Positions 1 through 64,000 of a stretch of DNA of 64,000 nt are shown here, in pieces. The position numbers were made by a program, and so were the translations under genes. Every line of letters begins with the position of its first letter. Position 1 is the stretch's first letter. Under the pieces are notes generated by a model. The model saw nothing but the letters and a program-made list of their open reading frames with translations, had not been told where the DNA came from and did not search any database. Source of the stretch: an uncultured Chlamydiae bacterium (lineage in GTDB: Bacteria; Chlamydiota; Chlamydiia; Chlamydiales; Parachlamydiaceae); NCBI GenBank assembly GCA_963754655.1, contig CAVWGN010000001.1, positions 2,144,001 through 2,208,000 of the forward strand, in the 5' to 3' direction.

Positions 1-831
1 GCAGAGACTAAAGAAGTTGCAGAAGAGCAAACGGCTTTAAAAATCAATTTAAGAAATTGGTATGCTATCACTCCCTACAATATTTTAGATCTTGAAAGAG
101 TTGAACTGCAAAAAGCGCAAAAAATTTTTAAAACGTTTTTTTTCAATCCTGCTGAATTTACCTTGGTCATTGTAGGTGATTTTGAGCCCAACGACGTCAT
201 TGTGCTCTTAGAAAAATCATTAGGTTCTTTGCCTTCTCATCCTATTAAACAATGGAATCCACCTATTCCCCCTTCATTTCCAGAAGGAGTAACAAAAAAA
301 GAATTTGTTGGCGTTACACGTTATCGAAACAGCCTCACACGTATCACTTTTCCTCTTATGCATGTAACAGACCCTCTGACCCTCGATCTTTTATGCTTTA
401 TTCTTAAAAGAGAATTAACCTGTGTAGCCGCTCCAGGTCACTTAGAGAAAATTTGTTTCCATGTGAGTTATTCGTTTCCTCTCTTTCCCTATTTGCAACC
501 TTGTTGGCTTGTCATTAAATTCTCTAGTCCCGCTCATGCTATTCAACCTTTATGTCAAGGCATTCTAAAAAAGATAGAGAAGCTTAAGCAACAAGGAATA
601 ACGGACAATGAAATCCGGTTAGCCTTTCAGGACCTAGCAGAAAAAAGAGCTGAAATTCCTAACAATGCCTACATTCTTTCTCTATTGGCTGATTTTTACC
701 GCGCTAATTGGGATATCAAGCAAATTTACACTCTGACTAAGCAAGATCAGCAGGAAAAAGAGATGATGAAAAAGATAATAGACTGCTATCCTCATCTTGA
801 TCAATATTCCATTATTTCTCTTCATCCTTAA
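1..831 (+). CDS. M16 (insulinase/PqqL-like) peptidase, C-terminal part; 5' end lies outside the window
   Basis: Frame is open from base 1; FFNPAEFTLVIVGDF...LEKSLGSLP resembles the M16 C-terminal domain motif. Confidence 0.65.
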   Translation, partial: AETKEVAEEQTALKINLRNWYAITPYNILDLERVELQKAQKIFKTFFFNPAEFTLVIVGDFEPNDVIVLLEKSLGSLPSHPIKQWNPPIPPSFPEGVTKKEFVGVTRYRNSLTRITFPLMHVTDPLTLDLLCFILKRELTCVAAPGHLEKICFHVSYSFPLFPYLQPCWLVIKFSSPAHAIQPLCQGILKKIEKLKQQGITDNEIRLAFQDLAEKRAEIPNNAYILSLLADFYRANWDIKQIYTLTKQDQQEKEMMKKIIDCYPHLDQYSIISLHP

Positions 832-840
832 AGAGTTGAT

Positions 841-1338
841 ATGCCCTCTTTATTGCCCGCTGCAATTGGCATTATTTTAAATGCTGACCAAACTGAAGTG
901 ATGCTCATCAAAAGACGTGATGTGCCTGTCTGGGTTTTACCTGGAGGTGGAATAGAAAAAAATGAAACACCTGAAGAAGCTTTAATTCGGGAAATTCAAG
1001 AAGAAACAGGTTATCAAGTGCAAATTCTACGTCAATGCGCAGAATATTCTCCTATCAATCGACTAGCAGCCTTTACTTTTCTCTTTATTTGTCAAATCCA
1101 ATCAGGTTATGTCTGTCTATCTGAAGAAACAACGGCGGTTGCCTTTTACCCCCTTAACAAACTGCCTTCTTCCTTTTTTCCTCCGCACGGACGTTGGCTC
1201 TGCGAGGCATTGTCCCAAAGAGATAGAGTGATTCGAAGACCTTTAACCGAAATATCTTATAAATCTCTTTGCCAATATTTTCTTTGCCACCCCTGGCTTG
1301 TTTTACGCTTTGCTTGGACTCGTTTTACCAAGTTCTAA
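841..1338 (+). CDS. NUDIX hydrolase
   Basis: Nudix box GGGIEKNETPEEALIREIQEETG. Confidence 0.92.
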   Translation: MPSLLPAAIGIILNADQTEVMLIKRRDVPVWVLPGGGIEKNETPEEALIREIQEETGYQVQILRQCAEYSPINRLAAFTFLFICQIQSGYVCLSEETTAVAFYPLNKLPSSFFPPHGRWLCEALSQRDRVIRRPLTEISYKSLCQYFLCHPWLVLRFAWTRFTKF

Positions 1339-1413
1339 ATTTTTTGAGCCTTCTATTTTATTTTAAGTTTATCTAATATTCAATTTTTAGATCTTAAATT
1401 TGATCGTTTCAAA

Positions 1414-1719
1414 ATGATATTCCAACCATTTATTCAATGCGTCTTCATTCGTTCTTGGTGGGTCATAGCCTTTGTTTTTGCTTGTGCCATTTTTTATGAG
1501 CAAGGATTAAAAGAACGTGACACCTTATATCAACAGCTCACTGATCAATGTCTAAGCCTTCAGAAAGAAAAGCAAGAAGCTCTGCACCATCAACAAAATT
1601 TACAACTTCAAATCAATAGCCAAAGTGACTTGGCTTGGGTAGAATTGACTTTGATGAAAGGGCTTGGCCTAGTTCCAGAAGGACAAAAAAAGGTCTATTT
1701 TTATCTAGATAATCCTTAA
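1414..1719 (+). CDS. small membrane-anchored coiled-coil protein, FtsB/DivIC-like
   Basis: N-terminal TM segment, heptad-rich coil, C-terminal ELTLMKGLGLVPEGQKKVYF similar to the septum-initiator LGLVxPGE motif. Confidence 0.55.
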   Translation: MIFQPFIQCVFIRSWWVIAFVFACAIFYEQGLKERDTLYQQLTDQCLSLQKEKQEALHHQQNLQLQINSQSDLAWVELTLMKGLGLVPEGQKKVYFYLDNP

Positions 1720-1741
1720 TAATATAATGTAGTGGGGTCTA

Positions 1742-2878
1742 CTATCTTTTTAGAGAGCGCAAACGCTCAACTATTTTGACAATAATTGCAACAGCTTGAC
1801 GGATTTCTGCTTCAGTGGTTGTACGACCCACTGAAAAACGCAGCGAGGATTGAGCTTGAGCAAGCGGAATACCCATTTCAAGCAAAATACGAGAAGGCTC
1901 TAAAGCTCCTGAAGCGCAAGCCGAACCGTGACTGGCTGAAACCCCTTCTCTATCTAAATTGATCAATAGTGTCTCTCCATCAACTCCAAGAAAAGCTAAA
2001 TTAGAGGTATTGCAAACACGTGAACCCAAACCATTGATGACGACATGATTTAAACGCGTCAGTAACTCTTGTTCGAAAAGATCGCGTAATTGACGCATAT
2101 GGTGAATCATTGATTCTTGATTTTGCTCTAAAACTGAAATCGCTTCTGCTAGTGCCACAATGCCCGGCAGATTTTCTGTTCCCGCACGTCGATTAAATTC
2201 TTGTCCTCCACCAACCAATAAAGGAAATAACTTGAGATTCTGTCGACAAATGCAAAATCCAACTCCTTTAGGAGCATGAATCTTATGTCCACTGAAAAAG
2301 AGGGCAGAAACTCCAGCGGGAAAAGAAATCTTTTCTTTTCCAAGCCAAGCAACTCCATCGACTACAAAAGGAATTCGGGCACTTTGAGCAATCGCTGCAA
2401 TCGCTTCTATATCTGTCATAACCCCTGTCTCATTATTGACTGCCATTAAGGTGATGAGGCGTGTCTGTGGAAGGATGGCTTTCTCAACATCTTCTGGAAG
2501 AACAGCTCCCCATTGCCTAGCTGGTAGAAAGGTCACTTCTGTTCCCTTTTTGCAAAATTCTTTAAGCGTGTGATAAACACAGCCATGCTCAGCTCCGGAG
2601 GAAATCACATGTTGGCTAGGATTTTGAAGCAGTAGCCCTTGAAGAAGCAAAGCTGCACCTTCTGTCCCCCCTGAAGTAAAAATAATCTCTTGCGGCTTGA
2701 CTTTAAAAAAGCGAGCGAGCTTCTGACGACTATCTTCAAGCTTGCGACGACATTGCTGTCCATGAAAATGAATACTAGAAGGATTGCCCGCTTCTTCTTG
2801 TAGTTCTTGAACTAAGACTTTTAAGACATTAGGATCCAAAGGAGTGCTGGCATTATAATCAAGATAAATTCGCTTCAT
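1742..2878 (-). CDS. iscS: cysteine desulfurase (IscS/NifS)
   Basis: IYLDYNAST, FTSGGTE, SGHKIHAPKG (PLP lysine), SHGSACASG (catalytic Cys). Confidence 0.95.
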   Translation of the reverse strand: MKRIYLDYNASTPLDPNVLKVLVQELQEEAGNPSSIHFHGQQCRRKLEDSRQKLARFFKVKPQEIIFTSGGTEGAALLLQGLLLQNPSQHVISSGAEHGCVYHTLKEFCKKGTEVTFLPARQWGAVLPEDVEKAILPQTRLITLMAVNNETGVMTDIEAIAAIAQSARIPFVVDGVAWLGKEKISFPAGVSALFFSGHKIHAPKGVGFCICRQNLKLFPLLVGGGQEFNRRAGTENLPGIVALAEAISVLEQNQESMIHHMRQLRDLFEQELLTRLNHVVINGLGSRVCNTSNLAFLGVDGETLLINLDREGVSASHGSACASGALEPSRILLEMGIPLAQAQSSLRFSVGRTTTEAEIRQAVAIIVKIVERLRSLKR

Positions 2879-3638
2879 GTTTGTCTTGAACCTTTACTAA
2901 AATGAGGGTGATATTGTCATATCCCCCTTTTTGCTTAGCCTTTTTTACAAGCAAGTTTGCAGCTTCTTCTAATATAGGATACTGTTGAAGAACTTCTTGA
3001 ATTTCTTCAAAACTAACCAAATCTGAAAGCCCATCCGTACACATCAAAAAGATATCTCCTGCTTTTAAAGCAGTATGGGCAATGGCTGGCTCAACGCTGG
3101 ATTCTGTACCAATTGCTTTAGTAATAATATTTTTGTAAAGGAACTCCTCTGCTTGCTGTTCGCTTAATTGTCCTAATTCAATTAATTCACGCAATAGAGA
3201 GTGATCTTGCGTCAGCTGCTGCAGCTTACTATCGCTAAAATGATAGATGCGACTATCTCCTACATGTCCATAAATTAATCCTTGCGAATGAAAAAATAGA
3301 CAGCATAAAGTCGTCCCCATTCCTTTTAAAGGGGGATTTTCTCTTCCCAACCGATAGATCATCAGGTTAACTTCTTGAATCAATTCTTTGATTAACCCTT
3401 CGGTTTCCGCCATTTCTTTATGAGAGGTACTCAGACGCTGCTGAAATAAAAGACAGAGTTGTTCGACTGTTTCTTTAGAAGCCACTTCTCCTGCTTGGTG
3501 ACCTCCCATACCATCTGCTAAGACGAAGAATTGTTCATTCTTCAATAGTTTGCACGAATCTTCATTATTCTGACGAATAAGTCCGATATCTGAAACACAA
3601 TAGACCGATAATTGATAAAGCATTACTTGAAAGGCCAT
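2859..3638 (-). CDS. PP2C-family Ser/Thr protein phosphatase
   Basis: RQNNED, VLADGMGG, GMGTT, HVGDSR, CTDGL, GGYDNIT motifs. Confidence 0.95.
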   Translation of the reverse strand: MAFQVMLYQLSVYCVSDIGLIRQNNEDSCKLLKNEQFFVLADGMGGHQAGEVASKETVEQLCLLFQQRLSTSHKEMAETEGLIKELIQEVNLMIYRLGRENPPLKGMGTTLCCLFFHSQGLIYGHVGDSRIYHFSDSKLQQLTQDHSLLRELIELGQLSEQQAEEFLYKNIITKAIGTESSVEPAIAHTALKAGDIFLMCTDGLSDLVSFEEIQEVLQQYPILEEAANLLVKKAKQKGGYDNITLILVKVQDKHEANLS

Positions 3639-3801
3639 AATTATGGGTAGCCATGCGAACGGCTTTAGTTAGACTATTCGCCTGATTTTATCAGGTTTTT
3701 ACCTCATTAGTCCCTTCATTTTACTAAAAAATTCTTTCTATGTGAACATTTTTGCGTCTTATCTTTGTTCTTTCTCTCAACTTTTGGGTTAAAATGCCCC
3801 T

Positions 3802-5049
3802 TTATGGCAAAGAGAGTCGCCCCATAAAAACAATCGAATCTGTTTTTTGATCCCAAATGATAAAGGTAAAAGGACGATCTGCAATAAATTCATAGGCGGA
3901 TTCAGTCTTTACTGTTTTTACTGATTTGCTCCTTCCTCTTGATGCCGTGATATCTACACCCTTTTCCTCTAATCGAATGCCAGCCTTATGAATAGCTTGA
4001 TTTAAATACACTCCTTTTTCTTCAGTTATTGCCGAAAAATCAGCCGCGGAACTAAAGACCGAGTGAAAGCCCATGGATTTTAATACAGGTTCTAAATTTA
4101 AACGCTTTTCAATGCGAAAACGAGGAAGAACCAACGTCACTTTTTGACTTTGTAGCTGGCTTTGCCATTGCCGCCAGTTTTCCCAAGTCAAATTCTTTTC
4201 CAATTCAATCAAGGGAACATTTTTTTGAGGCAAAAAAATTGCCATCGCTAATTGTGCTCCTTGATCTGCTTTCTCAAAGGGCAAAACGAGCATGTCCCAC
4301 TGCTCTCCTTTCCAAAGCAAATAATCCGCAGTATTTTGCATCATATCAACTAAAAAGGTTCGCTGAGCTGTTAAGTAAAAGGACTGTCGCTTGGTAAGAG
4401 AGGGATCAAATGGGCTAGCCCATTGTTCTTTCATCCATGCTGCCGTTGTCAACATCATCCGTGTATTCATTGTGGCATCTTGCGTTGAAACCATATTATT
4501 GATTTTTTCATTGGTCTGCTGCAAAACCCATTGATTCATCTTTTGAATCGATCGACTCAAATCATGCTGAAAATCCAACAGCTGCACAGCTGTTCTAAAA
4601 TTGCGTAACAATGTTTGCTTAAAAGAGGGTAAAATAAGCAGACTTTGGTCTATCCAAAGTGCATTGGCTAGGAAGACTTGATTCGCACTCTTGGATGTTG
4701 AGGACTTCTGTAATGACTCATTGAGATCTCCTATAAATAATAGTAAGCTAGGAGAATAGCGAAAAGCATGTTGAAACTGATGAGCAGTCTCTCCCTTGGC
4801 TCCTACAGCAGCCAAACCCAAGCCTGTGACAATACTATAAGAAGAAAAATAAAGATTGCCAGGTTGAGTTCTCAAATGCTGGTAAAGATCAAACGCAAAT
4901 CGATTATTGCCTTGCACAAGCAACTGAAAATGTTGAACTTCTGATTCACTTAAAGTAGACAAAGGCGCTTTAGTATTTTCCTCCTGCGCTCCTACTCCAC
5001 TCCAAAGCAAGCAACTCAAGCAACAGAGACAAACAGTGATCATATGCAT
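3802..5049 (-). CDS. serpin family protein with signal peptide
   Basis: NNRFAFDLY, NLYFSSYSI, LPRFRIE, C-terminal FIADRPFTFIIWDQKTDSIVFMGR. Confidence 0.9.
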   Translation of the reverse strand: MHMITVCLCCLSCLLWSGVGAQEENTKAPLSTLSESEVQHFQLLVQGNNRFAFDLYQHLRTQPGNLYFSSYSIVTGLGLAAVGAKGETAHQFQHAFRYSPSLLLFIGDLNESLQKSSTSKSANQVFLANALWIDQSLLILPSFKQTLLRNFRTAVQLLDFQHDLSRSIQKMNQWVLQQTNEKINNMVSTQDATMNTRMMLTTAAWMKEQWASPFDPSLTKRQSFYLTAQRTFLVDMMQNTADYLLWKGEQWDMLVLPFEKADQGAQLAMAIFLPQKNVPLIELEKNLTWENWRQWQSQLQSQKVTLVLPRFRIEKRLNLEPVLKSMGFHSVFSSAADFSAITEEKGVYLNQAIHKAGIRLEEKGVDITASRGRSKSVKTVKTESAYEFIADRPFTFIIWDQKTDSIVFMGRLSLP

Positions 5050-5059
5050 GATTTCTTCC

Positions 5060-5947
5060 TTACAGGTTAGGTTGTTGAAAAATCATAAAAAGACTCATCA
5101 AATTAAAAAAAGCATGCAATCCCACAGAAGCCCATAGTGAACGTTGACGTTCATAAAGATATCCCAACATGCACGATAACAGGAATAAAGAGGAAAGTAA
5201 CTCGATATTTGTCATTCCTTGTCGGCTCGAATAGTGAAAAAGAGCAAAAATAAGAGAGGAAAGGAGAATTGCACTCGTCGTATTTTGAAATTTACGCTTA
5301 AGCCAGGATTGCAAAAGTCCACGAAAGAGAACTTCTTCAGTAAAGGGAACTAACGTAATGACTGTCAACGAAGTTAATCCAAAAAGAAGAGGATCAGCCA
5401 TGGCATGCCGCAAATTTTGCACAGCGACTTGTTCAACAAATGGTTGATGAAAGACATGCCAAAGACCTAAGGATAATCCTTGACTAACAGCAAGAACAAG
5501 CGGATAGCTGACGAACCAAGCAGCAACGCCAATTCCCACATGACTATACCAAGGCGTAGCCGTTTGCTGCCAAAGCTGTTGACGTTGAGTCACTGGTAAT
5601 TCCAGGTAAGCGGCAAGAACCCCTCCAAAGCCTCCGAGTATAATGAATAAATTAAGCCATCCTTTCATTTGAAAAGTGAGGTGCAGGTTTTGAGGATTTT
5701 TTCCTGCTAAAACAAAGATAAGGCTTGCGAGGACAGGAATGAGCAGGAGTTCAATGAAAAGGAAAAATCCAAATCCTTTTAAAACATCTTTTCCTCGAAT
5801 GACAGGGAAAGGGCTAGCTTGAAAGGATTTAAACAATCCTTTACGCCAAGCAATGCCTAGCGCCAATAGAGCCACAACCAAGGCCCACAAAAAAATCATT
5901 TCTTTTTCTAGTAACTGTGTCTGTATCTCATTTGCTTCAGTCATCAT
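5060..5947 (-). CDS. CPBP (CAAX/Abi) intramembrane metalloprotease
   Basis: EEVLFRG, FALFH and HAFFN motifs; several TM helices. Confidence 0.92.
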   Translation of the reverse strand: MMTEANEIQTQLLEKEMIFLWALVVALLALGIAWRKGLFKSFQASPFPVIRGKDVLKGFGFFLFIELLLIPVLASLIFVLAGKNPQNLHLTFQMKGWLNLFIILGGFGGVLAAYLELPVTQRQQLWQQTATPWYSHVGIGVAAWFVSYPLVLAVSQGLSLGLWHVFHQPFVEQVAVQNLRHAMADPLLFGLTSLTVITLVPFTEEVLFRGLLQSWLKRKFQNTTSAILLSSLIFALFHYSSRQGMTNIELLSSLFLLSCMLGYLYERQRSLWASVGLHAFFNLMSLFMIFQQPNL

Positions 5948-6015
5948 CTTGTTCCTTCATAGACTCTAATCCATAAATCTTTTACATTTTCATTTATCTA
6001 ATTAGTTTAATAGGA

Positions 6016-7011
6016 ATGAATATGCCAGAAAAACGTCTTAATATCATCAAGGAGATATCTGAAAATTCTTTTTTCGAACAAGTGCCTTATTACAACTCTC
6101 GCAATACGCGAGCAAAAGAATTACAAGCGAAATTTGAGCGCCTTTGGCTAGTTGATTCAGAACGCTTTAATCCCTTGCGCAATTGCATGGAAAGGGAACG
6201 TTTAGAGAGAACCTGGCAATTATTGACTAAACATGTGACTCTTGCCGGCCATCTCACAATTGATATCGGTTGTGGTGCTGGAGTCTTTACGCGCCGTTTA
6301 CGTGACGCAGGAGCGCGAGTCGAAGCCGTCGATATTGCTGAAAATGCTTTAAAGAAATTTAAAGAAATAGGCGCGGACGGCATTCAACTCAAACAAGAGA
6401 CTATGCCAACAACCGATTTACCTGATAATGGATATCAAGTGATTATCTGTACGGAATTAATTGCCGAAATTCCAACCGAAGATTATCGTCTATTTTTTGC
6501 TGAACTTTCTCGTCTTATCCAACCAGATGGCCTTTTAATCTGCTCAAGCCCCATTGACATTGATAGCATAGGAGGAGTCGAAAGACTAATTGAATTAGCT
6601 CAATCGGAATTTGACATTATTGAAAATGTCGTCAGCTATCATGCCCTCTATTTGCGTTTAAAACATCTTTTGGAAGCTCCTTCTCGATTCACTAAAGGGT
6701 GGCAGGATTCCGAATATAAACGCAAAGCAATGATTGCGCGCAAAGGATTTAACCGCTTGTGGTTTTGGCTCAATACCACTCCCCTGCTCGTCTGGTTTTG
6801 GTACATTTGCAATCCTTGCACACATCCCATTCGCAAATTCCTCAAAAATAACCGCAAATGCTTATTGATGTTAGAAAAAATGTGCCATTTTCTATGGGAT
6901 CAAGATGGAATCAGTCATTATCTCTTTATTGCGAAAAGGCGACCTCTACCCTCTATTAATCTGAATGACATCCCCATTGAAAAGCCTAGGAGAAAAGAAG
7001 TTTGGGATTAG
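6016..7011 (+). CDS. class I SAM-dependent methyltransferase
   Basis: IDIGCGAG motif I, AVDIA motif II. Confidence 0.85.
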   Translation: MNMPEKRLNIIKEISENSFFEQVPYYNSRNTRAKELQAKFERLWLVDSERFNPLRNCMERERLERTWQLLTKHVTLAGHLTIDIGCGAGVFTRRLRDAGARVEAVDIAENALKKFKEIGADGIQLKQETMPTTDLPDNGYQVIICTELIAEIPTEDYRLFFAELSRLIQPDGLLICSSPIDIDSIGGVERLIELAQSEFDIIENVVSYHALYLRLKHLLEAPSRFTKGWQDSEYKRKAMIARKGFNRLWFWLNTTPLLVWFWYICNPCTHPIRKFLKNNRKCLLMLEKMCHFLWDQDGISHYLFIAKRRPLPSINLNDIPIEKPRRKEVWD

Positions 7012-7042
7012 GAAGATTTGATTATTTTCTTTTGATTAAAGA

Positions 7043-7138
7043 ACCGGAGATTATCTCAAGGCATAAACATCATCCTTAAGGCTGCTACATTCCTGTCCTG
7101 ACCTGGTTCGAACTGTTTTATTCCATGAGGTCCCCGGT
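7043..7138 (-). ncRNA. ffs: signal recognition particle 4.5S RNA
   Basis: Minus strand reads ...CCAGGTCAGGACAGGAATGTAGCAGCC..., the SRP helix-8 core with GGAA loop; the ends ACCGG/CCGGT pair to close a long hairpin. Confidence 0.9.
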
Positions 7139-7209
7139 AAAATATTTGCGACGGATGAACTCTTATGCTATAACAATAACAACTTCTTAAAATAAACTCA
7201 AATGTCTTT

Positions 7210-8295
7210 ATGCAAAAAGCAATTTTTATTGCCGCAACGGGGCAGAATGTAGGTAAGACAACTCTCTGCTTAGGAATTTTGGCAGCTTTGCACAAGCGTT
7301 TTTCCAAAGTAGGTTTTATTAAACCTGTTGGTCAACAGCATGTTAAAGTGATGGATAATCTCAATGTCGATAAAGACGTCATCCTTTTTAAAGAATACTT
7401 TGGACTGCAATCTCACTATGCAGACATGAGCCCCGTCATCCTTCCTTCCGGCTTTACTCGTGATTTTTTAGATCAAAAAGTGCAAGTGAGCTCAATTGAA
7501 GAGGCAATTAAGAAAGCGTTTGCCAAAATTTCCCAGCATCATGATTTTACTATTGTTGAAGGAACAGGGCATATTGGGGTGGGTTCCATTATTCAAATGA
7601 ATAATGCCAAAGTCGCAGCCCTCTTAGGATTGGAAGTCATCATCATTGCGTGTGGCGGATTAGGATCTTCTTATGATGAACTCGCGTTAAATATTACAAT
7701 GTGCCAAGCTTATGGTGTTAAGGTGCGTGGCATCATTTTAAATCGCGTCTTAGAAGATAAACGCACTATGATTGAAAAATACTTTCCCAAAGCTCTAAAT
7801 GATTGGAATATTCCTCTGATTGGCTGTGTGCCCTATAATGCCTTTTTAAACGCTCCCACTCTCAAAGATTTTGAAATTCTCTTTCAAACGCAACTCATTG
7901 CGGGAAAAAAACATCCTTATTGTCATTTTCAACATCCACGCCTTGTTGCTGGCTCATTAGAGGCTTATCAAGAAGAAACCAATCCCAATGAACTCATTAT
8001 TACGCCTGCGAGTCGAGAAGACATTATTTTGGCTACTTTAAAACGGCAGCAGCAATCCCATCAAAAACAGCCTGTTTATGGCATCATTTTGACTGGAAGG
8101 CAACCTCCGAGCTCTTTCATTATTGATCAAATCAAGAAAATTGATCTACCAGCGCTATATGCCCCAGTTTGCAGTTATGATGCCATGAAAATGATTACTT
8201 CATTTACAGCTAAAATTCGCGGAGAAGATTTGCCTAAAATTGAACAAGCTATTCAACTCGTGGAACAAAATCTCAACTTTGACATTCTTCTTTAA
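7210..8295 (+). CDS. BioD-like P-loop plus DRTGG-like domain protein (stand-alone Pta N-terminal region)
   Basis: ATGQNVGKTT, GFIKPVG, IVEGTG, GIILNRV; C-terminal LIITPASREDI; no PTA catalytic domain. Confidence 0.8.
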   Translation: MQKAIFIAATGQNVGKTTLCLGILAALHKRFSKVGFIKPVGQQHVKVMDNLNVDKDVILFKEYFGLQSHYADMSPVILPSGFTRDFLDQKVQVSSIEEAIKKAFAKISQHHDFTIVEGTGHIGVGSIIQMNNAKVAALLGLEVIIIACGGLGSSYDELALNITMCQAYGVKVRGIILNRVLEDKRTMIEKYFPKALNDWNIPLIGCVPYNAFLNAPTLKDFEILFQTQLIAGKKHPYCHFQHPRLVAGSLEAYQEETNPNELIITPASREDIILATLKRQQQSHQKQPVYGIILTGRQPPSSFIIDQIKKIDLPALYAPVCSYDAMKMITSFTAKIRGEDLPKIEQAIQLVEQNLNFDILL

Positions 8296-8305
8296 GAGAC
8301 AACAC

Positions 8306-8941
8306 CTATTCTTGCTTTTGCTCCCACTGTCTAAACTCAACTTCTATCTGTGCCAAGCGTTTGCGCAATGCTTGTTCAGCCTGAATCCCCTGTTTCGCCA
8401 TTTCTTGCACAAGCTGCCAAAGTTTTTCTCCAGCTTGCTCTTCGGGGGAAAAAGAGTCTTTACTTTTTTGGGAAACAAAGTGTTTGTTCACAAGCTTTTT
8501 AATCATTTTTTGCGCCCTTGCAAGCGCTGGCAAATCCTTGGGAATCCCATCCAAAGCGCTCTTTCGTTCCTCTTTTTTTTCAATTTGCTTGATTTCATCC
8601 CATTGTCTTAAAACCTCTTGAGATGTCTTCAATTTGACTTCTCCAAAAATATGCGGATGCCGTCGCACTAATTTTGCTACGACATGCGTTAAGGCATCTT
8701 GAAGAGTAAAACGCCCTTCTTTTTGCGCAAGTAAACAAAGAAAAACAGCCACGAATAAAAGATCTCCCAATTCCTCTTCAATTTGGCGGTTATCATCCAA
8801 ATCAATGGCTTCAATGACTTCATAGGTTTCCTCAACTAATGAGTGGCGTATGGAGTGTAAAGTTTGTTCCCGGTCCCATGGACAACCGTCAGGTGCAAGC
8901 AATCGCTCAAGAATCTCAATTAATGAATTAAATTCATCCAT
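8306..8941 (-). CDS. mazG: nucleoside triphosphate pyrophosphohydrolase MazG
   Basis: GCPWDREQT, EETYEVIEAI, EELGDLL, KLVRRHPHIFG. Confidence 0.95.
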   Translation of the reverse strand: MDEFNSLIEILERLLAPDGCPWDREQTLHSIRHSLVEETYEVIEAIDLDDNRQIEEELGDLLFVAVFLCLLAQKEGRFTLQDALTHVVAKLVRRHPHIFGEVKLKTSQEVLRQWDEIKQIEKKEERKSALDGIPKDLPALARAQKMIKKLVNKHFVSQKSKDSFSPEEQAGEKLWQLVQEMAKQGIQAEQALRKRLAQIEVEFRQWEQKQE

Positions 8942-8997
8942 AATGTCTCCTATTAAAAGATAAGATGAAAAAGTAGAAATCGATTATTATCCTCTAT

Positions 8998-9587
8998 CTG
9001 AAGTTTTGCAAAATTAATTAATTCAAGTGGAGACAGTCTCAAAGCGTTCATTATATCTGAATTTTGGCATGGTTCAATTGAAGGTAACTTGTTTATGCCG
9101 TCCTTTCAGGACTCGATATCTTTTTGATAGAACCCAGGCCTCCGCTTCGCTGCGACCTGGGCTGTAACATGATGGCCCTTCAGGCCTTAACAAGAGATGT
9201 TTAAGTCCCTCTTCTATAGTCCCTAAATCATCTTTTTGTTAAGGCCTAAAGGGCCGTCCTTTCAGGACTCGATATCTTTTTGATAGAACCCAGGCCTCCG
9301 CTTTGCTGCGACCTGGGCTGTAACATGACGGCCCTTCAGGCCTTAACAAGAGATGTTTAAGTCCCTCTTCTATGGTCCCTAAATCATCTTTTTGTTAAGG
9401 CCTGAAGGGCCGTCATGTTACAGCCCAGGTCGCAGCGAAGCGGAGGCTGGGTTCTATCAAAAAGATATCGAGTCCTGAAAGGACGGCATAAACAAGTTAC
9501 CTTCAATTGAACCATGCCAAAATTCAGATATAATGAACGCTCTAAGACCTGTCTCCACTTGAATTAATTAATTTTGCAAAACTTCCG
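8998..9587. mobile_element. non-coding palindromic MITE/BIME-like element, family A copy 1
   Basis: Long terminal inverted repeats (CTGAAGTTTTGCAAAATTAATT...AATTAATTTTGCAAAACTTCCG), three internal REP-like units, flanked by CTCTAT direct repeats at 8992-8997 and 9588-9593. Confidence 0.85.
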
Positions 9588-9691
9588 CTCTATATTTTGA
9601 AAATGGTGAGATTTCTAACATGAAGAAAGAATTTACAGCAAGTTTTTATCTTATTGATAGTTAGAGAGTTTTAATTATCGAGGTTTAAGGA

Positions 9692-9746
9692 CTAATTTTT
9701 GTTGGGGTTTAAGGGGCTTTGTCCCTTAAACCCCAACAAAAATTAG
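9692..9746. repeat. perfect inverted repeat (hairpin)
   Basis: CTAATTTTTGTTGGGGTTTAAGGG-gctttgt-CCCTTAAACCCCAACAAAAATTAG; downstream of the last array gene, may act as a terminator. Confidence 0.75.
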
Positions 9747-9864
9747 CATTTTGCAAACCGGCTGCTAGCTCATCTCTTAGCTTGATGCGCATGAGCCCGA
9801 AGTGGAAGCAGTCTATTTTTTTATATTTTTTGAGGGGTGGGAAAAAAGCTTCAAAAATTGAATG

Positions 9865-11914
9865 TCAAGCGCGATCTTGCTGAACAGCAGCCAAGACAAT
9901 TTCTTGATCACTTTGCAAGCTCTCATCTGCAAACTCAAGAGCCAAGCCATCTTGCTGAACGGCAGCCAAGACAATTTCTCGATCACTTTGCAAGCTCTGA
10001 TCTGCATATTGAAGAGCGCAGCCATCTTGCTGAACGGCAGCTAAAACAATTTCTCGGTCATTTTGAAAGCTTTCATCTGCAAACTCAAGAGACCAGCCAT
10101 CTTGCTGAACGACAGCCAATACAATCTCTCGATCTTTTTTAAAGCTTTCATCTGCATATCCAAGAGCCTCGCCATCTTGCTGAACGGCAGCCAAGACAAT
10201 CTCTCGATCTTTTTTAAAGCTTTGATCTGCATAGTAAAGAGCCCAGCTATTTTGCTGAACGGCAACCAAGACAATCTCTCGATCTTTTTTAAGGCTTTCA
10301 TCTGCATATTGAAGAGCCAAGCCCTCTTGCTGAACAGCAGCCAAGACAATCTCTCGATCTTTTTTAAGACTTTTATCTGCATATTCAAGAACCATGCCAC
10401 TTTGTTTAACGGGCCGCCAAGACAATCTCTCGATCTTTTTTAAGGCTTTCATCTGCATAGTAAAGAGCATAGCCATTTTGCTTAACGGCAGCCAAAACAA
10501 TCTCTCGATCTTTTGTAAGACTTTCATCTGCATACTGAAGAGCCAAGCCCTCTTGCTGAACAGCAGCCAAGACAATCTCTCGATCTTTTTTAAGGCTTTC
10601 ATCTACATATTCAAGAGCCACGCCACTTTGTTGAACAGCAGCCAAGACAATTTCTCGATCTTGTTTAAAACCTTTATCTACAAAGGCAAGAGCTCTGCCA
10701 TCTAGCTGAACGGCAGCTAGGACAAACTCTCGGTCTTTTTTAAGGCTTTCATCCGCATCTAGAAGAGCCTGAACATCTTGATAAACAGCATCTAAGACAA
10801 TCTCTCGATCTTTTTTAAGGCTTTCATCTGCAAACTTAAGAGCCATGCCATCTTCCTGAACGGCAGTCATGACAATTTCTTGATCTTTTTTAAAGCTTCC
10901 ATCTGCATATTCAAGAGCACTGCCAGCTTGCTGAACGGCAGCCAAGACAATCTCCCGATCTTTTTTAAGGCTTTCATCTACATATTCAAGAACATAGCCG
11001 CTTTGCTGAACGGCAGCTAAGACAATCTCCCGATCTTTTTTAAGGCTTTCATCTGCAAACTTAAGAACCCCGCCATCTTCCTGAACGGCAGCTAAGACAA
11101 TTTCCCGATCTTTTTTAAGGCTTTCATCTACATATTCAAGAGCCAAGCCATCTTTCTGAACAACAGACAAGACAATTTCTCGATCTTTTTTAAGGTCATC
11201 ACGTATAGCAAAAACAGAACTTCCAAAACACTGACTAATGTGCATCAAAATTTCTTTATCATTAAAATTGGGAATTTTTTTAAGGGTAGAGATAATAGAG
11301 CTTCCTGCCTGATCCCATTCCTCTATATATTCTCGACCACCATAATAAAGTTTAATAAATTCATTTTTGATAATGGTTAATCTTTGCTCATCATTACCTA
11401 ATATAAGAGAGTTTAAAATAGACAATTGCTCTTCCGCTACCTGCCGAATGTTTTTATTGGCGCTCCTTTTGCAAACTTCAGGATTCCATAGATAGCGATC
11501 CAAAAGAGAAAGAAATAAGCTCTTTGCGTAAAATAATTGTGAATCAACCATTAACAAATGCCTAAATCCTTCTTTTTGGCAAAATAGGAATCGATCTATC
11601 AGTTTAAATTCCTGAGGGGTAAAATGCTCCTTTTGCTTAGTTTTGATACACTCTTGAGGAAATTTGATAGTGGATGGACGATGCACTGTAAGTTGAAAAA
11701 GAGTCCGTAGCAATGAGATACAAGGATTCTTCTCAAAAATGTGTTTCCATTTTTTACAGGTCAGTAAAATAGAAGAAATGTCATGCATAGAGCAGCTTTG
11801 ATTGACAACCTGATCAAAAATAATTCCTAACACATCCTGAGGAATTAATATGTCTAAGAAAGCTTCATTTGTAGTGTTTGGCATTGTAGGTGAATGAAGA
11901 AAGAGAGTTTTCAT
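9865..11914 (-). pseudogene. array copy 1, F-box-like/DUF4116-repeat gene split by a 1-nt frameshift
   Basis: ORFs 10406-11914 and 9865-10602 continue the same repeat register; extra G near 10411-10413 (AACGGGCCG versus AACGGCCG in other repeats). Confidence 0.8.
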
Positions 11915-12072
11915 AATTGTTCCTTAAAGCAAGGGATTAGTATTACCCGATTTTTTACAATTGTAAAAAGTTGAGATTAAAGATTTGCATTAAAAAATAT
12001 TTTTAATTTAAAATAGTTACATCTTTTAATTTTTATAGATTTATAACATAAATTAAGAAATTTAGTACAAAA

Positions 12073-12190
12073 TTAAGTTTTGTTTGGATAAGACCTTCAA
12101 GAATAAAAGTGATCAAACTGAACTTTCCTTGGAAAACCTTATGCCATGCTTCCCCCTGGCTTGTATTTCTTGGGAAAAAAGCTTCAAAAA
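12073..12190 (-). pseudogene. internally deleted remnant of the waaC-like 3' end
   Basis: Matches 40841-41046 (TTCCTTGGAAAACCTTATGCC, GGCTTGTATTT) with the middle missing. Confidence 0.75.
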
Positions 12191-12197
12191 TTGAATG

Positions 12198-13796
12198 TCA
12201 AGCGAGATCTTGCTGAACGGCAGCCAAGACAATTTCTTGATCACTTTGCAAGCTCTCATCTGCAAACTCAAGAGCCAAGCCATCTTGCTGAACGGCAGCC
12301 AAGACAATTTCTCGATCACTTTGCAAGCTCTGATCTGCATATTCAAGAGCGCAGCCATCTTGTTGAACGGCAGCTAAAACAATTTCTCGGTCATTTTGAA
12401 AGCTTTCATCTGCAAACTCAAGAGACCAGCCATCTTGCTGAACGGCAGCCAAGACAATCTCTCGATCTTTTTTAAGGCTTTCATCTGCATATCCAAGAGC
12501 CTCGCCATTTTGCTGAACAGCAGCCAATACAATCTCTCGATCTTTTTCAAAGCTTTCATCTGCATATTGAAGAGCATATCCATCTTGCTGAACGGCAGCC
12601 AAGACAATCTCTCGATCTTTTTTAAAGCTTTCATCTGCATATCCAAGAGCCTCGCCATCTTGCTGGACGGCAATCAAGACAATTTCTCGATCTTTTTTAA
12701 AGCTTGCATTTGCATATTGAAGAGCCAAGCCATCTTGCCGAACGGCAGCCAAGACAATCTCTCGATCTTTTTTAAGGCTTTCATCTGCATATTGAAGAAC
12801 CCAGCCCTTTTTCTGAACGGCAACTAAGACAATCTCTCGATCTTTTGTAAGGTTTTCATCTGCATAGTAAAGAGCATTGCCATCTTGCTGAACGGCAGCC
12901 AAGACAATCTCTCGATCTTTTTTAAGGCTTTCATCTGCAAACTCAAGAAATTTACCATCTTGCTGAACGACAGCCAAGACAATCTCTCGATCTTTTTTAA
13001 AACTTTCATCTGCATAGAAAAAAGCCCTGCTATCTTGCTGAACAACCGTTAAGACAATGTCGCGATCTTTTTTAAGGCTGTCACGTATATCAAAAACAGA
13101 ACGTCCAAAAAACAGACCAATCTGCATAAAAATTTCTTTATCATTAAAAGTGGGAATTTCTTTAAGGGTGGAGATGATAGAGTGTTCTGCTTCATACCAC
13201 TTCCCTGTTACTCGACCGCCACAGTAAAGTTTTTTAATAAATTCATTTTTGATAATGGTTAGTCTTTGTTCATCACTACCTGATACAAGAGAGTTTAAAA
13301 TAGACAATTGATCTTCTGCCAACTGCCGAATATTGTTATTAGCGCTCTTTTTGCACTTTTCAGGATCCCATATATAGCGATCCAAAAGACAAAGAAATAA
13401 ACTCTTCGGATGAAATAATTGTGAATCAACCATTAACAATTTTTCCAATGTTAGCTTCCGGTAAAAAAGGACTTGATCTATCAGTTTAAATTCCTGAGGA
13501 GTAAAATGCTCCTTTTGCTTAGTTTGTATACATTCCTGGGGAAATGTGATAGGGAAGGGATACTCCTCTTTAAGTTGAAAAAGAGTCTGTAGCAATGAGA
13601 TACAAGGACCCTTCTCAAAAATGTGTTTCCATTTTTTACAGGTCAGTAAAATAGAAGAGATGTCATGCATAGAGGGGCTTTGATTGACAACCTGATCAAA
13701 AATAATTCCTAACACATCATGAGGAAGTAATGTGTCTAAGAAAGCTTCGTTTGTAGTGTTTGGCATTGTAGGCGAATGGAGAAAAAGAGTTTTCAT
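12198..13796 (-). CDS. array copy 2, F-box-like/DUF4116-repeat protein
   Basis: LPHDVLGIIFDQV...SILLTCKKWKHI plus 25-aa repeats; AAGGA RBS. Confidence 0.9.
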   Translation of the reverse strand: MKTLFLHSPTMPNTTNEAFLDTLLPHDVLGIIFDQVVNQSPSMHDISSILLTCKKWKHIFEKGPCISLLQTLFQLKEEYPFPITFPQECIQTKQKEHFTPQEFKLIDQVLFYRKLTLEKLLMVDSQLFHPKSLFLCLLDRYIWDPEKCKKSANNNIRQLAEDQLSILNSLVSGSDEQRLTIIKNEFIKKLYCGGRVTGKWYEAEHSIISTLKEIPTFNDKEIFMQIGLFFGRSVFDIRDSLKKDRDIVLTVVQQDSRAFFYADESFKKDREIVLAVVQQDGKFLEFADESLKKDREIVLAAVQQDGNALYYADENLTKDREIVLVAVQKKGWVLQYADESLKKDREIVLAAVRQDGLALQYANASFKKDREIVLIAVQQDGEALGYADESFKKDREIVLAAVQQDGYALQYADESFEKDREIVLAAVQQNGEALGYADESLKKDREIVLAAVQQDGWSLEFADESFQNDREIVLAAVQQDGCALEYADQSLQSDREIVLAAVQQDGLALEFADESLQSDQEIVLAAVQQDLA

Positions 13797-13827
13797 AATT
13801 GTTCCTTAAGACAAGTGATTAGGATTA

Positions 13828-13857
13828 CTCGACTTTTTACAATTATAAAAAGTCGAG
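13828..13857. promoter_or_regulatory. conserved palindrome ~30 bp upstream of array gene starts (candidate operator)
   Basis: CTCGACTTTTTA-caatta-TAAAAAGTCGAG; variants at the same position upstream of other copies (about 15824, 21506, 34447). Confidence 0.5.
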
Positions 13858-13956
13858 ATTAAAAGTTGTATTAAACAAAATATTTTTTAATTTACAAACA
13901 TTAAATCTTTTAGTTTTTATAGATTTATAACATAAATTAATAAATTTATTACACTA

Positions 13957-14172
13957 TTAAATTTTGTTTAGATAAGACCATCGAGAATAGAAGTGATCAA
14001 ATAACTAGCGCCGCTCTAACTGCTTGATGCAGGCTCCGTTTGACAGGCTCGTAAGATAGCGTAGCATCTTTTCAAATGTTTTTGCCCATAAAAGCCACCT
14101 GAAATTTCCTTGGAAAGCCTTATGCCACGCTCCTCTCTGGCTGGTATTTCTTCTTGGAGAAAAAGCTTCAAG
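13957..14172 (-). pseudogene. remnant of the waaC-like 3' end
   Basis: Aligns by eye to 40841-41046; translated traces such as ILRACQT versus ILRTCQT. Confidence 0.85.
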
Positions 14173-14181
14173 AATTGAAGG

Positions 14182-15792
14182 TCAAGCGCCATCTTGCTTA
14201 ACAGCAATCAAGACAATTTCTTGATCATTTTGAAAGCTTTCATCTGCAAACTGAAGAACCCTACCATCTTGCTGAATGGCAGCCAAGACAATGTCTCGAT
14301 CTTTTTTAAGGCTTTCATCTGCATATTTAAGAGCCCAGCCATCTTGCTGAACGGCCGCCAAGACAATTTCTCGATCACTTTGCAAGCTTTCACCTGCAAA
14401 CTCAAGAGCGCAGCCAGCTTGCTGAACGGCAGCTAAAACAATTTCTCGATCACTTTGCAAGCTTTCATCTGCATAGTGAAGAGCCCTACCAGCTTGCTGA
14501 ACGGCAGCCAAGACAATTTCTTGATCATTTTGCAAGCTTTCATCTGCATATTGAAGAGCCCTACCAGCTTGCTGAACGGCAGCCAAGACAATTTCTTGAT
14601 CATTTTGCAAGCTTTCATCTGCAAACTCAAGAGCGCAGCCAGCTTGCTGAACGGCAGCCAAGACAATTTCTCGATCTTTTTTAAAGCTTGCATTTGCATA
14701 TTGAAGAGTTATGCTATTTTGCTGAATGGCAGCCAAGACAATCTCGCGATCACTTTGTAAGCTTTCATCTGCATATGCAAGAGCTCTGCTATTTTGCTTA
14801 ACAGCAGCCAAGACAATCTCTCGATTTTTTCTTAGACTTTCATCTGCATATTCAAGAGCCCAGCCACATTGATTAACAGCAGCTAAGATAATCTCTCGAT
14901 CACTTTGTAAGCTTTCATATGCATATTCAAGAACCCAGCCATTTTGCTGAACGGCAGCCAAGACAATCTCTCGATCTTTTTTAAAACTTTCATCTGCATA
15001 ATCAACAAGAGCCCTGCCATCTTGCTGAACGACCGCCAAGACAATGTCGCGATCTTCTTTAAGGCTGTCACGTATATCAAAAACAGAACGTCCAAAACAA
15101 TGGCCAATATGCATAAAAATTTCTTTATCATTAAAATTGGGAATTTTTTTAAGGGTAGAGATAATAGAGTCTTTTACCAAAGACCACTTCTCTGTTGCTC
15201 GGCCGCCACAGTAAAGTTTTTTAATAAATTCATTTTTGATAATGGTTAGTCTTTGCTCATCACTACCTGATACAAGAGAGTTTAAAATAGACAATTGCTT
15301 CTTTGCTACTTGCCGGATGTTTTGATTGGCGCTAGTTATGCAAACTTTAGGATCCCATGAATAGCGATCCAAAAGAGAAAGAAATAAACTCTTCGGATGA
15401 AATAATTGTGAATCAACCATTAACAGTTTTTCCAATTTTTCCAATCCAAACCTTCGGTCAAATAGAACTTGATCTATCAGTTTAAACTCCTGAGGGGTAA
15501 AACGCTCCTTTTGCTTAGTTTGTATACATTCCTGAGGGAATGTGATAGGGAATGGATGCTTCTCTTTAAATTGAAAAAGAGTCTGTAGCAATGAGATACA
15601 AGGATTCTTCTCAAAAATGTGTTTCCATTTTTTACAGGTCAATAAAATAGAAGAAATGTCAGGCATAGAATGGCTTTGATTGACAATCTGATCAAAAATA
15701 ATTCCTAACACATCATGAGGAAGTAATGTATCTAATGAAGCTTCATTGGTAGTGTTTGGCATTGTAGGTGAATGAAGAAAGAGAGTTTTCAT
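14182..15792 (-). CDS. array copy 3, F-box-like/DUF4116-repeat protein
   Basis: Same architecture, 536 aa. Confidence 0.9.
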   Translation of the reverse strand: MKTLFLHSPTMPNTTNEASLDTLLPHDVLGIIFDQIVNQSHSMPDISSILLTCKKWKHIFEKNPCISLLQTLFQFKEKHPFPITFPQECIQTKQKERFTPQEFKLIDQVLFDRRFGLEKLEKLLMVDSQLFHPKSLFLSLLDRYSWDPKVCITSANQNIRQVAKKQLSILNSLVSGSDEQRLTIIKNEFIKKLYCGGRATEKWSLVKDSIISTLKKIPNFNDKEIFMHIGHCFGRSVFDIRDSLKEDRDIVLAVVQQDGRALVDYADESFKKDREIVLAAVQQNGWVLEYAYESLQSDREIILAAVNQCGWALEYADESLRKNREIVLAAVKQNSRALAYADESLQSDREIVLAAIQQNSITLQYANASFKKDREIVLAAVQQAGCALEFADESLQNDQEIVLAAVQQAGRALQYADESLQNDQEIVLAAVQQAGRALHYADESLQSDREIVLAAVQQAGCALEFAGESLQSDREIVLAAVQQDGWALKYADESLKKDRDIVLAAIQQDGRVLQFADESFQNDQEIVLIAVKQDGA

Positions 15793-15953
15793 AATTGTTC
15801 CTTAAGGCAAGTGATTAGGATTACTCGACTTTTTACAATTATAAAAAGTCGATATTAAAAGCTTGTATTAAACAAAATATTTTTTAATTTACAAAAATTA
15901 AATATTTTAGTTTTTATAAATTTATAACATAAATTAATAAATTTAGTACACTA

Positions 15954-16170
15954 TTAAATTTTGTTTAGATAAGACCATCAAGAATAGAAGTGATCAAATC
16001 ACTAGCGCCCCTCTAACTGCTTGATGCAAGCTCCGTTTGACAGGTTCGTAAGATAGCGTAGCATCTTTTCAAATGTTTTTGCCCATAAAAGCCACCTGAA
16101 ATTTCCTTGGAAAGCCTTATGCCACGCTCCTCCCTGGCTGGTATTTCTTCTTGGGAGAAAAAGCTTCAAG
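15954..16170 (-). pseudogene. remnant of the waaC-like 3' end
   Basis: Translated traces HKAFQGN, KTFE and GACIKQLE are identical to the WaaC-like C-terminus. Confidence 0.85.
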
Positions 16171-16179
16171 AATTGAACG

Positions 16180-18090
16180 TCAAGCGCCATCTTGCTCAAC
16201 AACAGCTAAGACAATTTCTTGATCATTTTGAAAGCTTTCATCTGCATATATAAGAGCCTCTCCATCTTGCTTAACAGCAACCAAGACAATCTCTCGATCT
16301 TTTTTAAGGCCTTTATCTGCAAACTCGAGAGCCAAGCCATATTGCTGAACGGCAGCCAAGACAATTTCTCGATCACTTTGCAAGCTTTCATCTGCATATT
16401 CAAGAGCATCGCCATATTGCTGAACAGCAGCCGAGACAATCTCTCGATCTTTTTTAAGGCTTTCATCTGCAAACTCAAGAGCCAAGCCATCTTGCTGAAC
16501 AGCAGCCAAAACAAGTTCTCGATCCCTTTGCAAGCTTTCATCTGCAAACTCAAGAGCATCGCCATCTTGCTGAACAGCAGCTAAGACAATCTCTCGATCT
16601 TTTTTAAGGCTTTCATCTGCATAGTAAAGAGCTCGGCCATTTTGCTGAACAGCAGCCAAGACAACCTCTCGATCTTTTTTAAAGCCTTCATCTGCATAGA
16701 GAAGAGCCCCACCATCTTGCTGAACAGCAGCCAAGACAATCTCTCGATCTTTTTTAAAGCCTTCATCTGCATATTCAAGAGCGTTGCCAATTTGCTGAAC
16801 GGCAGCCAAGACGGCAATCAAAACCATCTCTCGATCTTTTTTAAAGCTTTCATCTGCATATTTAAGAGCATTGCCATCTTGCTTAACAGCAGCCAAGACA
16901 ATCTCTCGATCTTTTTTAAAGCTTTCATCTGCATATTCAAGAACATTGCCATGTTGCTTAACAGCAGCCAAGACAATTTCTCGATCATTTTGAAAGCTTT
17001 CATCTGCAACTTCAAGAGCATAGCCATTTTGCTTAACAGCAGCCAAAACAATCTCTCGATCTTTTTTAAAGCTTTCGTCTGCATATTGAAGAGCATAGCC
17101 ATGTTGCTTAACAGCAGCCAAGACAATCTCTCGATCTTTTTGAAGGCTTTCATCTGCAAATTGAAGAACATTGCCATGTTGCTTAACAGCAGCCAAGACA
17201 ATTTCTCGATCTTTTTTAAAGCTTTCATCTGCAACTGCGAGAGCCAAGGCTTTTTGCTGAACGGCAACCAAGACAATCTCTCGATCTTTTTTAAGGCTTG
17301 CATCTGCATATTGAAGAGCCCAGCCATCTTGCTGAACGGCAGCCAAGACAATCTCTCGATCTTTTCCAAGGCCGTCATGTATAGCAAAAACAGAAACTCC
17401 GAAACACCGACCAATATGCATAAAAATTTCTTTATCATTAAAATTGGGAATTTTTTTAAGGGTAGAGATAATAGAGTCTATTACCGGAGACCACTTCCCT
17501 TTTGCTTGACCGCCACAGTAAAGTTTTTTAATAAATTCATTTTTGATAATGGTTAGTCTTTGCTCATCACTACCTAATATAAGAGAGGTTAAAATAAACA
17601 ATTGCTTTTTCGCTACTTGCCGGATGTTTTGATTGGCGCTCGATTTGCAAACTTCAGGATTCCATGGATAGCGATCCAAAAGAGAAAGAAATAAACTCTT
17701 CGGTTGAAATAATTGTGAATCAACCATTAACAATTTTTCCAATTTTAGCTCTTGATAAAGTAGGACTCGATCTATCAGTTTAAATTCCTGAGAAGTAAAA
17801 CGCTCCTTTTGCTTAGTTTGTATACATTCCTGAGGAAATGTGATAGGAAATGGATAATTCTTTTTAAGTTGAAAAAGAGTTCGTAGCAAGGAGATACAAG
17901 GATTCTTCTCAAAAATGTGTTTCCATTTTTTACAGGTCAGTAAAATAGAAGAGATGTCATGCATAGAGGGGCTTTGATTAACAACCTGATCAAAAATAAC
18001 CCCTAAAAGCTCATTAGGAATTAATGTGTCTAAGAAAGCTTCGTTTGTAGCGTTTAGCATTGTAGGTGAATAAAGAAAGAGAGGTTTCAA
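16180..18090 (-). CDS. array copy 4, F-box-like/DUF4116-repeat protein (TTG start)
   Basis: Same architecture, 636 aa; ATG replaced by TTG after the conserved AAGGAACAATT. Confidence 0.88.
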   Translation of the reverse strand: MKPLFLYSPTMLNATNEAFLDTLIPNELLGVIFDQVVNQSPSMHDISSILLTCKKWKHIFEKNPCISLLRTLFQLKKNYPFPITFPQECIQTKQKERFTSQEFKLIDRVLLYQELKLEKLLMVDSQLFQPKSLFLSLLDRYPWNPEVCKSSANQNIRQVAKKQLFILTSLILGSDEQRLTIIKNEFIKKLYCGGQAKGKWSPVIDSIISTLKKIPNFNDKEIFMHIGRCFGVSVFAIHDGLGKDREIVLAAVQQDGWALQYADASLKKDREIVLVAVQQKALALAVADESFKKDREIVLAAVKQHGNVLQFADESLQKDREIVLAAVKQHGYALQYADESFKKDREIVLAAVKQNGYALEVADESFQNDREIVLAAVKQHGNVLEYADESFKKDREIVLAAVKQDGNALKYADESFKKDREMVLIAVLAAVQQIGNALEYADEGFKKDREIVLAAVQQDGGALLYADEGFKKDREVVLAAVQQNGRALYYADESLKKDREIVLAAVQQDGDALEFADESLQRDRELVLAAVQQDGLALEFADESLKKDREIVSAAVQQYGDALEYADESLQSDREIVLAAVQQYGLALEFADKGLKKDREIVLVAVKQDGEALIYADESFQNDQEIVLAVVEQDGA

Positions 18091-18210
18091 AATTGTTCCT
18101 TAAGGCAAGTGATTAGTATTAATTGACTTTTACAATTGTAAAAATTCAAATTAAAATATTGGATAAAAAAATATTTTTTAATTTAAAATAATTAAATATT
18201 TTATTTTTTT

Positions 18211-18304
18211 AGGAGTTACGCAGTTGAACTATTTTCTCCTCTGAGTGTTAATGATTTTATCATTTGAAGCTCAGAGGAGAAAATAGTTCAACTGCTTAAT
18301 TTTT
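18211..18304. mobile_element. short palindromic insertion (MITE-like, family C)
   Basis: 26-bp perfect arms GCAGTTGAACTATTTTCTCCTCTGAG at 18220-18245 and 18270-18295; absent from the equivalent spacer of other copies. Confidence 0.7.
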
Positions 18305-18347
18305 ATTTTTGTAAATTTATAACATAAACTAACAAATTTGTACAATA

Positions 18348-18559
18348 TTAAATTTTGTTTGGATAAGATTATCAAGAATAGAAGTAATCAAATAACTGGC
18401 GCCTCTAACTGCTTGATGCAGGCTCCGTTTGACAGGTTCGTAAGATAGCTAGCCTCTTTCAAATGTTTTTGTTCATAAAAGCTACCTGAACTTTCCTTGG
18501 AAAACCTTATGCCACGCTCCTCGCTGGCTTGTATTTCTTGAGAGAAAAAGCTTCAAAAA
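18348..18559 (-). pseudogene. remnant of the waaC-like 3' end
   Basis: CTCTAACTGCTTGATGCAGGCTCCGTTTGACAGG block shared with 40899-40932. Confidence 0.85.
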
Positions 18560-18566
18560 TTGAACG

Positions 18567-19046
18567 TCAAGCGCGATCTTGCTGAACAGCAACCAAGACA
18601 ATTTCTTGATCATTTTGAAAGCTTTCATCTGCATATTCAATAGCCTGCCATCTTGCTGAACAGCAGCCAAAACAATTTCTCGATCATTTTGAAAGCTTCA
18701 TCTGCAACTTCAAGAGCATAGCCATTTTGCTTAACAGCAGCCAAAACAATCTCTCGATTTTTTCTTAGGGTTTCATCTGCATATTTAAGAGCTCAGCCAT
18801 CTTGATTAACAGCAGCTAAGACAATCTCTCGATCTTTTTTAAGGCTTTCATCCGCATATTTAAGAGCCAAACCATATCGCTGAACAGCAGCCAAGACAAT
18901 CTCTCTATCTTTTTTCAAGCTTTTATCTGTATATTGAAGGGCCCTGCCATCTTGCTGAACAACAACCCGGACAATTTCTCGATCTTTTTCAAGGCCATCA
19001 CATATAGCAAAAACAAAACATCCAAAACACCGACCAATCTGCATTA
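18567..19046 (-). pseudogene. array copy 5, 5'-truncated fragment with in-frame stop and frameshifts
   Basis: Starts at MQIGRCFG, contains several repeats, TGA at 18793; the N-terminal domains are replaced by palindromic element B. Confidence 0.85.
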
Positions 19047-19312
19047 GCGGCGGGTAGCCGCTTTCAGTGGGAAGCCCTGTATGAAGCGAGCTTGCGAGCG
19101 GAATGCGGGGTGTAGGCAAGATAGCATTGAGCTGCGGAAGCAGCGTAAGATCACTCACACCGCTTCCGCGGTTTATATTTTATTGATGGCTACCCCGCAT
19201 TCCACTCGCAAGCTCGCTTCATACAGGGCTTCCCACTGAAAGGGGCTACCGCCGCCCTACCATTTCGTATCGATCTGCTAAAAAATATAAACTCCCAGAT
19301 TTAATCACACTC
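19046..19312 (-). mobile_element. GC-rich palindromic element, family B copy 1
   Basis: ~70-bp inverted arms (GGTAGCCGCTTTCAGTGGGAAGCCCTGTATGAAGCGAGC...), an inner hairpin and a ~48-bp tail; reverse-complement near-copy at 39007-39280. Confidence 0.8.
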
Positions 19313-19327
19313 AGAAGGCCAGAAGAT

Positions 19328-21475
19328 TTAAATCTGCACATTGAAAGCCAAGCCACGTTCCTGAATAGCTGCCAAGAAAATCTCTTGGTCTTTTTTAAAG
19401 CTTTCATCTACAAATTGAAGAGCCCTGCCATTTTGCTGAACAGCAGCCAAGACAATCTCTCGATCTTTTTGAAGGCTTTCATCTGCAAATTGAAGAGCAT
19501 AGCCATTTTTCTGAACAGCAGCCAAGACAATCTCTCGATCTTTTTTAAAGCTTTCATCTGCATATTGAAGAGCCCAGCTATTTTTCTGAACAGCATCCAA
19601 GACAAACTCTCGATTTTTTTTAAAGCTTTCATCTGCATATTGAAGAGCATCGCAATTTTGCTGAACAGCAAGCAAAACAATTTCTCGATCTTTTTTAAAG
19701 CTTTCGTTTGCATAGTAAAGAGCCAGACCATCTTGCTGAACAGCATCCAAGACAAACTCTCGATTTTTTTTAAAGCTTTCATCTGCATATCGAAGAGCAT
19801 CGCAATTTTGCTGAACAGCAGCCAAAACAATTTCTCGATCTTTTATAAAGCTTTCATCTGCAACTTCAAGAGCCATGCCACATTGCTTAACAGCAGCCAA
19901 AACAATTTCTCGATCTTGTGTAAGACTTTCATCTGCATATTGAAGAGCATAGCCACTTTGCTGAACGGCAAGCAAGACAATTTCTCGATCTTTGGCAAAG
20001 CTTTCATCTGCAAATGCAAGAGCCTGACCACCTTGCTGAACGGCAAGCAAAACAATCTCTCGATCTTGCTTAAAGCTTTCATCTGCATATTCAAAAGCCC
20101 ATTCCTCTTGCTGAACAGCAGCCAAGACAATCCCTAGATCTTTTGTAAGACTTTCATCTGCATATTCAAGAGCATAGCCATTTTGTTGAACGGCCGCCAA
20201 GACAATCTCTCGATCTTTTTTAAGACTTTCATCTGCATACTGAAGAGCGCTGCCATCTTGCTTAACGGCCACCAAGACAATCTCTCGATCTTTTTTAAGA
20301 CTTTCATCTGCATATTGAAGAGCTTGACCCTGTTGCTTAACGGCCGCCAAGACAATCTCTCGATCTTTTTTAAGACTTTCATCTGCATACTGAAGAGCCC
20401 TGCCATATTGCTTAACGGCCGCCAAGACAATCTCTTGATCTTTTGTAAGACTTTCATCTGCATACTGAAGAGCATTATATTCAAAAGCCCCAACATCTTG
20501 CTGAACTGCAGCCAAGACAATCTCTCGATCTTTTTTAAGACTTTCATCCGCATACTGAAGAGCGCTGCCATCTTGCTTAACGGCCGCCAAGACAATCTCT
20601 CGATCTTTTTTAAAACTTTCATCTGCATATTGAAGAGCCCCGCCATTTTGCTGAACTGCAGCCAAGACAATTTCTCGATCTTTTGCAAGGTCGTTACGTA
20701 TAGCAAAAACAGAACGTCCAAAACATCGACTAATGTGCACCAAAATTTCTTTATCATTAAAATTGGGAATTTTTTTAAGGGTAGAAATAATAGAGCTTGC
20801 TGCCTGATCCCATTCCTCTATATATTTTCGACCGCCACAGTAAAGTTTTTTAATAAATGCATTTTTGATAATGGTTAGTCTTTGCTCATCATTACCTAAT
20901 ATAAGAGAGTTTAAAATAGACAATTGCTTTTCCGCTACCTGCCGAATGTTTTTATTGGCACTCCTTTTGCAAACTTCAGGATCCCATGGATAGCGATCCA
21001 AAAGAGAAAGAAATAAACTCTTTGGATGAAATAATTGTGAATCAACCATTAACAATTTTTCCAATTTTAGCTTTTGGTTAAGTCGGAATTGATCTATTAG
21101 TCTAAACTCCCGGGCGGTAAACTGCACCTTTTCCTTAGTTTGGTTAAATAGGAATCGATCTATTAGTTTAAACTCCTGGGGGGTAAAATGCTCCTTTTCC
21201 TTAGTTTTGATACACTCCTGGGGAAATGTGATAGGGAATAGATGATTCTTAAGTTGAAAAATAGTCCGTAGCAATGAGATACAAGGATTCTTCTCAAGAA
21301 TGTATTTCCATTTTTTACAGGTCAGTAAAATAGAAGAGATGTCATGCATAGAGGAGCTTTGATTGACAACCCGATCAAAAATAATTCCTAAAAGCTCATT
21401 AGGAAGTAATGTATCTAAGAAAGCTTCGTTTGTAGTGTTTGGCATTGTAGGTGAATGAAGAAAGAGAGTTTTCAT
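19328..21475 (-). CDS. array copy 6, longest intact F-box-like/DUF4116-repeat protein (about 18 repeats)
   Basis: 715 aa; short internal duplication FTPQEFKLIDRF/FTAREFRLIDQF; ends NVQI. Confidence 0.9.
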   Translation of the reverse strand: MKTLFLHSPTMPNTTNEAFLDTLLPNELLGIIFDRVVNQSSSMHDISSILLTCKKWKYILEKNPCISLLRTIFQLKNHLFPITFPQECIKTKEKEHFTPQEFKLIDRFLFNQTKEKVQFTAREFRLIDQFRLNQKLKLEKLLMVDSQLFHPKSLFLSLLDRYPWDPEVCKRSANKNIRQVAEKQLSILNSLILGNDEQRLTIIKNAFIKKLYCGGRKYIEEWDQAASSIISTLKKIPNFNDKEILVHISRCFGRSVFAIRNDLAKDREIVLAAVQQNGGALQYADESFKKDREIVLAAVKQDGSALQYADESLKKDREIVLAAVQQDVGAFEYNALQYADESLTKDQEIVLAAVKQYGRALQYADESLKKDREIVLAAVKQQGQALQYADESLKKDREIVLVAVKQDGSALQYADESLKKDREIVLAAVQQNGYALEYADESLTKDLGIVLAAVQQEEWAFEYADESFKQDREIVLLAVQQGGQALAFADESFAKDREIVLLAVQQSGYALQYADESLTQDREIVLAAVKQCGMALEVADESFIKDREIVLAAVQQNCDALRYADESFKKNREFVLDAVQQDGLALYYANESFKKDREIVLLAVQQNCDALQYADESFKKNREFVLDAVQKNSWALQYADESFKKDREIVLAAVQKNGYALQFADESLQKDREIVLAAVQQNGRALQFVDESFKKDQEIFLAAIQERGLAFNVQI

Positions 21476-21635
21476 AATTGTTCCTTAAGTCAAGTGATTA
21501 GATTACTCGGCCTTTTACAAAGGTAAAAAGTCGAGATTAAAAGTTTGTATTAAAAAAATTATTTTTTAATTTAAAATAATTAAATCTTTTATTTTTTATA
21601 GATTTATAACATAAATTAAGAAATTGAGTACATTA

Positions 21636-21847
21636 TTAAATTTTGTTTAGATAAGACCATCAAGAATAGAAAGGATCAAATAACGGGTGTCCTCTAACTG
21701 CTTGAGGCAGGCTCCGTTTGACAGGCTCGTAAGATAGCGTAGCGCCTTTCAAATGTTTTTGCCCCTAAAAGCCTCCTGAACTTTACTTGGAAAGCCTTAT
21801 GCCACGCTCCCCCTGGCTTGTATTTCTTGGGAGAAAAAGCTTCAAAA
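21636..21847 (-). pseudogene. remnant of the waaC-like 3' end
   Basis: Aligns by eye to 40841-41046. Confidence 0.85.
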
Positions 21848-21854
21848 TTGAATG

Positions 21855-23453
21855 TCAAGCGCGATCTTGCTGAACAGCAGCCAAGACAATCTCTCGATCC
21901 TGTTTAAGGCCTTTATCTGCAAAGTAAAGAGCCTTGCCATCTTGCTTAACGGCAGCCAAAACAATTTCTCGATCACTTTGAAAGTTTTTATCTGCAAACT
22001 CCAGAGCCGTACCATCTTGCTGAACGGCAGCCAAGACAATTTCTCGATCACTTTGCAAGCTTTCATCTACAAACTCAAGAGCCAAGCCATCTTGCTGAAC
22101 GGCAGCCAAAACAATTTCTCGATCATTTTGAAAGCTTTGATCTGCATATTGAAGATCCGCGCCATCTTGCCGAACAGCAGCCAAGACAATGTCTCGATCT
22201 TTTTTAAAGCTTTCATCTGCATGGTAAAGAGCATAGCCATTTTGCTGAACGGCAGCCAAGACAATCTCGCGATCTTGTTTAAAGCTTTCCTCTGCATATT
22301 CAAGAGCTCGGCCATTTTGCTGAAGAGCAGCCAAAACAAACTCTCGATCTTTTTTAAAGCTTTCATCTACATATTTAAGAGCATAGCCATCTTGCTGAAT
22401 GCTAGCCAAGACAATCTCTCGATTTTTTTTAAGGCTTTCATCTGCATATTGAAGAGAATAGCCATATCTTTGAACGGCAGCCAAGACAATTTCTCGATCT
22501 TTTTTAAAACTTTCATCCGCATATTGAAGAGCATAGCCACTTTGCTGAACGGCAGCTAAGACAATTTCTCGATCTTTTTTAAAGCTTTCATCTGCATGGT
22601 AAAGAGCATAGCCATTTTGCTGAACGGCAGTCAAGACAATCTCTCGATTGTTTTTAAGGCTTTCATCTGCACATTGAAGAGCCAAGCCATCTTGCTGAAC
22701 GGCAGCCAAGACAATCTCTCGATCTTTTTCAAGGCCGTCACGTATAGCAAAAACAGAACGTCCAAAACATCGACCAATATGCATAAAAATTTCTTTATCA
22801 TTAAAAGTGGGAATTTTTTTAAGGGTAGAGATAATAGAGTCTTTTACCGAAGACCACTTCTCTGTTGCTCGGCCGCCACAGTAAAGTTTTTTAATCAATT
22901 CATTTTTGATCATGGTTAGTCTTTGCTCATCACTACTTGATACAAGAGCGTTTAAAATAGACAATTGCTCTTTCGCTATTTGCCGGATGTTTTGATTGGC
23001 ACTCAATTTGCAAGCTTGAGGATTCCATGGATAGCGATTCAAAAGAGAAAGAAATAAACTCTTCGGATGAAATAATTGTGAATCAACCATTAACAATTTT
23101 TCCAATTTTAGCTCTTGGTAAAATAGGACTCGATCTATCAGTTTAAATTCCTGAGAGGTAAAATGCTTCTTTTCCTTAGTTTGTATACATTCTTGGGGAA
23201 ATGCGATAGGGAATGGATGATCCTCTTTAAGTTGAAAAAGAGTCTTTAGCAATGAAATACAAGAATTCTTCTCAAAAATGCATTTCCATTTTTTACAGGT
23301 CAGTAAAATAGAAGAGATGTCAGGCATAGCTTGGCTTTGATTGACAACCTGATCAAAAATAATTCCTAAAAGCTCATGGGGAATTAGTGTGTCTAAGAAA
23401 ACTTCATTTGTAGTGTTTGGCATTATGGGCGAATGAAGAGAGAGAGTTTTCAT
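21855..23453 (-). CDS. array copy 7, F-box-like/DUF4116-repeat protein
   Basis: Same architecture, 532 aa. Confidence 0.9.
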   Translation of the reverse strand: MKTLSLHSPIMPNTTNEVFLDTLIPHELLGIIFDQVVNQSQAMPDISSILLTCKKWKCIFEKNSCISLLKTLFQLKEDHPFPIAFPQECIQTKEKKHFTSQEFKLIDRVLFYQELKLEKLLMVDSQLFHPKSLFLSLLNRYPWNPQACKLSANQNIRQIAKEQLSILNALVSSSDEQRLTMIKNELIKKLYCGGRATEKWSSVKDSIISTLKKIPTFNDKEIFMHIGRCFGRSVFAIRDGLEKDREIVLAAVQQDGLALQCADESLKNNREIVLTAVQQNGYALYHADESFKKDREIVLAAVQQSGYALQYADESFKKDREIVLAAVQRYGYSLQYADESLKKNREIVLASIQQDGYALKYVDESFKKDREFVLAALQQNGRALEYAEESFKQDREIVLAAVQQNGYALYHADESFKKDRDIVLAAVRQDGADLQYADQSFQNDREIVLAAVQQDGLALEFVDESLQSDREIVLAAVQQDGTALEFADKNFQSDREIVLAAVKQDGKALYFADKGLKQDREIVLAAVQQDRA

Positions 23454-23615
23454 AATTTTTCCTTAATACCATTGATTAGCATTACTCGACTTTTTATAAT
23501 TGTAAAAGGTTGAGTTTAAAAAATTAAATTAAACAAAATATTTTATTAAATTAAAATCATTAAATATTTTAGTTTTTACAAATTTATAATATAAATTAAT
23601 AAATTTAGTAAAATA

Positions 23616-23829
23616 TTAAATTTTGTTTAGAGAAGGCTATCAAGAATAGAAGTGATCAATACTGGCACCTCCTCTAACTGCTTGATGCAGCTCCTTTTGA
23701 CAGGTTCGTAAGATAGCGTAGCCTCTTTTCAAATATTTTTGCCCATAAAAGCCACCTGAACTTTCCTTGGAAAACCTTATGCCACGCTCCTCGCTGGCTT
23801 GTATTTCTTGGGAGAAAAAGCTTCAAAAA
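23616..23829 (-). pseudogene. remnant of the waaC-like 3' end
   Basis: Aligns by eye to 40841-41046. Confidence 0.85.
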
Positions 23830-23851
23830 TTGAACGTCAAGCGCGATCTTG

Positions 23852-25240
23852 CTAAATAGCAGCCAAGACAATTTCTCGATCCTTTTGAAGGCTTTCATCT
23901 GCAAACTTAAAAGCATATCCATCTTGCTGAACGGCAGCCAAGACAATTTCTCGATCATTTTGAAAGCTTTCATCTGCAAACTCAAGAGCCAAGCCATCTT
24001 GCTGAACGGCAGCCAAAACAATTTCCCGATCCTTTTGAAGGCTTTCATCTGCAAACTCAAGAGCCTCGCCATCTTGCTGAACAGCAGCCAAGACAATCTC
24101 TTTATCTTTTTTAAGGCTTTCATCTGCATATTGAAGAGCTCTACCAGTTCGCTGAACGGCAGTCAAGACAATCTCCCGATCTTTTTTAAAGCTTTCATCT
24201 GCAAATGCGAGAGCCAAGCCATTTTGCCGAAAGGCAGTCAAGACAATCTCTCGATCTTTTTTAAGCCTTTCATCTGCATATTTAAGAGCATTGCCATTTT
24301 CCCGAACGGCAGCCAAGACAATCTCTCGATCTTTTCTAAAGCTTTCATCTACATACTCAAGAGCCAAACCAATTTGCTGAACGGCAGCTAAGACAATCTC
24401 TCGATCTTTTTTAAAACTTTCATCTGCCTGGTAAATCACATAGCCACTTTGCTTAACGGCAGCTAAGACAATCTCTCGATCTTTTTTAAGGCCGTCACGT
24501 ATAGCAAAAACAGCATCTCCAAAACACCGACCAATATGAATAAAAATTTCTTTATCATTAAAAGTGGGAATTTTTTTAAGGGTAGAGATAATAGAGGCTC
24601 CTGCCTTAGAGATAATAGAGCCACCTTCCTGATACCTCTTCTCTGTTACTCGAATGCCACAGTAAAGTTTTTTAATAAATTCATTTTTGATCATGGCTAG
24701 TCTTTGCTCATCATTAACTGATACAAGAGAGTTTAAAATAGACAATTGCTCTTCCGCTACCTGCTGAATGTTTTTATTAGCGCTCGATTTGCAAACTGTA
24801 GGATCCCATGGATAGCGATCCAAAAGAGAAAGAAATAAACTTTTCGGATAAAATAATTGTGAATCAACCATTAACAACTTTTCCCATCTTCGCTTTTGGT
24901 ATTGGTAAAGTAGGGCTCTATCTATCAGTTTAAATTCCTGAGGGGTAAAATGCTCTTTTTGCTTAGTTTGTATACATTCTTGGGGAAATACGATAGGGAA
25001 TGGATAATTCTCTTTAAGTTGAAAAAGAGTCCGTAGCAATGAGATACAAGGATTCTTCTCAAAAAGGCATTTCCATTTTTTACAGGTCAGTAAAATAGAA
25101 GAGATGTCATGCATAGAGGGGCTTTGATTGACAATCTGATCAAAAATAATTCCTAACACATCATCAGAAAGTAATGTGTCTAATGAAGCTTCATTGGTAG
25201 TGTTTGGCATTGTAGGTGAATGAAGAAAGAGAGGTTTCAT
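23852..25240 (-). CDS. array copy 8, F-box-like/DUF4116-repeat protein
   Basis: 462 aa; CAG>TAG change a few codons before the usual QDRA-stop. Confidence 0.9.
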   Translation of the reverse strand: MKPLFLHSPTMPNTTNEASLDTLLSDDVLGIIFDQIVNQSPSMHDISSILLTCKKWKCLFEKNPCISLLRTLFQLKENYPFPIVFPQECIQTKQKEHFTPQEFKLIDRALLYQYQKRRWEKLLMVDSQLFYPKSLFLSLLDRYPWDPTVCKSSANKNIQQVAEEQLSILNSLVSVNDEQRLAMIKNEFIKKLYCGIRVTEKRYQEGGSIISKAGASIISTLKKIPTFNDKEIFIHIGRCFGDAVFAIRDGLKKDREIVLAAVKQSGYVIYQADESFKKDREIVLAAVQQIGLALEYVDESFRKDREIVLAAVRENGNALKYADERLKKDREIVLTAFRQNGLALAFADESFKKDREIVLTAVQRTGRALQYADESLKKDKEIVLAAVQQDGEALEFADESLQKDREIVLAAVQQDGLALEFADESFQNDREIVLAAVQQDGYAFKFADESLQKDREIVLAAI

Positions 25241-25400
25241 AATTGTTCCTTAAGGCAAAGGATTAGTATTACCCGATTTTTTTACAATTGTAAAAATTTT
25301 GGATTAAAAATTTGTATTAAAAAATATTTTTTAATTTAAAATAGTTACATCTTTTAATTGCTATAGATTTATAACACAAATTAGGAAATTTAGTACAATA

Positions 25401-25615
25401 TTAAATTTTGTTTGGATAAGACCTTCAAGGATAAAAGTGATCAAATAACTGGTGCGCTCTAACTGCTTGATGCAGGCTCCGTTTGAAAGGCTCGTAAGAT
25501 AACGTAGCATCTTTTCAAATGTTTTTATCCATAAAGCCACCTGAACTTTCCTTGAAAAGTTTTATGCCGCGCTCCCCTCTGACTTGTAATTTTTTGGGAG
25601 AAAAAGTTTCAAAAA
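25401..25615 (-). pseudogene. remnant of the waaC-like 3' end
   Basis: Aligns by eye to 40841-41046. Confidence 0.8.
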
Positions 25616-25643
25616 TTGAATGTCTCTTTTTTAAGGCTTTCAT

Positions 25644-26801
25644 TTAGGAAATGAAGAGCCCAGCTATTTTCCGAAAAGCAGTCATGGCAATCTCTCGATC
25701 ATTTTGAAAACTTTCATCTGCAAATTGAAGAGCCCAGCCATTTTTCTGAACGGCAGCCAGGACAAACTCTCGATCATTTTGAAAACTTTCATCTGCAAAT
25801 TGAAGAGCAGAACTATTTTTCTGAATAGCAGTCAAGGCAAACTCTCGATCTTTTTTCAGGCTTTCATCTGCAAATTCAAGAGCCTTGCCCGCTTGCTGAA
25901 CGGCAGTCAAGACAAACTCTCGATCTTTTTGAAGGCTTTCATCTGCATATTCAAAAGCCCAGCAATCTTCCTCAACGGCAGCCAATACAATCTCTCGATC
26001 TTTTTGAAGGCTTTCATCTGCATAGAAAAGAGCCAAGCCATCTTGCTGAACAACAGACAAGACAATTTCTCGATCTTTTGCAAGGTCGTTACGTATATTA
26101 AAAACAAACCTTCCAAAACATCGACTAATGTGCATCAAAATTTCTTTATCATTAAAATTGGGAATATTTTTAAGAATAGAAATGATAGAGCTTCCTGCCT
26201 GATTCCATTCCTCTACATCTTCTTGACCACCACAGTAAAGTTTTTTAATAAATTCATCTTTAATAATGGTTAATCTTTGCTCATCATTACCGAATGCAAG
26301 AGAGTTTAAAATAGACAATTGCTCTTCCGCTACCTGCTGGATATTTTTATTGGCGCTCTTTTTGCAAACTTCAGGATTCCATGGATAGCGATCCAAAAGA
26401 GAAAGAAATAAACTCTTCGGGTGAAATAATTCTGAATCAACCATTAACAATTTTTCCAATTTTAGCTGTTGTAAGAATCGATCTATCAGTTTAAATTCCT
26501 GAGGGGTAAAATGCTCCTTTTGCTTAGTTTTTATACATTCCTGGGGAAATGTGAGAGGGAATGGATAATTCTTTTTAAGTTGAAAAAGAGTTCGTAGCAA
26601 GGAGACACAAGGATTCTTCTCAAAAATGCGTTTCCATTTTTTACAGGTAAGTAAAATAGAAGAAATGTCATGCATAGAGGGGCTTTGATTGATAACCTGA
26701 TCAAAAATAATTCTTAAAAGCTCATTAGGAAGTAATGTATCTAAGAAAGCTTCATTTGTAGTGTTTGGCATTGTAGGTGAATGAAGAAAGAGAGTTTTCA
26801 T
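25644..26801 (-). CDS. array copy 9, shortest F-box-like/DUF4116-repeat protein (about 6 repeats)
   Basis: 385 aa; last residues shift into the alternative frame (RKIAGLFIS). Confidence 0.85.
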   Translation of the reverse strand: MKTLFLHSPTMPNTTNEAFLDTLLPNELLRIIFDQVINQSPSMHDISSILLTCKKWKRIFEKNPCVSLLRTLFQLKKNYPFPLTFPQECIKTKQKEHFTPQEFKLIDRFLQQLKLEKLLMVDSELFHPKSLFLSLLDRYPWNPEVCKKSANKNIQQVAEEQLSILNSLAFGNDEQRLTIIKDEFIKKLYCGGQEDVEEWNQAGSSIISILKNIPNFNDKEILMHISRCFGRFVFNIRNDLAKDREIVLSVVQQDGLALFYADESLQKDREIVLAAVEEDCWAFEYADESLQKDREFVLTAVQQAGKALEFADESLKKDREFALTAIQKNSSALQFADESFQNDREFVLAAVQKNGWALQFADESFQNDREIAMTAFRKIAGLFIS

Positions 26802-27042
26802 AATTGTTCCTTAATATATGATTAGCGTTAATTGAATTTTAAAATTATAAAATGACGAAAAAAAATCATATTAAATAAAATCTTTTTTATTTAAAAAATA
26901 ATTAAATAATTAAATAATTAATTTTTATAGATTTATAACATACATTAAGAAATTTAGTGAAATATTAAATTTTGTTTAATGAAGGCTACCAAGGATAGAA
27001 GTAATCAAATAACTAGCGATCCTCTAACTACACGAAATATTT

Positions 27043-28629
27043 TTATTGCTGAACAGCAGCCAAGAGAATTTCTCGATCTTCTTGAAGGCTTTCATCTGCA
27101 AACTCAAAAGCCCCGGCATCTTGCTGAACAGCAGCCAAGACAATTTCTCGATCACTTTGAAAGCTTTCATCTGCATATTCAAGAGCCATTCCATTTTTCT
27201 GAACAGCAGTCATGACAAACTCTCGATCATTTTGAAAACTTTCATCTGCATACCCAAGAGCAGAGCCATTTTCCTCAATGGCCGCCAAGATAATTTCTTG
27301 ATCTTTTTTAAAGCTTATATTTGCAAATCGAAGAGCAGTACCATCTTGCTGAACGGCGGCCAAGACAATTTCTCGATCTTTTTTAAAATTTGCATCTGCA
27401 TATTCAAAAGCTATGCCATCTTTCTGAACAGCAATCAAAACAATCTCTCGATCTTGCTTAAAGCTTTCATCTGCATATTTAAGAGCATAGCCATTTTGCT
27501 GAACAGCAATCAAGACAATCTCTCGATCTTGCTTAAAGCTTTCATCTGCATATTGAAGAGCGTTGCCATCTTTCTGAACAGCAATCAAAACAATCTCTCG
27601 ATCTTGTTTAAAGCTTTCATCTGCAAACTTAAGAGCATAGCCATCTTGCTGAACGGCAGCCAAGACAAACTCTCGATCTTTTTTAAAATTTGCATCTGCA
27701 TATTCAAGAGCCATGCCATTTTTCTGCAAGGCAACCAAGACAATCTCTCGATCTTTTTTAAGGCTTTCATCTGCAAACTTAAGAGCCCCGCCATCTTCCT
27801 GAACAGCAGCCAAGACAATCTCTCGATCTTTTTTCAAGCTTTTATCTGTATATTGAAGGGCCCTGCCATCTTGCTGAACAACAACCCGGACAATTTCTCG
27901 ATCTTTTTCAAGACCGTCACGTATAGCAAAAACAGAACATCCAAAACACCGACCAATCTGCATTAAAATTTCTTTATCATTAAAATTGGGAACTTTTTTA
28001 AGGGTGGAGATAATAGAATTTTTTACCTGATACCACTTCTCTGTTTCGCGACCGCTACCCAAGTAAAGTTCTTTAATAAATTCATTTTTGATAATGGTTA
28101 GTCTTTGCTCATCATTACCTAATACAAGAGAGTTTAAAATAGACAATTGCTCTTCCGCTACCTGTCGAATGTTTTTATTGGCACTCTTTTTGCAAATTTC
28201 AGGATCCCATATATAGCGATCCAAAAGAGAAAGAAATAAACTCTTCGGTTGAAATAATTGTGAATCAACCATTAACAATTTTTCCAATTTTAGCTTTTGT
28301 AAGAATCGATCTATCAGTTTAAATTCCTGAGGGGTAAAATGCTCTTTTTGCTTAGTTTGAATACACTCTTGAGGAAATGTGAGAGTGGAGGGATGATTCT
28401 CTTTAAGTTGAAAAAGAGTCTGTAGCAATGAAATACAAGGATTCTTCTCAAGAATGTGTTTCCATTTTTTACAGGTCAGTAAAATAGAAGAAATGTCGGG
28501 CATAGCTTGGCTTTGATTGACAACCTGATCAAAAATAATTCCTAAAAGCTCATTAGGAAGTAATGTGTCTAAGAAAGCTTCGTTTGTAGTGTGTGGCATT
28601 GTAGGTGAATGAAAAAAGAGAGTTTTCAT
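27043..28629 (-). CDS. array copy 10, F-box-like/DUF4116-repeat protein
   Basis: Same architecture, 528 aa. Confidence 0.9.
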   Translation of the reverse strand: MKTLFFHSPTMPHTTNEAFLDTLLPNELLGIIFDQVVNQSQAMPDISSILLTCKKWKHILEKNPCISLLQTLFQLKENHPSTLTFPQECIQTKQKEHFTPQEFKLIDRFLQKLKLEKLLMVDSQLFQPKSLFLSLLDRYIWDPEICKKSANKNIRQVAEEQLSILNSLVLGNDEQRLTIIKNEFIKELYLGSGRETEKWYQVKNSIISTLKKVPNFNDKEILMQIGRCFGCSVFAIRDGLEKDREIVRVVVQQDGRALQYTDKSLKKDREIVLAAVQEDGGALKFADESLKKDREIVLVALQKNGMALEYADANFKKDREFVLAAVQQDGYALKFADESFKQDREIVLIAVQKDGNALQYADESFKQDREIVLIAVQQNGYALKYADESFKQDREIVLIAVQKDGIAFEYADANFKKDREIVLAAVQQDGTALRFANISFKKDQEIILAAIEENGSALGYADESFQNDREFVMTAVQKNGMALEYADESFQSDREIVLAAVQQDAGAFEFADESLQEDREILLAAVQQ

Positions 28630-28744
28630 GATTGTTCCTTAGTAAAATGGATTAGCGTTACTCGACTTTTTACAATTTTAAACAAGCTAGTTGGTTATTT
28701 AAGAAACATTACTGATTCTTTGACCTCGCTTGCTTAAGGTGAGG

Positions 28745-30646
28745 TTAAGTTATCTTACTGAAAGCAGCTAAGATAATTTCTCGATCTTGTTTAAGGCTTT
28801 CATCCACATAATGGTTAAGAGCATAGCCATTTTGCTTAACGGCAGCCAAAACAATCTCTCGATCTTTTTTAAAGCTTTCATCTGCATGTTCAAGAGCCAA
28901 GCCCTCTTGCTGAACAGCAGCCAAAACAATTTCTCGATCTTTTGTAAGACTTTCATCTGCACATCGAAGAGCTCTGCCATCTTGCTGAACAGCAGCCAAG
29001 ACAATTTCTCGATCTTTTTTAAGGCTTTTATCTGCATATTGAAGAACTCTGCCATCTTGCTGAACTGCAGCCAAGACAATTTCTCGATCTATTTGAAAGC
29101 TTGTATCAGCATATTGAAGAGCTCTGCCATTTGGCTGAACAGCAGCTAAGACAATCTCTCGATCTTTTTTAAGACTTTCATCTGCATATTGAAGAGCCTC
29201 GCCATTTTGTTGAACAGCAGCCAAGACAATCTCTCGATCTTTTTTAAGACTTTCATCCGCATATTGAAGAGCCTCGCCATTTTGTTGAACAGCAGCCAAG
29301 ACAATCTCTCGATCTTTTTTAAGACTTTCATCCGCATATTGAAGAGTCTCGCCATTTTGTTGAACAGCAGCCAAGACAATTTCTCGATCTTGTTTAAAAC
29401 CTTTATCTACAAAGGCAAGAGCTCTGCCATCTTGCTGAACGGCAACTAGGACAAACTCTCGATCTTTTTTAAGGCTTTCATCTGCATCTAGAAGAGCCTG
29501 AAGATCTTGCTGAACGGCAGCTAAGATAATCTCTCGATCTTTTTTAAGGCTTTCATCATCTACATATTGAAGAGCATAGCCGCTTTGCTGAACGGCAGCT
29601 AAGACAATCTCCCGATCTTTTTTAAGGCTTTCATCTACATATTCAAGAACATAGCCGCTTTGCTGAACGGCAGCTAAGACAATCTCCCGATTTTTTTTAA
29701 GGCTTTCATCTACATATTCAAGAGCCAAGCCATCTTGCTGAACGGCAGCTAAGACAATCTCCCGATCTTTTTTAAGGCTTTCATCTGCATATTCAAGAGC
29801 CAAGCCATCTTGCTGAACGGCAGCTAAGACAATCTCCCGATCTTTTTTAAGGCTTTCATCTACATATTCAAGAGCCAAGCCATCTTTCTGAACAACAGAC
29901 AAGACAATTTCTCGATCTTTTTTAAGGTCATCACGTATAGCAAAAACAGAACTTCCAAAACACTGACTAATGTGCATCAAAATTTCTTTATCATTAAAAT
30001 TGGGAATTTTTTTAAGGGTAGAGATAATAGAGCTTCCTGCCTGATCCCATTCCTCTATATATTCTCGACCACCATAATAAAGTTTAATAAATTCATTTTT
30101 GATAATGGTTAATCTTTGCTCATCATTACCTAATATAAGAGAGTTTAAAATAGACAATTGCTCTTCCGCTACCTGCCGAATGTTTTTATTGGCGCTACTT
30201 TTGCAAACGTCAGGATTCCATAGATAGCGATCCAAAAGAGAAAGAAATAAGCTCTTTGCGTAAAATAATTGTGAATCAACCATTAACAAATGCCTAAATC
30301 CTTCTTTTTGGCAAAATAGGAATCGATCTATCAGTTTAAATTCCTGAGGGGTAAAATGCTCCTTTTGCTTAGTTTTGATACACTCCTGAGGAAATTTGAT
30401 AGTGGATGGACGATGCACTGTAAGTTGAAAAAGAGTCCGTAGCAATGAGATACAAGGATTCTTCTCAAAAATGTGTTTCCATTTTTTACAGGTCAGTAAA
30501 ATAGAAGAAATGTCATGCATAGAGCAGCTTTGATTGACAACCTGATCAAAAATAATTCCTAACACATCATGAGGAAGTAATGTGTCTAAGAAAGCTTCAT
30601 TTGTAGTGTTTGGCATTGTAGGTGAATGAAGAAAGAGAGTTTTCAT
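28745..30646 (-). CDS. array copy 11, F-box-like/DUF4116-repeat protein
   Basis: 633 aa; N-terminal half almost identical to copy 1; ends SKIT. Confidence 0.9.
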   Translation of the reverse strand: MKTLFLHSPTMPNTTNEAFLDTLLPHDVLGIIFDQVVNQSCSMHDISSILLTCKKWKHIFEKNPCISLLRTLFQLTVHRPSTIKFPQECIKTKQKEHFTPQEFKLIDRFLFCQKEGFRHLLMVDSQLFYAKSLFLSLLDRYLWNPDVCKSSANKNIRQVAEEQLSILNSLILGNDEQRLTIIKNEFIKLYYGGREYIEEWDQAGSSIISTLKKIPNFNDKEILMHISQCFGSSVFAIRDDLKKDREIVLSVVQKDGLALEYVDESLKKDREIVLAAVQQDGLALEYADESLKKDREIVLAAVQQDGLALEYVDESLKKNREIVLAAVQQSGYVLEYVDESLKKDREIVLAAVQQSGYALQYVDDESLKKDREIILAAVQQDLQALLDADESLKKDREFVLVAVQQDGRALAFVDKGFKQDREIVLAAVQQNGETLQYADESLKKDREIVLAAVQQNGEALQYADESLKKDREIVLAAVQQNGEALQYADESLKKDREIVLAAVQPNGRALQYADTSFQIDREIVLAAVQQDGRVLQYADKSLKKDREIVLAAVQQDGRALRCADESLTKDREIVLAAVQQEGLALEHADESFKKDREIVLAAVKQNGYALNHYVDESLKQDREIILAAFSKIT

Positions 30647-30836
30647 AATTGTTCCTTAATATAACGGATTAGCTTTACTTGACTTTTTACAATTTTAAAA
30701 TCGAGATCAAAAGATTATGTTAAAAAGCATTTTTTATTAAAAAAATAATTAAATTTTTTAGCTTTTATAGATTTATAACATAAATTAATAAATTTAGTAC
30801 ACTATTAAATGTTTTTACAAAAGGCCAAGGGTGTGA

Positions 30837-32684
30837 TTAAATCTGCACATTGAAAACCAAGCCACGTTGCTGAATAGCTGCCAAGAAAATCTCTCGATCT
30901 TTTTTAAGGCTTTCATGTGCAAATTGAAGAAACCTACCATCTTGCTGAACTGCAGCCAAGACAATTTCTCGATCTCTTTTAAAGCTTTCATCTGCAAATT
31001 GAAGAGCCCGACCATTTTTCTGAATAGCAGTCAAGACAAACTCTCGATCACTTTGTAAGCTTTCATCTGCAAATTGAAGAAACCTACCATCTTGCTGAAC
31101 TGCAGCCAAGACAATTTCTCGATCTCTTTTAAAGCTTTTATCTGCAAATTGAAGAGCGCCGCCATTTTGCTGAACGACAGTCAAGACAAACTCTCGATCT
31201 TTTTTAAGGCTTGCATCTGCATATTCAAAAGCCGCACCATGTTGCTGAACGGCAATCAAGACAATCTCTCGATCTTTTAGAAAGCTTTTATCTGCATATT
31301 GAATAACCCTACCACATTGCTGAACAGCAGCCAAGACAATCTCTCGATCTTGTTTAAACCTTGCATGTGCATATTCAAGAGCCCTGGCATTTTGCTGAAT
31401 GGCAGTCAAGACAAATTCTCGATCTTTTGTAAGGCTTTTATCTGCAAAGTAAAGAGGACAGCCTGCACTTTGCTGAACGGCAGTCAAGACAAACTCTCGA
31501 TCTTTTTTAAGACTTTCAGCTGCAAATTGAAAATCATAGCCACGTTGTTGAACGGCAGCCAAGACAATCGTTCGATCTTTTTTAAGGCTTGCATCTGCAT
31601 AGAGAAGAGATCCGTTATTTCGCTGAACAGCAATCAAGACAATCTCTCGATCTTTTTTAAAGCTTTCATCCGCGTATTGAAAAGCATAGCCCGCGCTTTC
31701 CTCAATGGCAGCTAAGACAATTTTTCGATCTTTTTTAAAACTTTCATCTGCATATTGAAGAGCATTACCATTTTGCTGAATGGCAGCCAAAACAATCTCT
31801 CGATCTTTTTTAAGGCTTTCATCTGCATATTCAAGAGCCCAGCCACATTTCTGAACGGCAGCCAAAACAATCTCTCGATCTTTTTTAAGGCTTTCATCTG
31901 CAAACTTAAGAGCCATGCCCTCTTGCTGAATGGCAGCCAAGACAATCTCTCGATCTTTTTCAAGGCCGTCACGTATAGCAAAAACAGAACCTCCAAAACA
32001 CCGACCAATATGCATAAAAATTTCTTTATCATTAAAATTGGGAATTTTCTTAAGGGTGGAGATGATAAAGTCTCCTGCCTGATACCTCTTCTCAGTTACT
32101 CGAACGCCGCAGTAAAATTTTTTAATAAATTCATTTTTGATAATGATTAGTCTTTGCTCATCACTACTTGATACAAGAGAGTTTAAAATAGACAATTGCT
32201 CTTCCACCACCTGCTGGATATTTTTATTGGCGCTCAATTTGCAAACTATAGGATTCCATGGATAGCGATCCAAAAGAGAAAGAAATAAACTCTTCGGATG
32301 AAATAATTGTGAATCAATTATTAACAATTTTTCCAATTTTAGCTTTCGTTTAAGTAGAAATCGATCTATTAGTTTAAACTCCTGAGGGGTAAAATGATCC
32401 TTTTGCTTAGTTTTGATACATTCCTGGGGAAATGTGATAGGGAATGGATGATCCTCGTTAAGTTGAAAAAGAGTTCGTAGCAATGAGATACAAGGATTCT
32501 TCTCAAAAATGTATTTCCATTTTTTACAGGTCAGTAAAATAGAAGAAATGTCAAGCATAGCTTGGCTTTGATTGACAACCTGATCAAAAATAATTCCTAA
32601 CACATCATGAGGAAGTAAGGTATCTAATGAAGCTTCGTTTGTAGTGTTTGGCATTGTAGGTGAATGAAGAAAGAGAGTTTTCAT
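30837..32684 (-). CDS. array copy 12, F-box-like/DUF4116-repeat protein
   Basis: 615 aa; ends NVQI. Confidence 0.9.
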   Translation of the reverse strand: MKTLFLHSPTMPNTTNEASLDTLLPHDVLGIIFDQVVNQSQAMLDISSILLTCKKWKYIFEKNPCISLLRTLFQLNEDHPFPITFPQECIKTKQKDHFTPQEFKLIDRFLLKRKLKLEKLLIIDSQLFHPKSLFLSLLDRYPWNPIVCKLSANKNIQQVVEEQLSILNSLVSSSDEQRLIIIKNEFIKKFYCGVRVTEKRYQAGDFIISTLKKIPNFNDKEIFMHIGRCFGGSVFAIRDGLEKDREIVLAAIQQEGMALKFADESLKKDREIVLAAVQKCGWALEYADESLKKDREIVLAAIQQNGNALQYADESFKKDRKIVLAAIEESAGYAFQYADESFKKDREIVLIAVQRNNGSLLYADASLKKDRTIVLAAVQQRGYDFQFAAESLKKDREFVLTAVQQSAGCPLYFADKSLTKDREFVLTAIQQNARALEYAHARFKQDREIVLAAVQQCGRVIQYADKSFLKDREIVLIAVQQHGAAFEYADASLKKDREFVLTVVQQNGGALQFADKSFKRDREIVLAAVQQDGRFLQFADESLQSDREFVLTAIQKNGRALQFADESFKRDREIVLAAVQQDGRFLQFAHESLKKDREIFLAAIQQRGLVFNVQI

Positions 32685-32693
32685 AATTGTTCC

Positions 32694-34415
32694 TTAAGCA
32701 AGCTCTAGATCATTTTGAAAAATTTCATGTGCAAATTGAAGAGCTCTCCCATTTTGCTGAATGGCAGCTAAGACAATCTCCCAATCTTTTTTAAGGCTTT
32801 CATCTGCATATTCAAGAGCATAGCCGCTTTGCTGAACGGCAGCTAAGACAATCTCCCGATCTTTTTTAAGGCTTTCATCTGCATATTCAAGAGCCCAACC
32901 ATTTTTCTGAACAGCAGTCAAGAGAAACTCTCGATCATTTTGAAGGCTTTCATCTGCATATTCAAAAGCAATGGCATTTTCCTGAATAGCAGCTAAGACA
33001 ATCTCTCGATCTTTTTTAAAGCTTTCATTTAAAAACTCAAGAGCAGTGCCATCTTGCTGAACAGCAGTCAAGACAAACTCTCGATCATTTTGAAAGGTTT
33101 CATCTGCAAACTCAAGAGCACTGCCATCTTGCTGAACAGCAGTCAAGACAAACTCTCGATCTTTTTTAAAGCTTTCATCTGCATATCGAAGAGCCAAGCC
33201 ATGTTGCTGAACAGCAGCTAAGACAATCTCGCGATCTTTTTTAAAGCTTTCATCTGCATATTTAAGAGCCAAGCCATCTTGCTTAACAGCAGCCAAGACA
33301 ATCTCCCGATCTTTTTTAAAACTTTCATCTGCATATTCAAAAGCCCAACGACATTTCTGAACAGCAGCCAAGACAATCTTCCGATCTTTTTTAAAGCTTT
33401 TATCTGCATATTGAAGAGCCGAACCAGCTTGCTGAACAGCAGCCAAGACAATCTCTCGATCTTTTTTAAAATTTTCATCTGCATATTCAAGAGCCCTACC
33501 ATTTTGCTGAACGGCAGCCAAGACAATCTCTCGATCTTTTTTAATGCTTTCATCTGCGTTTATAAGAGCCCAGCCATTTTGCTGAACGGCAGCCAAGACA
33601 ATTTCTCGATCTTTTTTAAGGCTTTCATCTGCAAGCTTAAGAGCCATGCCATCTTGCTGAATGGCAACCAAGACAATCTCTCGATCTTTTTCAAGGCCGT
33701 CGCATATATCAAAAACAAAACGTCCAAAACATCGACTAATGTGCACCAAAATTTCTTTATCATTAAAATTGGGAATTTTTTTAAGGGTAGAGATAATAGA
33801 GTCTCCTGCCTGATACCTCTTCTCAGTTACTCGAACGCCACAGTAAAATTTTTTAATAAATTCATTTTTGATAATGGTTAATCTTTGCTCATCATTAACT
33901 GATACAAGAGAGTTTAAAATAGACAATTGCTCTTCCGCCACCTGCTGGATATTCTTATTGGCGCTCAATTTGCAAACTAGAGGGTTCCATGGATAGCGAT
34001 TCAAAAGAGAAAGAAATAAACTCTTCGGATGAAATAATTGTGAATCAACCATTAACAATTTTTCCAATCTTCGCTCTCGGTAAAGTAGGAATCGATCTAT
34101 CAGTTTAAATTCCTGAGAAGTAAAATGCTCCTTTTCCTTAGTTTGTATACATTCCTGGGGAAATGTGATAGGGAATGGATGATCCTTATTAAGTTGAAAA
34201 AGAGTTCGTAGCAAGGAGATACAAGGATTCTTCTCAAAAATGTATTTCCATTTTTTACAGGTCAGTAAAATAGAAGAAATGCCATGCATAGAGCAGCTTT
34301 GATTGACAACCTGATCAAAAATAATTCCTAACACATCCTGAGGAAGTAATGTGTCTAAGAAAGTTTCATTTGTAGTGTTTGGCATTGTAGGCGAATGAAG
34401 AAAGAGAGTTTTCAT
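32694..34415 (-). CDS. array copy 13, F-box-like/DUF4116-repeat protein
   Basis: 573 aa; stop codon overlaps the RBS of copy 12. Confidence 0.9.
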   Translation of the reverse strand: MKTLFLHSPTMPNTTNETFLDTLLPQDVLGIIFDQVVNQSCSMHGISSILLTCKKWKYIFEKNPCISLLRTLFQLNKDHPFPITFPQECIQTKEKEHFTSQEFKLIDRFLLYRERRLEKLLMVDSQLFHPKSLFLSLLNRYPWNPLVCKLSANKNIQQVAEEQLSILNSLVSVNDEQRLTIIKNEFIKKFYCGVRVTEKRYQAGDSIISTLKKIPNFNDKEILVHISRCFGRFVFDICDGLEKDREIVLVAIQQDGMALKLADESLKKDREIVLAAVQQNGWALINADESIKKDREIVLAAVQQNGRALEYADENFKKDREIVLAAVQQAGSALQYADKSFKKDRKIVLAAVQKCRWAFEYADESFKKDREIVLAAVKQDGLALKYADESFKKDREIVLAAVQQHGLALRYADESFKKDREFVLTAVQQDGSALEFADETFQNDREFVLTAVQQDGTALEFLNESFKKDREIVLAAIQENAIAFEYADESLQNDREFLLTAVQKNGWALEYADESLKKDREIVLAAVQQSGYALEYADESLKKDWEIVLAAIQQNGRALQFAHEIFQNDLELA

Positions 34416-34523
34416 AATTGTTCCTTAAGGCAAGTGATTAGTATGACTCGGCCTTTTACAAAGGTAAAAAGTCGAGATTAAAAGACAATATTAAAAAATT
34501 ATTTTTTTAATTTAATGTAATTA

Positions 34524-34960
34524 GCTGAAGTTTTGCAAAATTAATTAATTCAAGTTGAGACAAGTTTTAGAGCGTTCATTATATCTGAATTTTGGCATGG
34601 TTCAATTGAAGGTAACATGTTTATGCCGTCCTTTCAGGACTCGATGTCTTGTTGATAGAACCCAGGCCTCCGCTTCGCTGCGACCTGGGCTGTAACATGA
34701 CGGCCCTTCAGGCCTTAACAAAAAGACGATTTAGGGACTATAGCAGAGGGACTTAAACATCTCTTGTTAAGGCCTGAAGGGCCGTCATGTTATAGCCCAA
34801 GTCGCAGCGAAGCGGAGGCCTGGGTTCTATCAAAAAGACATCGAGTCCTGAAAGGACGGCATAAACATGTTACCTTCAATTGAACCATGCCAAAATTCAC
34901 ATATAATGAACGCTTTAAGACTTGTCTCAACTTGAATTAATTAATTTTGCAAAAGTTCAG
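34524..34960. mobile_element. non-coding palindromic MITE/BIME-like element, family A copy 2
   Basis: Same arms as 8998-9587, two REP-like units, flanked by TAATTA at 34518-34523 and 34961-34966; paralogous spacers have a single TAATTA. Confidence 0.88.
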
Positions 34961-35019
34961 TAATTAAATGTTTTAAGTTTTATAGATTTATAACACAACT
35001 CAATAAATTTAGTATAATA

Positions 35020-35235
35020 TTAAATCCTGTTTAGATAAGACCCTCAAGAATAGAAATGCTCAAATAACTAGTACTCCTCTAATTGCTTGAAGCAGGCTCC
35101 GTTTGACAGGTTGGTAAAATAGCGTAGCATTTTTTCAAATGTTTTTACCCATAAAAGCCACCTGAACTTTCCTTGGAAAGCCTTATGCCACGCTCCCTCC
35201 CTGGCTTGTATTTCTTGGAGAAAAAGCTTTAAAAA
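35020..35235 (-). pseudogene. remnant of the waaC-like 3' end
   Basis: Translated traces HKAFQG, KTFE, GACFKQLEE. Confidence 0.85.
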
Positions 35236-35242
35236 TTGAACG

Positions 35243-36840
35243 TCAAGCGCGATCTTGCTGAACAGCAGCCAAGACAATTTCTTGATCATTTTGAAAGCTT
35301 TCATCTGCAAACTCAAGAACCAAGCCATGTTGCCGAACAGCAGCCAAAACAATCTCTCGATCTTTTTTAAAGCTTTCATTTGCATATTTAAGAGCCAAGC
35401 CATCTTGCTGAACGGCAGCCAAAACAATTTCTCGATCACTTTGCAAGCTTTCATTTGCATATTTAAGAGCCAAGCCATCTTGCTGAACGGCAGCCAAACC
35501 AATTTCTCGATCACTTTGCAAGCTTTCATCTGCATATTCAAAAGCCATACCATCTTGCTGAACGGCAGCCAAGACAATCTCTCGATCTTTTTTAAAGCTT
35601 TCATTTGCATAGTCAAGAGCCAAGCCATCTTGCTCAACAGCAGCCAAGACAATCTCTTGATCTTTTTTAAAATTTTCATCTGCATATTGCAGAGTCGTAC
35701 CACATTGCTGAACGGCAGCCAAGACAACCTCTCGATCTTTTTTAAAGCTTTCAACTGCAAATTGAAGAGCCGAACCAGCTTGCTGAACGGCAACCAAGAC
35801 AATCTCTCGATTTTTTTTAAGACTGTCATCCGCATGGTAAAGAGCCTCTCCTCTTTGCTTAACGGCAGCCAAGACAATCTCTCGATCTTTTTTAAGGCTT
35901 TCATCTGCATAGAGAAGAGCATAGCCACTTTGCTGAACGGCAGCCAAGACAATTTCTTGATCTTTTTTAAGGTTTTCATTTACATATTTAAGAGCATAGC
36001 CACTTTGCTTAACGGCCGCCAAGACAATCTCTCGATCTTTTTTAAGGCTTTCATCTGCAAACTTAAGAGCCATGCCCTCTTGCTGAATGGCAGCCAAGAC
36101 AATCTCTCGATCTTTTTCAAGGCCGTCACGTATAGCAAAAACAGAACCTCCAAAACACCGACCAATATGCATAAAAATTTCTTTATCATTAAAATTGGGA
36201 ATTTTCTTAAGGGTGGAGATGATAAAGTCTCCTGCCTGATACCTCTTCTCAGTTACTCGAACGCCGCAGTAAAATTTTTTAATAAATTCATTTTTGATAA
36301 TGATTAGTCTTTGCTCATCACTACTTGATACAAGAGAGTTTAAAATAGACAATTGCTCTTCCACCACCTGCTGGATATTTTTATTGGCGCTCAATTTGCA
36401 AACTATAGGATTCCATGGATAGCGATCCAAAAGAGAAAGAAATAAACTCTTCGGATGAAATAATTGTGAATCAATTATTAACAATTTTTCCAATTTTAGC
36501 TTTCGTTTAAGTAGAAATCGATCTATTAGTTTAAACTCCTGAGGGGTAAAATGATCCTTTTGCTTAGTTTTGATACATTCCTGGGGAAATGTGATAGGGA
36601 ATGGATGATCCTCGTTAAGTTGAAAAAGAGTTCGTAGCAAGGAGATACAAGGATTCTTCTCAAAAATGTATTTCCATTTTTACAGGTCAGTAAAATAGAA
36701 GAAATGTCATGCATAGCTTGGCTTTGATTGACAACTTGATCAAAAATAATTCCTAACACATCATGAGGAAGTAATGTGTCTAAGAAAGCTTCATTGGTAG
36801 TGTTTGGCATTGTAGGTGAATGAAGAAAGAGACTTTTCAT
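35243..36840 (-). pseudogene. array copy 14, frameshifted in the F-box-like region
   Basis: A6 run of the TGT-AAA-AAA-TGG (CKKW) codons is A5 near 36677-36681; ORFs 36526-36840 and 35243-36640 are the two halves. Confidence 0.8.
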
Positions 36841-37193
36841 AATTGTTCCTTAAAGCTATTAATTAGTATTAATTGAGTTTTTACAAATTTAAAAAAATCG
36901 AGATTAAAATATTTTATCAAACAAAACGTTTTTAATTTAAAGACAAGTAAATTTTTAGCTTTTATAGATTTATAACATAAATTAAGAAATTTAGCACATT
37001 ATTAAATTTTGCTTAGATAAGGCCATCAAGAATAGAAGTGATCAAATAACTGGTGAAACGTCAAGCTCTTACTGAACAGTAGCCAAGGCAATCTCTCAAT
37101 CTTGTTTAAAGCGTTCATCTGCAAAGGCAAAAGCCCGCGCATTTTTCTGAACTTAACAATAGCCATGACAATCTCCTGATCTTTTTAAAACTT

Positions 37194-38783
37194 TCATCTA
37201 TAAAGCAAGAGCCCAACCACTTTTCGATCTTTTTTAAGGCTTTTACCTGCATATAGAAATTTGCCATCTTGCTGAACAGCAGCCAAAACAATCTCTCGAT
37301 CATTTTGAAATCTTTCATCTGCATATTTAAGAGCAAAGCCATTTTGCTGAATGGCAGTTAAAACAAATTCTCGATCTTTTTTAAGGCTTTTACCTGCATA
37401 TTTAAAATATTTGCCATTTTGCTGAACAGCAGCTAAAACAATCTCTCGATCATTTTGAAATCTTTCATCTGCATATTTAAGAGCATAGCCATTTTTCTGA
37501 ATGGCAGTTAAGATAAATTGTCGATCTTTTTTAAGGCTTTCACCTGCATATTTAAAATATTTGCCATTTTGCTGAACAGCAGCTAAAACAATCTCTCTAT
37601 CATTTTGAAATCTTTCATCTGCATATTGAAGAGCGCAGCCATTTTTCTGAATGGCAGTTAAGATAAATTCTCGATCTATTTTAAGGCTTTCATCCGCATC
37701 TTGAAGAATCTGGTCATCTTCATCAAAGGCAAGTAAGACAATCTCTCGATCTTTTTTAAGGCTTTCATCTGCGAATCGAAGAGCCCAGCTATTTTGCTGA
37801 ACGGCAGCCAATACAAACTCTCGATCTTTTTTAAGGCTTTCATCTGCATATTCAAGAGCACTGCCATTTTCCCGAACAGCAGCCAAGACAATCTCTCGAT
37901 CTTTTTTAAGGGTTTTATCTGCAAACTCAAGAGCCCTGCCATCTTGCTGAACGGCAACCAAGACAATCTCTCGATCTTTTTTAAGGTTTTCATTTGCAAA
38001 CTCAAGAGCCAAGCTATCTTGCTGAACAACAGTCAAGACAATGTCGCGATCTTTTTCAAGGCCGTCACGTATAAAAAAGACAGAACGTCCAAAACATCGA
38101 CCAATCTGCATAAAAATTTCTTTATCATTAAAATTGGGAAATTTTTTAAGGGTAAAAATGATAAAATCTCTTACCGAATACCATTTCTTTGTTTCCCGAC
38201 CACCACCACAATAAAGTTTTTTAATAAATTCATTTTTGATAATGGTTAGTCTTTGCTCATCATTAACTGATACAAGAGAGTTTAAAATAGACGACTGCTC
38301 TTCCGCTACCTGCCGAATGTTTTTATTGGCACTCCTTTTGCACACTTCAGGATCCCATATATAGCGATCCAAAAGAGAAAGAAATAAACTCTTCGGATGA
38401 AATAATTGTGAATCCACCATTAACAATTTTTCCAATCTTAACTCTCGGTAAATTAGGACTCGATCTATCAATTTAAATTCCTGAGAGGTAAAATGCTCCT
38501 TTTGCTTAGTTTTGATACACTCCTGGGGAAATGTGACAGAGAATGGATGATTCTCTTTAAATTGAAAAAGAATCCGTACCAATGAGATACAAGGATTCTT
38601 CTCAAAAATGTATTTCCATTTTTTACAGGTCAGTAAAACAGAAGAAATGTCAGGCATAAATTGGCTTTGATTGACAACCTGATCAAAAATAATTCCTAAA
38701 AGCTCGTTTGGAAGTAATGTATTTAAGAAAGCTTCATTTGTAGTGTTTGGGATTATAGGTGAATGAAGAAAGAGAGTTTTCAT
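37194..38783 (-). CDS. array copy 15, F-box-like/DUF4116-repeat protein with decayed 3' end
   Basis: 529 aa; degenerate frameshifted repeats continue to the ancestral stop near 37061. Confidence 0.85.
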   Translation of the reverse strand: MKTLFLHSPIIPNTTNEAFLNTLLPNELLGIIFDQVVNQSQFMPDISSVLLTCKKWKYIFEKNPCISLVRILFQFKENHPFSVTFPQECIKTKQKEHFTSQEFKLIDRVLIYRELRLEKLLMVDSQLFHPKSLFLSLLDRYIWDPEVCKRSANKNIRQVAEEQSSILNSLVSVNDEQRLTIIKNEFIKKLYCGGGRETKKWYSVRDFIIFTLKKFPNFNDKEIFMQIGRCFGRSVFFIRDGLEKDRDIVLTVVQQDSLALEFANENLKKDREIVLVAVQQDGRALEFADKTLKKDREIVLAAVRENGSALEYADESLKKDREFVLAAVQQNSWALRFADESLKKDREIVLLAFDEDDQILQDADESLKIDREFILTAIQKNGCALQYADERFQNDREIVLAAVQQNGKYFKYAGESLKKDRQFILTAIQKNGYALKYADERFQNDREIVLAAVQQNGKYFKYAGKSLKKDREFVLTAIQQNGFALKYADERFQNDREIVLAAVQQDGKFLYAGKSLKKDRKVVGLLLYR

Positions 38784-38967
38784 AATTTTTCCTTAATATA
38801 ATGGATTAGCTTTACTTGAATTTTTACAATTTTAAAAATCGAATCTAAAGATTATATTAAAAAACTTTTATTTAAAAATAATTAAATTTTTTAGTTTTTA
38901 TAGATTTATAACACACATTAAGAAATTTAGTACACTATTAAATGTTGTTTAAAGAAGGCCAGAAGAT

Positions 38968-39006
38968 TTAAATCTGCACATTGAAAGCCAAGCCATGTTG
39001 CTGAAT
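38968..39006 (-). pseudogene. array copy 16, only the last codons remain (IQQHGLAFNVQI-stop)
   Basis: Near-identical to the 3' end of copy 6 (19328-19366); abuts element B copy 2. Confidence 0.75.
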
Positions 39007-39280
39007 GGGTATGATTAAATCTGGAAGTTTATATTTTTAGCAGATCGATACGAAATGGTAGAGCGGGCGGTAGCCGCTTTCAGTGGGAAGCCCCGTATGA
39101 AGCGAGCGTGCGAGAGGAATGCGGAGTGGGCATCAATAAAATATAAACCGCGGAAGCGGTGTGAGTGATCTTACGCTGCTTCCGCAGCTCAATGCTATCT
39201 TGCCTACACCCCGCATTCCACTCGCACGCTCGCTTCATACGGGGCTTCCCACTGAAAGCGGCTACCGCCGCTCTACCATT
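39007..39280 (+). mobile_element. GC-rich palindromic element, family B copy 2
   Basis: Tail GGGTATGATTAAATCTG... followed by inverted arms AATGGTAGAGCG...CGCTCTACCATT (39054-39280). Confidence 0.8.
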
Positions 39281-39309
39281 GCCACTAACAAGAGAAATTA
39301 TTTAGAAGG

Positions 39310-40683
39310 TTAAGTTATCTTGCTGACAGCAGCTAAGATAATCTCTTGATTTTGTTTAAGGCTTTCATCTGCATATTCAAGAGCCAGACCATTTTTCTGA
39401 ACAGCAGCCATGACAAACTCTCGATCTTTTCTAAAGCTTTCATCTGCATATTGAAAAGCAGAGCCATTTTCCTCAACGGCAGCCAAGACAATGTCTCGAT
39501 CTTTTTTAAAGCTTGCATTTGCAAATCGAAGAGCACTGCCCTCTTGCTGAACAGCAATCAGGACAATCTCTCGATCTTTTTTAAAGCTTTCATCTGCAAA
39601 TTCAAGAGCCTCGCCATTTTGCCGAACAGCAGCCAAGACAATCTCTCGATCTTTTTTAAAGCTTTCATCCGCATATTCAAGAGCTAAACCATCTTGCTGA
39701 ACAGCAGTCAAGACAATCTCTTGATCTTTTTTAAGGCTTTCATCTGCATATTGAAGAGCATAGCCATCTTGCTGAATAGCAGCCAAGACAATCTCTCGAT
39801 CTTTTTTAAGGCTTTCATCTGCATATTGAAGAGCCCAGGCATTGGCTTGAATAGCAGCCCGGACAATCTCTCGATCTTTTTTTAAGCTTTCATCTGCAAA
39901 TTGAAGGGCCCTCCAATCTTGCTGCACAATACCCCAGACAATTTCTCGATCTTTTGAAAGGCCGTCATGTATATCAAAAACAAAACGTCCAAAATACCGG
40001 CCAATGTGCATCAAAATTTCTTTATCATTAAAATGGGGAATTTTTTTAAGGGTAGAGATGATAGAGTTTCTTACCTGATACCACTTTTCTGTTTCTCGAC
40101 CACTACCATAGTAAAGTTTTTTAATAAATTCATTTTTGATAAGGGTTAGTCTTTGCTCATCATTAACTGATACAAGAGAGTTTAAAATAGACAACTGCTC
40201 TTCCGCTACCTGCCGAATGTTTTGATTGGCGCTCCTTTTGCACACTTCAGGATCCCATATATAGCGATCCAAAAGAGAAAGAAATAAACTTTTCGGATGA
40301 AATAATTGTGAATCCACCATTAACAATTTTTCCAATGTTAGCTCTTGATAAAGTAGGACTCGATCTATTAGTTTAAATTCCTGAGGGGTAAAATGCTCGC
40401 TTTGCTTAGTTTCGATATACTCCTGGGGAAATGTAACAGGGGATGGGTGATTCTCTTTAAATTGAAAAAGAGTTCGTAGCAATGAGATACAAGGATTCTT
40501 CTCAAAAATGTGTTTCCATTTTTTACAGGTCAGTAAAATAGAAGAGATGTCATGCATAGCTTGGCTTTGATTGACAACCTGATCAAAAACAATTTCTAAC
40601 ACCTCCTGAGGAAGTAAAGTGTCTAAGAAAGCTTCATTGGCAGTGTTTGGCATGGTGGGCGAATGAAGAAAGAGAGTTTTCAT
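39310..40683 (-). CDS. array copy 17, F-box-like/DUF4116-repeat protein directly downstream of the intact waaC-like gene
   Basis: 457 aa; ends SKIT. Confidence 0.9.
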   Translation of the reverse strand: MKTLFLHSPTMPNTANEAFLDTLLPQEVLEIVFDQVVNQSQAMHDISSILLTCKKWKHIFEKNPCISLLRTLFQFKENHPSPVTFPQEYIETKQSEHFTPQEFKLIDRVLLYQELTLEKLLMVDSQLFHPKSLFLSLLDRYIWDPEVCKRSANQNIRQVAEEQLSILNSLVSVNDEQRLTLIKNEFIKKLYYGSGRETEKWYQVRNSIISTLKKIPHFNDKEILMHIGRYFGRFVFDIHDGLSKDREIVWGIVQQDWRALQFADESLKKDREIVRAAIQANAWALQYADESLKKDREIVLAAIQQDGYALQYADESLKKDQEIVLTAVQQDGLALEYADESFKKDREIVLAAVRQNGEALEFADESFKKDREIVLIAVQQEGSALRFANASFKKDRDIVLAAVEENGSAFQYADESFRKDREFVMAAVQKNGLALEYADESLKQNQEIILAAVSKIT

Positions 40684-40840
40684 AATTTTTTCTTAATATA
40701 AGGAATTAACATTTTCGAACTTTAATAATATAAAAAGTGATATTATAATATTTAAATTAAACAAAATATTGTTTATTTTACAAATAACTAAACACTTTAG
40801 TTTTATAAATCATAACATAATTTAATAAATCTAGTAAATA

Positions 40841-41911
40841 TTAAATTTTGTTTAGAGAAGACCACCAAGAATAGAAGTGATTAAATAACAGGTGTTCCTC
40901 TAACTGCTTGATGCAGGCTCCCGTTTGACAGGTGCGTAAGATATCGCAGCGTCTTTCAAATGTTTTGCCGTAAGGGCAATTTCCTTGGAAAGCCTTATGC
41001 CGCTCCCCGATTGGCTTGTATTTATGGGCAGAAGAAGCTCCAAAAACACTATAGGTGGGAGTTGACGTCGTGCCAGCTAAGTGCAAGGGAAGAGAATCCA
41101 TTGCCAGGACAAGATCAACTTGAGCCATTAGATTTTGCAAAGCAGGAAGTGAGAGTCGAGGAATCATGGTACTTATTTGAGGAAAAGCGACAACTAATTC
41201 TTCTACCCGCTTCTTTTCAGCTGAATTACCCCAAATCAATAAGAAATGTGCTTGAAATTGTTTTGCCAAATCTCGCAAAAAACCTTGCCAGGTCTTTTGA
41301 GAAATTTGTTTATTTGACCAATTTGATCCTGGGCAAACGAGGACTTTTAAACCTTGACACTGCCGCAAATGATCTACAACCGGTTGCAGCTGAATCTTTT
41401 CTGAGGGAGAAAGATTTAACTGCACTCCTCCATTGATTGTTTCCTTGAAATTGCCTAAAGCGCTTTGTGCAATAAAAAGATATTCTTCTCTAGCATTTTG
41501 ACCACTAGGAGGATGATAACGTTTGTGTGTCATTAAAAGATTAGGCCATTCAGACACAGAAGGATAGCCGAAGCCAACCTTCATCGAGCTTCTGGCACAC
41601 CCTGTGAAGAAGCCAGACTTTGCATTTCCCTGCAAATCCAAAACTAAATCATAGCGTTTTTTGCGCAATTCCCGACAAAAGTGAAACATCTCCTGCCAAG
41701 TTTCTCTTTTTAAGAATTGAGAACGCCATTTCTTTGTTTGAACACACAAGACTCCCTGAACCAAGGGATGAGCTTGTATAAGCTCTGCAAAGGGTAGCTC
41801 TACTATCCAATCAATTTCGCATTGGGCTTGACATTGTTTAAGATATTGCAAAACAGGAAAAGCATGAATAATATCTCCCAATGAAGACATTTTGACAATG
41901 AGAATACGCAT
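40841..41911 (-). CDS. waaC: GT9 glycosyltransferase, lipopolysaccharide heptosyltransferase I-like
   Basis: MRILIVKMSSLGDIIH, YDLVLDLQG, DSLPLHLA; start placed at ATG 41911. Confidence 0.85.
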   Translation of the reverse strand: MRILIVKMSSLGDIIHAFPVLQYLKQCQAQCEIDWIVELPFAELIQAHPLVQGVLCVQTKKWRSQFLKRETWQEMFHFCRELRKKRYDLVLDLQGNAKSGFFTGCARSSMKVGFGYPSVSEWPNLLMTHKRYHPPSGQNAREEYLFIAQSALGNFKETINGGVQLNLSPSEKIQLQPVVDHLRQCQGLKVLVCPGSNWSNKQISQKTWQGFLRDLAKQFQAHFLLIWGNSAEKKRVEELVVAFPQISTMIPRLSLPALQNLMAQVDLVLAMDSLPLHLAGTTSTPTYSVFGASSAHKYKPIGERHKAFQGNCPYGKTFERRCDILRTCQTGACIKQLEEHLLFNHFYSWWSSLNKI

Positions 41912-41918
41912 GATCGAC

Positions 41919-42797
41919 CTATTTGAAAAGCTTCTGTTCTGCAATTTTAAAGTCATCTGGCAAAGGGGCTGTTAAAGACATTTCATTCCCTGTGATAGGA
42001 TGATGAAATTGAATTTCCTGTGCATGGAGAAGTAGGCGGGAAGGCCGGTAAGGACATTGAAAATGCTTGCCATACTGAAAATCTCCTAAGATGGGATGTC
42101 CCATTCCTGCCATGTGAACCCGAATCTGATGCGTACGACCTGTTTTTGGATAGCAAACAACCAATGATGCCATTCGCTTTTTTTTCAATCGTTCCCATTC
42201 TGTACAGGCATAAAGCCCACGCGAGGCGGAAACTTCCCCCCAAATCGTTTGCCCAGCATAAGCTTGTTTTTTGCCTAGGTAATTTTCAACTTTTCCTCTT
42301 GCTGGTTCAATTATCCCATCCACAAGGGCAAGATAACGTTTGCGAACTTGAAATTGTTTAAATTGGCTGACGAGATTTTCAAAAGCTGCGGGTTGTTTAG
42401 CTAGGAGTAAGACTCCTGTTGTATCACGATCAAGACGATGCACTAATTGTATAGACGGAAACATCCTTTTGCAAAGATGTAAAATTCCTTTTTCATCGCT
42501 ATTGATTCCAGAAGGTTTATCATAAACGAGTAAAGCATTGTCTTCGAAAAGAATGCGTGAGGGCTCTATTGCATGAGGAGAAACAAAAGAGAAATCTTGC
42601 TCCAAATGCAAACAGACATGATCTCCTTTTCCCACAATTGTCGAAGCGAATCGCTCCGTCCGCCCATTGATTTCACAGCCATTGTGTTCGATCAAACGCT
42701 TGAGGAAACGAGCCGAATATTGCCCCTCAAGACGCTGACTGAGAAATGATAGCAACTTAGAGCCAGATTCTTCAGGAGTGATCATCCATTCTAACAT
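41919..42797 (-). CDS. RluA-family 23S rRNA pseudouridine synthase
   Basis: VHRLDRDTTG, TGRTHQIRVH, HPILGD, LLLHA. Confidence 0.95.
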   Translation of the reverse strand: MLEWMITPEESGSKLLSFLSQRLEGQYSARFLKRLIEHNGCEINGRTERFASTIVGKGDHVCLHLEQDFSFVSPHAIEPSRILFEDNALLVYDKPSGINSDEKGILHLCKRMFPSIQLVHRLDRDTTGVLLLAKQPAAFENLVSQFKQFQVRKRYLALVDGIIEPARGKVENYLGKKQAYAGQTIWGEVSASRGLYACTEWERLKKKRMASLVVCYPKTGRTHQIRVHMAGMGHPILGDFQYGKHFQCPYRPSRLLLHAQEIQFHHPITGNEMSLTAPLPDDFKIAEQKLFK

Positions 42798-42825
42798 TTA
42801 AATCATTATAACCAAAAAATTAGGT

Positions 42826-43854
42826 TTATAAAGCTGTAAATTGACCAAGAAAGCGCAAATCATTTTCAGTAAATAAGCGGATATCTTGGATCCCCCTCAA
42901 CATCATCACAAGCCTTTCAAGTCCCATTCCCCAAGCAAAGCCCGTGTATTGTTCTGCATCAATCCCTCCATTGCGCAATACTTCAGGATGAATCATTCCA
43001 GCTCCTGCTATTTCAACCCAGCCGGTTTGTTTACATAAAGGACATCCTTTTCCTTGGCAAACCAAGCAAGTGATATCCACTTCAACTCCCGGCTCGACAA
43101 AAGGAAAATAGCTAGGACGATAGCGAGTGGCAATCTCTTGTGTAAAAAGCTTGCTCAAAAAGTCATCCAGTGTCGCAAACAAATCACCAAATGTGACATT
43201 TTTATCGATATACACAGCTTCTACCTGATGAAAGAAAACGTGTGAACGAGCAGTAATGGTTTCATTGCGATAGACTTTGCCAGGCGCAATGATGCGAATC
43301 GGCGGTTTATTCAGTTCCATGATGCGCGCTTGGATGTTAGAGGTATGCGTGCGCAACAAAACATGCGGAGAAAGGTAAAAGGTGTCTTGCATATCGCGGG
43401 CTGGATGATCGGGAGGAAAATTCAGCACTTCGAAATTATAGTAATCTGAATCAATATCAGGTCCATATTGAACAGAAAACCCCATTCCCGACAAAATGGT
43501 AATGATTCGATCCATGGCTTGCGTCAAAGGATGCTGACCTCCCCTGTAACGGCGTCGTCCAGGAAGAGTGATATCTAATATTTCATGGGCAAGTTGCTGT
43601 TCTTCTTCGCGAACTGTGAGCTCATGTTTGAGCTGGTCGCATTTCGCAGTCACAAACTCTTTGAGATCATTAATTTGTTTGCCGATTTGGGGACGCTGAT
43701 CAGGAGTCACATCACGCAGCATTTGCATGAGTTGCTGCACAGGCCCTTTTTTGCCAAGGTATTTCACTTGGACATTTTCCAAATCATCAGTTGTCTTCAC
43801 TTGAGCGACTTGCTGCAGAAATTGTTCGCGAAGTTCTTCGATACGTTGTTGCAC
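42826..43854 (-). CDS. pheS: phenylalanine--tRNA ligase alpha subunit
   Basis: HPARDMQDTF, LRTHTS, YFPFVEP, GFAWGMGLERL. Confidence 0.98.
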   Translation of the reverse strand: MQQRIEELREQFLQQVAQVKTTDDLENVQVKYLGKKGPVQQLMQMLRDVTPDQRPQIGKQINDLKEFVTAKCDQLKHELTVREEEQQLAHEILDITLPGRRRYRGGQHPLTQAMDRIITILSGMGFSVQYGPDIDSDYYNFEVLNFPPDHPARDMQDTFYLSPHVLLRTHTSNIQARIMELNKPPIRIIAPGKVYRNETITARSHVFFHQVEAVYIDKNVTFGDLFATLDDFLSKLFTQEIATRYRPSYFPFVEPGVEVDITCLVCQGKGCPLCKQTGWVEIAGAGMIHPEVLRNGGIDAEQYTGFAWGMGLERLVMMLRGIQDIRLFTENDLRFLGQFTAL

Positions 43855-43895
43855 GGCCTGCCTCTTAGAAATTCTTGACTTTAATGAGTGCGAAT

Positions 43896-43932
43896 AAAAA
43901 AAGAAAGAGCAAAATCAATGATTTTGCTCTTT
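43896..43932 (-). terminator. intrinsic terminator between rplT and pheS
   Basis: AAAGAGCAAAATC/GATTTTGCTCTTT stem followed by a T-run on the minus strand. Confidence 0.7.
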
Positions 43933-43950
43933 TGAAGTGATGTTGATCCC

Positions 43951-44307
43951 TTAAACAAGGGCTTCTTTAGCACATCCCACAATCGCTGCAAATCCACCTG
44001 GATCGCTAATTGCCATGTCAGCTAAAACTTTTCGGTTGAGCTCACATCCCGCTTTTTTCAATCCATAAATAAATTTGCTATAGGAAATTCCATTAATTCT
44101 TGCAGCAGCATTTAAACGCATAATCCACAAACTACGAAAATCGCGTTTCTTTTGCTTACGATGGGCATAATTATAAGCCATCGCGCGCATCACCGCACCG
44201 CTTGTTAAACGCAAGTGATTTTTTCTATCTCCAACAAATCCCTTGGCTAATTTAAATAATCTTTTTTTGCGACGATGAGAAGCTACAGCATTGGTTACTC
44301 TAACCAT
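43951..44307 (-). CDS. rplT: 50S ribosomal protein L20
   Basis: [35 protein letters not shown]. Confidence 0.98.
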
Positions 44308-44485
44308 AGCTATTCTCCACGTTAATAATTGACCGAAAAACCTAAATTTAGGTTTAAAACGGCTTTAACTTTATAAATATTTTTTCTATCTATTTGCTTA
44401 TCCGATGTCCAGGCTTGCATAGCAAGCATCGATTACCGTCTCTGTACAAACAGACAGCGGCTAAAGAAATTTCTCTAGCCTTATG

Positions 44486-44680
44486 TTATAAGCACATTAA
44501 GCGCTTATAAGTTTTCAAATGACCCTCATCTAAAAGGCCAGGTCGGCGTAACTGACGCTTACGCTTAGCTGTTTTATGGGTTAACAAGTGACGTTTACCT
44601 GGTTGGCTCATTTTAAGCTTTCCTGATCCAGTCACACGAAACCTAGCCGCAACGGCTTTACGAGTCTTCATTTTGGGCAT
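44486..44680 (-). CDS. rpmI: 50S ribosomal protein L35
   Basis: [21 protein letters not shown]. Confidence 0.97.
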
Positions 44681-44712
44681 CGTACAGTCTCCTAACTTAA
44701 TGCGATTTAGGT

Positions 44713-45258
44713 TTAAGGAGCTTCGTCTGTCGAACTCTGCTTAGCTCCTTCTTTCTTTTTCTTAGCTCCAGGAGATAAGACCACGAGCAGCATGCGACCC
44801 ATCATCTTAGCAGGAGATTCAGCAATAGAAATATCTTCTAATTCCTGACACATTGTTTGAACAATCTTTTCTCCAATCTCTGGATGCATCATCTCGCGCC
44901 CACGAAATGTACAAGTAATTTTAACTTTATTGCCACTCGTTAAAAATTCGCGAGCATGATTAGTTTTTGTTTCAAGGTCATGAGCATCAATATTAGGTTT
45001 AAGCTTAATTTCTTTTACCTTGATTTGATGCGAAGCCTTTTTATTTTCCTTTTCCCGTTTGCTTTGGTCATATCGGAACTTTCCAAAATTCATGACTTTG
45101 CAAACTGGCGGATTGGATCCTGGAACAATTTCAACTAGATCTAACCCTTGCTCCTCCGCCATAGCCAATGCCTCGTAAAGAGGCACAACACCCACCTGTT
45201 CTCCAGTGTGGCTAATCACGCGGACTTTTGGAGCTCGTATTTCTCGATTAACTTTCAA
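44713..45258 (-). CDS. infC: translation initiation factor IF-3 (non-ATG start)
   Basis: [36 protein letters not shown]. Confidence 0.97.
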
Positions 45259-47011
45259 GTGATTTATTTTCTCCTCTTATTGCCGTCCTTTCCTTCATAA
45301 GCATAGGACACAAAGATTCTTGATACACTTTATTTAAAAATACCTCTATATCAACAGATTGATTTTGATTAAATCCTTCTGCTCTTCTTACGCTGATCTT
45401 CTGTTTAATTCTCTCTTGCTCTCCTATCAGGACAAGATAGGGAACATTTTCTTTTTCAGCCTCGTGGACCCTTGTGCTTAATTTTGCTTGTCGTGTATCT
45501 AATTTGACTCGCAATCCTTTTTGCTGCAAACGTTGGCTCACTTGCCGCGCATAGACCCGATTCGATTCACCAATTGCCATCACTCGCACTTGCTCGGGAG
45601 CTAACCAAAAGGGAAACACTCCTTCATAGCGCTCGATTAATAAGGCAATAAAGCGGTCAAAGGAACCCCAAATATGCCGTGTCAAAATGACCAACTTGCT
45701 TTCTGCTTGCTGAGCCAATAAAGGATGGAGCTCTTTTAAATGCTGAATGACATTTAAATGAGAAACCGGCCATTCGCGCCCCAAAACATCATGCACTCGC
45801 AGCTCAAGGCGAGGACTCGCTGCCCCTTCTTCCTCTTGTAACTCACAAGAGTAAGGATAAGACCGAGGGTGGGTTTGAATCGCTTGTTTTAACCATCCAA
45901 TGGCTTCTTGTTCTTGTCGAGCTTTAGGACTTTTCTGTCGTGAAGCAATCAAGTACCACTGAGCCTCAAAACCAAACATTGTAATGATTTGTTCAATGAA
46001 ATGCAAGGAAGAAATTAATTCCGAAACAACTTGGTCTTTAAGACAGCAAATTGTCGCGTGATCGATCAAATAGGCGCACTGACAAAAGAGTCCCCACGAC
46101 TGAGACTCGGGATATTGGTGAAAAATAGGCGAATATTCAATCATCCTCCAAGGGAGTTCGTCTGGATCTGGGGAGAAATTTCTCAAAAACTCGAGGTGCT
46201 GCCTCAAGAGAGAAGAACGCAATCTATACTCTTGCCCTTCAAAGAGAAAGGGCTCCAACGCTTGGGGATCCTCTCCTAAAAACTCTAACTTTGCAGCTAG
46301 CGGAGAGGAAAATGAAGCCTCATCTTCAGGCAATTGCTGCTTTAACCAATTGATGAGAATCTGCTGCAATTGAATCCCCTTGGGATGCCACATCACCCCT
46401 AATTTACCCATGGGCTTAGAAAAACTAAAAAGATTAAGCCTAGGACCTAGCATGCGATGATCTCTCTTTTTCAAAAAAGAATCATATTTTTTTAAAAAAA
46501 TTTTTAAATCTTTTGAGGTTTTTTGACAGACTCCTAGAAGACGTGTGACCCTCACCTCTTCTTCTTGAATCTGTTTGATAAAATGACAGGACTCTAGAAG
46601 CTTAATCGAGCCGATTTCATGAGTGCTAGTCAGGGAAAGCGAAGGGCATAAGTCATAGAATTCCTCAATTTGCACGAGTTCTAAAATATTGGAACTTTGT
46701 TCACCTACCTGTTCAGCCAAGAGAAAATGCGCGCGATGTTCAAGCAACGCCTGAGCATTTTCCCGCATCATGCTAATGAAACGCACAGGATGGTTTTCTT
46801 TGATAAAGCGGTGCAAATGAACCTCGATCAATTCTAGCATGCTCTCTGTCAAGGGATTTTCAAAAATAAAATCATAGTAGAAGCCTAAAGAATTGATTCC
46901 CCCACCGACTAGGATGACATTGGGAAACAACTGCCATCCCACTAACGCTAAGACCTTAGCTGCCAAATAGCGTTGCTCAATGAAATTTGAAGAAGGTTGA
47001 GAATTGTCCAT
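45248..47011 (-). CDS. threonyl-tRNA synthetase-like protein with degenerate catalytic motifs
   Basis: GFYYDF, RDHR, GSFDRFIALLIE and FPFWLAPEQV give the ThrRS layout at the thrS position, but the KPMNCP, motif-2 and HRA residues are replaced. Confidence 0.85.
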   Translation of the reverse strand: MDNSQPSSNFIEQRYLAAKVLALVGWQLFPNVILVGGGINSLGFYYDFIFENPLTESMLELIEVHLHRFIKENHPVRFISMMRENAQALLEHRAHFLLAEQVGEQSSNILELVQIEEFYDLCPSLSLTSTHEIGSIKLLESCHFIKQIQEEEVRVTRLLGVCQKTSKDLKIFLKKYDSFLKKRDHRMLGPRLNLFSFSKPMGKLGVMWHPKGIQLQQILINWLKQQLPEDEASFSSPLAAKLEFLGEDPQALEPFLFEGQEYRLRSSLLRQHLEFLRNFSPDPDELPWRMIEYSPIFHQYPESQSWGLFCQCAYLIDHATICCLKDQVVSELISSLHFIEQIITMFGFEAQWYLIASRQKSPKARQEQEAIGWLKQAIQTHPRSYPYSCELQEEEGAASPRLELRVHDVLGREWPVSHLNVIQHLKELHPLLAQQAESKLVILTRHIWGSFDRFIALLIERYEGVFPFWLAPEQVRVMAIGESNRVYARQVSQRLQQKGLRVKLDTRQAKLSTRVHEAEKENVPYLVLIGEQERIKQKISVRRAEGFNQNQSVDIEVFLNKVYQESLCPMLMKERTAIRGENKSLES

Positions 47012-47036
47012 AAAGGGGATAAAGTTAGGTAAGAAA

Positions 47037-47110
47037 TGAGATATAGCTGACTCGAACAGCTGACCTCCACGATGTCAACGTGGCGCTCTAACCAACTGAG
47101 CTAATATCTC
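47037..47110 (-). tRNA. tRNA-Val (GAC)
   Basis: GAGATATTAGCTCAGTTGGTTAGAGCG-CCACG-TT-GAC-AT-CGTGG-AGGTC-AGCTG-TTCGAGT-CAGCT-ATATCTCA folds as a cloverleaf; CCA not encoded. Confidence 0.95.
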
Positions 47111-47180
47111 ATGGAAAGAATTAAGAAGATAACTGATTACAAGAATTTTATTCAAGACCAAAATTTTGCAAATTAAAATC

Positions 47181-47241
47181 TTACCACATGCGCCGTAAAG
47201 CCCCCGTCCTTCAGAACGGGGCTTTACGGCGCATGTGGTAA
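47181..47241. repeat. GC-rich palindrome resembling an IS200/IS605-type end hairpin
   Basis: TTACCACATGCGCCGTAAAGCCCC...GGGGCTTTACGGCGCATGTGGTAA around CCGTCCTTCAGAACGG. Confidence 0.7.
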
Positions 47242-47483
47242 ATCGAATGGCATTTTTAGAACTTGAAAAATGGAAATTTCAATCATGGAAGGCTTTGATC
47301 AAAGGCTCGACTTTTTGAATCGTTTGCTTATGGTGAGTTTGTTAAATTTTTATTTTATTTCGAATTGCTGTTTTTTACCCGTCCACCTTGTTTTTAAAGG
47401 TGTCATTTTTATATAATTTTGAAGACAATCAACTCATGTTCCTTCTCCAACTCCTACTTGGAAGCAAAAATCCACAGAAAACT

Positions 47484-48035
47484 ATGCATAGCGAACTGGA
47501 TGTTTTAAAAGACATATGTTCCCAATTAGACAGTAATGAAATCTCCTATATGTTGACAGGATCATTTGCTGCTAATTTTTATGCTCTTCCACGTATGACA
47601 AGAGACATTGATATTGTCATTGAAATATACCCACAGAATGTTGAAAAAGTTTATAGAATTTTTCAGAAAGACTTTTATATAGATAAAACATCAATCAATG
47701 AAGCCATCCAACATCGGAATATGTTTAATATTATCCATAATGACCTTTCCCTTAAAATTGATTTTATTATTCGTAAAGATGACGAATATCGTCAAATCGA
47801 ATTTCAAAGAAAAAAAAAGATCTATCTTGATAACATCCCTATTTGGATTGTAACTCTGGAAGATCTTATTATTTCCAAGTTATATTGGGCAAAAGACAGC
47901 CACTCTGAAATACAAATGAAAGATGTTAGAAATCTTCTGCTATCTTCACCGCAAATTGATTTCTCTTACATGAAAGAATGGATAGACAAATTAAATCTAT
48001 TTACCCTGTATGAGAAGGTCAAAATCAATGAATGA
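47484..48035 (+). CDS. DNA polymerase beta-like nucleotidyltransferase
   Basis: YMLTGSFAANFY..PRMTRDIDIV, EDLIISKL; start placed at ATG 47484. Confidence 0.8.
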   Translation: MHSELDVLKDICSQLDSNEISYMLTGSFAANFYALPRMTRDIDIVIEIYPQNVEKVYRIFQKDFYIDKTSINEAIQHRNMFNIIHNDLSLKIDFIIRKDDEYRQIEFQRKKKIYLDNIPIWIVTLEDLIISKLYWAKDSHSEIQMKDVRNLLLSSPQIDFSYMKEWIDKLNLFTLYEKVKINE

Positions 48036-48324
48036 TACTTCTCCTATGATGGATAAAAAAATGCGTGAGATGATCAATGCTAAAGACCCTATAGAACGTC
48101 TAAAAATGGGGTGTTCAATGTATCATACATCACGATATTTAATCGAACGTGCCATATTAGAAAAAAATCCCTCTATTTCCAAAATCGACCTTAAAAAGGA
48201 AATTTTCCTCAAATTTTATCGTGATGATTTTTCACCTGAGGAATGTGAACGAATTATTAAACACCTTCAAACCCATGGAAAAGATCATCTTGAACCCTTG
48301 ACATCGAATCATACCATCAATTGA
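48028..48324 (+). CDS. small protein coupled to the nucleotidyltransferase (possible toxin-antitoxin partner)
   Basis: Start overlaps the upstream stop; MNDTSP...PIERLKMGCSM. Confidence 0.6.
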   Translation: MNDTSPMMDKKMREMINAKDPIERLKMGCSMYHTSRYLIERAILEKNPSISKIDLKKEIFLKFYRDDFSPEECERIIKHLQTHGKDHLEPLTSNHTIN

Positions 48325-48338
48325 TTAAGGAAGAAATC

Positions 48339-48836
48339 ATGCAAAGTTACACAGTGATTAAAAAGCCCTCTCAAATAGTTATGGGTATTGAATGTCGAAC
48401 CTCTAACGATCCTCAGGCAGGCCCTTATGATATTCCACGCCATTGGAAAAAGTTTTATAGTGAAGACATTATCGATCAAATTCCGAATAAAATTTCCAAT
48501 GAAATCATTGCTCTTTATTGCGATTATGAAGGCGATTATACCCAGCCCTATTCATTAGTTATTGGCTGTCCTGTGACTTCTCTTGATCTTATCCCTATAG
48601 GAATGGTCGCTAAAATTATTCCAGCTGGATCCTATGCAGTTTTTCGTGCAATAGGAGATTATCCTCAAAGTTTAGTTGAGACTTGGGGACAGATTTGGCA
48701 GCATGTAGACTTAGAACGCACCTATACTGGCGATTACGAGTTATATGTGAATCCATTCACCTCAGAATCAACTCAGGAAGTAGAAGTCTTTATCGCTATC
48801 CAGCGCACATCACTTTCGCAGAAATTGAGCAAATGA
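48339..48836 (+). CDS. GyrI-like small-molecule-binding domain protein
   Basis: GIECRTSN, ALYCDYEGD, IPAGSYAVF, RTYTGDYELY, VEVFIAI. Confidence 0.88.
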   Translation: MQSYTVIKKPSQIVMGIECRTSNDPQAGPYDIPRHWKKFYSEDIIDQIPNKISNEIIALYCDYEGDYTQPYSLVIGCPVTSLDLIPIGMVAKIIPAGSYAVFRAIGDYPQSLVETWGQIWQHVDLERTYTGDYELYVNPFTSESTQEVEVFIAIQRTSLSQKLSK

Positions 48837-48902
48837 CTCAAAAGAACAAACGGCTGTTTTCTGCTATTAAAGCATTGAACCTGCCAAAGCCGGCTTAGCT
48901 TT

Positions 48903-49658
48903 TCACTCATGATCATGGCCGTGTTTTGCATTTGCTTGTTGGACCGTGACAGCAATGTGAGCAATATAATAAAGAGAGGTTCCTTCAAAGCCAGAGTCTG
49001 TGCCTACAAAAAGCCACAAACGTCCTTTACTATCTGTTTTCATTCTTAAAGGGTTGCCCTCATTTGTGAACTCTTTAGGCTCAAATTGAGGATTTGAGGG
49101 ATTGACCAAAGAATTAGCTAAGTTGCCTACGACAATGGCATTGTTTCCTCCCTGCGATTGTTCACCCTTATCTACATTCAAGCCATAGGTGCCATTGATA
49201 TCGACCTTATGCGGCTCTATTTTTGATGCTCCAACTTTAAAGTAAACACTTTCACCTGGAGAGCCACCAATACCTATTAATCCGGGAGGAATATCGTTCT
49301 CGATTAGAACATCAAAGGTTAAATCATAGAAAGTATGGGGTTTTAATCCTTTAACCTGACGTTTGATAAACATAAATAAATCATCGCTGTGATTATTTCC
49401 TGTTAAAAATATTCCCTGAGTTAGAATGCGTCCATTAAGCGGTAAGGCAGCCGGAAGAGTAGTCCATCCCCAGGCTAATTCAAAAAAAGCTTCTTGTCCG
49501 ACAGGATAATCAGCAAAATCTCCTTGCCAGCCTTGATTATTCACTGAAAAGTCAAACTTAAAATGCGTTGACTTAGCTTCCACCTGAAAAGATGAGAAAA
49601 TCAAGCAAACGGTAAATAGAAGAAAAAGAGAAAATTTATAAAATACATTCATGATCAT
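48903..49658 (-). CDS. secreted hypothetical protein
   Basis: Signal peptide ending VEA-K; beta-rich with GNNHSDDLFMF and GTDSGFEG blocks. Confidence 0.75.
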   Translation of the reverse strand: MIMNVFYKFSLFLLFTVCLIFSSFQVEAKSTHFKFDFSVNNQGWQGDFADYPVGQEAFFELAWGWTTLPAALPLNGRILTQGIFLTGNNHSDDLFMFIKRQVKGLKPHTFYDLTFDVLIENDIPPGLIGIGGSPGESVYFKVGASKIEPHKVDINGTYGLNVDKGEQSQGGNNAIVVGNLANSLVNPSNPQFEPKEFTNEGNPLRMKTDSKGRLWLFVGTDSGFEGTSLYYIAHIAVTVQQANAKHGHDHE

Positions 49659-49857
49659 TATCCTTTTATTTATGAGAAGACTCAGGATTTATTGAGCAGT
49701 TTATCAAACGGTCTGGATTGATACAAAACCGTTTCCTCTCGAATAGGCGCAATATGCCCCTATCTTGTTCGATTTTTATTACACTAGCATTCTCATAATT
49801 TTCTAGTCGAGGAGCTTTATCTAGAGTAGAAAAGAATGATTTTGGATGAGCAGTTTT

Positions 49858-51729
49858 TTATCCTTCTTCTTTTCTCCCTTGAAAGAAGGCTTGTAAAGCT
49901 GCAATATTAACCTCTGAAATGCCCTTTACTTGTCTCAATTCCTCGGCACTTGCTATTTCAACTTTCTTTAGACTTCCAAGATGAGTTAAAAGTGCTTTGC
50001 GCTTGACAGGACCAATCCCTGGAATATCATCAAGAGTACTACGTAAAGTTTGCTTAGAACGTCGCTTGCGATGAAAGGCAATTGCTACACGATGAGCTTC
50101 ATCACGAATCTTTTGCAACAAAAAGAGAACCGGAGAATTTCTTTTCAAAATAATAGGGTCTTTGCGATCTGGCAAAAAGACCTGCTCTTCTGTCATTCCT
50201 TTATCATGTCTTCCCTGTTCTTTAGCTAAGCCGATAAGATCGACTCCGGTAACATTGAGTTCTTCGAAAACCTTTAAAGCAACGTTTAATTGACCTTTTC
50301 CGCCATCAACAATGACTAGATCGGGTAAGTCATTTTCTTGCTTCGCACGCTTATAGCGACGCATCAACGCCTCGTGCATAGCCACATAGTCATCGGGTTT
50401 GGTCCCCATTTTCAACCGATAAGTGCGATAACGTTTGCTGTCTTTGATTCCATCGGTAAAGACGACCAAGGAAGAAACGGGCTCCGATCCGGCAATATGA
50501 GAGTTATCAATACATTCAATTCGAGAAGGATAGCGAGTGAGTTCCAATTGCTCTTGCATTTCCAATAAAGTTTTTTCACGCAAAGTCTCTTCATTTTTTT
50601 GCGACTTAAAAAGAGCTTCAGCATTCGCTTGCGCCATATCCAATAAAGCTTTTTTTTCTCCTCGCTGCGGCACATGCAGAGTCACTTTACGGTTTTGCCG
50701 TCCAGATAAAATTTCTTCAATACTTTCACGATCGCTTGAAATTGTGGGCAAAAGAAGGGCAGGAGGAATTTCTATTGGCCCTTCATAATATTGCAAGATA
50801 AAAGAACCGAGCAATTCAGCATCCTCTTCTACACTGTTGTGAAAATCAAATTGACGTGATCCAATCAATCTCCCCCCTCGAAACAGAAGTTGAACTAAAA
50901 GAACTTCTTCTCCATGGCGATAAATGCCAATTGCATCAACATCAGGGCCTAAAGGACGGTCAACATGTTGGCTTTCAATTGTTTTTTCAATATGGCGAAT
51001 AGCCTTAAAAATTTGCGCAGCCCTTTCAAACTCTAAATTCTCAGACAAACGATTCATTTCTTCATAGAGATCTTTTAAAACTTCCTTGTCTTGACCACGT
51101 AAAAACTTAATCGTTCTTTCTAAATGATGATGATATTCTTCTTGGGTACATTTTTGTGCACAAGGGCCAGCACAGCGCTTCATTTGATAGAGAAGGCAGG
51201 GACGGCGGATACGTCGGGCCAGTTCTTGATTAGAACACTGCCTCAAGGGAAAAAGACGATTCAACAATTCTAATGTTTGACGTGCAGCTTGAGCACTCGT
51301 ATAAGGACCAAAATAGAGCCCATCAGGTTCAGGCGAACCACGATAGCGCACGAGTTTAACAGTAGGCCAAGATTCCTGAAGGTCAATTTTTAAAGCAATA
51401 TAGCTTTTATCATCTTTAAGTAATGCGTTATAGCGCGGCTTATATTGCTTGATCAAGTTATTTTCAAGTAGCAAAGCCTCCTTTTCAGAGGTCACAACAA
51501 TCGTATCAATATGATCAATTTTGGCAACAAGGTAAGGAACCATGAGGCGACCATCGCGTCCTGCTACAAAATATTGCTTGACACGTTGCCTCAAATTTTT
51601 AGCCTTTCCTACATATAAAACTTCCCCTTGCTGATCTTTCATAAGATAAACGCCAGGCTGCATAGGAAAAAAATTGATCTTTTTGGGGTCAAAAGACATA
51701 AATCCATCAATATTAGTAAGATCGTTCAA
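49858..51729 (-). CDS. uvrC: excinuclease ABC subunit C (true start may be 51699)
   Basis: PGVYLM, YVGKAKNLR, RIECIDNSH, VDGGKGQL, RDEAHR, HhH IPGIGP. Confidence 0.98.
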   Translation of the reverse strand: MNDLTNIDGFMSFDPKKINFFPMQPGVYLMKDQQGEVLYVGKAKNLRQRVKQYFVAGRDGRLMVPYLVAKIDHIDTIVVTSEKEALLLENNLIKQYKPRYNALLKDDKSYIALKIDLQESWPTVKLVRYRGSPEPDGLYFGPYTSAQAARQTLELLNRLFPLRQCSNQELARRIRRPCLLYQMKRCAGPCAQKCTQEEYHHHLERTIKFLRGQDKEVLKDLYEEMNRLSENLEFERAAQIFKAIRHIEKTIESQHVDRPLGPDVDAIGIYRHGEEVLLVQLLFRGGRLIGSRQFDFHNSVEEDAELLGSFILQYYEGPIEIPPALLLPTISSDRESIEEILSGRQNRKVTLHVPQRGEKKALLDMAQANAEALFKSQKNEETLREKTLLEMQEQLELTRYPSRIECIDNSHIAGSEPVSSLVVFTDGIKDSKRYRTYRLKMGTKPDDYVAMHEALMRRYKRAKQENDLPDLVIVDGGKGQLNVALKVFEELNVTGVDLIGLAKEQGRHDKGMTEEQVFLPDRKDPIILKRNSPVLFLLQKIRDEAHRVAIAFHRKRRSKQTLRSTLDDIPGIGPVKRKALLTHLGSLKKVEIASAEELRQVKGISEVNIAALQAFFQGRKEEG

Positions 51730-52183
51730 ACTTCATTTGATTTTTGATGGGAGATCTTTTCAATTCTTCTTTTTCTTCGACAATTTTAAGATAGAATTGT
51801 CGAAAGTTATCTTTAAGTCTTCTTCGACAATCCTGTAGATATTCATAAAGTCTTTCCCATTCCCTATCCTTGAGAATTTTCTTTAATGCAATTTGGAAGG
51901 CTTTTTGACTGGTAAAAATCAGCTTTTCATTGCTAATTTCTCTCCAAAGAGTCATCCCCTCTTCTTTTAAATTCTGGACCGTTCGAACAATAAGAGTCTT
52001 ATCGCCTTTAAAATAAGGATCTGTCACCTCTTGAGTAGCCAATCGCCCACGTTGTAAGCGAGTCAAAGAGCGATCGAAAGGGGCCACAACGTTTTTGTCT
52101 TCTCGTTCAATTTTATTGGACGTGAGGACATAGGTATGCGGAAAGTCTGGTCTTCCTGATAAGGAAATAGAATTTATATTCAT
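51713..52183 (-). CDS. hypothetical protein
   Basis: 156-aa ORF with AAGGA RBS, co-oriented between rlmN and uvrC. Confidence 0.6.
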   Translation of the reverse strand: MNINSISLSGRPDFPHTYVLTSNKIEREDKNVVAPFDRSLTRLQRGRLATQEVTDPYFKGDKTLIVRTVQNLKEEGMTLWREISNEKLIFTSQKAFQIALKKILKDREWERLYEYLQDCRRRLKDNFRQFYLKIVEEKEELKRSPIKNQMKFERSY

Positions 52184-52253
52184 AAGAATTCCTTAATCCC
52201 ATCTATGAATTCATACTCCATATTCCTATTTTAACACGGAAAAGAGATTTGTT

Positions 52254-53315
52254 TCAATTTAGAACGGGTAAACGAGAAGCTCCTTGCTTTTCTTGCATGG
52301 CCAATTGACCACAAGCAGCCGCAATATCCTCTCCCTTTGTATAGCGGCAGGTATTGACAATATGAGAACCATAAAGCACGCTACGGAATTGCTTAACTGA
52401 TTTCTTATCTGGACGTTTTAATTTAATCCCAGGAACAGGATTATAAGGAATGAGATTGACTGTGCATTGTTTGCCCTTTAATAGATGTGCTAGCTCTAAA
52501 GCATGGTCGGGGTGATCATTAATGCCAGCTAATAAAGTGTATTCATACGTAATATCACGCTTCGTTTTTTGAGCATATTCATCCATTGCTGCCAAAATAT
52601 CTTCTAATGGATATTTACGTGCATAAGGAATGATCTTTTTGCGAATGTGTTGATTAGGGGCATGTAGAGAAAGAACCAAATTCACTTTAAGTCCCTCTAA
52701 CGACAAACGACGAATCCCCTCCACAATCCCTACTGTAGACACCGTGAGGCGTCTTTGAGAAATATTTAAAAAATCAGGATGACTTAAGAGATAAATGGAC
52801 TTAATAACCGGTTCATAATTTTTAAGTGGCTCCCCCATTCCCATGTAAACAACATGGGAAACCTTTTCGCCCTTGGGAGCCAACCATTGATTAATTTGTA
52901 AAACCTGCTCAATAATTTCAGAGGGTCTTAAATTACGAAAAAACCCCTGCTGCCCTGATGCACAAAACGCACAGCGCGCCGGACATCCCACCTGAGAAGA
53001 CACACAAACCGTACGGCGCGTCCCAGAACAAATTAAAACCGATTCAACCAATTGGCCATCTCGTAGCCGCCAAAGAAATTTAAACGTTTCCCTATCGCTA
53101 GATTCAGTTACTCGTACTCTTTCCAATACCGGTAAACGAATATGAGCACTTAATTTTTCCCTTAGCTCTTTGCTCAAATTCGACATCTCTTGCCAAGATA
53201 ACACTCCCTTTTGGAAAATCCAATCCAAAATCTGCTTGGCATGAAATTCTTTTTCCCCCTGCTCTTTTAACCAGGTCGCCCAGTCTTTGTAATTTAAATC
53301 AGCATAATCTAACAT
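52254..53315 (-). CDS. rlmN: 23S rRNA/tRNA m2A methyltransferase RlmN
   Basis: CVSSQVGCPARCAFC, MGMGEPL, SLHAP, NLIPYN, DIAAACGQL. Confidence 0.97.
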   Translation of the reverse strand: MLDYADLNYKDWATWLKEQGEKEFHAKQILDWIFQKGVLSWQEMSNLSKELREKLSAHIRLPVLERVRVTESSDRETFKFLWRLRDGQLVESVLICSGTRRTVCVSSQVGCPARCAFCASGQQGFFRNLRPSEIIEQVLQINQWLAPKGEKVSHVVYMGMGEPLKNYEPVIKSIYLLSHPDFLNISQRRLTVSTVGIVEGIRRLSLEGLKVNLVLSLHAPNQHIRKKIIPYARKYPLEDILAAMDEYAQKTKRDITYEYTLLAGINDHPDHALELAHLLKGKQCTVNLIPYNPVPGIKLKRPDKKSVKQFRSVLYGSHIVNTCRYTKGEDIAAACGQLAMQEKQGASRLPVLN

Positions 53316-53533
53316 AAAACCAAAATCATAAAAATTTTTAATTTTATGATATCAAAAGTAAAGATATATTTCTAGTTAAACTTCTGCGGTTGAAAAATTG
53401 GATCATTTTCAATTGACTTTTTATTTCATTAAATTATAATGATTCTAGCTTTTCAAATTTTAAAAAAATTTCTAACAAAAAATTAAATTATTATTTATTA
53501 GCTCAATTTCATTAAATAAAATAGGAGAGAACG

Positions 53534-53836
53534 ATGTTAAAAAAGATATTAGTCGGTTGCAGTTTAGCCATTTGCGCCGTTAGCGGCTTACAGGCAATGG
53601 AGCAAGACATTTCTCCTTCTACTCCCCTTGAACAAAACAGCATCGAAAAACAAATTCTTGCAAATGAAGAAAGCGACAAAGATCTTAGTCCTGGCGCCTT
53701 AGTTTGCAATGGCAAGGAAGACAAGTGCACGAAAGAGGGAGATCAAGAAGAAACTTCTTCTTCTATCCTTTTCTCTGTTTTCTGCGAAGATCATGAAGAT
53801 GAAGAAAATCTATTAGCCTGCAAAGATTGCCTATAA
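53534..53836 (+). CDS. small acidic, Cys-containing secreted protein
   Basis: AGGAG RBS, signal peptide ending LQA, C-terminal ACKDCL. Confidence 0.75.
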   Translation: MLKKILVGCSLAICAVSGLQAMEQDISPSTPLEQNSIEKQILANEESDKDLSPGALVCNGKEDKCTKEGDQEETSSSILFSVFCEDHEDEENLLACKDCL

Positions 53837-53867
53837 TTTATCCGAGCGTATAAATAAGACAAAGTCT

Positions 53868-53893
53868 GTCTGCAGAACTTTGCTTTTGCAGAC
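53868..53893. terminator. hairpin between convergent genes, probable terminator
   Basis: GTCTGCAGAA...TTTTGCAGAC followed by a T-run. Confidence 0.5.
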
Positions 53894-53895
53894 TC

Positions 53896-54750
53896 TTATT
53901 TTTTTTCAATAAAAGCCATATGCAGGCGTCTCCACCAAAGTTTGATGAAACGCTTGACATCCTTTTGTCTGATTAACCATTTTATCAGTATCCAAACTCC
54001 AAAATAAGCATACAGAGCTTGACCTGTTTCCCAAAAATGACGAATGACCATGGAACTGGTGACATTGCGTAAGTCAAAATCAATGAAGACTCGGCGCAGT
54101 GAAGCATAACGCAGAGAAGGATGGAGGCAAAAGCGGCAGAAAAAATCGAACCCCCCTTGCATGTAAAAATCGGTTCGAAAGAGGCCTAATATTTCAAACA
54201 AATCTTTTTTAAACCAGCAGGCTTGCAAACTCGTCGGCTGCTGTCCATTTTTTAGAAGGGATAAGGTCAGATGACGATAGAGCAATTTAGCTTCTGAGTG
54301 GCCATCGCGTAATAACGTCGCACAATAGATCAAGTCGGGCATTGACTCTTGGATAGCCAAACTCATCACAGACAAAAGAGTTTTGAGATGAATATAAACA
54401 TCTCCAGGCAACAAGACATTAAGATAACTTCCTTTAGCTAAGGCAATACCTTGATTCAAAATAGAATAAAGATCATAGGTAGGAGCAGAATATAGGCGAA
54501 TATAAGAAGAATAACCATTCAAAACTTCTAACGTGCGATCAGTAGAACCAGCATCAATGACGAGAATTTCATAATGGGGATAGTGTTGTTTGATAATGCT
54601 ATCTAAAGTTAAAGGGAGAATTTGAGAACAGTTAAAAGTAGGCACTAAAACGGTGACAAAGGGTAAAGAAGCGCGATCTACTGATAAAGAAGGTATCAAT
54701 TCTGAAAGAAAAGGATTCATAATGTGACTTTCAATTAAAACTTGTGCCAT
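53896..54750 (-). CDS. GT2 family glycosyltransferase (start uncertain, 54750 or 54720)
   Basis: VTVLVPTFN, EILVIDAGSTDRT, LNQGIALAKGSY. Confidence 0.9.
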   Translation of the reverse strand: MAQVLIESHIMNPFLSELIPSLSVDRASLPFVTVLVPTFNCSQILPLTLDSIIKQHYPHYEILVIDAGSTDRTLEVLNGYSSYIRLYSAPTYDLYSILNQGIALAKGSYLNVLLPGDVYIHLKTLLSVMSLAIQESMPDLIYCATLLRDGHSEAKLLYRHLTLSLLKNGQQPTSLQACWFKKDLFEILGLFRTDFYMQGGFDFFCRFCLHPSLRYASLRRVFIDFDLRNVTSSMVIRHFWETGQALYAYFGVWILIKWLIRQKDVKRFIKLWWRRLHMAFIEKK

Positions 54751-54803
54751 ATAGATAATTATAATAAACTGGATTTTATTAAAACAACAGGCAATAAAAT
54801 AAA

Positions 54804-55943
54804 ATGATTTCATTTAATTCAACAATTACAAACCTAGGCGCATTTAATACATCTATTCTATGGCAAATAGCTGAAAGCTACTGTAATATAGGACAAACAG
54901 CTTATCGAATCGTAAAAATTGAAGGAAAAAGAATTGATTTAGATCCAACCGATTCCAATTCTAATTTTTTAATAACCTTAGCAAAAATCATTTCTTATTT
55001 CAGTTTGATTTTACCCGCAATCGCTTTATGTATTCGGGAAGGGTATCGAAGATCTTATCAATTTGAAATCATACCTAGGCCATTAGATGAATACAATATT
55101 GAAGAAGATGACTTAAAAGACGAGGTAAATGAACGTCCATGCGTTGATACCGCTTATAAAATAGAAGAAGTCATTACCCAACTTCAACAAGCTCAAAAGG
55201 AAGGAGAATTCAAGCTTGGACTTTTTGTGGGAAGAAGTCAGGATGAAACTATTCCTCAAGAAGAAGGCTGGCTATGGTGCAGTCTAGATAGTAAAGAGAT
55301 CACATCTTCTTTGCATAAACGATTGCATCTATGCATGGATTTTAATGATCAAGAGGAAATGCAAAAAATTCAAAGGCTATTTGATAAGGTGGTTTCTGAT
55401 TTCAGCGTCCTTAAATTCTTTCGTTCTCCATGGAAAACACTCAAAAGCCTCTTAGCGAACAAACCAGATGCTGAATTAGTTGCAGAAGGTTGGGCAGGTT
55501 TTTCAATAGTTAAGTCTATTAATCATCCTATTTACCAAGCGGCACATGCAACGATGGTCACTCCAATCAGTGATATTACGAATTACCATCAAGAAGAAGA
55601 AAGAGTGTTTAATCAATGGAAACAAAACATAGGCGAACAAGCTGTAAATGAACACTATCAAAAATTTCTGACAGACATGCCGGAAGATGAAAAACAAGAA
55701 ACATTACGGATGTATTCAGGAAGTGACCAGGGATTACAATTAAACTTTATGCGCACTATATTGAAACAGAATGGTTTGACACCTCAAAAAATGGACCGTG
55801 TTCCCGAACTTTTAGCAAAAATTAAAGCCTATCTTTTGAGAGATTTTGAAGAAGTCACATTGATGAATGGAGTCTATCCCTATAGAGATAAAAAGGAAGA
55901 AATCATCACTGAGTATTGGATTGCACGCCATCCATTAAATTAA
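54804..55943 (+). CDS. hypothetical protein with chlamydial-type hydrophobic N-terminal domain
   Basis: LITLAKIISYFSLILPAIAL segment resembles chlamydial DUF648-type N-termini. Confidence 0.7.
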   Translation: MISFNSTITNLGAFNTSILWQIAESYCNIGQTAYRIVKIEGKRIDLDPTDSNSNFLITLAKIISYFSLILPAIALCIREGYRRSYQFEIIPRPLDEYNIEEDDLKDEVNERPCVDTAYKIEEVITQLQQAQKEGEFKLGLFVGRSQDETIPQEEGWLWCSLDSKEITSSLHKRLHLCMDFNDQEEMQKIQRLFDKVVSDFSVLKFFRSPWKTLKSLLANKPDAELVAEGWAGFSIVKSINHPIYQAAHATMVTPISDITNYHQEEERVFNQWKQNIGEQAVNEHYQKFLTDMPEDEKQETLRMYSGSDQGLQLNFMRTILKQNGLTPQKMDRVPELLAKIKAYLLRDFEEVTLMNGVYPYRDKKEEIITEYWIARHPLN

Positions 55944-56026
55944 TCAATAGATCTATAAAAATAGATCTATAAAATATGAGTTGCGTTTGATGTAAAAATC
56001 TGTTGGAATTAGATGGTTCTCTTGTA

Positions 56027-56107
56027 GTCCTTCAGACTACATGACGAGGGGGCCATCTAACCCAGGGCGATGCTTTGGGCTATTTCTATTTGAAGCCCTT
56101 CAGGCTT
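56027..56107. repeat. single REP-like unit related to family A internal units
   Basis: GTCCTTCAGACT...AACCCAGGGCGATGCTTTGGGCT...GCCCTTCAGGC has the same layout as GTCCTTTCAGGACT...AACCCAGG...CTGGGCT...GCCCTTCAGGC. Confidence 0.55.
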
Positions 56108-56117
56108 AAAGGCGCAT

Positions 56118-56208
56118 AAAAACTATAAAGGATAAAGACTCGCTTTGAGCATGTCCTAACCATACCAAAAACTATAAAGTCTAAAGATGCACTCTGAGCA
56201 TGTTCTAA
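56118..56208. repeat. imperfect ~42-bp direct repeat upstream of glyQS
   Basis: AAAAACTATAAAG..TAAAGA....CT.TGAGCATGT.CTAA occurs twice. Confidence 0.6.
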
Positions 56209-56274
56209 AAATGCTAAGCAATTGAGATAAATACCTTTCCCATGTAAAATGATTCCTTTTATCTAAGGAAGCAT

Positions 56275-59200
56275 ATGATTACCTTTCAAGAATTTCTAAA
56301 TAGACTCACCGCTTTTTGGGAAAAACAAGGCTGCATTATTCATCAGGGATACGACTTGGAAGTGGGGGCCGGAACATTCAACCCTGCCACTTTTCTGCGT
56401 TGCCTGGGTCCTGAACCTTATCGAGCTGCTTATATCGAGCCCTGCCGCCGCCCAACCGATGGGCGCTATGGAACTAACCCCAATCGTCTACAGCACTATT
56501 TCCAATATCAGGTGATTCTAAAACCTTCGCCGGACAATATTCAAGATTTATACTTGCAATCATTGGAAGCACTAGGATTCAATCTAAAAGAACATGATAT
56601 TCGCTTTGTACATGATGACTGGGAATCTCCCACATTGGGAGCTTGGGGACTTGGATGGGAAATCTGGATGGATGGGATGGAAATCACTCAATTCACCTAT
56701 TTCCAAGCAGTAGGAGGAGTGGAACTTAAGCCCATTACAGGAGAAATTACCTATGGAATTGAACGTCTTGCCATGTATCTTCAGAAAGTCAATAGCATTT
56801 TCGATCTGCAATGGAATCAGGAGCTCACTTATGGCGATATTTATCATCGCAATGAAATAGAATGGAGCCATTACAATTTTGAAAAAGCTTCTACTGCGAT
56901 GTGGCAAAAGCACTTCGAAGATTACGAAAAAGAAGCCAACAAGTTGATTGCAGAACATCTTTCCATTCCTGCTTATGATTTTGTGATGAAAGCTTCTCAT
57001 GCTTTTAATCTTTTAGATGCCCGTGGAGCGATTTCTGTCACTGAGCGAACAGGCTATATTGCCCGGATACGTGATTTAGCCCGTCAAATTGCTGAAACTT
57101 ACATCACAAGCCGCGAAAAACAGGGCTATCCCCTTTTAGCACGTGCCAAAGCCAAGCAAAAACCTTTTTCACCGCTTTCTAAGGATAAACTTTTACTATC
57201 GGAAACACTTCTTAATGCCCATCCAGATCGCAAAGAAGATTATCTTTTAGAAATTGGATCAGAAGAGCTGCCGGCGAGCTTTGTCACGATTGGAGGTCAG
57301 AATTTAGAAAAGCAAATACGCGCATTGTTGGAAAAAGAAGCAATTGCCTTTGAACACATCAGCGTTTACTCCACACCTCGACGCTTAGCGGTCTACGTCC
57401 ATCAATTAGCAATGGGCAAGCCGGCTCAAAGCATTGAAAAAAAAGGTCCCTCAATTGAACAAGCGTTTTCGCCCGATGGTCAGCTCAAGGCTGCTGGAGA
57501 AGGCTTTTTCCGCTCTCTTGGGATTCCAGCTCCAACGTTAGAATCTATCCAGCTAGGTCAAATTTCCGGACTAGAAATGCGTTCTATTAAAGGCTCTTCC
57601 TATTTATTTGGCACTCTCCATCAAAAAGGAAGAGCAACAGCTGTCATCTTGCAAGAACAATTACCTGCTTTGATTCTCAATTTAGAATTTCCCAAGAAAA
57701 TGCGCTGGGGAGAGGTCGACATCACATATGCTCGCCCGCTTCATTGGATTGTTTCGCTTTTTGGCCAAGAGGAAATTCCTTTTCAAGTAGGTCCCCTTCA
57801 AGCTGGACGAACCACTTATGGTCATCGTCTCTTGGCTCCTCAGGCAAATTCTCTCAGGAGAGCGCAAGATTACGTTCAGACTCTCAGTAATTTGTTTGTC
57901 ATGGCAGATTCCAAGAAAAGAGAACAAAGTATTCAAGCCCAGTTAAATGATTTAGAGACTCAACTTAAAGTGAAGATTATTGAACGCGAGCGCGTCATCC
58001 CCCAAGTTCTCAATTTAGTCGAATGGCCGCATCTCACTTCTGCCACTTTCCGACCCGAATTCCTCCGAGCTCCCAAAGAAGTATTGATTTCAGAAATGGT
58101 GGAACATCAAAAATATTTTCCTGTCATCAATCCAGACGGTTCTTTAAAAAATTTATTTATTATTACGGCTAACGTTCCTCCGACTGATCAAATCAGACAA
58201 GGCAATCAACGCGTTTTATCTGCTCGCTTATCAGATGGCGTCTTTCTTTATGAAGAAGATCTCAAATTACGTTTAGAAGATTTTAACGAGAAACTTAAGA
58301 AAGTCACGTTTCAAAAGGAGTTGGGAACAGTCTATCAAAAAGTCGAGCGCATTCTTGCTCATGCCCAGATAATCCAACACATGCTGAAGATTGGCATTCC
58401 GGCCCAAGTTGCACGCGCTGCTTTACTTTCCAAAGCTGATCTAGCCTCTAATATGGTCTATGAATTTCCGGAGTTACAAGGGATAATGGGCACTTATTAT
58501 GCTATCGCGCAGGGAGAAGATCTGGAAGTGGCAAAAGCCATTGACGAGCATTGGATGCCGCGTGGCGAAAACGCTCCATTGCCCGAAACAGAAACAGGAA
58601 CTATTATTAGCTTATCAGATAAATTCGATAACTTATTAGGCTGTTTTAGTTTAGGCTTGAAGCCAACTTCTTCTAGCGATCCTTATGCTTTGCGTCGCCA
58701 GGTTCTTGGAATGATTAAAATTTTGATTAAAGGCAAATATGCGTTGCCGCTCCGCGAATGCCTGCTAGCTTGTGCTGATCATTTTTCTTCGTCTATCATA
58801 AGAAACAAACAGGAAGTCATTGATGAGATTTTAGCTTTTATTACGAATCGGATTAAAACTGTCTTTCAAGAATATGGCTTTCAAAAAGATGAAATTGAGG
58901 CTAGTCTGGCCTATGGCTGTCACGACATTTATGATACGTTTTGTCGAGTCAAAGCGCTGCACGAATTTCGCAAACAAGCCAAAACACAATTTATCTCGCT
59001 ATATGAAGTGTATAAGCGCGCCAAAGGACAACTCAATGGCCATCAAACCAAACATGTCATTCAGGAACACTTGATCGAACCTGCTGAACAACAGCTAAAC
59101 ACTCTTTTAAATTGCCAGCATAGCGCATTCCAAGAGGCTCTGACCAAGCGTGATTATCATCGCGCCTATGCCTTGATTGCGACCATTCAACCTGCTTTAG

Positions 59201-59340
59201 CAGATTTATTTGATCAAGTGAAAATTTTGACAGATGATTCTAAAATTAGAGAAAATCGTTTGGCTTTATTGCACCGTGTTTTTAATTTGTTTAATGAGAT
59301 GTTAGATTTCAGTAAGATTCAATTAACAGAGCAAGGCTAA
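56275..59340 (+). CDS. glyQS: glycine--tRNA ligase, fused alpha/beta subunits
   Basis: Alpha motifs GAGTFNP and GLGWEIW and beta motifs [10 protein letters not shown] and [10 protein letters not shown] in one 1021-aa ORF. Confidence 0.98.
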
Positions 59341-59364
59341 TCGCTTCTAAATTATTGCCACCAT

Positions 59365-60708
59365 TCAGAGAGCGATTGAAGGCGTCAATTCGTAATCAAA
59401 TGTCGTCAAATGACTCTTGATATAGCAATAACCAGGAGAAGCATCTAAACGCAAAGGAAGACCCATAAGTAAATAATGCACCTTCGAAGCGGTGGAACAT
59501 AAAAATCTTGGCCTAAAGGGAAAATTGCTTGAATATGTGGGTGAAGAAAGCAATTGATTCACTATCTTGGTTTCAAGATCATAAGAATAGATTTGAGTAA
59601 CTAGCGAAGATGTTTTAACATTTTCAAAAGCAAAAAATAAGCGATTAAGATGCAAATGGGCTGCAACAAGCAAACCATCAATAGGAGCAACGCAGGTTGC
59701 TAATATTTTCATTTCAAAACCCTTTTCTAAAATTTTAATTTTCACAATCTGGATTTCAGCATTTTTCGTTACCATTGTTATCCCAATAAAATCTTGTCCA
59801 TCGGGTAAAATACAATTAAAACTATAGGATACAGATTCTTTTATCCAATTCACCGGTGTTCCATTCTCCACTATCTGCTGCTTAGTTAGTGAAGCAAGAG
59901 AAGTTGCAAACAACTGATTCTTACTATTCAAAACTAAATACGTCTCTCCAAATACACAATTTAGAGAAGATATTAAGACGTCTTGAGGGATTGAAACTTC
60001 TAATAAATCTGTGGCTGAAGATTTCAGATCAGCAATAGAGATTTTCTCTCTTTTATCTGCCATCCATTCTCTAATATAAAGACTATCTTCTCTAATTGTG
60101 AGCCCAAGAATCTCTTCTTTTACCTCATAGTGCTTTTGAAATTCCCCGTCGTTAGAAAAACAAAATACAGCAGAATCACCCCTTCTATTGCTGACAATAA
60201 AATCATGGGAGCGTGCGACATAGGCAGAGTTTTTATAAATTTTTTTAGGGGCTACCACAATATTTTCGGGAATCTTTATACTAGAAGATGAAGAATGATC
60301 TTTTAATAAAAAACGAGAGATTGAATTTTTTTCTTCGATAAATGAAAAGACTTCAATTCCTGCCTGGCTACCATAGGCATCACCAAATACCGCTCCAGTA
60401 AATTCTTCATTTTTCTCTACAGGCATATTCTTTATCCATTGTGTCAATTGGCGAAATTGGCGAGCCAATAATCCTTCAGATTGAGTGATAAGGTTGCAGG
60501 GGTCAAGAAGAAGCTTCTGAAATCCAATGGAGGAAATAAGGGATTGGCAAAAAGAAAGGGAATTAATTAATGTGTGATAATTTTTTGCTGTTGATCCAAA
60601 AGCTAAACATCCCTTCAAACTGTCACAGACAGTTTGATTGGTAAAACGTCCCTCATTCTCCTCTGGTAAAAAAAACTTGGGAATAATTGCAGAATCGATA
60701 GTATTCAT
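59365..60708 (-). CDS. hypothetical protein, beta-strand-rich C-terminal region
   Basis: 447-aa ORF with AAGGAG RBS. Confidence 0.75.
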   Translation of the reverse strand: MNTIDSAIIPKFFLPEENEGRFTNQTVCDSLKGCLAFGSTAKNYHTLINSLSFCQSLISSIGFQKLLLDPCNLITQSEGLLARQFRQLTQWIKNMPVEKNEEFTGAVFGDAYGSQAGIEVFSFIEEKNSISRFLLKDHSSSSSIKIPENIVVAPKKIYKNSAYVARSHDFIVSNRRGDSAVFCFSNDGEFQKHYEVKEEILGLTIREDSLYIREWMADKREKISIADLKSSATDLLEVSIPQDVLISSLNCVFGETYLVLNSKNQLFATSLASLTKQQIVENGTPVNWIKESVSYSFNCILPDGQDFIGITMVTKNAEIQIVKIKILEKGFEMKILATCVAPIDGLLVAAHLHLNRLFFAFENVKTSSLVTQIYSYDLETKIVNQLLSSPTYSSNFPFRPRFLCSTASKVHYLLMGLPLRLDASPGYCYIKSHLTTFDYELTPSIAL

Positions 60709-60854
60709 GGCATCTCCTTTAATGTTTGGAGCAATGAGGATAACACCAAAAATGAGAAAAAGAAAAACATTTTATTTCATTACTTTGGATACACATTCCT
60801 AGTAAATCCATTACATTAGTTCTAGCCTATTGGGATGGGTTCAAACTCCCGATG

Positions 60855-60902
60855 CGTTAAGCTAAGAGATGACGTTAAGCTAAGAGATGACGTTAAGCTA
60901 AG
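60855..60902. repeat. 18-bp tandem repeat, about 2.7 units
   Basis: CGTTAAGCTAAGAGATGA twice, then CGTTAAGCTAAG. Confidence 0.85.
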
Positions 60903-61050
60903 CGACGCCTTCAGTCGCCCGCCGCTTCGTTCTGAGACTGATGTATAGGGGCAGTTGAGATGACTACCTAAACTTCTTACATTTAACGAAATTTAAAAAG
61001 TAAAATTCACTATGCATAGGCTACTGCATATACATAGTGAACGCTTGAAA

Positions 61051-61698
61051 TTATTGAAATTGTCTTTCTAAAGTATAAGACAAAACGTGTGATATTGTAG
61101 AACCAACCGAAATGGGGTGGCCCTTCAATATAAGAGGTGAGCCATCTTTTTTTGATCGTATTGCGACAAAATTAACTGTCTCATTTATCCCAAATGAAGG
61201 ATTAACTATTGAAACAGTGCCTACACCGTGGATAGGATCGGTAAGGCTGAGAGTAATTGTAGTTCCAGCGAGAATTCTGAAAAAAGTCACATCGCCAGGT
61301 GTACCAGCATAACTAGCACCTGCCAGAAAATGCGCCGTTCCATTGCCAAATTCATCAAAGGAAATTTGTCCATCTATTGTTAAAGATGTTCCGGTTGTTC
61401 CCGCACCGCTTACACCACCTACAGAATCGGCCCCTATCACCCAGGCTCCAGCAAAATCTGCTAACTTAAGTGATTTGATTTTGCTATGACGATTGTCGCG
61501 TTCGCGATAGCCAGAAAAACCGGAAAGACCGTGTTTTTCAACTTTTTGCTCAATAGTAGATTCATCTACTAAATTAGAAGTGACATTTAAAGTTTGTTCA
61601 CTTGCTATACAAGGCATCGTGAATAATGCAAATGACCAAGCGATCATTTCAAATGTTTTTACTCTTAACATTTTTATCCTCCTTTGTGGATTAACCAA
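61051..61698 (-). CDS. secreted hypothetical protein (probable start at the second Met, 61671)
   Basis: AAGGAGG RBS before MLRVK; hydrophobic N-terminus; Gly/Thr-rich beta-type C-terminal domain. Confidence 0.7.
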   Translation of the reverse strand: MVNPQRRIKMLRVKTFEMIAWSFALFTMPCIASEQTLNVTSNLVDESTIEQKVEKHGLSGFSGYRERDNRHSKIKSLKLADFAGAWVIGADSVGGVSGAGTTGTSLTIDGQISFDEFGNGTAHFLAGASYAGTPGDVTFFRILAGTTITLSLTDPIHGVGTVSIVNPSFGINETVNFVAIRSKKDGSPLILKGHPISVGSTISHVLSYTLERQFQ

Positions 61699-61982
61699 TA
61701 ATCAAATATTTTATTGCTAAGAAAAGTTATATCTCATTTCTCTTCTTTAGATGTCAATCAAACAAGTCGTGAGTTAAGATTTTCAACCATTATCAACAGA
61801 AACTAGAAAGTTGGGTCTTTCTATAGTCAATAACAAATCAAATAAAGTTTTACAACTGGATTAATAGTTTGATCCTTAAAGTACACGAAATAATAGTAGT
61901 ATATCTATTCGTAAGTAAATGACAGCCGAATAAAATTCATTAAAAGTCAGCGATCCTGCTTATCTTTTACCTGTAAACAGGA

Positions 61983-62402
61983 TTAGGGCAAAAAGCGGTT
62001 CTTTTGATCGGGGGGAGGCACCATGCATTGCGTTTGTGGAAAAAAATAGTGCCGATTGGTTGCGACTAGGCGATACATCCAATCAAACATCCAGCTGGGA
62101 AAAATAGAGAGCCATCCCACCAAGAGCCAAGGCCAGCCCAAGCGCCAAGCAATCCGTAGAGCCGCTTTGGCCAAAATTGAAATGCGCGGATAGGGAGAGT
62201 GGTAATTTTCAATTAAAATGAGGCTATCTGTAAATCTTATTTCAGCAGGTAGATTTTTTAAATAATGAGCTGCTGTTTTTCCTTGCAAAGGAGCAAAAAC
62301 AAAACATTGCTCCTTATCTTGCTTCAGCAAAAATTGGACGGTTCGATCACAGAGACCGCAATTTCCATCATAAAAAACTAAATGACTAAGAGGATTGCTC
62401 AT
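61983..62402 (-). CDS. DCC1-like thiol-disulfide oxidoreductase (DUF393)
   Basis: VFYDGNCGLC, FAPLQG, YRLVATNR; AAGGA RBS before ATG 62402. Confidence 0.9.
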   Translation of the reverse strand: MSNPLSHLVFYDGNCGLCDRTVQFLLKQDKEQCFVFAPLQGKTAAHYLKNLPAEIRFTDSLILIENYHSPYPRISILAKAALRIAWRLGWPWLLVGWLSIFPSWMFDWMYRLVATNRHYFFPQTQCMVPPPDQKNRFLP

Positions 62403-62425
62403 CGTTTTTTCCTTAAATTTTTTTA

Positions 62426-64000
62426 TCATTCTATCCGAACTTTAGGTGGATGACGCTTCAAGTCATCAAACTGCTTAGCTAATTCTAAAGCTTGATGATC
62501 CGAACACTGTCCACTTTGAATGCGGATTTTAATTTCTTCTCGCTTTTCCATCCAATTGCGATCTAAAATCTTCTGAATGGTTTCTATCAACTGCTGCTCA
62601 GCTCGCTCTTTATTGATTTTCTTATGCACTAAATCCGACAAAACTAATTGCCCTTCGGCCTCATTCAAATCAATAGCCAACGAAAGTAAATCGCACGGTC
62701 GTTGGTTTTCGTAATTTTCTCGATAAACATCAAAGATTTTTTGACAAATTGAGACGTGGAAATCTTCTTTTTTTAAATTAGCACGCACTAAATCAATGAG
62801 ACGTGTTTGCTCTTGGCCCAAGAGCAACAACCAGCGCAAGAGATCTGTCTCTAAAATGCGATCCGGATCAATCGTCTGAGTTCCTACACTTGCCGACTTT
62901 CTAATATAGACATTTGGCATTTGCTCTCGTCCCACCCCCACATAGTCTTCAGGAACTTTCATCATGTGAGCCAGCTTGCGCAATGTTTCATGCACCATGA
63001 CTGGATGATCCCATTCTCGAATCAACTTCGTAGCATTCTGAATCAATTCATTTTTAGCAGCAGGAGAATCTAAATTTAAATCACGCGAGAGATGCTGAAT
63101 CAAAAAGCTCAAATAATCAAGGCTATTTCCCATTAATTTTAAGAAGGCTTGCGGTCCCTGCTCGCGCAAAAAAGAGTCAGGATCTTGCCCAGATGGCATA
63201 GAGATGACTTGAATCTCAATTCCTTCTTTCTGAAAAAGATGGCCAATTTTGGCAGTGGCCTCTTGTCCTGCTTTATCGGAGTCTAAGGCCAAAAATACTT
63301 GGTTAACTCCTAAAAGGACCAGTTCTTTGACATGACCTTCACCAAATGCCGTTCCTTGTCCTGCCACAGTGATATTAAAACCTGTGTCAATCAGACGCAG
63401 AGCATCAATTTGTCCTTCTACAATAATGGCTTTGCGCTCTTTGGCGATGCGTTTGCGAGAATAATTAAATCCAAAAAGGACGCGCGATTTTTTGAATAAA
63501 GCTGTTTCTGGCGTATTGACATATTTGCCTCCAAACGTTTCTTCTTTATATTTGCGTCCTGAAAATCCAATAACCTCTCCAGTATGATGATGAATGGGAA
63601 ACATCACACGGTCGCAAAAAAAATCTCGCCATTGCCCTTCCTTGGTTGAAGTCAAAAGTCCTGCCTCAACAAGAATGTCATCACGAATATTTTTAGATTG
63701 CATCACTTTGCGTAGCATTCCCGGTATTTTGGGAGCAAATCCCACTTGAAAGCGGCGAATAAATTCTAAATCAATACCGCGCTCATATAAATAATGTAAA
63801 GCCTCATGTCCTTCTGCAGAATGCAAAAGAGAAAAATGGAAGAATTGGCAAGCGTAATCTAAAACCTCTTTCAATAATGCTTTATTAGGTCCTTTTTTCT
63901 CTTCACGTTCATTTACCATTTCTAAATGAACATGGAAGCGCTGAGCCAAACTCTCCACAGCTTCCCCAAAACTCATTTTTTGATGTGCCATCAAAAACTG
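62426..64000 (-). CDS. dnaG: DNA primase; 5' end lies outside the window
   Basis: DRVMFPI, GFSGR, KYVNTPET, IVEGQID, LALDSDKAG, DPDSF. Confidence 0.97.
   Translation of the reverse strand, partial: QFLMAHQKMSFGEAVESLAQRFHVHLEMVNEREEKKGPNKALLKEVLDYACQFFHFSLLHSAEGHEALHYLYERGIDLEFIRRFQVGFAPKIPGMLRKVMQSKNIRDDILVEAGLLTSTKEGQWRDFFCDRVMFPIHHHTGEVIGFSGRKYKEETFGGKYVNTPETALFKKSRVLFGFNYSRKRIAKERKAIIVEGQIDALRLIDTGFNITVAGQGTAFGEGHVKELVLLGVNQVFLALDSDKAGQEATAKIGHLFQKEGIEIQVISMPSGQDPDSFLREQGPQAFLKLMGNSLDYLSFLIQHLSRDLNLDSPAAKNELIQNATKLIREWDHPVMVHETLRKLAHMMKVPEDYVGVGREQMPNVYIRKSASVGTQTIDPDRILETDLLRWLLLLGQEQTRLIDLVRANLKKEDFHVSICQKIFDVYRENYENQRPCDLLSLAIDLNEAEGQLVLSDLVHKKINKERAEQQLIETIQKILDRNWMEKREEIKIRIQSGQCSDHQALELAKQFDDLKRHPPKVRIE

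Follow-up and report, generated by a model that had tools for sequence, protein, structure and literature searches.

The window, as we call the whole 64,000-nucleotide (nt) stretch analyzed here, carries an array of 15 co-oriented minus-strand gene units and 1 relic (Table 1). Thirteen units are unbroken and two are frameshifted; both frameshifts (units 1 and 13) sit in short single-base runs, so sequencing error is possible. Every unit encodes a disordered leader, an F-box-like segment, an unnamed helical domain of ~175 amino acids (aa), and 5 to 19 DUF4116 repeats, counted per long open reading frame (ORF) with an HMM built on the window. The N-terminal ~240 aa are 71 to 98% identical among the 14 long ORFs of the array. 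The original prediction of 15 co-oriented paralogs plus fragments, sharing four modules per gene, was thereby borne out (15 units, a relic, and split pieces); its estimate of ~6 to 18 repeats of 25 aa was right in repeat length, while the count needed correction to the range given above.

Table 1. Features of the array and its flanks (positions within the window).
Feature	Position	Strand	Remarks
mazG gene	8306..8941	-	flanking
Long nested palindromic repeat	9000..9585	.	left array edge
Repeat-only ORF, 8 repeats	9865..10602	-	continues the 11914 unit past the frameshift near 10410
Unit 1, 502 aa, 11 repeats	10406..11914	-	frameshifted near 10410
Unit 2, 532 aa, 12 repeats	12198..13796	-	
Spacer copy	13797..14174	-	77% identical to 40684-41046
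Unit 3, 536 aa, 12 repeats	14182..15792	-	
Unit 4, 636 aa, 16 repeats	16180..18090	-	TTG start at 18090
Relic, 5'-truncated	about 18485..19050	-	middle-domain end and broken repeats; palindrome replaces 5' part
Second palindrome type	19053..19250	.	caps relic; related stretch at 39006-39272
Unit 5, 715 aa, 19 repeats	19328..21475	-	short internal duplication within middle domain
Unit 6, 532 aa, 12 repeats	21855..23453	-	
Unit 7, 462 aa, 9 repeats	23852..25240	-	
Unit 8, 385 aa, 5 repeats	25644..26801	-	source of AlphaFold2 model
F-box-like segment of unit 8, residues 24-63	26613..26732	-	PF00646 20.6 bits; PF12937 E 6e-5
Unit 9, 528 aa, 12 repeats	27043..28629	-	
Unit 10, 633 aa, 15 repeats	28745..30646	-	
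Unit 11, 615 aa, 15 repeats	30837..32684	-	gap behind unit 12 is 9 nt; has lost its promoter region
Unit 12, 573 aa, 13 repeats	32694..34415	-	
Palindrome inserted in spacer	34525..34960	.	related to 9000-9585; 197-nt arms, 96%
Unit 13, 12 repeats	35243..36840	-	frameshift near 36680; pieces 36526-36840 and 35243-36679
Unit 14, 529 aa, 11 repeats	37194..38783	-	
Unit 15, 457 aa, 8 repeats	39310..40683	-	directly behind intact heptosyltransferase gene
Spacer template	40684..41046	-	AT-rich upstream region and last 206 nt of heptosyltransferase gene
GT9 heptosyltransferase gene	40841..41956	-	intact, flanking

The spacers preserve a record of how the array arose. Further copies of the spacer template end at 12190, 16172, 18559, 21847, 23829, 25615, and 35235. 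Because the spacers carry a decayed heptosyltransferase gene tail (with stops) and one breakpoint common to the copies, we conclude that the array grew in place by tandem duplication; the position of unit 15, behind the intact heptosyltransferase gene, is the likely founder position. The array genes are mosaics, as illustrated by the 5' 856 nt of unit 1, which are 99.07% identical to unit 10 (the closest long match in the array).

DUF4116 (PF13475) cleared its cut-off by a wide margin in 17 of 18 window ORFs (112 to 774 bits versus 24.9), in agreement with the original assignment of the repeats, and the sole negative among the ORFs scanned was the repeat-less fragment at 36526-36840. Pfam matches to SpoVR_C, PipB2_N, and SelB_WHD3 in the repeats contained no passing stretch and were rejected as repeat-sum noise; LRR, TPR, and DUF294 were not found by Pfam in the 18 window ORFs. 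Measured genome-wide, the repeat spacing was 25 aa in 805 units, the next commonest being 50 and 26. The repeats form a helical solenoid in the AlphaFold2 model, and both D/E and K/R are abundant in their frame.

Ahead of the repeats, the F-box-like segment occupies the same place in every unit. Over residues 17-67, only F-box or F-box-like models matched at E ≤ 1 in 14/14 long ORFs, which upholds the original description of the segment; however, when the F-box residues were searched with HMMs, as had been proposed, only 5/14 window segments reached the PF00646 cut-off, and 9/14 fell below both cut-offs (PF00646 and PF12937). None of the full-length window proteins reached the F-box Pfam cut-offs; paralogues at C1:2028799 and 2035679 exceeded that of PF12937. 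A profile including distant relatives matched three PDB sequences at E ≤ 10, two of them F-boxes (TIR1, E 0.21; FBXO42, E 1.4), and comparison with these two places a 3- to 5-residue insertion between the helices of the segment. In the AlphaFold2 model of unit 8, the segment helices span residues 26-39, 44-52, and 54-62. Six of the best 50 VIA matches listed cover the N-terminal part, and four of the six are F-box proteins: AnkB (Z 4.3; rmsd 2.2 Å over 49), FBXL2 (Z 3.9; rmsd 2.1 Å over 44), FBXL17, and FBXO42 (overall Z 3.9 to 4.3, a range in which chance helical matches also fall, with rmsd 2.1 to 2.6 Å for three). Among the best 50 viral structure matches listed, the top 5 are F-box proteins (E 0.2 to 0.6). 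Foldseek gave no PDB match at E ≤ 0.001, and F-box matches in the ESM Atlas (score 0.85) serve as a lead only. F33, L50, C53, and W56 are invariant, P25 is kept in 72/74 paralogues, and the F-box core residues are kept in 70 to 74 of 74, with a dN/dS of 0.48 in the segment. Taken together, its F-box identity is supported but borderline. A Skp1 search of 300 genomes of the phylum returned no match, and the controls were equally silent.

The helical domain that follows is as conserved as the F-box-like segment (dN/dS 0.48). It matched nothing above cut-off in NCBIfam, an in-genome profile gave 0 matches among PDB sequences, and Foldseek gave none at E ≤ 0.001, a result that does not show a new fold. 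The best VIA match (Z 5.1) was to generic helical bundles, with no recognized fold. The domain, originally described as ~180 aa long and without a name, could carry an activity of its own.

The leader (~18 aa) is disordered in the AlphaFold2 model and has few charges. By S/T/P/N content it ranks within the organism's own proteome at the 89th percentile for the family and the 94th for the window; the S/T/P/N-rich leader of ~20 aa originally described is thus present, but its enrichment is moderate. A transmembrane-like stretch was found in 0/88 family proteins, and there is no signal-peptide-like hydrophobic stretch. Genes for a type III apparatus (SctU, SctV, CopN-type, and CesT-type) lie at C1:2.042-2.047 Mb. 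One paralogue array lies 4.3 kb from type III genes; this is 1/24 loci, and we do not count it as evidence.

The window array, taken in the original prediction as the repertoire, is real but represents only 15 of the 90 genes of this architecture, which occupy 24 loci (with fragments) and about 4% of the chromosome; a larger array of 18 genes lies at C1:1.399-1.437 Mb. The proposed comparison of copy number in related genomes did not find the family in 3/3 congeners examined. These data describe a family expanded within one lineage, with tandemly arrayed genes and pseudogenes, and the predicted chlamydial context and diversified repertoire both gained support from the tools used. In a quick tree, the window units form a resolved clade, and a relative encoded on a different public contig (P0044) falls within the family. 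Distant chlamydial proteins show the same architecture; a profile search of 72 family genomes gave no match, yet the same search missed the relatives in G011 and G084 and is no evidence of absence. In relatives, DUF4116 is also joined to other heads, e.g., PARP-like and DUF294 domains. In G020, F-box-like stretches ahead of DUF4116 repeats were picked by eye, of which 2/7 match PF00646 at E 0.04 to 0.06 only, and one G020 head did not match the family profile. The genome also contains a tandem Myb-repeat family, palindromes, and transposase families.

The repeat has three hypervariable positions, 12, 14, and 17, at which pN/pS reached 1.9, 3.0, and 2.2, respectively. Pooled pN/pS at these positions, which were picked from the same data, was 2.3 (1.6 to 3.3, gene-pair bootstrap) versus about 0.6 elsewhere (49 repeat pairs chosen by flanks, from 20 gene pairs; 5 pairs from the window). 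Among the changed codons at the variable positions, 24/54 differ at 2 to 3 bases, indicating that short conversion tracts inflate pN/pS. All 20 residues occur at position 14, led by W, Y, R, and L. We counted 88 different strings among 89 genes and 360 different triplets among 754 repeats, with weak coupling between positions 12/14 and 14/17 (0.40 and 0.38 bits versus 0.25 in shuffles). A diversity-generating retroelement was considered and rejected: the genome (96.7% complete) has no PF00078 match (controls detected in 3/14), and 30/84 changes at variable codons do not involve A.

We therefore favor, with fair rather than high confidence, the reading that the family supplies the host SCF (Skp1-Cullin1-F-box) ubiquitin ligase with substrate adaptors, which leave the bacterium by type III secretion and owe their diversity to recombination and selection. 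The proteins are probably injected adaptors that mark proteins of the host cell for destruction, and the binding surface would be patterned differently in each. The disordered leader would send the protein through the type III system; residues 24-63, whose F-box fold has borderline support, would bind host Skp1; and the helical domain would space and cap the repeats. The modeled solenoid may present positions 12, 14, and 17, whose variability is observed, as a surface binding stripe, and bound host-cell proteins would be ubiquitinated and mostly degraded. At each locus, such a library would expand from a single founder through tandem duplication, and recombination between units and repeats would reshuffle it, both as seen in the window array. 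More speculatively, and in our judgment doubtful as a whole, the family may be a recombination-fed, antibody-like library, in which ~1,000 near-identical repeat units in 90 genes exchange repeat blocks and entire codons and selection retains new combinations at the three surface positions. Each gene would then encode a differently aimed degrader of proteins inside the host cell, and DUF4116 would serve across chlamydiae as a natural, modular scaffold for binding, joining LRR, TPR, and ankyrin as a fourth effector repeat. Possible targets under that scheme are host defense factors, or proteins belonging to co-infecting microbes and viruses.

The same observations can be read in other ways. Secreted binders with a decoy or relic F-box could titrate Skp1, or bind and block without productive ubiquitination, or the middle domain could do the work. 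The sub-threshold F-box scores and inter-helix insertion fit this account, as do the ~90 near-identical F-boxes available for titration, a middle domain under equal constraint with no known fold, and the other heads that carry DUF4116 in relatives. However, diversified repeats would be superfluous in a pure decoy, whereas the repeats here do diversify, and the F-box core is kept in nearly all paralogues; we consider this account unlikely, though worth keeping in view. Mostly neutral or selfish amplification, with repeat-driven unequal crossing-over multiplying a dispensable gene, would explain the single shared breakpoint with its hitch-hiking junk, the many split or truncated copies, the palindromes and transposase families, and the lack of a detected family in the congeners. 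Yet 13/15 units stayed unbroken while the co-duplicated heptosyltransferase tail decayed, N-terminal dN/dS is below 1, excess amino-acid change is limited to three repeat positions, and the architecture recurs in distant chlamydial proteins, leaving amplification alone improbable.

TALE, PPR, and PUF repeats read nucleic acid by code, and uniform 25-aa repeats with three variable positions, weakly coupled above shuffles, in a genome with tandem Myb repeats could suggest the same here, the F-box being accessory. But the number of triplets and the full residue range at position 14 are unlike a four-letter code, the frame is acidic as well as basic, and change at the variable sites outpaces that at synonymous ones; we regard such a code as quite improbable. 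Still less credible are non-secreted bacterial proteins (e.g., surface or defense binders) with a chance likeness to F-boxes: although the leader composition is modest, the F-box statistics are weak, and secretion is a prediction, several methods converge on the same 40 residues as an F-box, and the proteins have no hydrophobic signal-peptide-like stretch. Finally, no soil metagenome contig spans the 31-kb repeat-rich region, and two frameshifts lie in short runs, as an assembly artifact might produce; joints in such contigs were set aside (low depth, 85% likeness, paralogues). Nevertheless, all units differ even at their closest long match, they form a resolved clade, P0044 nests within the family, and 65/185 soil metagenome contigs are at least 99% alike, from a run that may not be independent, making an artifact extremely unlikely.

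In keeping with the original remark that none was known, we found no description of the F-box plus DUF4116 pairing in the open literature searched, and among the DUF4116 papers listed, judged by title or abstract start, none concerned chlamydiae. The term DUF4116 is absent from two supplementary files of PMC4209131 (file 1 is not searchable). That chlamydiae carry tandemly arrayed gene families combining an F-box with repeats has been published before (PMC4209131). Under the adaptor reading, DUF4116, a domain almost without literature, gains a concrete, testable role as a binding scaffold with three named likely specificity positions (12, 14, and 17), and the chlamydial ubiquitin-hijacking arsenal extends to a new repeat type. 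What earlier families lacked and the present one offers is diversifying selection at individual sites, together with mosaic genes and a legible history of the array's origin. The natural fusion of an F-box to a helical repeat of 25 residues may also interest research on designed binders and targeted protein degradation.

Among known systems, the GALA proteins form a small family, and Legionella AnkB is a type IV secretion substrate. The GALA type III effectors of Ralstonia solanacearum (F-box plus LRR) are bacterial F-box-type adaptors, as is the candidate family here; according to the available part of PMC2244805, positive selection acts on the surface of their repeats, the proposed binding site, but the scaffold is LRR and the host a plant, in contrast to a 90-gene library built on DUF4116. 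The AnkB F-box (PDB 5k35) superposes on residues 18-71 here at the rmsd given above. AnkB likewise places an N-terminal F-box before helical repeats, but it is a single gene with ankyrin repeats (PMC4209131, in part) and has a solved Skp1 complex, whereas Skp1 binding here is predicted. PF13475 is a 49-aa model, equivalent to two 25-aa units, and the helical alpha-solenoid predicted for it (PMC8078820) agrees with our AlphaFold2 model; the accessible part of that paper assigns DUF4116 neither a function nor an F-box partner and mentions neither variable positions nor an expansion in chlamydiae.

The closest precedents are chlamydial, and we compare them as presented in the parts of PMC4209131 and PMC5451489 available to us. 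PEX1 and PEX2 of Protochlamydia are large tandem effector families (PEX2 is a 13-gene array) with experimentally functional type III signals (PMC4209131) and early expression (PMC5451489); their architectures (BTB-LRR and TPR-CHAT) are without F-box or DUF4116 (PMC4209131), and the family here has an F-box-like segment and DUF4116. NEX1a and NEX2 of Neochlamydia combine an N-terminal F-box-like domain, a conserved unnamed linker, and a variable number of C-terminal repeats (Domman et al. 2014, PMC4209131). Those repeats are LRR in NEX1 and TPR in NEX2 rather than DUF4116, and the NEX linker is about 50 aa or DUF294/OTU rather than about 175 aa (PMC4209131). For NEX, positive selection was unsupported and recombination not convincing (PMC4209131), whereas in the family here three repeat positions show excess amino-acid change and the genes are mosaics. 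NEX1 comprises 138 genes in two genomes (PMC4209131), compared to 90 in one here. Together, the NEX and PEX families provide precedent for tandem arrays and functional type III signals (PMC4209131), and NEX1a and NEX2 share with the present family a lineage-specific chlamydial expansion, tandem arrays, pseudogenes, overall purifying selection, and proposed SCF hijacking (PMC4209131).

The array proved to be the tandem library of co-oriented paralogs that the original prediction described, with 15 units counted on the minus strand: 13 are unbroken, one is split near 36680, and one is split near 10410, with its final 8 repeats in 9865-10602. The N-terminal ~240 residues are 71 to 98% identical across the 14 long ORFs. 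Upstream of 14 of 15 units lies AT-rich sequence that ends in a ribosome-binding-like site; the unit starting at 32684 lies only 9 nt behind its neighbor. The predicted DUF4116 identity of the repeats was upheld (Pfam score far over the cut-off in 17/18 scanned ORFs), as was their length of 25 aa, whereas their number was 5 to 19 per long ORF rather than the 6 to 18 or so previously claimed. At least two types of palindromic repeat occupy the array edge and spacers, and one stands in for the 5' part of a relic family gene (see table). Another occupies the place of the NUDIX and hypothetical genes that come after mazG in the congeners G002 and G003.

Features of the array and of related loci (window positions unless a genome or locus prefix is given)
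Feature	Position	Remark
Serpin gene	3802-5049	PF00079, E 1e-93; adjoins a CAAX-protease-like gene
mazG	8306-8941	flank of array
Interval after mazG	8941-9865	lacks NUDIX and hypothetical genes
Palindromic repeats	9000-9585, 18216-18299, 19053-19250, 34525-34960, 39006-39272	
Relic of family gene	about 18485-19050	
GT9 heptosyltransferase gene	40841-41956	other flank of array
P0011 (L002), divergent member	G000:C1:124207-126213	14 repeats
Myb-like array (L113)	G000:C1:1211900-1228900	about seven tandem genes
Three neighboring paralogues	G000:C1:1719757-1723699	C-terminal CLSF
TPR tandem family (L115)	G000:C1:2326000-2350000	9 large proteins
LRR tandem family (L114)	G000:C1:2510000-2528000	14 members genome-wide
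Very large DUF4116 protein (G009)	L094:1931-7399	

The distance from mazG to the heptosyltransferase gene is 1.5 kb in G003, 7.2 kb in G002, and 32 kb here, and neither congener has a family member in this interval. A decayed version (73 to 81%) of 40684-41046 makes up 12 of the 14 internal upstream regions. That segment contains the 3' end of the heptosyltransferase gene (206 nt), and 8 of the 12 copies share one endpoint (41045-41046). From this arrangement, we infer that a single founder adjoining the heptosyltransferase gene was duplicated once with a fragment of its neighbor and then amplified in place. The co-duplicated heptosyltransferase tail has gained stops, whereas 13/15 genes remain open. 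The units are also mosaics, matching at 99.07% over 856 nt between 11072-11927 and 29804-30659 and at 97% between 9838-10233 and 12171-12566.

The genome (3.12-Mb chromosome, with the window at G000:C1:2144001-2208000, plus a 35-kb contig; G+C 38.8%) is marked as that of an environmental chlamydia, probably placed near the Parachlamydiaceae, by a fused glycyl-tRNA synthetase gene, which is a chlamydial trait, a type III locus (SctU, SctV, CopN-type, and CesT-type genes), and a homologue whose name comes from Candidatus Protochlamydia phocaeensis. A six-frame census found 90 frames, spread over 24 loci, that combine repeats with 170 or more of the roughly 242 N-terminal positions (two of these frames are 5'-broken). 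The census total is 1,057 repeats, and N-terminal sequence occurs in 110 frames. The window array is a sixth of this family, and its 15 units form a single clade (SH-aLRT 100; quick tree, 94 rows). The 88 normally starting genes span 136 kb, or 4.4% of the chromosome; by crude clustering, the next largest gene family has 21 members. The lone divergent member P0011 (33% N-terminal identity) ends in a basic, NLS-like tail and clusters with the outside homologue P0010, outside the expansion in the quick tree; it is perhaps closest to the ancestral gene. Elsewhere, three paralogues end in CLSF, which we take to be a possible prenylation-type motif.

A profile of these paralogues matched 20 of 1.84 billion representatives, among them P0010 (E 1e-29), P0012 (7e-28), P0019 (2e-7), and P0020 (6e-5), all four with F-box, middle domain, and then DUF4116. 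P0044, from another public contig, is 66% identical and nests within the family (quick tree); weaker relatives with the same layout occur in G084 and, in four copies, in G011. Given these outside relatives, and with 0/3 congeners matched by a single-protein query, the architecture is old and sparse and its expansion recent and local. The middle domain (about residues 65 to 240) has a confident, all-helical AlphaFold2 model and received no name from any of the searches. Purifying selection acts on its first 110 residues as on the F-box (dN/dS 0.48 to 0.51); residues 181 to 240 give 0.70 to 0.73.

The predicted F-box-like segment matched F-box models alone, mostly below cut-off (5/14 reached that of PF00646). 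Scanned alone, residues 17 to 67 match only F-box/F-box-like models in 14/14 long ORFs at E ≤ 1; in full-length proteins the F-box scores fall below cut-off. Among 74 aligned paralogues, 48 match F-box-like at E ≤ 0.1, two above its cut-off; F33, L50, C53, and W56 are invariant and P25 occurs in 72. A profile with distant relatives drew three PDB sequences at E ≤ 10, two being the TIR1 and FBXO42 F-boxes, aligned on profile positions 7 to 44. AlphaFold2 models (372 aa, pLDDT 84, pTM 0.75; 221 aa, pLDDT 85) place three helices in the segment. In structure comparison, where scores were weak, the best five viral rows are F-box proteins, and 6 of 50 VIA rows span the F-box-like part, 4 of them F-box proteins; Foldseek gave no match at E ≤ 0.001. 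These F-box scores are all weak; they concur on place and family.

DUF4116 is present in 41/72 other genomes of the bacterial family and abundant in several. In a nonrandom sample of 28 repeat-bearing frames (20 regions chosen from top matches), it is preceded by PARP-like (E 6e-10), DUF294, LRR, and, by eye, short hydrophobic heads, which is how LRR, TPR, and ankyrin repeats behave in chlamydial effectors (PMC4209131). Very large proteins in L094, L095, and L097 (the last in G085) join PARP-like or DUF294 domains and LRRs to DUF4116 repeats at the C-terminus. A second widespread head, which matches nothing in Pfam, measures about 80 aa and includes two hydrophobic stretches; it occurs at L096, L099 to L104, and L111 (genomes G004, G075, G082, G014, and G048), once before 44 repeats. 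The genome under study holds other expansions. Its Myb-like array is built of DNA-binding repeats of the eukaryotic transcription-factor type, here multiplied in a chlamydia (11-member family; the single scanned member matches PF00249 at E 4e-117 over 8 stretches), with one copy interrupted by a transposon. By eye, the TPR proteins carry basic NLS-like and F-box-like stretches near the N-terminus, and the LRR proteins, which have a hydrophobic N-terminal segment, an F-box-like stretch.

Each repeat, numbered from the D of DREIV, is modeled by AlphaFold2 (pLDDT >90) as a 10-residue helix (2 to 11) followed, after a turn at position 12, by a 6-residue helix (13 to 18) and a short helix, agreeing with the alpha-solenoid model of DUF4116 in PMC8078820. 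Variability peaks at positions 12, 14, and 17 (2.9, 3.8, and 3.0 bits). Positions 14 and 17 flank the conserved A15 and L16; from the secondary structure, their i and i+3 placement within a single helix probably puts both on one outer face. All 20 residues occur at position 14 (W, Y, R, and L make up 52%); 754 repeats hold 360 triplets, and 89 genes hold 88 different strings. By simple counting on 49 repeat pairs, selected solely by flanking-repeat likeness, pN/pS was 1.9, 3.0, and 2.2 at these positions, which were chosen post hoc, and about 0.6 at the remaining 22. The pooled value was 2.3 (1.6 to 3.3, bootstrap over 20 gene pairs; 3.1 in five window-only pairs). Two or three base differences separate 24/54 changed codons, suggesting short conversion tracts from a diverse pool; no reverse transcriptase was found in the genome. 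The pool's surplus diversity at exactly these positions still requires selection as an explanation, and neutral amplification is improbable as an account of the family.

The most likely reading, favored with some reserve, is that the proteins are injected as SCF substrate adaptors, in which the predicted F-box would bind Skp1 and each paralogue would have its own targets. The leader is modeled as disordered, with S/T/P/N content in the 89th to 94th percentile (crude background of 1,558 proteins), and hydrophobic stretches of 19 residues are absent from all family members. Related families were secreted in a surrogate assay (PMC4209131) and are expressed early (PMC5451489); by analogy, the proteins may be secreted as well, and that they are not secreted is very improbable. 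Alternatively, they might act as decoys or blocking binders, which we consider unlikely, or read nucleic acids, which seems quite improbable. An assembly artefact is scarcely credible.

The open-access literature searched held no description of F-box paired with DUF4116. The novel elements are this pairing, the mosaic genes with diversification at three repeat positions, and an array whose origin can be traced. As adaptors, the proteins would work as the NEX1/NEX2 families (PMC4209131) and GALA do, and they belong to neither because their repeat type differs.

Follow-up and report, generated by a model that had tools for sequence, protein, structure and literature searches.

A predicted threonyl-tRNA synthetase pseudo-enzyme encoded directly before infC in environmental chlamydiae

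What is a reading frame doing at the head of an infC operon if it is built like a threonyl-tRNA synthetase (ThrRS) and has lost the residues of one? The question is raised by a 64,000-nt stretch of the genome of an uncultured Chlamydiae bacterium (contig CAVWGN010000001.1, positions 2,144,001 to 2,208,000; here the window). In E. coli the gene order is thrS-infC-rpmI-rplT-pheMST, and the frame in the window, which we call pseudo-ThrRS, occupies the slot of thrS. That this thrS-infC synteny is ancestral is argued from E. coli as the single example, since infC is absent downstream of two Dojkabacteria-type ThrRS loci (L051, L058). A preliminary description of the window had read the gene as a ThrRS paralogue without catalytic residues, intact over 587 aa, overlapping the infC start, and repurposed for tRNA/mRNA binding or regulation. 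The ORF call bears out the intact frame on the reverse strand, and the end of the frame shares 11 nt with infC, whose TTG start is at 45258 (Table 1).

Table 1. Features of the pseudo-ThrRS locus, in window coordinates and in order of transcription.
Feature	Position	Strand	Description	Basis
Promoter-like site TTTGCA-16-TAAAAT	47145..47172	(-)	candidate promoter for tRNA-Val and downstream genes	consensus scan, pattern match only
tRNA-Val(GAC)	47036..47111	(-)	no CCA encoded	ARAGORN; Rfam tRNA 67.8 bits
Spacer	47012..47035	(-)	24 nt, pyrimidine-rich, from tRNA 3' end to ATG	sequence
Pseudo-ThrRS ORF	45248..47011	(-)	587 aa + stop, ATG start	ORF call, profile and structure matches
N2 (editing-domain-like) part, aa 1-180	46472..47011	(-)	alignment begins at E. 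coli residue 73	
Paralogue-specific conserved segment, aa 81-99	46715..46771	(-)	M81, M82, N85, H92, Q95, A99; at position of editing-site helix carrying E. coli K156	
Linker and class II catalytic-core fold, aa 181-470	45602..46471	(-)	active site erased by alignment, motif 3 kept	PF00587 E 1.9e-7
Anticodon-binding domain, aa 471-587	45251..45601	(-)	basic, pI 9.7	PF03129 E 3.4e-15
infC Shine-Dalgarno GAGGAG	45271..45277	(-)	within final codons of pseudo-ThrRS ORF	sequence
infC (IF3)	44713..45258	(-)	TTG start	ORF call
rpmI (L35)	44486..44680	(-)		
rplT (L20)	43951..44307	(-)		
Terminator-like hairpin	43904-43932		after rplT	
pheS	42826..43854	(-)		

The protein consists of an N2 part, a class II core and an anticodon-binding domain, in that order, and Pfam finds tRNA_SAD (weakly), tRNA-synt_2b and HGTP_anticodon only; the last of these matches upholds the earlier claim that the anticodon-binding domain is retained. 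The TGS domain is absent from the N-terminus, both in the Pfam scan and in the alignment to E. coli ThrRS (PDB 1qf6), which begins at E. coli residue 73. The HMMER match to 1qf6 has an E value of 2.1e-47. Against TIGR00418, the thrS equivalog profile (EC 6.1.1.3), pseudo-ThrRS is matched over positions 5-564 of 565 with a score of 249.2 bits, short of the curated cut-off of 383.65 bits. In the N2 part, tRNA_SAD (PF07973) reaches 16 bits, below its cut-off of 24, and the AlaXM profile NF040865 matches weakly (E 7.5e-4). The AlphaFold (AF2) model is a confident ThrRS fold (pLDDT 88.8, pTM 0.87), and its best Foldseek matches are the ThrRS structures 1qf6_A (2.9e-44) and then 1nyq. A search of the ESM Atlas returned ThrRS-type clusters only, the best of them a 127-member cluster of 'hypothetical protein' in which Chlamydiota is the commonest phylum; elsewhere, databases name the family 'threonyl-tRNA synthetase' or 'anticodon-binding domain-containing protein'. 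With a net charge of -6.9, the N2 part of the window protein is acidic, and such a charge is not favourable to RNA binding by this part. Paralogues and canonical enzymes are not distinguished by net charge or pI (medians 6.07 and 6.18).

Residues were mapped, in E. coli numbering, from two alignments, one made with MAFFT against ThrS of E. coli K-12 and the other the HMMER alignment to 1qf6. We take Cys334, His385 and His511 of E. coli ThrRS to be the Zn ligands, and the motif-2 and editing-site roles are likewise assigned from structural knowledge of ThrRS. All three ligand positions are replaced in the window protein (C334>L269, H385>T320, H511>T444), and among 30 paralogues they are retained in 0, 12 and 1, respectively. 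In motif 2 the changes are R363>H298, E365>Y300 and R375>C310, with the two arginines surviving in 3/30 and 1/30 paralogues. D383 has become H318, and His309, Tyr462 and Lys465 are substituted or deleted; none of the 30 paralogues keeps D383 or H309. Motif 3 is intact (S517>S450, R520>R453), R520 being present in 28/30. The editing site has changed at H73>Y15, H77>K19, K156>L98 and H186>S126, where the original residue is found in 2, 1, 8 and 4 of the 30; D180 (D120) and C182 (C122) are unchanged, and across the family D180, C182 and Y104 are partly retained (16, 17 and 21 of 30). Every substitution that the preliminary description had listed by eye for the editing motifs, the Zn ligands and the motif-2 arginines is reproduced by both alignments.

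These positions are not variable in the working enzyme: C334, H511, D383, R363, R375, H309, H73 and H77 are all present in 12/12 chlamydial canonical ThrRS. More generally, 13 positions show at least 95% invariance across 52 active ThrRS, and their residues are present in at most 10% of 33 paralogues. Other residues have been gained, specifically M81, M82, N85, H92, Q95, A99, I333, S334 and Q337, each found in 76-100% of the 33 paralogues and in at most 8% of the 52 active enzymes. Judged by these alignments, the whole paralogue family has lost both its synthetic and its editing active site, and the new paralogue-specific constraint falls on two places, a helix after motif 2 and a short stretch at the former editing pocket.

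A functional thrS had been predicted elsewhere in the genome, and there is one, at G000:C1:204841-206511, 1.98 Mb from pseudo-ThrRS. It scores 672.9 bits against the same equivalog profile and has all motifs intact, so that pseudo-ThrRS is not the only thrS-type gene of this organism. A canonical copy was matched in 41/41 relatives, and the paralogue is 25-27% identical to the canonical enzyme.

Related loci show how much of the protein can be dispensed with. A search with the single window protein gave 6 loci, which assigned the group to Parachlamydiaceae, and a metagenome scan gave 4, none close enough to improve dN/dS. Upstream of infC-rpmI-rplT(-pheS), a ThrRS-like gene or remnant is found in 37/41 relatives; it is absent in two, and two are unreadable. 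The paralogues range from 379 to 592 aa, and several lineages keep the gene without its anticodon-binding domain or without the region of motifs 1-2 (canonical positions about 280-385). The N2 part is retained in 37/38 paralogue forms, i.e. in every form that matches the canonical-ThrRS profile; the remaining form, L048, gave no match. One copy is frameshifted (G035). The paralogue can be lost outright, since it is absent in G026 and G028, where tRNA-Val abuts infC, and in 3/3 inspected 1.1-Mb genomes of family f20, the smallest genomes, and is to that extent dispensable.

Where the gene persists, its protein sequence is under selection. For the pair G087-G094, in which the paralogue is a 435-aa form, omega is 0.097 (bootstrap 0.066-0.137) at a dS of 0.65, compared with 0.035 for ThrRS, 0.035 for PheS and 0.12 for IF3; for G000-G002 it is 0.19 (0.13-0.25), with every domain below 0.25 and the anticodon-binding domain at 0.18. 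A clean omega comes from one pair only, because dS was saturated in 9/10 genome pairs compared. The paralogue evolves 3-5 times faster than canonical ThrRS. Estimated from codon substitutions, purifying selection acts on pseudo-ThrRS in all domains, and the expectation that the gene is retained by selection and not decaying agrees with dN/dS values of 0.10-0.19 and with its presence in 37/39 readable relatives. Nor is a 587-codon open frame expected to survive by chance, because about 6% of random codons are stops at this base composition.

A protein that is preserved by selection despite a lost active site must have some other job. With the synthetic and editing sites erased in the alignments, the earlier claim of a pseudo-enzyme stands, and pseudo-ThrRS is very probably a selected, non-aminoacylating one, as read from its residues and substitution pattern. 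The suggestion that it binds tRNA or mRNA through the retained anticodon-binding domain fares less well: that domain is lost in lineages that keep the gene under purifying selection (G087/G094, omega 0.10), so anticodon-type RNA binding is unlikely to be the core function. Our preferred reading, which we regard as likely overall, is an ancient dead ThrRS paralogue under selection, which would serve a translation-related process non-catalytically, as a scaffold or by binding. Two parts would carry this role, the N2 part that is universally retained and the class II core in its C-terminal half, while the anticodon-binding domain would be an accessory that can be dispensed with; that binding is centred on N2 is a tentative proposal, drawn from the pattern of domain retention.

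In the window the paralogue follows a tRNA-Val(GAC) gene, which is the only one of its kind among the genome's 39 tRNAs (ARAGORN), and a tRNA-Val(GAC) gene also precedes it in 30/31 related loci. The transcript would begin at the tRNA-Val promoter, and tRNA processing would leave an mRNA 5' end with a very short leader and no Shine-Dalgarno sequence. Such a sequence is missing from the 24-nt spacer in the window. Apart from the tRNA, Rfam finds nothing above its gathering score between 43800 and 47500. The linkage to the tRNA may reflect just a shared promoter, because it persists where the paralogue is deleted. Promoter-like sites in the region number 4, against 6.8 expected from shuffles. 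One of them lies inside the ORF near infC (45354-45327), but a conserved internal infC promoter is not supported, with such sites at most 150 nt before infC in 5/43 loci and in 41/258 control windows inside ORFs. By eye, GGAG/GAGG-like motifs recur before infC across 44 loci.

Several other explanations have to be weighed against the preferred non-catalytic role. Neutral decay would fit the variable length, the frameshifted copy and the repeated loss, yet, even with dS saturated, just one lineage lacks an open frame, and an omega far below 1 rejects decay. The opposite extreme, a second active ThrRS isoform, is what some database names imply; it is contradicted by the substitution or deletion of Cys334, His385, His511, Arg363, His309, Asp383, Tyr462 and Lys465 and by the score under the thrS family cut-off, and we give almost no credence to either possibility. 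A subtler proposal is that the ORF is a cis-acting device, its translation delivering ribosomes to the infC start or opening the mRNA there, which would couple IF3 synthesis to IF3-sensitive initiation while the protein matters little. IF3 disfavours leaderless initiation. In keeping with such a device, the start lies 0-26 nt past the tRNA in 22/29 loci, an SD-like motif precedes it in 1/30, the stop overlaps infC TTG or lies at most 20 nt from it in 24/41 (overlapping in 11/41), the infC Shine-Dalgarno of the window is inside the last codons of the ORF, and neither the length of the ORF nor its set of domains is fixed. However, an omega of 0.10-0.19 in all domains, a confident fold prediction and conserved paralogue-specific residues speak for the protein, and infC has its own Shine-Dalgarno (by eye) and TTG start (42/44 loci at the aligned position), functions in G026 and G028 with the tRNA immediately before it, and is separated from the paralogue stop by 23-96 nt in 17/41 loci, all of which makes the device quite unlikely. 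We think it equally doubtful that the two ideas combine, such that a leaderless or near-leaderless start after 3' processing of tRNA-Val would make synthesis IF3-sensitive, protein and ORF would form a feedback module on infC-rpmI-rplT, and the ex-editing pocket would act in trans on tRNA 3' ends or the ribosome.

The remaining alternatives give the protein a more specific task. ThrRS forms homodimers by way of its catalytic domain, and the dead paralogue could pair with the canonical enzyme via the class II dimer interface, as a prozyme or HisZ does with its partner, and so tune activity or stability. The core fold, motif 3 and the RDHRxLG segment are retained, and every carrier examined also has an active copy; on the other hand, the identity between the two proteins is merely 25-27%, the region of motifs 1 and 2 is deleted in several lineages that keep the gene, and genomes that lost the paralogue retain a normal thrS. 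A regulatory subunit of this kind is unlikely, if somewhat less so than the cis-acting device. New chemistry, in which a remodelled N2 pocket hydrolyses or binds another aminoacyl-tRNA, e.g. a Thr/Val mischarged species given the adjacent tRNA-Val, could draw on the clustering of paralogue-specific residues at aa 81-99, where the editing-site helix lies, on the partial retention of D180, C182 and Y104, on the universal retention of N2 and on the linkage to tRNA-Val(GAC). The known catalytic residues (H73, H77, H186, K156) are nevertheless lost in most paralogues, no invariant set of new polar residues has appeared, and the tRNA linkage outlasts the paralogue, which leaves this explanation very improbable.

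The paralogues form one group (SH-aLRT 100), and in the free tree they are long-branched and fall outside the whole set of 52 active ThrRS sampled. In an AU test (LG+G4, 45 of 71 rows), a clade uniting them with chlamydial canonical ThrRS was not rejected (p-AU 0.14). The paralogue may have arisen by duplication inside the phylum, or may be the native gene, displaced by an acquired thrS.

Expression data exist for a relative. In supplementary file 2 of PMC5451489, P. amoebophila pc0701, which adjoins infC (pc0702), falls in the class 'const', its log2RPKM values over four stages being 14.5-15.6. Reads from the tRNA gene, which lies 18 nt upstream, may have inflated this very high RPKM. In the same file, pc0701 is marked undetected in the elementary-body proteome, where ThrRS and IF3 were detected.

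If the preferred reading of a dead but selected paralogue is right, an old ThrRS-derived family has been kept in most environmental chlamydiae, in the ancestral thrS slot and with the working enzyme elsewhere. Within the text they covered, full-text literature searches did not find a description of it. Metabolic reconstructions and tallies of synthetase genes can be led astray by its database labels. The erosion of the gene is graded, from full length to forms without the anticodon-binding domain, then without motifs 1-2, and finally to absence, and so maps the parts that carry the new function, and a start directly behind a tRNA is a test case for SD-less initiation in chlamydiae. A practical limit is that the organisms carrying it are hard to manipulate.

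To our knowledge, dead synthetase paralogues with new jobs are few, namely HisZ, mL39 and the polymerase gamma accessory subunit, each of which revealed unexpected biology. The natural reference is canonical ThrRS (E. coli ThrS, 1qf6; S. aureus, 1nyq), with which pseudo-ThrRS shares homology over N2, class II core and anticodon-binding domain, motif 3 and many core residues, and, in E. coli, the slot directly before infC-rpmI-rplT-pheS. Unlike it, pseudo-ThrRS lacks TGS, the Zn ligands, the motif-2 arginines, the threonine- and ATP-binding residues and the editing histidines, falls below the equivalog cut-off, evolves faster and lies close behind tRNA-Val. Active ThrRS duplicates (B. subtilis thrS/thrZ, cyanobacterial T1/T2, the borrelidin and obafluorin self-resistance copies) also give two ThrRS-type genes per genome, but they keep the active site and charge tRNA-Thr, which pseudo-ThrRS, judged by its residues, cannot. 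The free-standing editing proteins AlaX and archaeal ThrRS-ed have the tRNA_SAD/N2-type fold that is the best-kept part of the paralogue family, but as deacylases they keep the catalytic HxxxH/CxxxH, lost here. In the mitochondrial ribosomal protein mL39 (MRPL39), too, the ThrRS-derived N-terminal, editing-domain-like module has lost the editing residues; it has a non-catalytic use in the translation machinery, and pseudo-ThrRS is encoded with the ribosomal protein genes rpmI and rplT. However, mL39 is eukaryotic and consists of TGS and N2 only, whereas in the chlamydial protein TGS is missing and the catalytic core survives in part or in full. HisZ is the HisRS-like regulatory subunit of ATP phosphoribosyltransferase. 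As with pseudo-enzymes of that kind, pseudo-ThrRS has a synthetase fold with its catalytic residues lost, an active paralogue in the same genome and a sequence under purifying selection, and both are class IIa synthetase paralogues without aminoacylation, predicted as such in the case of pseudo-ThrRS, that are selected beside the active enzyme. HisZ differs in deriving from HisRS, in always lacking the anticodon-binding domain, and in having a defined partner, HisG, and a known ligand.

The ThrRS-like ORF ahead of infC is intact, as the preliminary description had it, and its protein matches PF00587 (class II core, E 1.9e-7) and PF03129 (anticodon-binding domain, E 3.4e-15); a tRNA_SAD match falls below the Pfam threshold. 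Against the NCBIfam thrS equivalog it scores 249.2 bits over positions 5-564 of 565 and does not reach the cut-off of 383.65. The closest solved structure is E. coli ThrRS (1qf6, E 2.1e-47), and because this alignment begins only at E. coli residue 73, the protein lacks the N-terminal TGS domain. An AlphaFold2 model computed with 30 family members as input is confident (pLDDT 88.8, pTM 0.87), with ThrRS 1qf6, 6vu9 and 1nyq as its best structural matches. Aligned to the E. coli K-12 thrS product, with E. coli numbering and with functional roles as in the ThrRS structural literature, the protein carries the substitutions already claimed for it: H73, H77 and H186 of the editing site are replaced by Y15, K19 and S126; C334, H385 and H511, the Zn ligands, by L269, T320 and T444; and R363, E365, R375 and D383 by H298, Y300, C310 and H318. 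Motif 3 (S450, R453) is the only motif retained.

We can also follow these losses across the family. Among 30 paralogues, C334, D383 and H309 are retained in none, H511, R375 and H77 in one each, K465 and H73 in two, R363 and Y462 in three and H186 in four (E. coli numbering), while all of them are present in 12/12 chlamydial canonical ThrRS. When the comparison is extended to 52 active ThrRS (13 chlamydial and 39 representatives), 13 positions that are at least 95% invariant among them are matched in no more than 10% of 33 paralogues. By these counts the whole pseudo-ThrRS family appears to be catalytically dead. A functional thrS had been expected elsewhere, and a search of the genome (3.16 Mb, 2 contigs) recovered it: a second match, of 672.9 bits, is a working thrS whose 643-aa product has all motifs and the TGS region intact. 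Among the tRNA genes are three for tRNA-Thr and a single one for tRNA-Val(GAC).

The dN/dS comparison rejects neutral decay: the pseudo-ThrRS is not decaying. Specifically, for relatives G087 and G094, the sole pair with unsaturated dS (0.65), the paralogue (435 aa, without the anticodon-binding domain) gives an omega of 0.097 (bootstrap 0.066-0.137), next to 0.035 for ThrRS, 0.035 for PheS and 0.12 for IF3. In the window's lineage (the window's genome and G002) omega is 0.19 (0.13-0.25) at a dS of 1.39, with 0.15 for the editing-domain-like part (N2), 0.18 and 0.23 for the core halves and 0.18 for the anticodon-binding domain. dS is saturated in the other eight pairs, from which it can be read only that the paralogue has a dN 3-5 times as high as ThrRS. 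The reading frame is intact in every lineage except one, despite amino-acid identity down to 17-30%. New constraint has also arisen. Nine positions are conserved in 76-100% of paralogues but shared by no more than 8% of active ThrRS: in N2 these are M81, M82, N85, H92, position 95 and A99, grouped around the site of the editing residue K156 (L98 in the window protein), and in the helix that follows motif 2 they are I333, S334 and position 337.

Profile mapping defines four forms of the paralogue: full length (553-592 aa), which includes the window protein; a form of about 405-516 aa that stops ahead of the anticodon-binding domain (among others, loci L022, L036 and L039 and genomes G087/G094); a form with that domain present and canonical positions ~280-385, the site of motifs 1 and 2, missing (L030, L040, L041, G126/G140); and a minimal form of N2 and the C-terminal half of the core (about 380-400 aa; G010, G018, G019, G034). 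The parts retained almost throughout are N2 with its linker and the core half that holds motif 3, which speaks against placing the conserved function in the anticodon-binding domain. Within the window's lineage this domain nevertheless remains under constraint and is basic (pI 9.7). At one locus of genome G040 (L047) the match does not stop with the 473-aa ORF but crosses one TGA and one TAA and reaches query residue 527; the stretch after the shortened gene may be what is left of a decayed anticodon-binding domain.

Conservation of the locus, proposed as a check, was read in 41 related genomes, the window's own included. All 41 have a canonical ThrRS copy, most also have a second match that is closer, and in 37 the infC-rpmI-rplT(-pheS) genes are preceded by a ThrRS-like ORF or its remnant, with the G035 copy broken across two frames. 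In G026 and G028 tRNA-Val(GAC) adjoins infC directly and the ThrRS-like ORF is absent; two loci are unreadable (G015, 57% complete, where infC was not found, and G037, with infC at a contig end). Three inspected 1.1-Mb genomes of family f20, probably the Chlamydiaceae, have no ThrRS-like ORF upstream of infC; their tRNA lies ~2.4 kb away. Weak second matches occur at other places in f20 genomes. tRNA-Val(GAC) is immediately 5' of the paralogue in 30/31 loci (ARAGORN). The pseudo-ThrRS is a gene family with a fixed genomic position, between tRNA-Val and infC, and is dispensable in the most reduced genomes. In one 1.4-Mb genome (locus L059) a 305-aa ORF with no match in the reference set separates tRNA-Val from a 337-aa remnant that retains the N2-like part alone.

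Coordinates of the features (window positions unless a contig is named; C1 is the window's contig)
Feature	Position	Strand	Remark
Pseudo-ThrRS ORF	45248-47011	-	587 aa
infC start codon TTG	45256-45258		aligned with TTG in 42/44 chlamydial loci
Internal promoter-like site	45354-45327
Promoter-like site ahead of tRNA-Val	47172-47145
Palindrome	47180-47241		long, near-perfect
Overlapping small ORFs	47388-48324	+	215 and 104 aa; divergent from tRNA-Val promoter region
Canonical thrS match	C1:204841-206511
L047 match	G040:C9:63433-64869
L059	G039:C28 1002-2923

The paralogue ATG lies 24 nt downstream of the 3' end of tRNA-Val, whose CCA is not encoded, and the pyrimidine-rich spacer has no Shine-Dalgarno motif. 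The gap is at most 26 nt in 22/29 loci, and an SD-like motif precedes the paralogue in 1/30. In contrast, a GAGGAG-type Shine-Dalgarno stands ~12 nt ahead of the infC TTG; infC of E. coli starts with AUU, which is used for autoregulation. The internal promoter-like site is rejected as a conserved feature (5/43 loci, compared with 41/258 control windows). The palindrome just 5' of the promoter-like site of tRNA-Val resembles either a bidirectional terminator or a small palindromic repeat element, and similar pieces occur at four other places (near C1:491.8, 632.7, 1646.3 and 1648.3-1648.4 kb).

Entries in supplementary file 2 of PMC5451489 list the P. amoebophila orthologue, pc0701 ('thrS_1', adjoining pc0702 infC), with a transcript log2RPKM of 14.5-15.6 across all four stages (class 'const'). 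It is given no new NCBI locus tag, and its protein is recorded as undetected in the proteome of elementary bodies; for canonical pc2015 the log2RPKM is 8.9-10.3 and the protein was detected. The very high value for pc0701 may be inflated because a tRNA gene ends 18 nt ahead of the ORF. The EffectiveT3 secretion flag in the same file is 'Y' for pc2015 and 'N' for the dead paralogue, the former probably a predictor artefact.

Paralogues and chlamydial canonical ThrRS each form a single group (SH-aLRT 100 for both), and the long paralogue stem joins the tree outside every sampled active ThrRS. The AU test does not reject a tree in which the two groups are joined (p-AU 0.14; LG+G4; 45 of 71 rows). 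At E. coli position 337, 22/30 paralogues have the His that is common in bacteria, versus 0/12 chlamydial canonical ThrRS. Duplication and displacement are therefore both possible origins.

Sequence comparison and the structural model together indicate that the protein is a ThrRS derivative that is folded, under selection and non-aminoacylating, and that its former editing region has been remodelled; it would have a non-catalytic binding or scaffold role linked to translation. Alternatively, it could be a partner of the active ThrRS, or have gained new hydrolase-type chemistry, or the ORF could be a coupling ORF acting chiefly in cis; its stop overlaps the infC start in 11/41 loci and lies within 20 nt of it, overlaps counted, in 24/41. 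Databases contain many members, named 'threonyl-tRNA synthetase', 'putative threonine-tRNA ligase', 'hypothetical' or 'His/Gly/Thr/Pro-type tRNA ligase C-terminal domain-containing protein', and our literature search found no description of the family. The gene order of E. coli K-12 is thrS-infC-rpmI-rplT-pheM-pheS-pheT, with thrS ending 3 nt ahead of infC, and the chlamydial paralogue therefore sits in the classical thrS slot.
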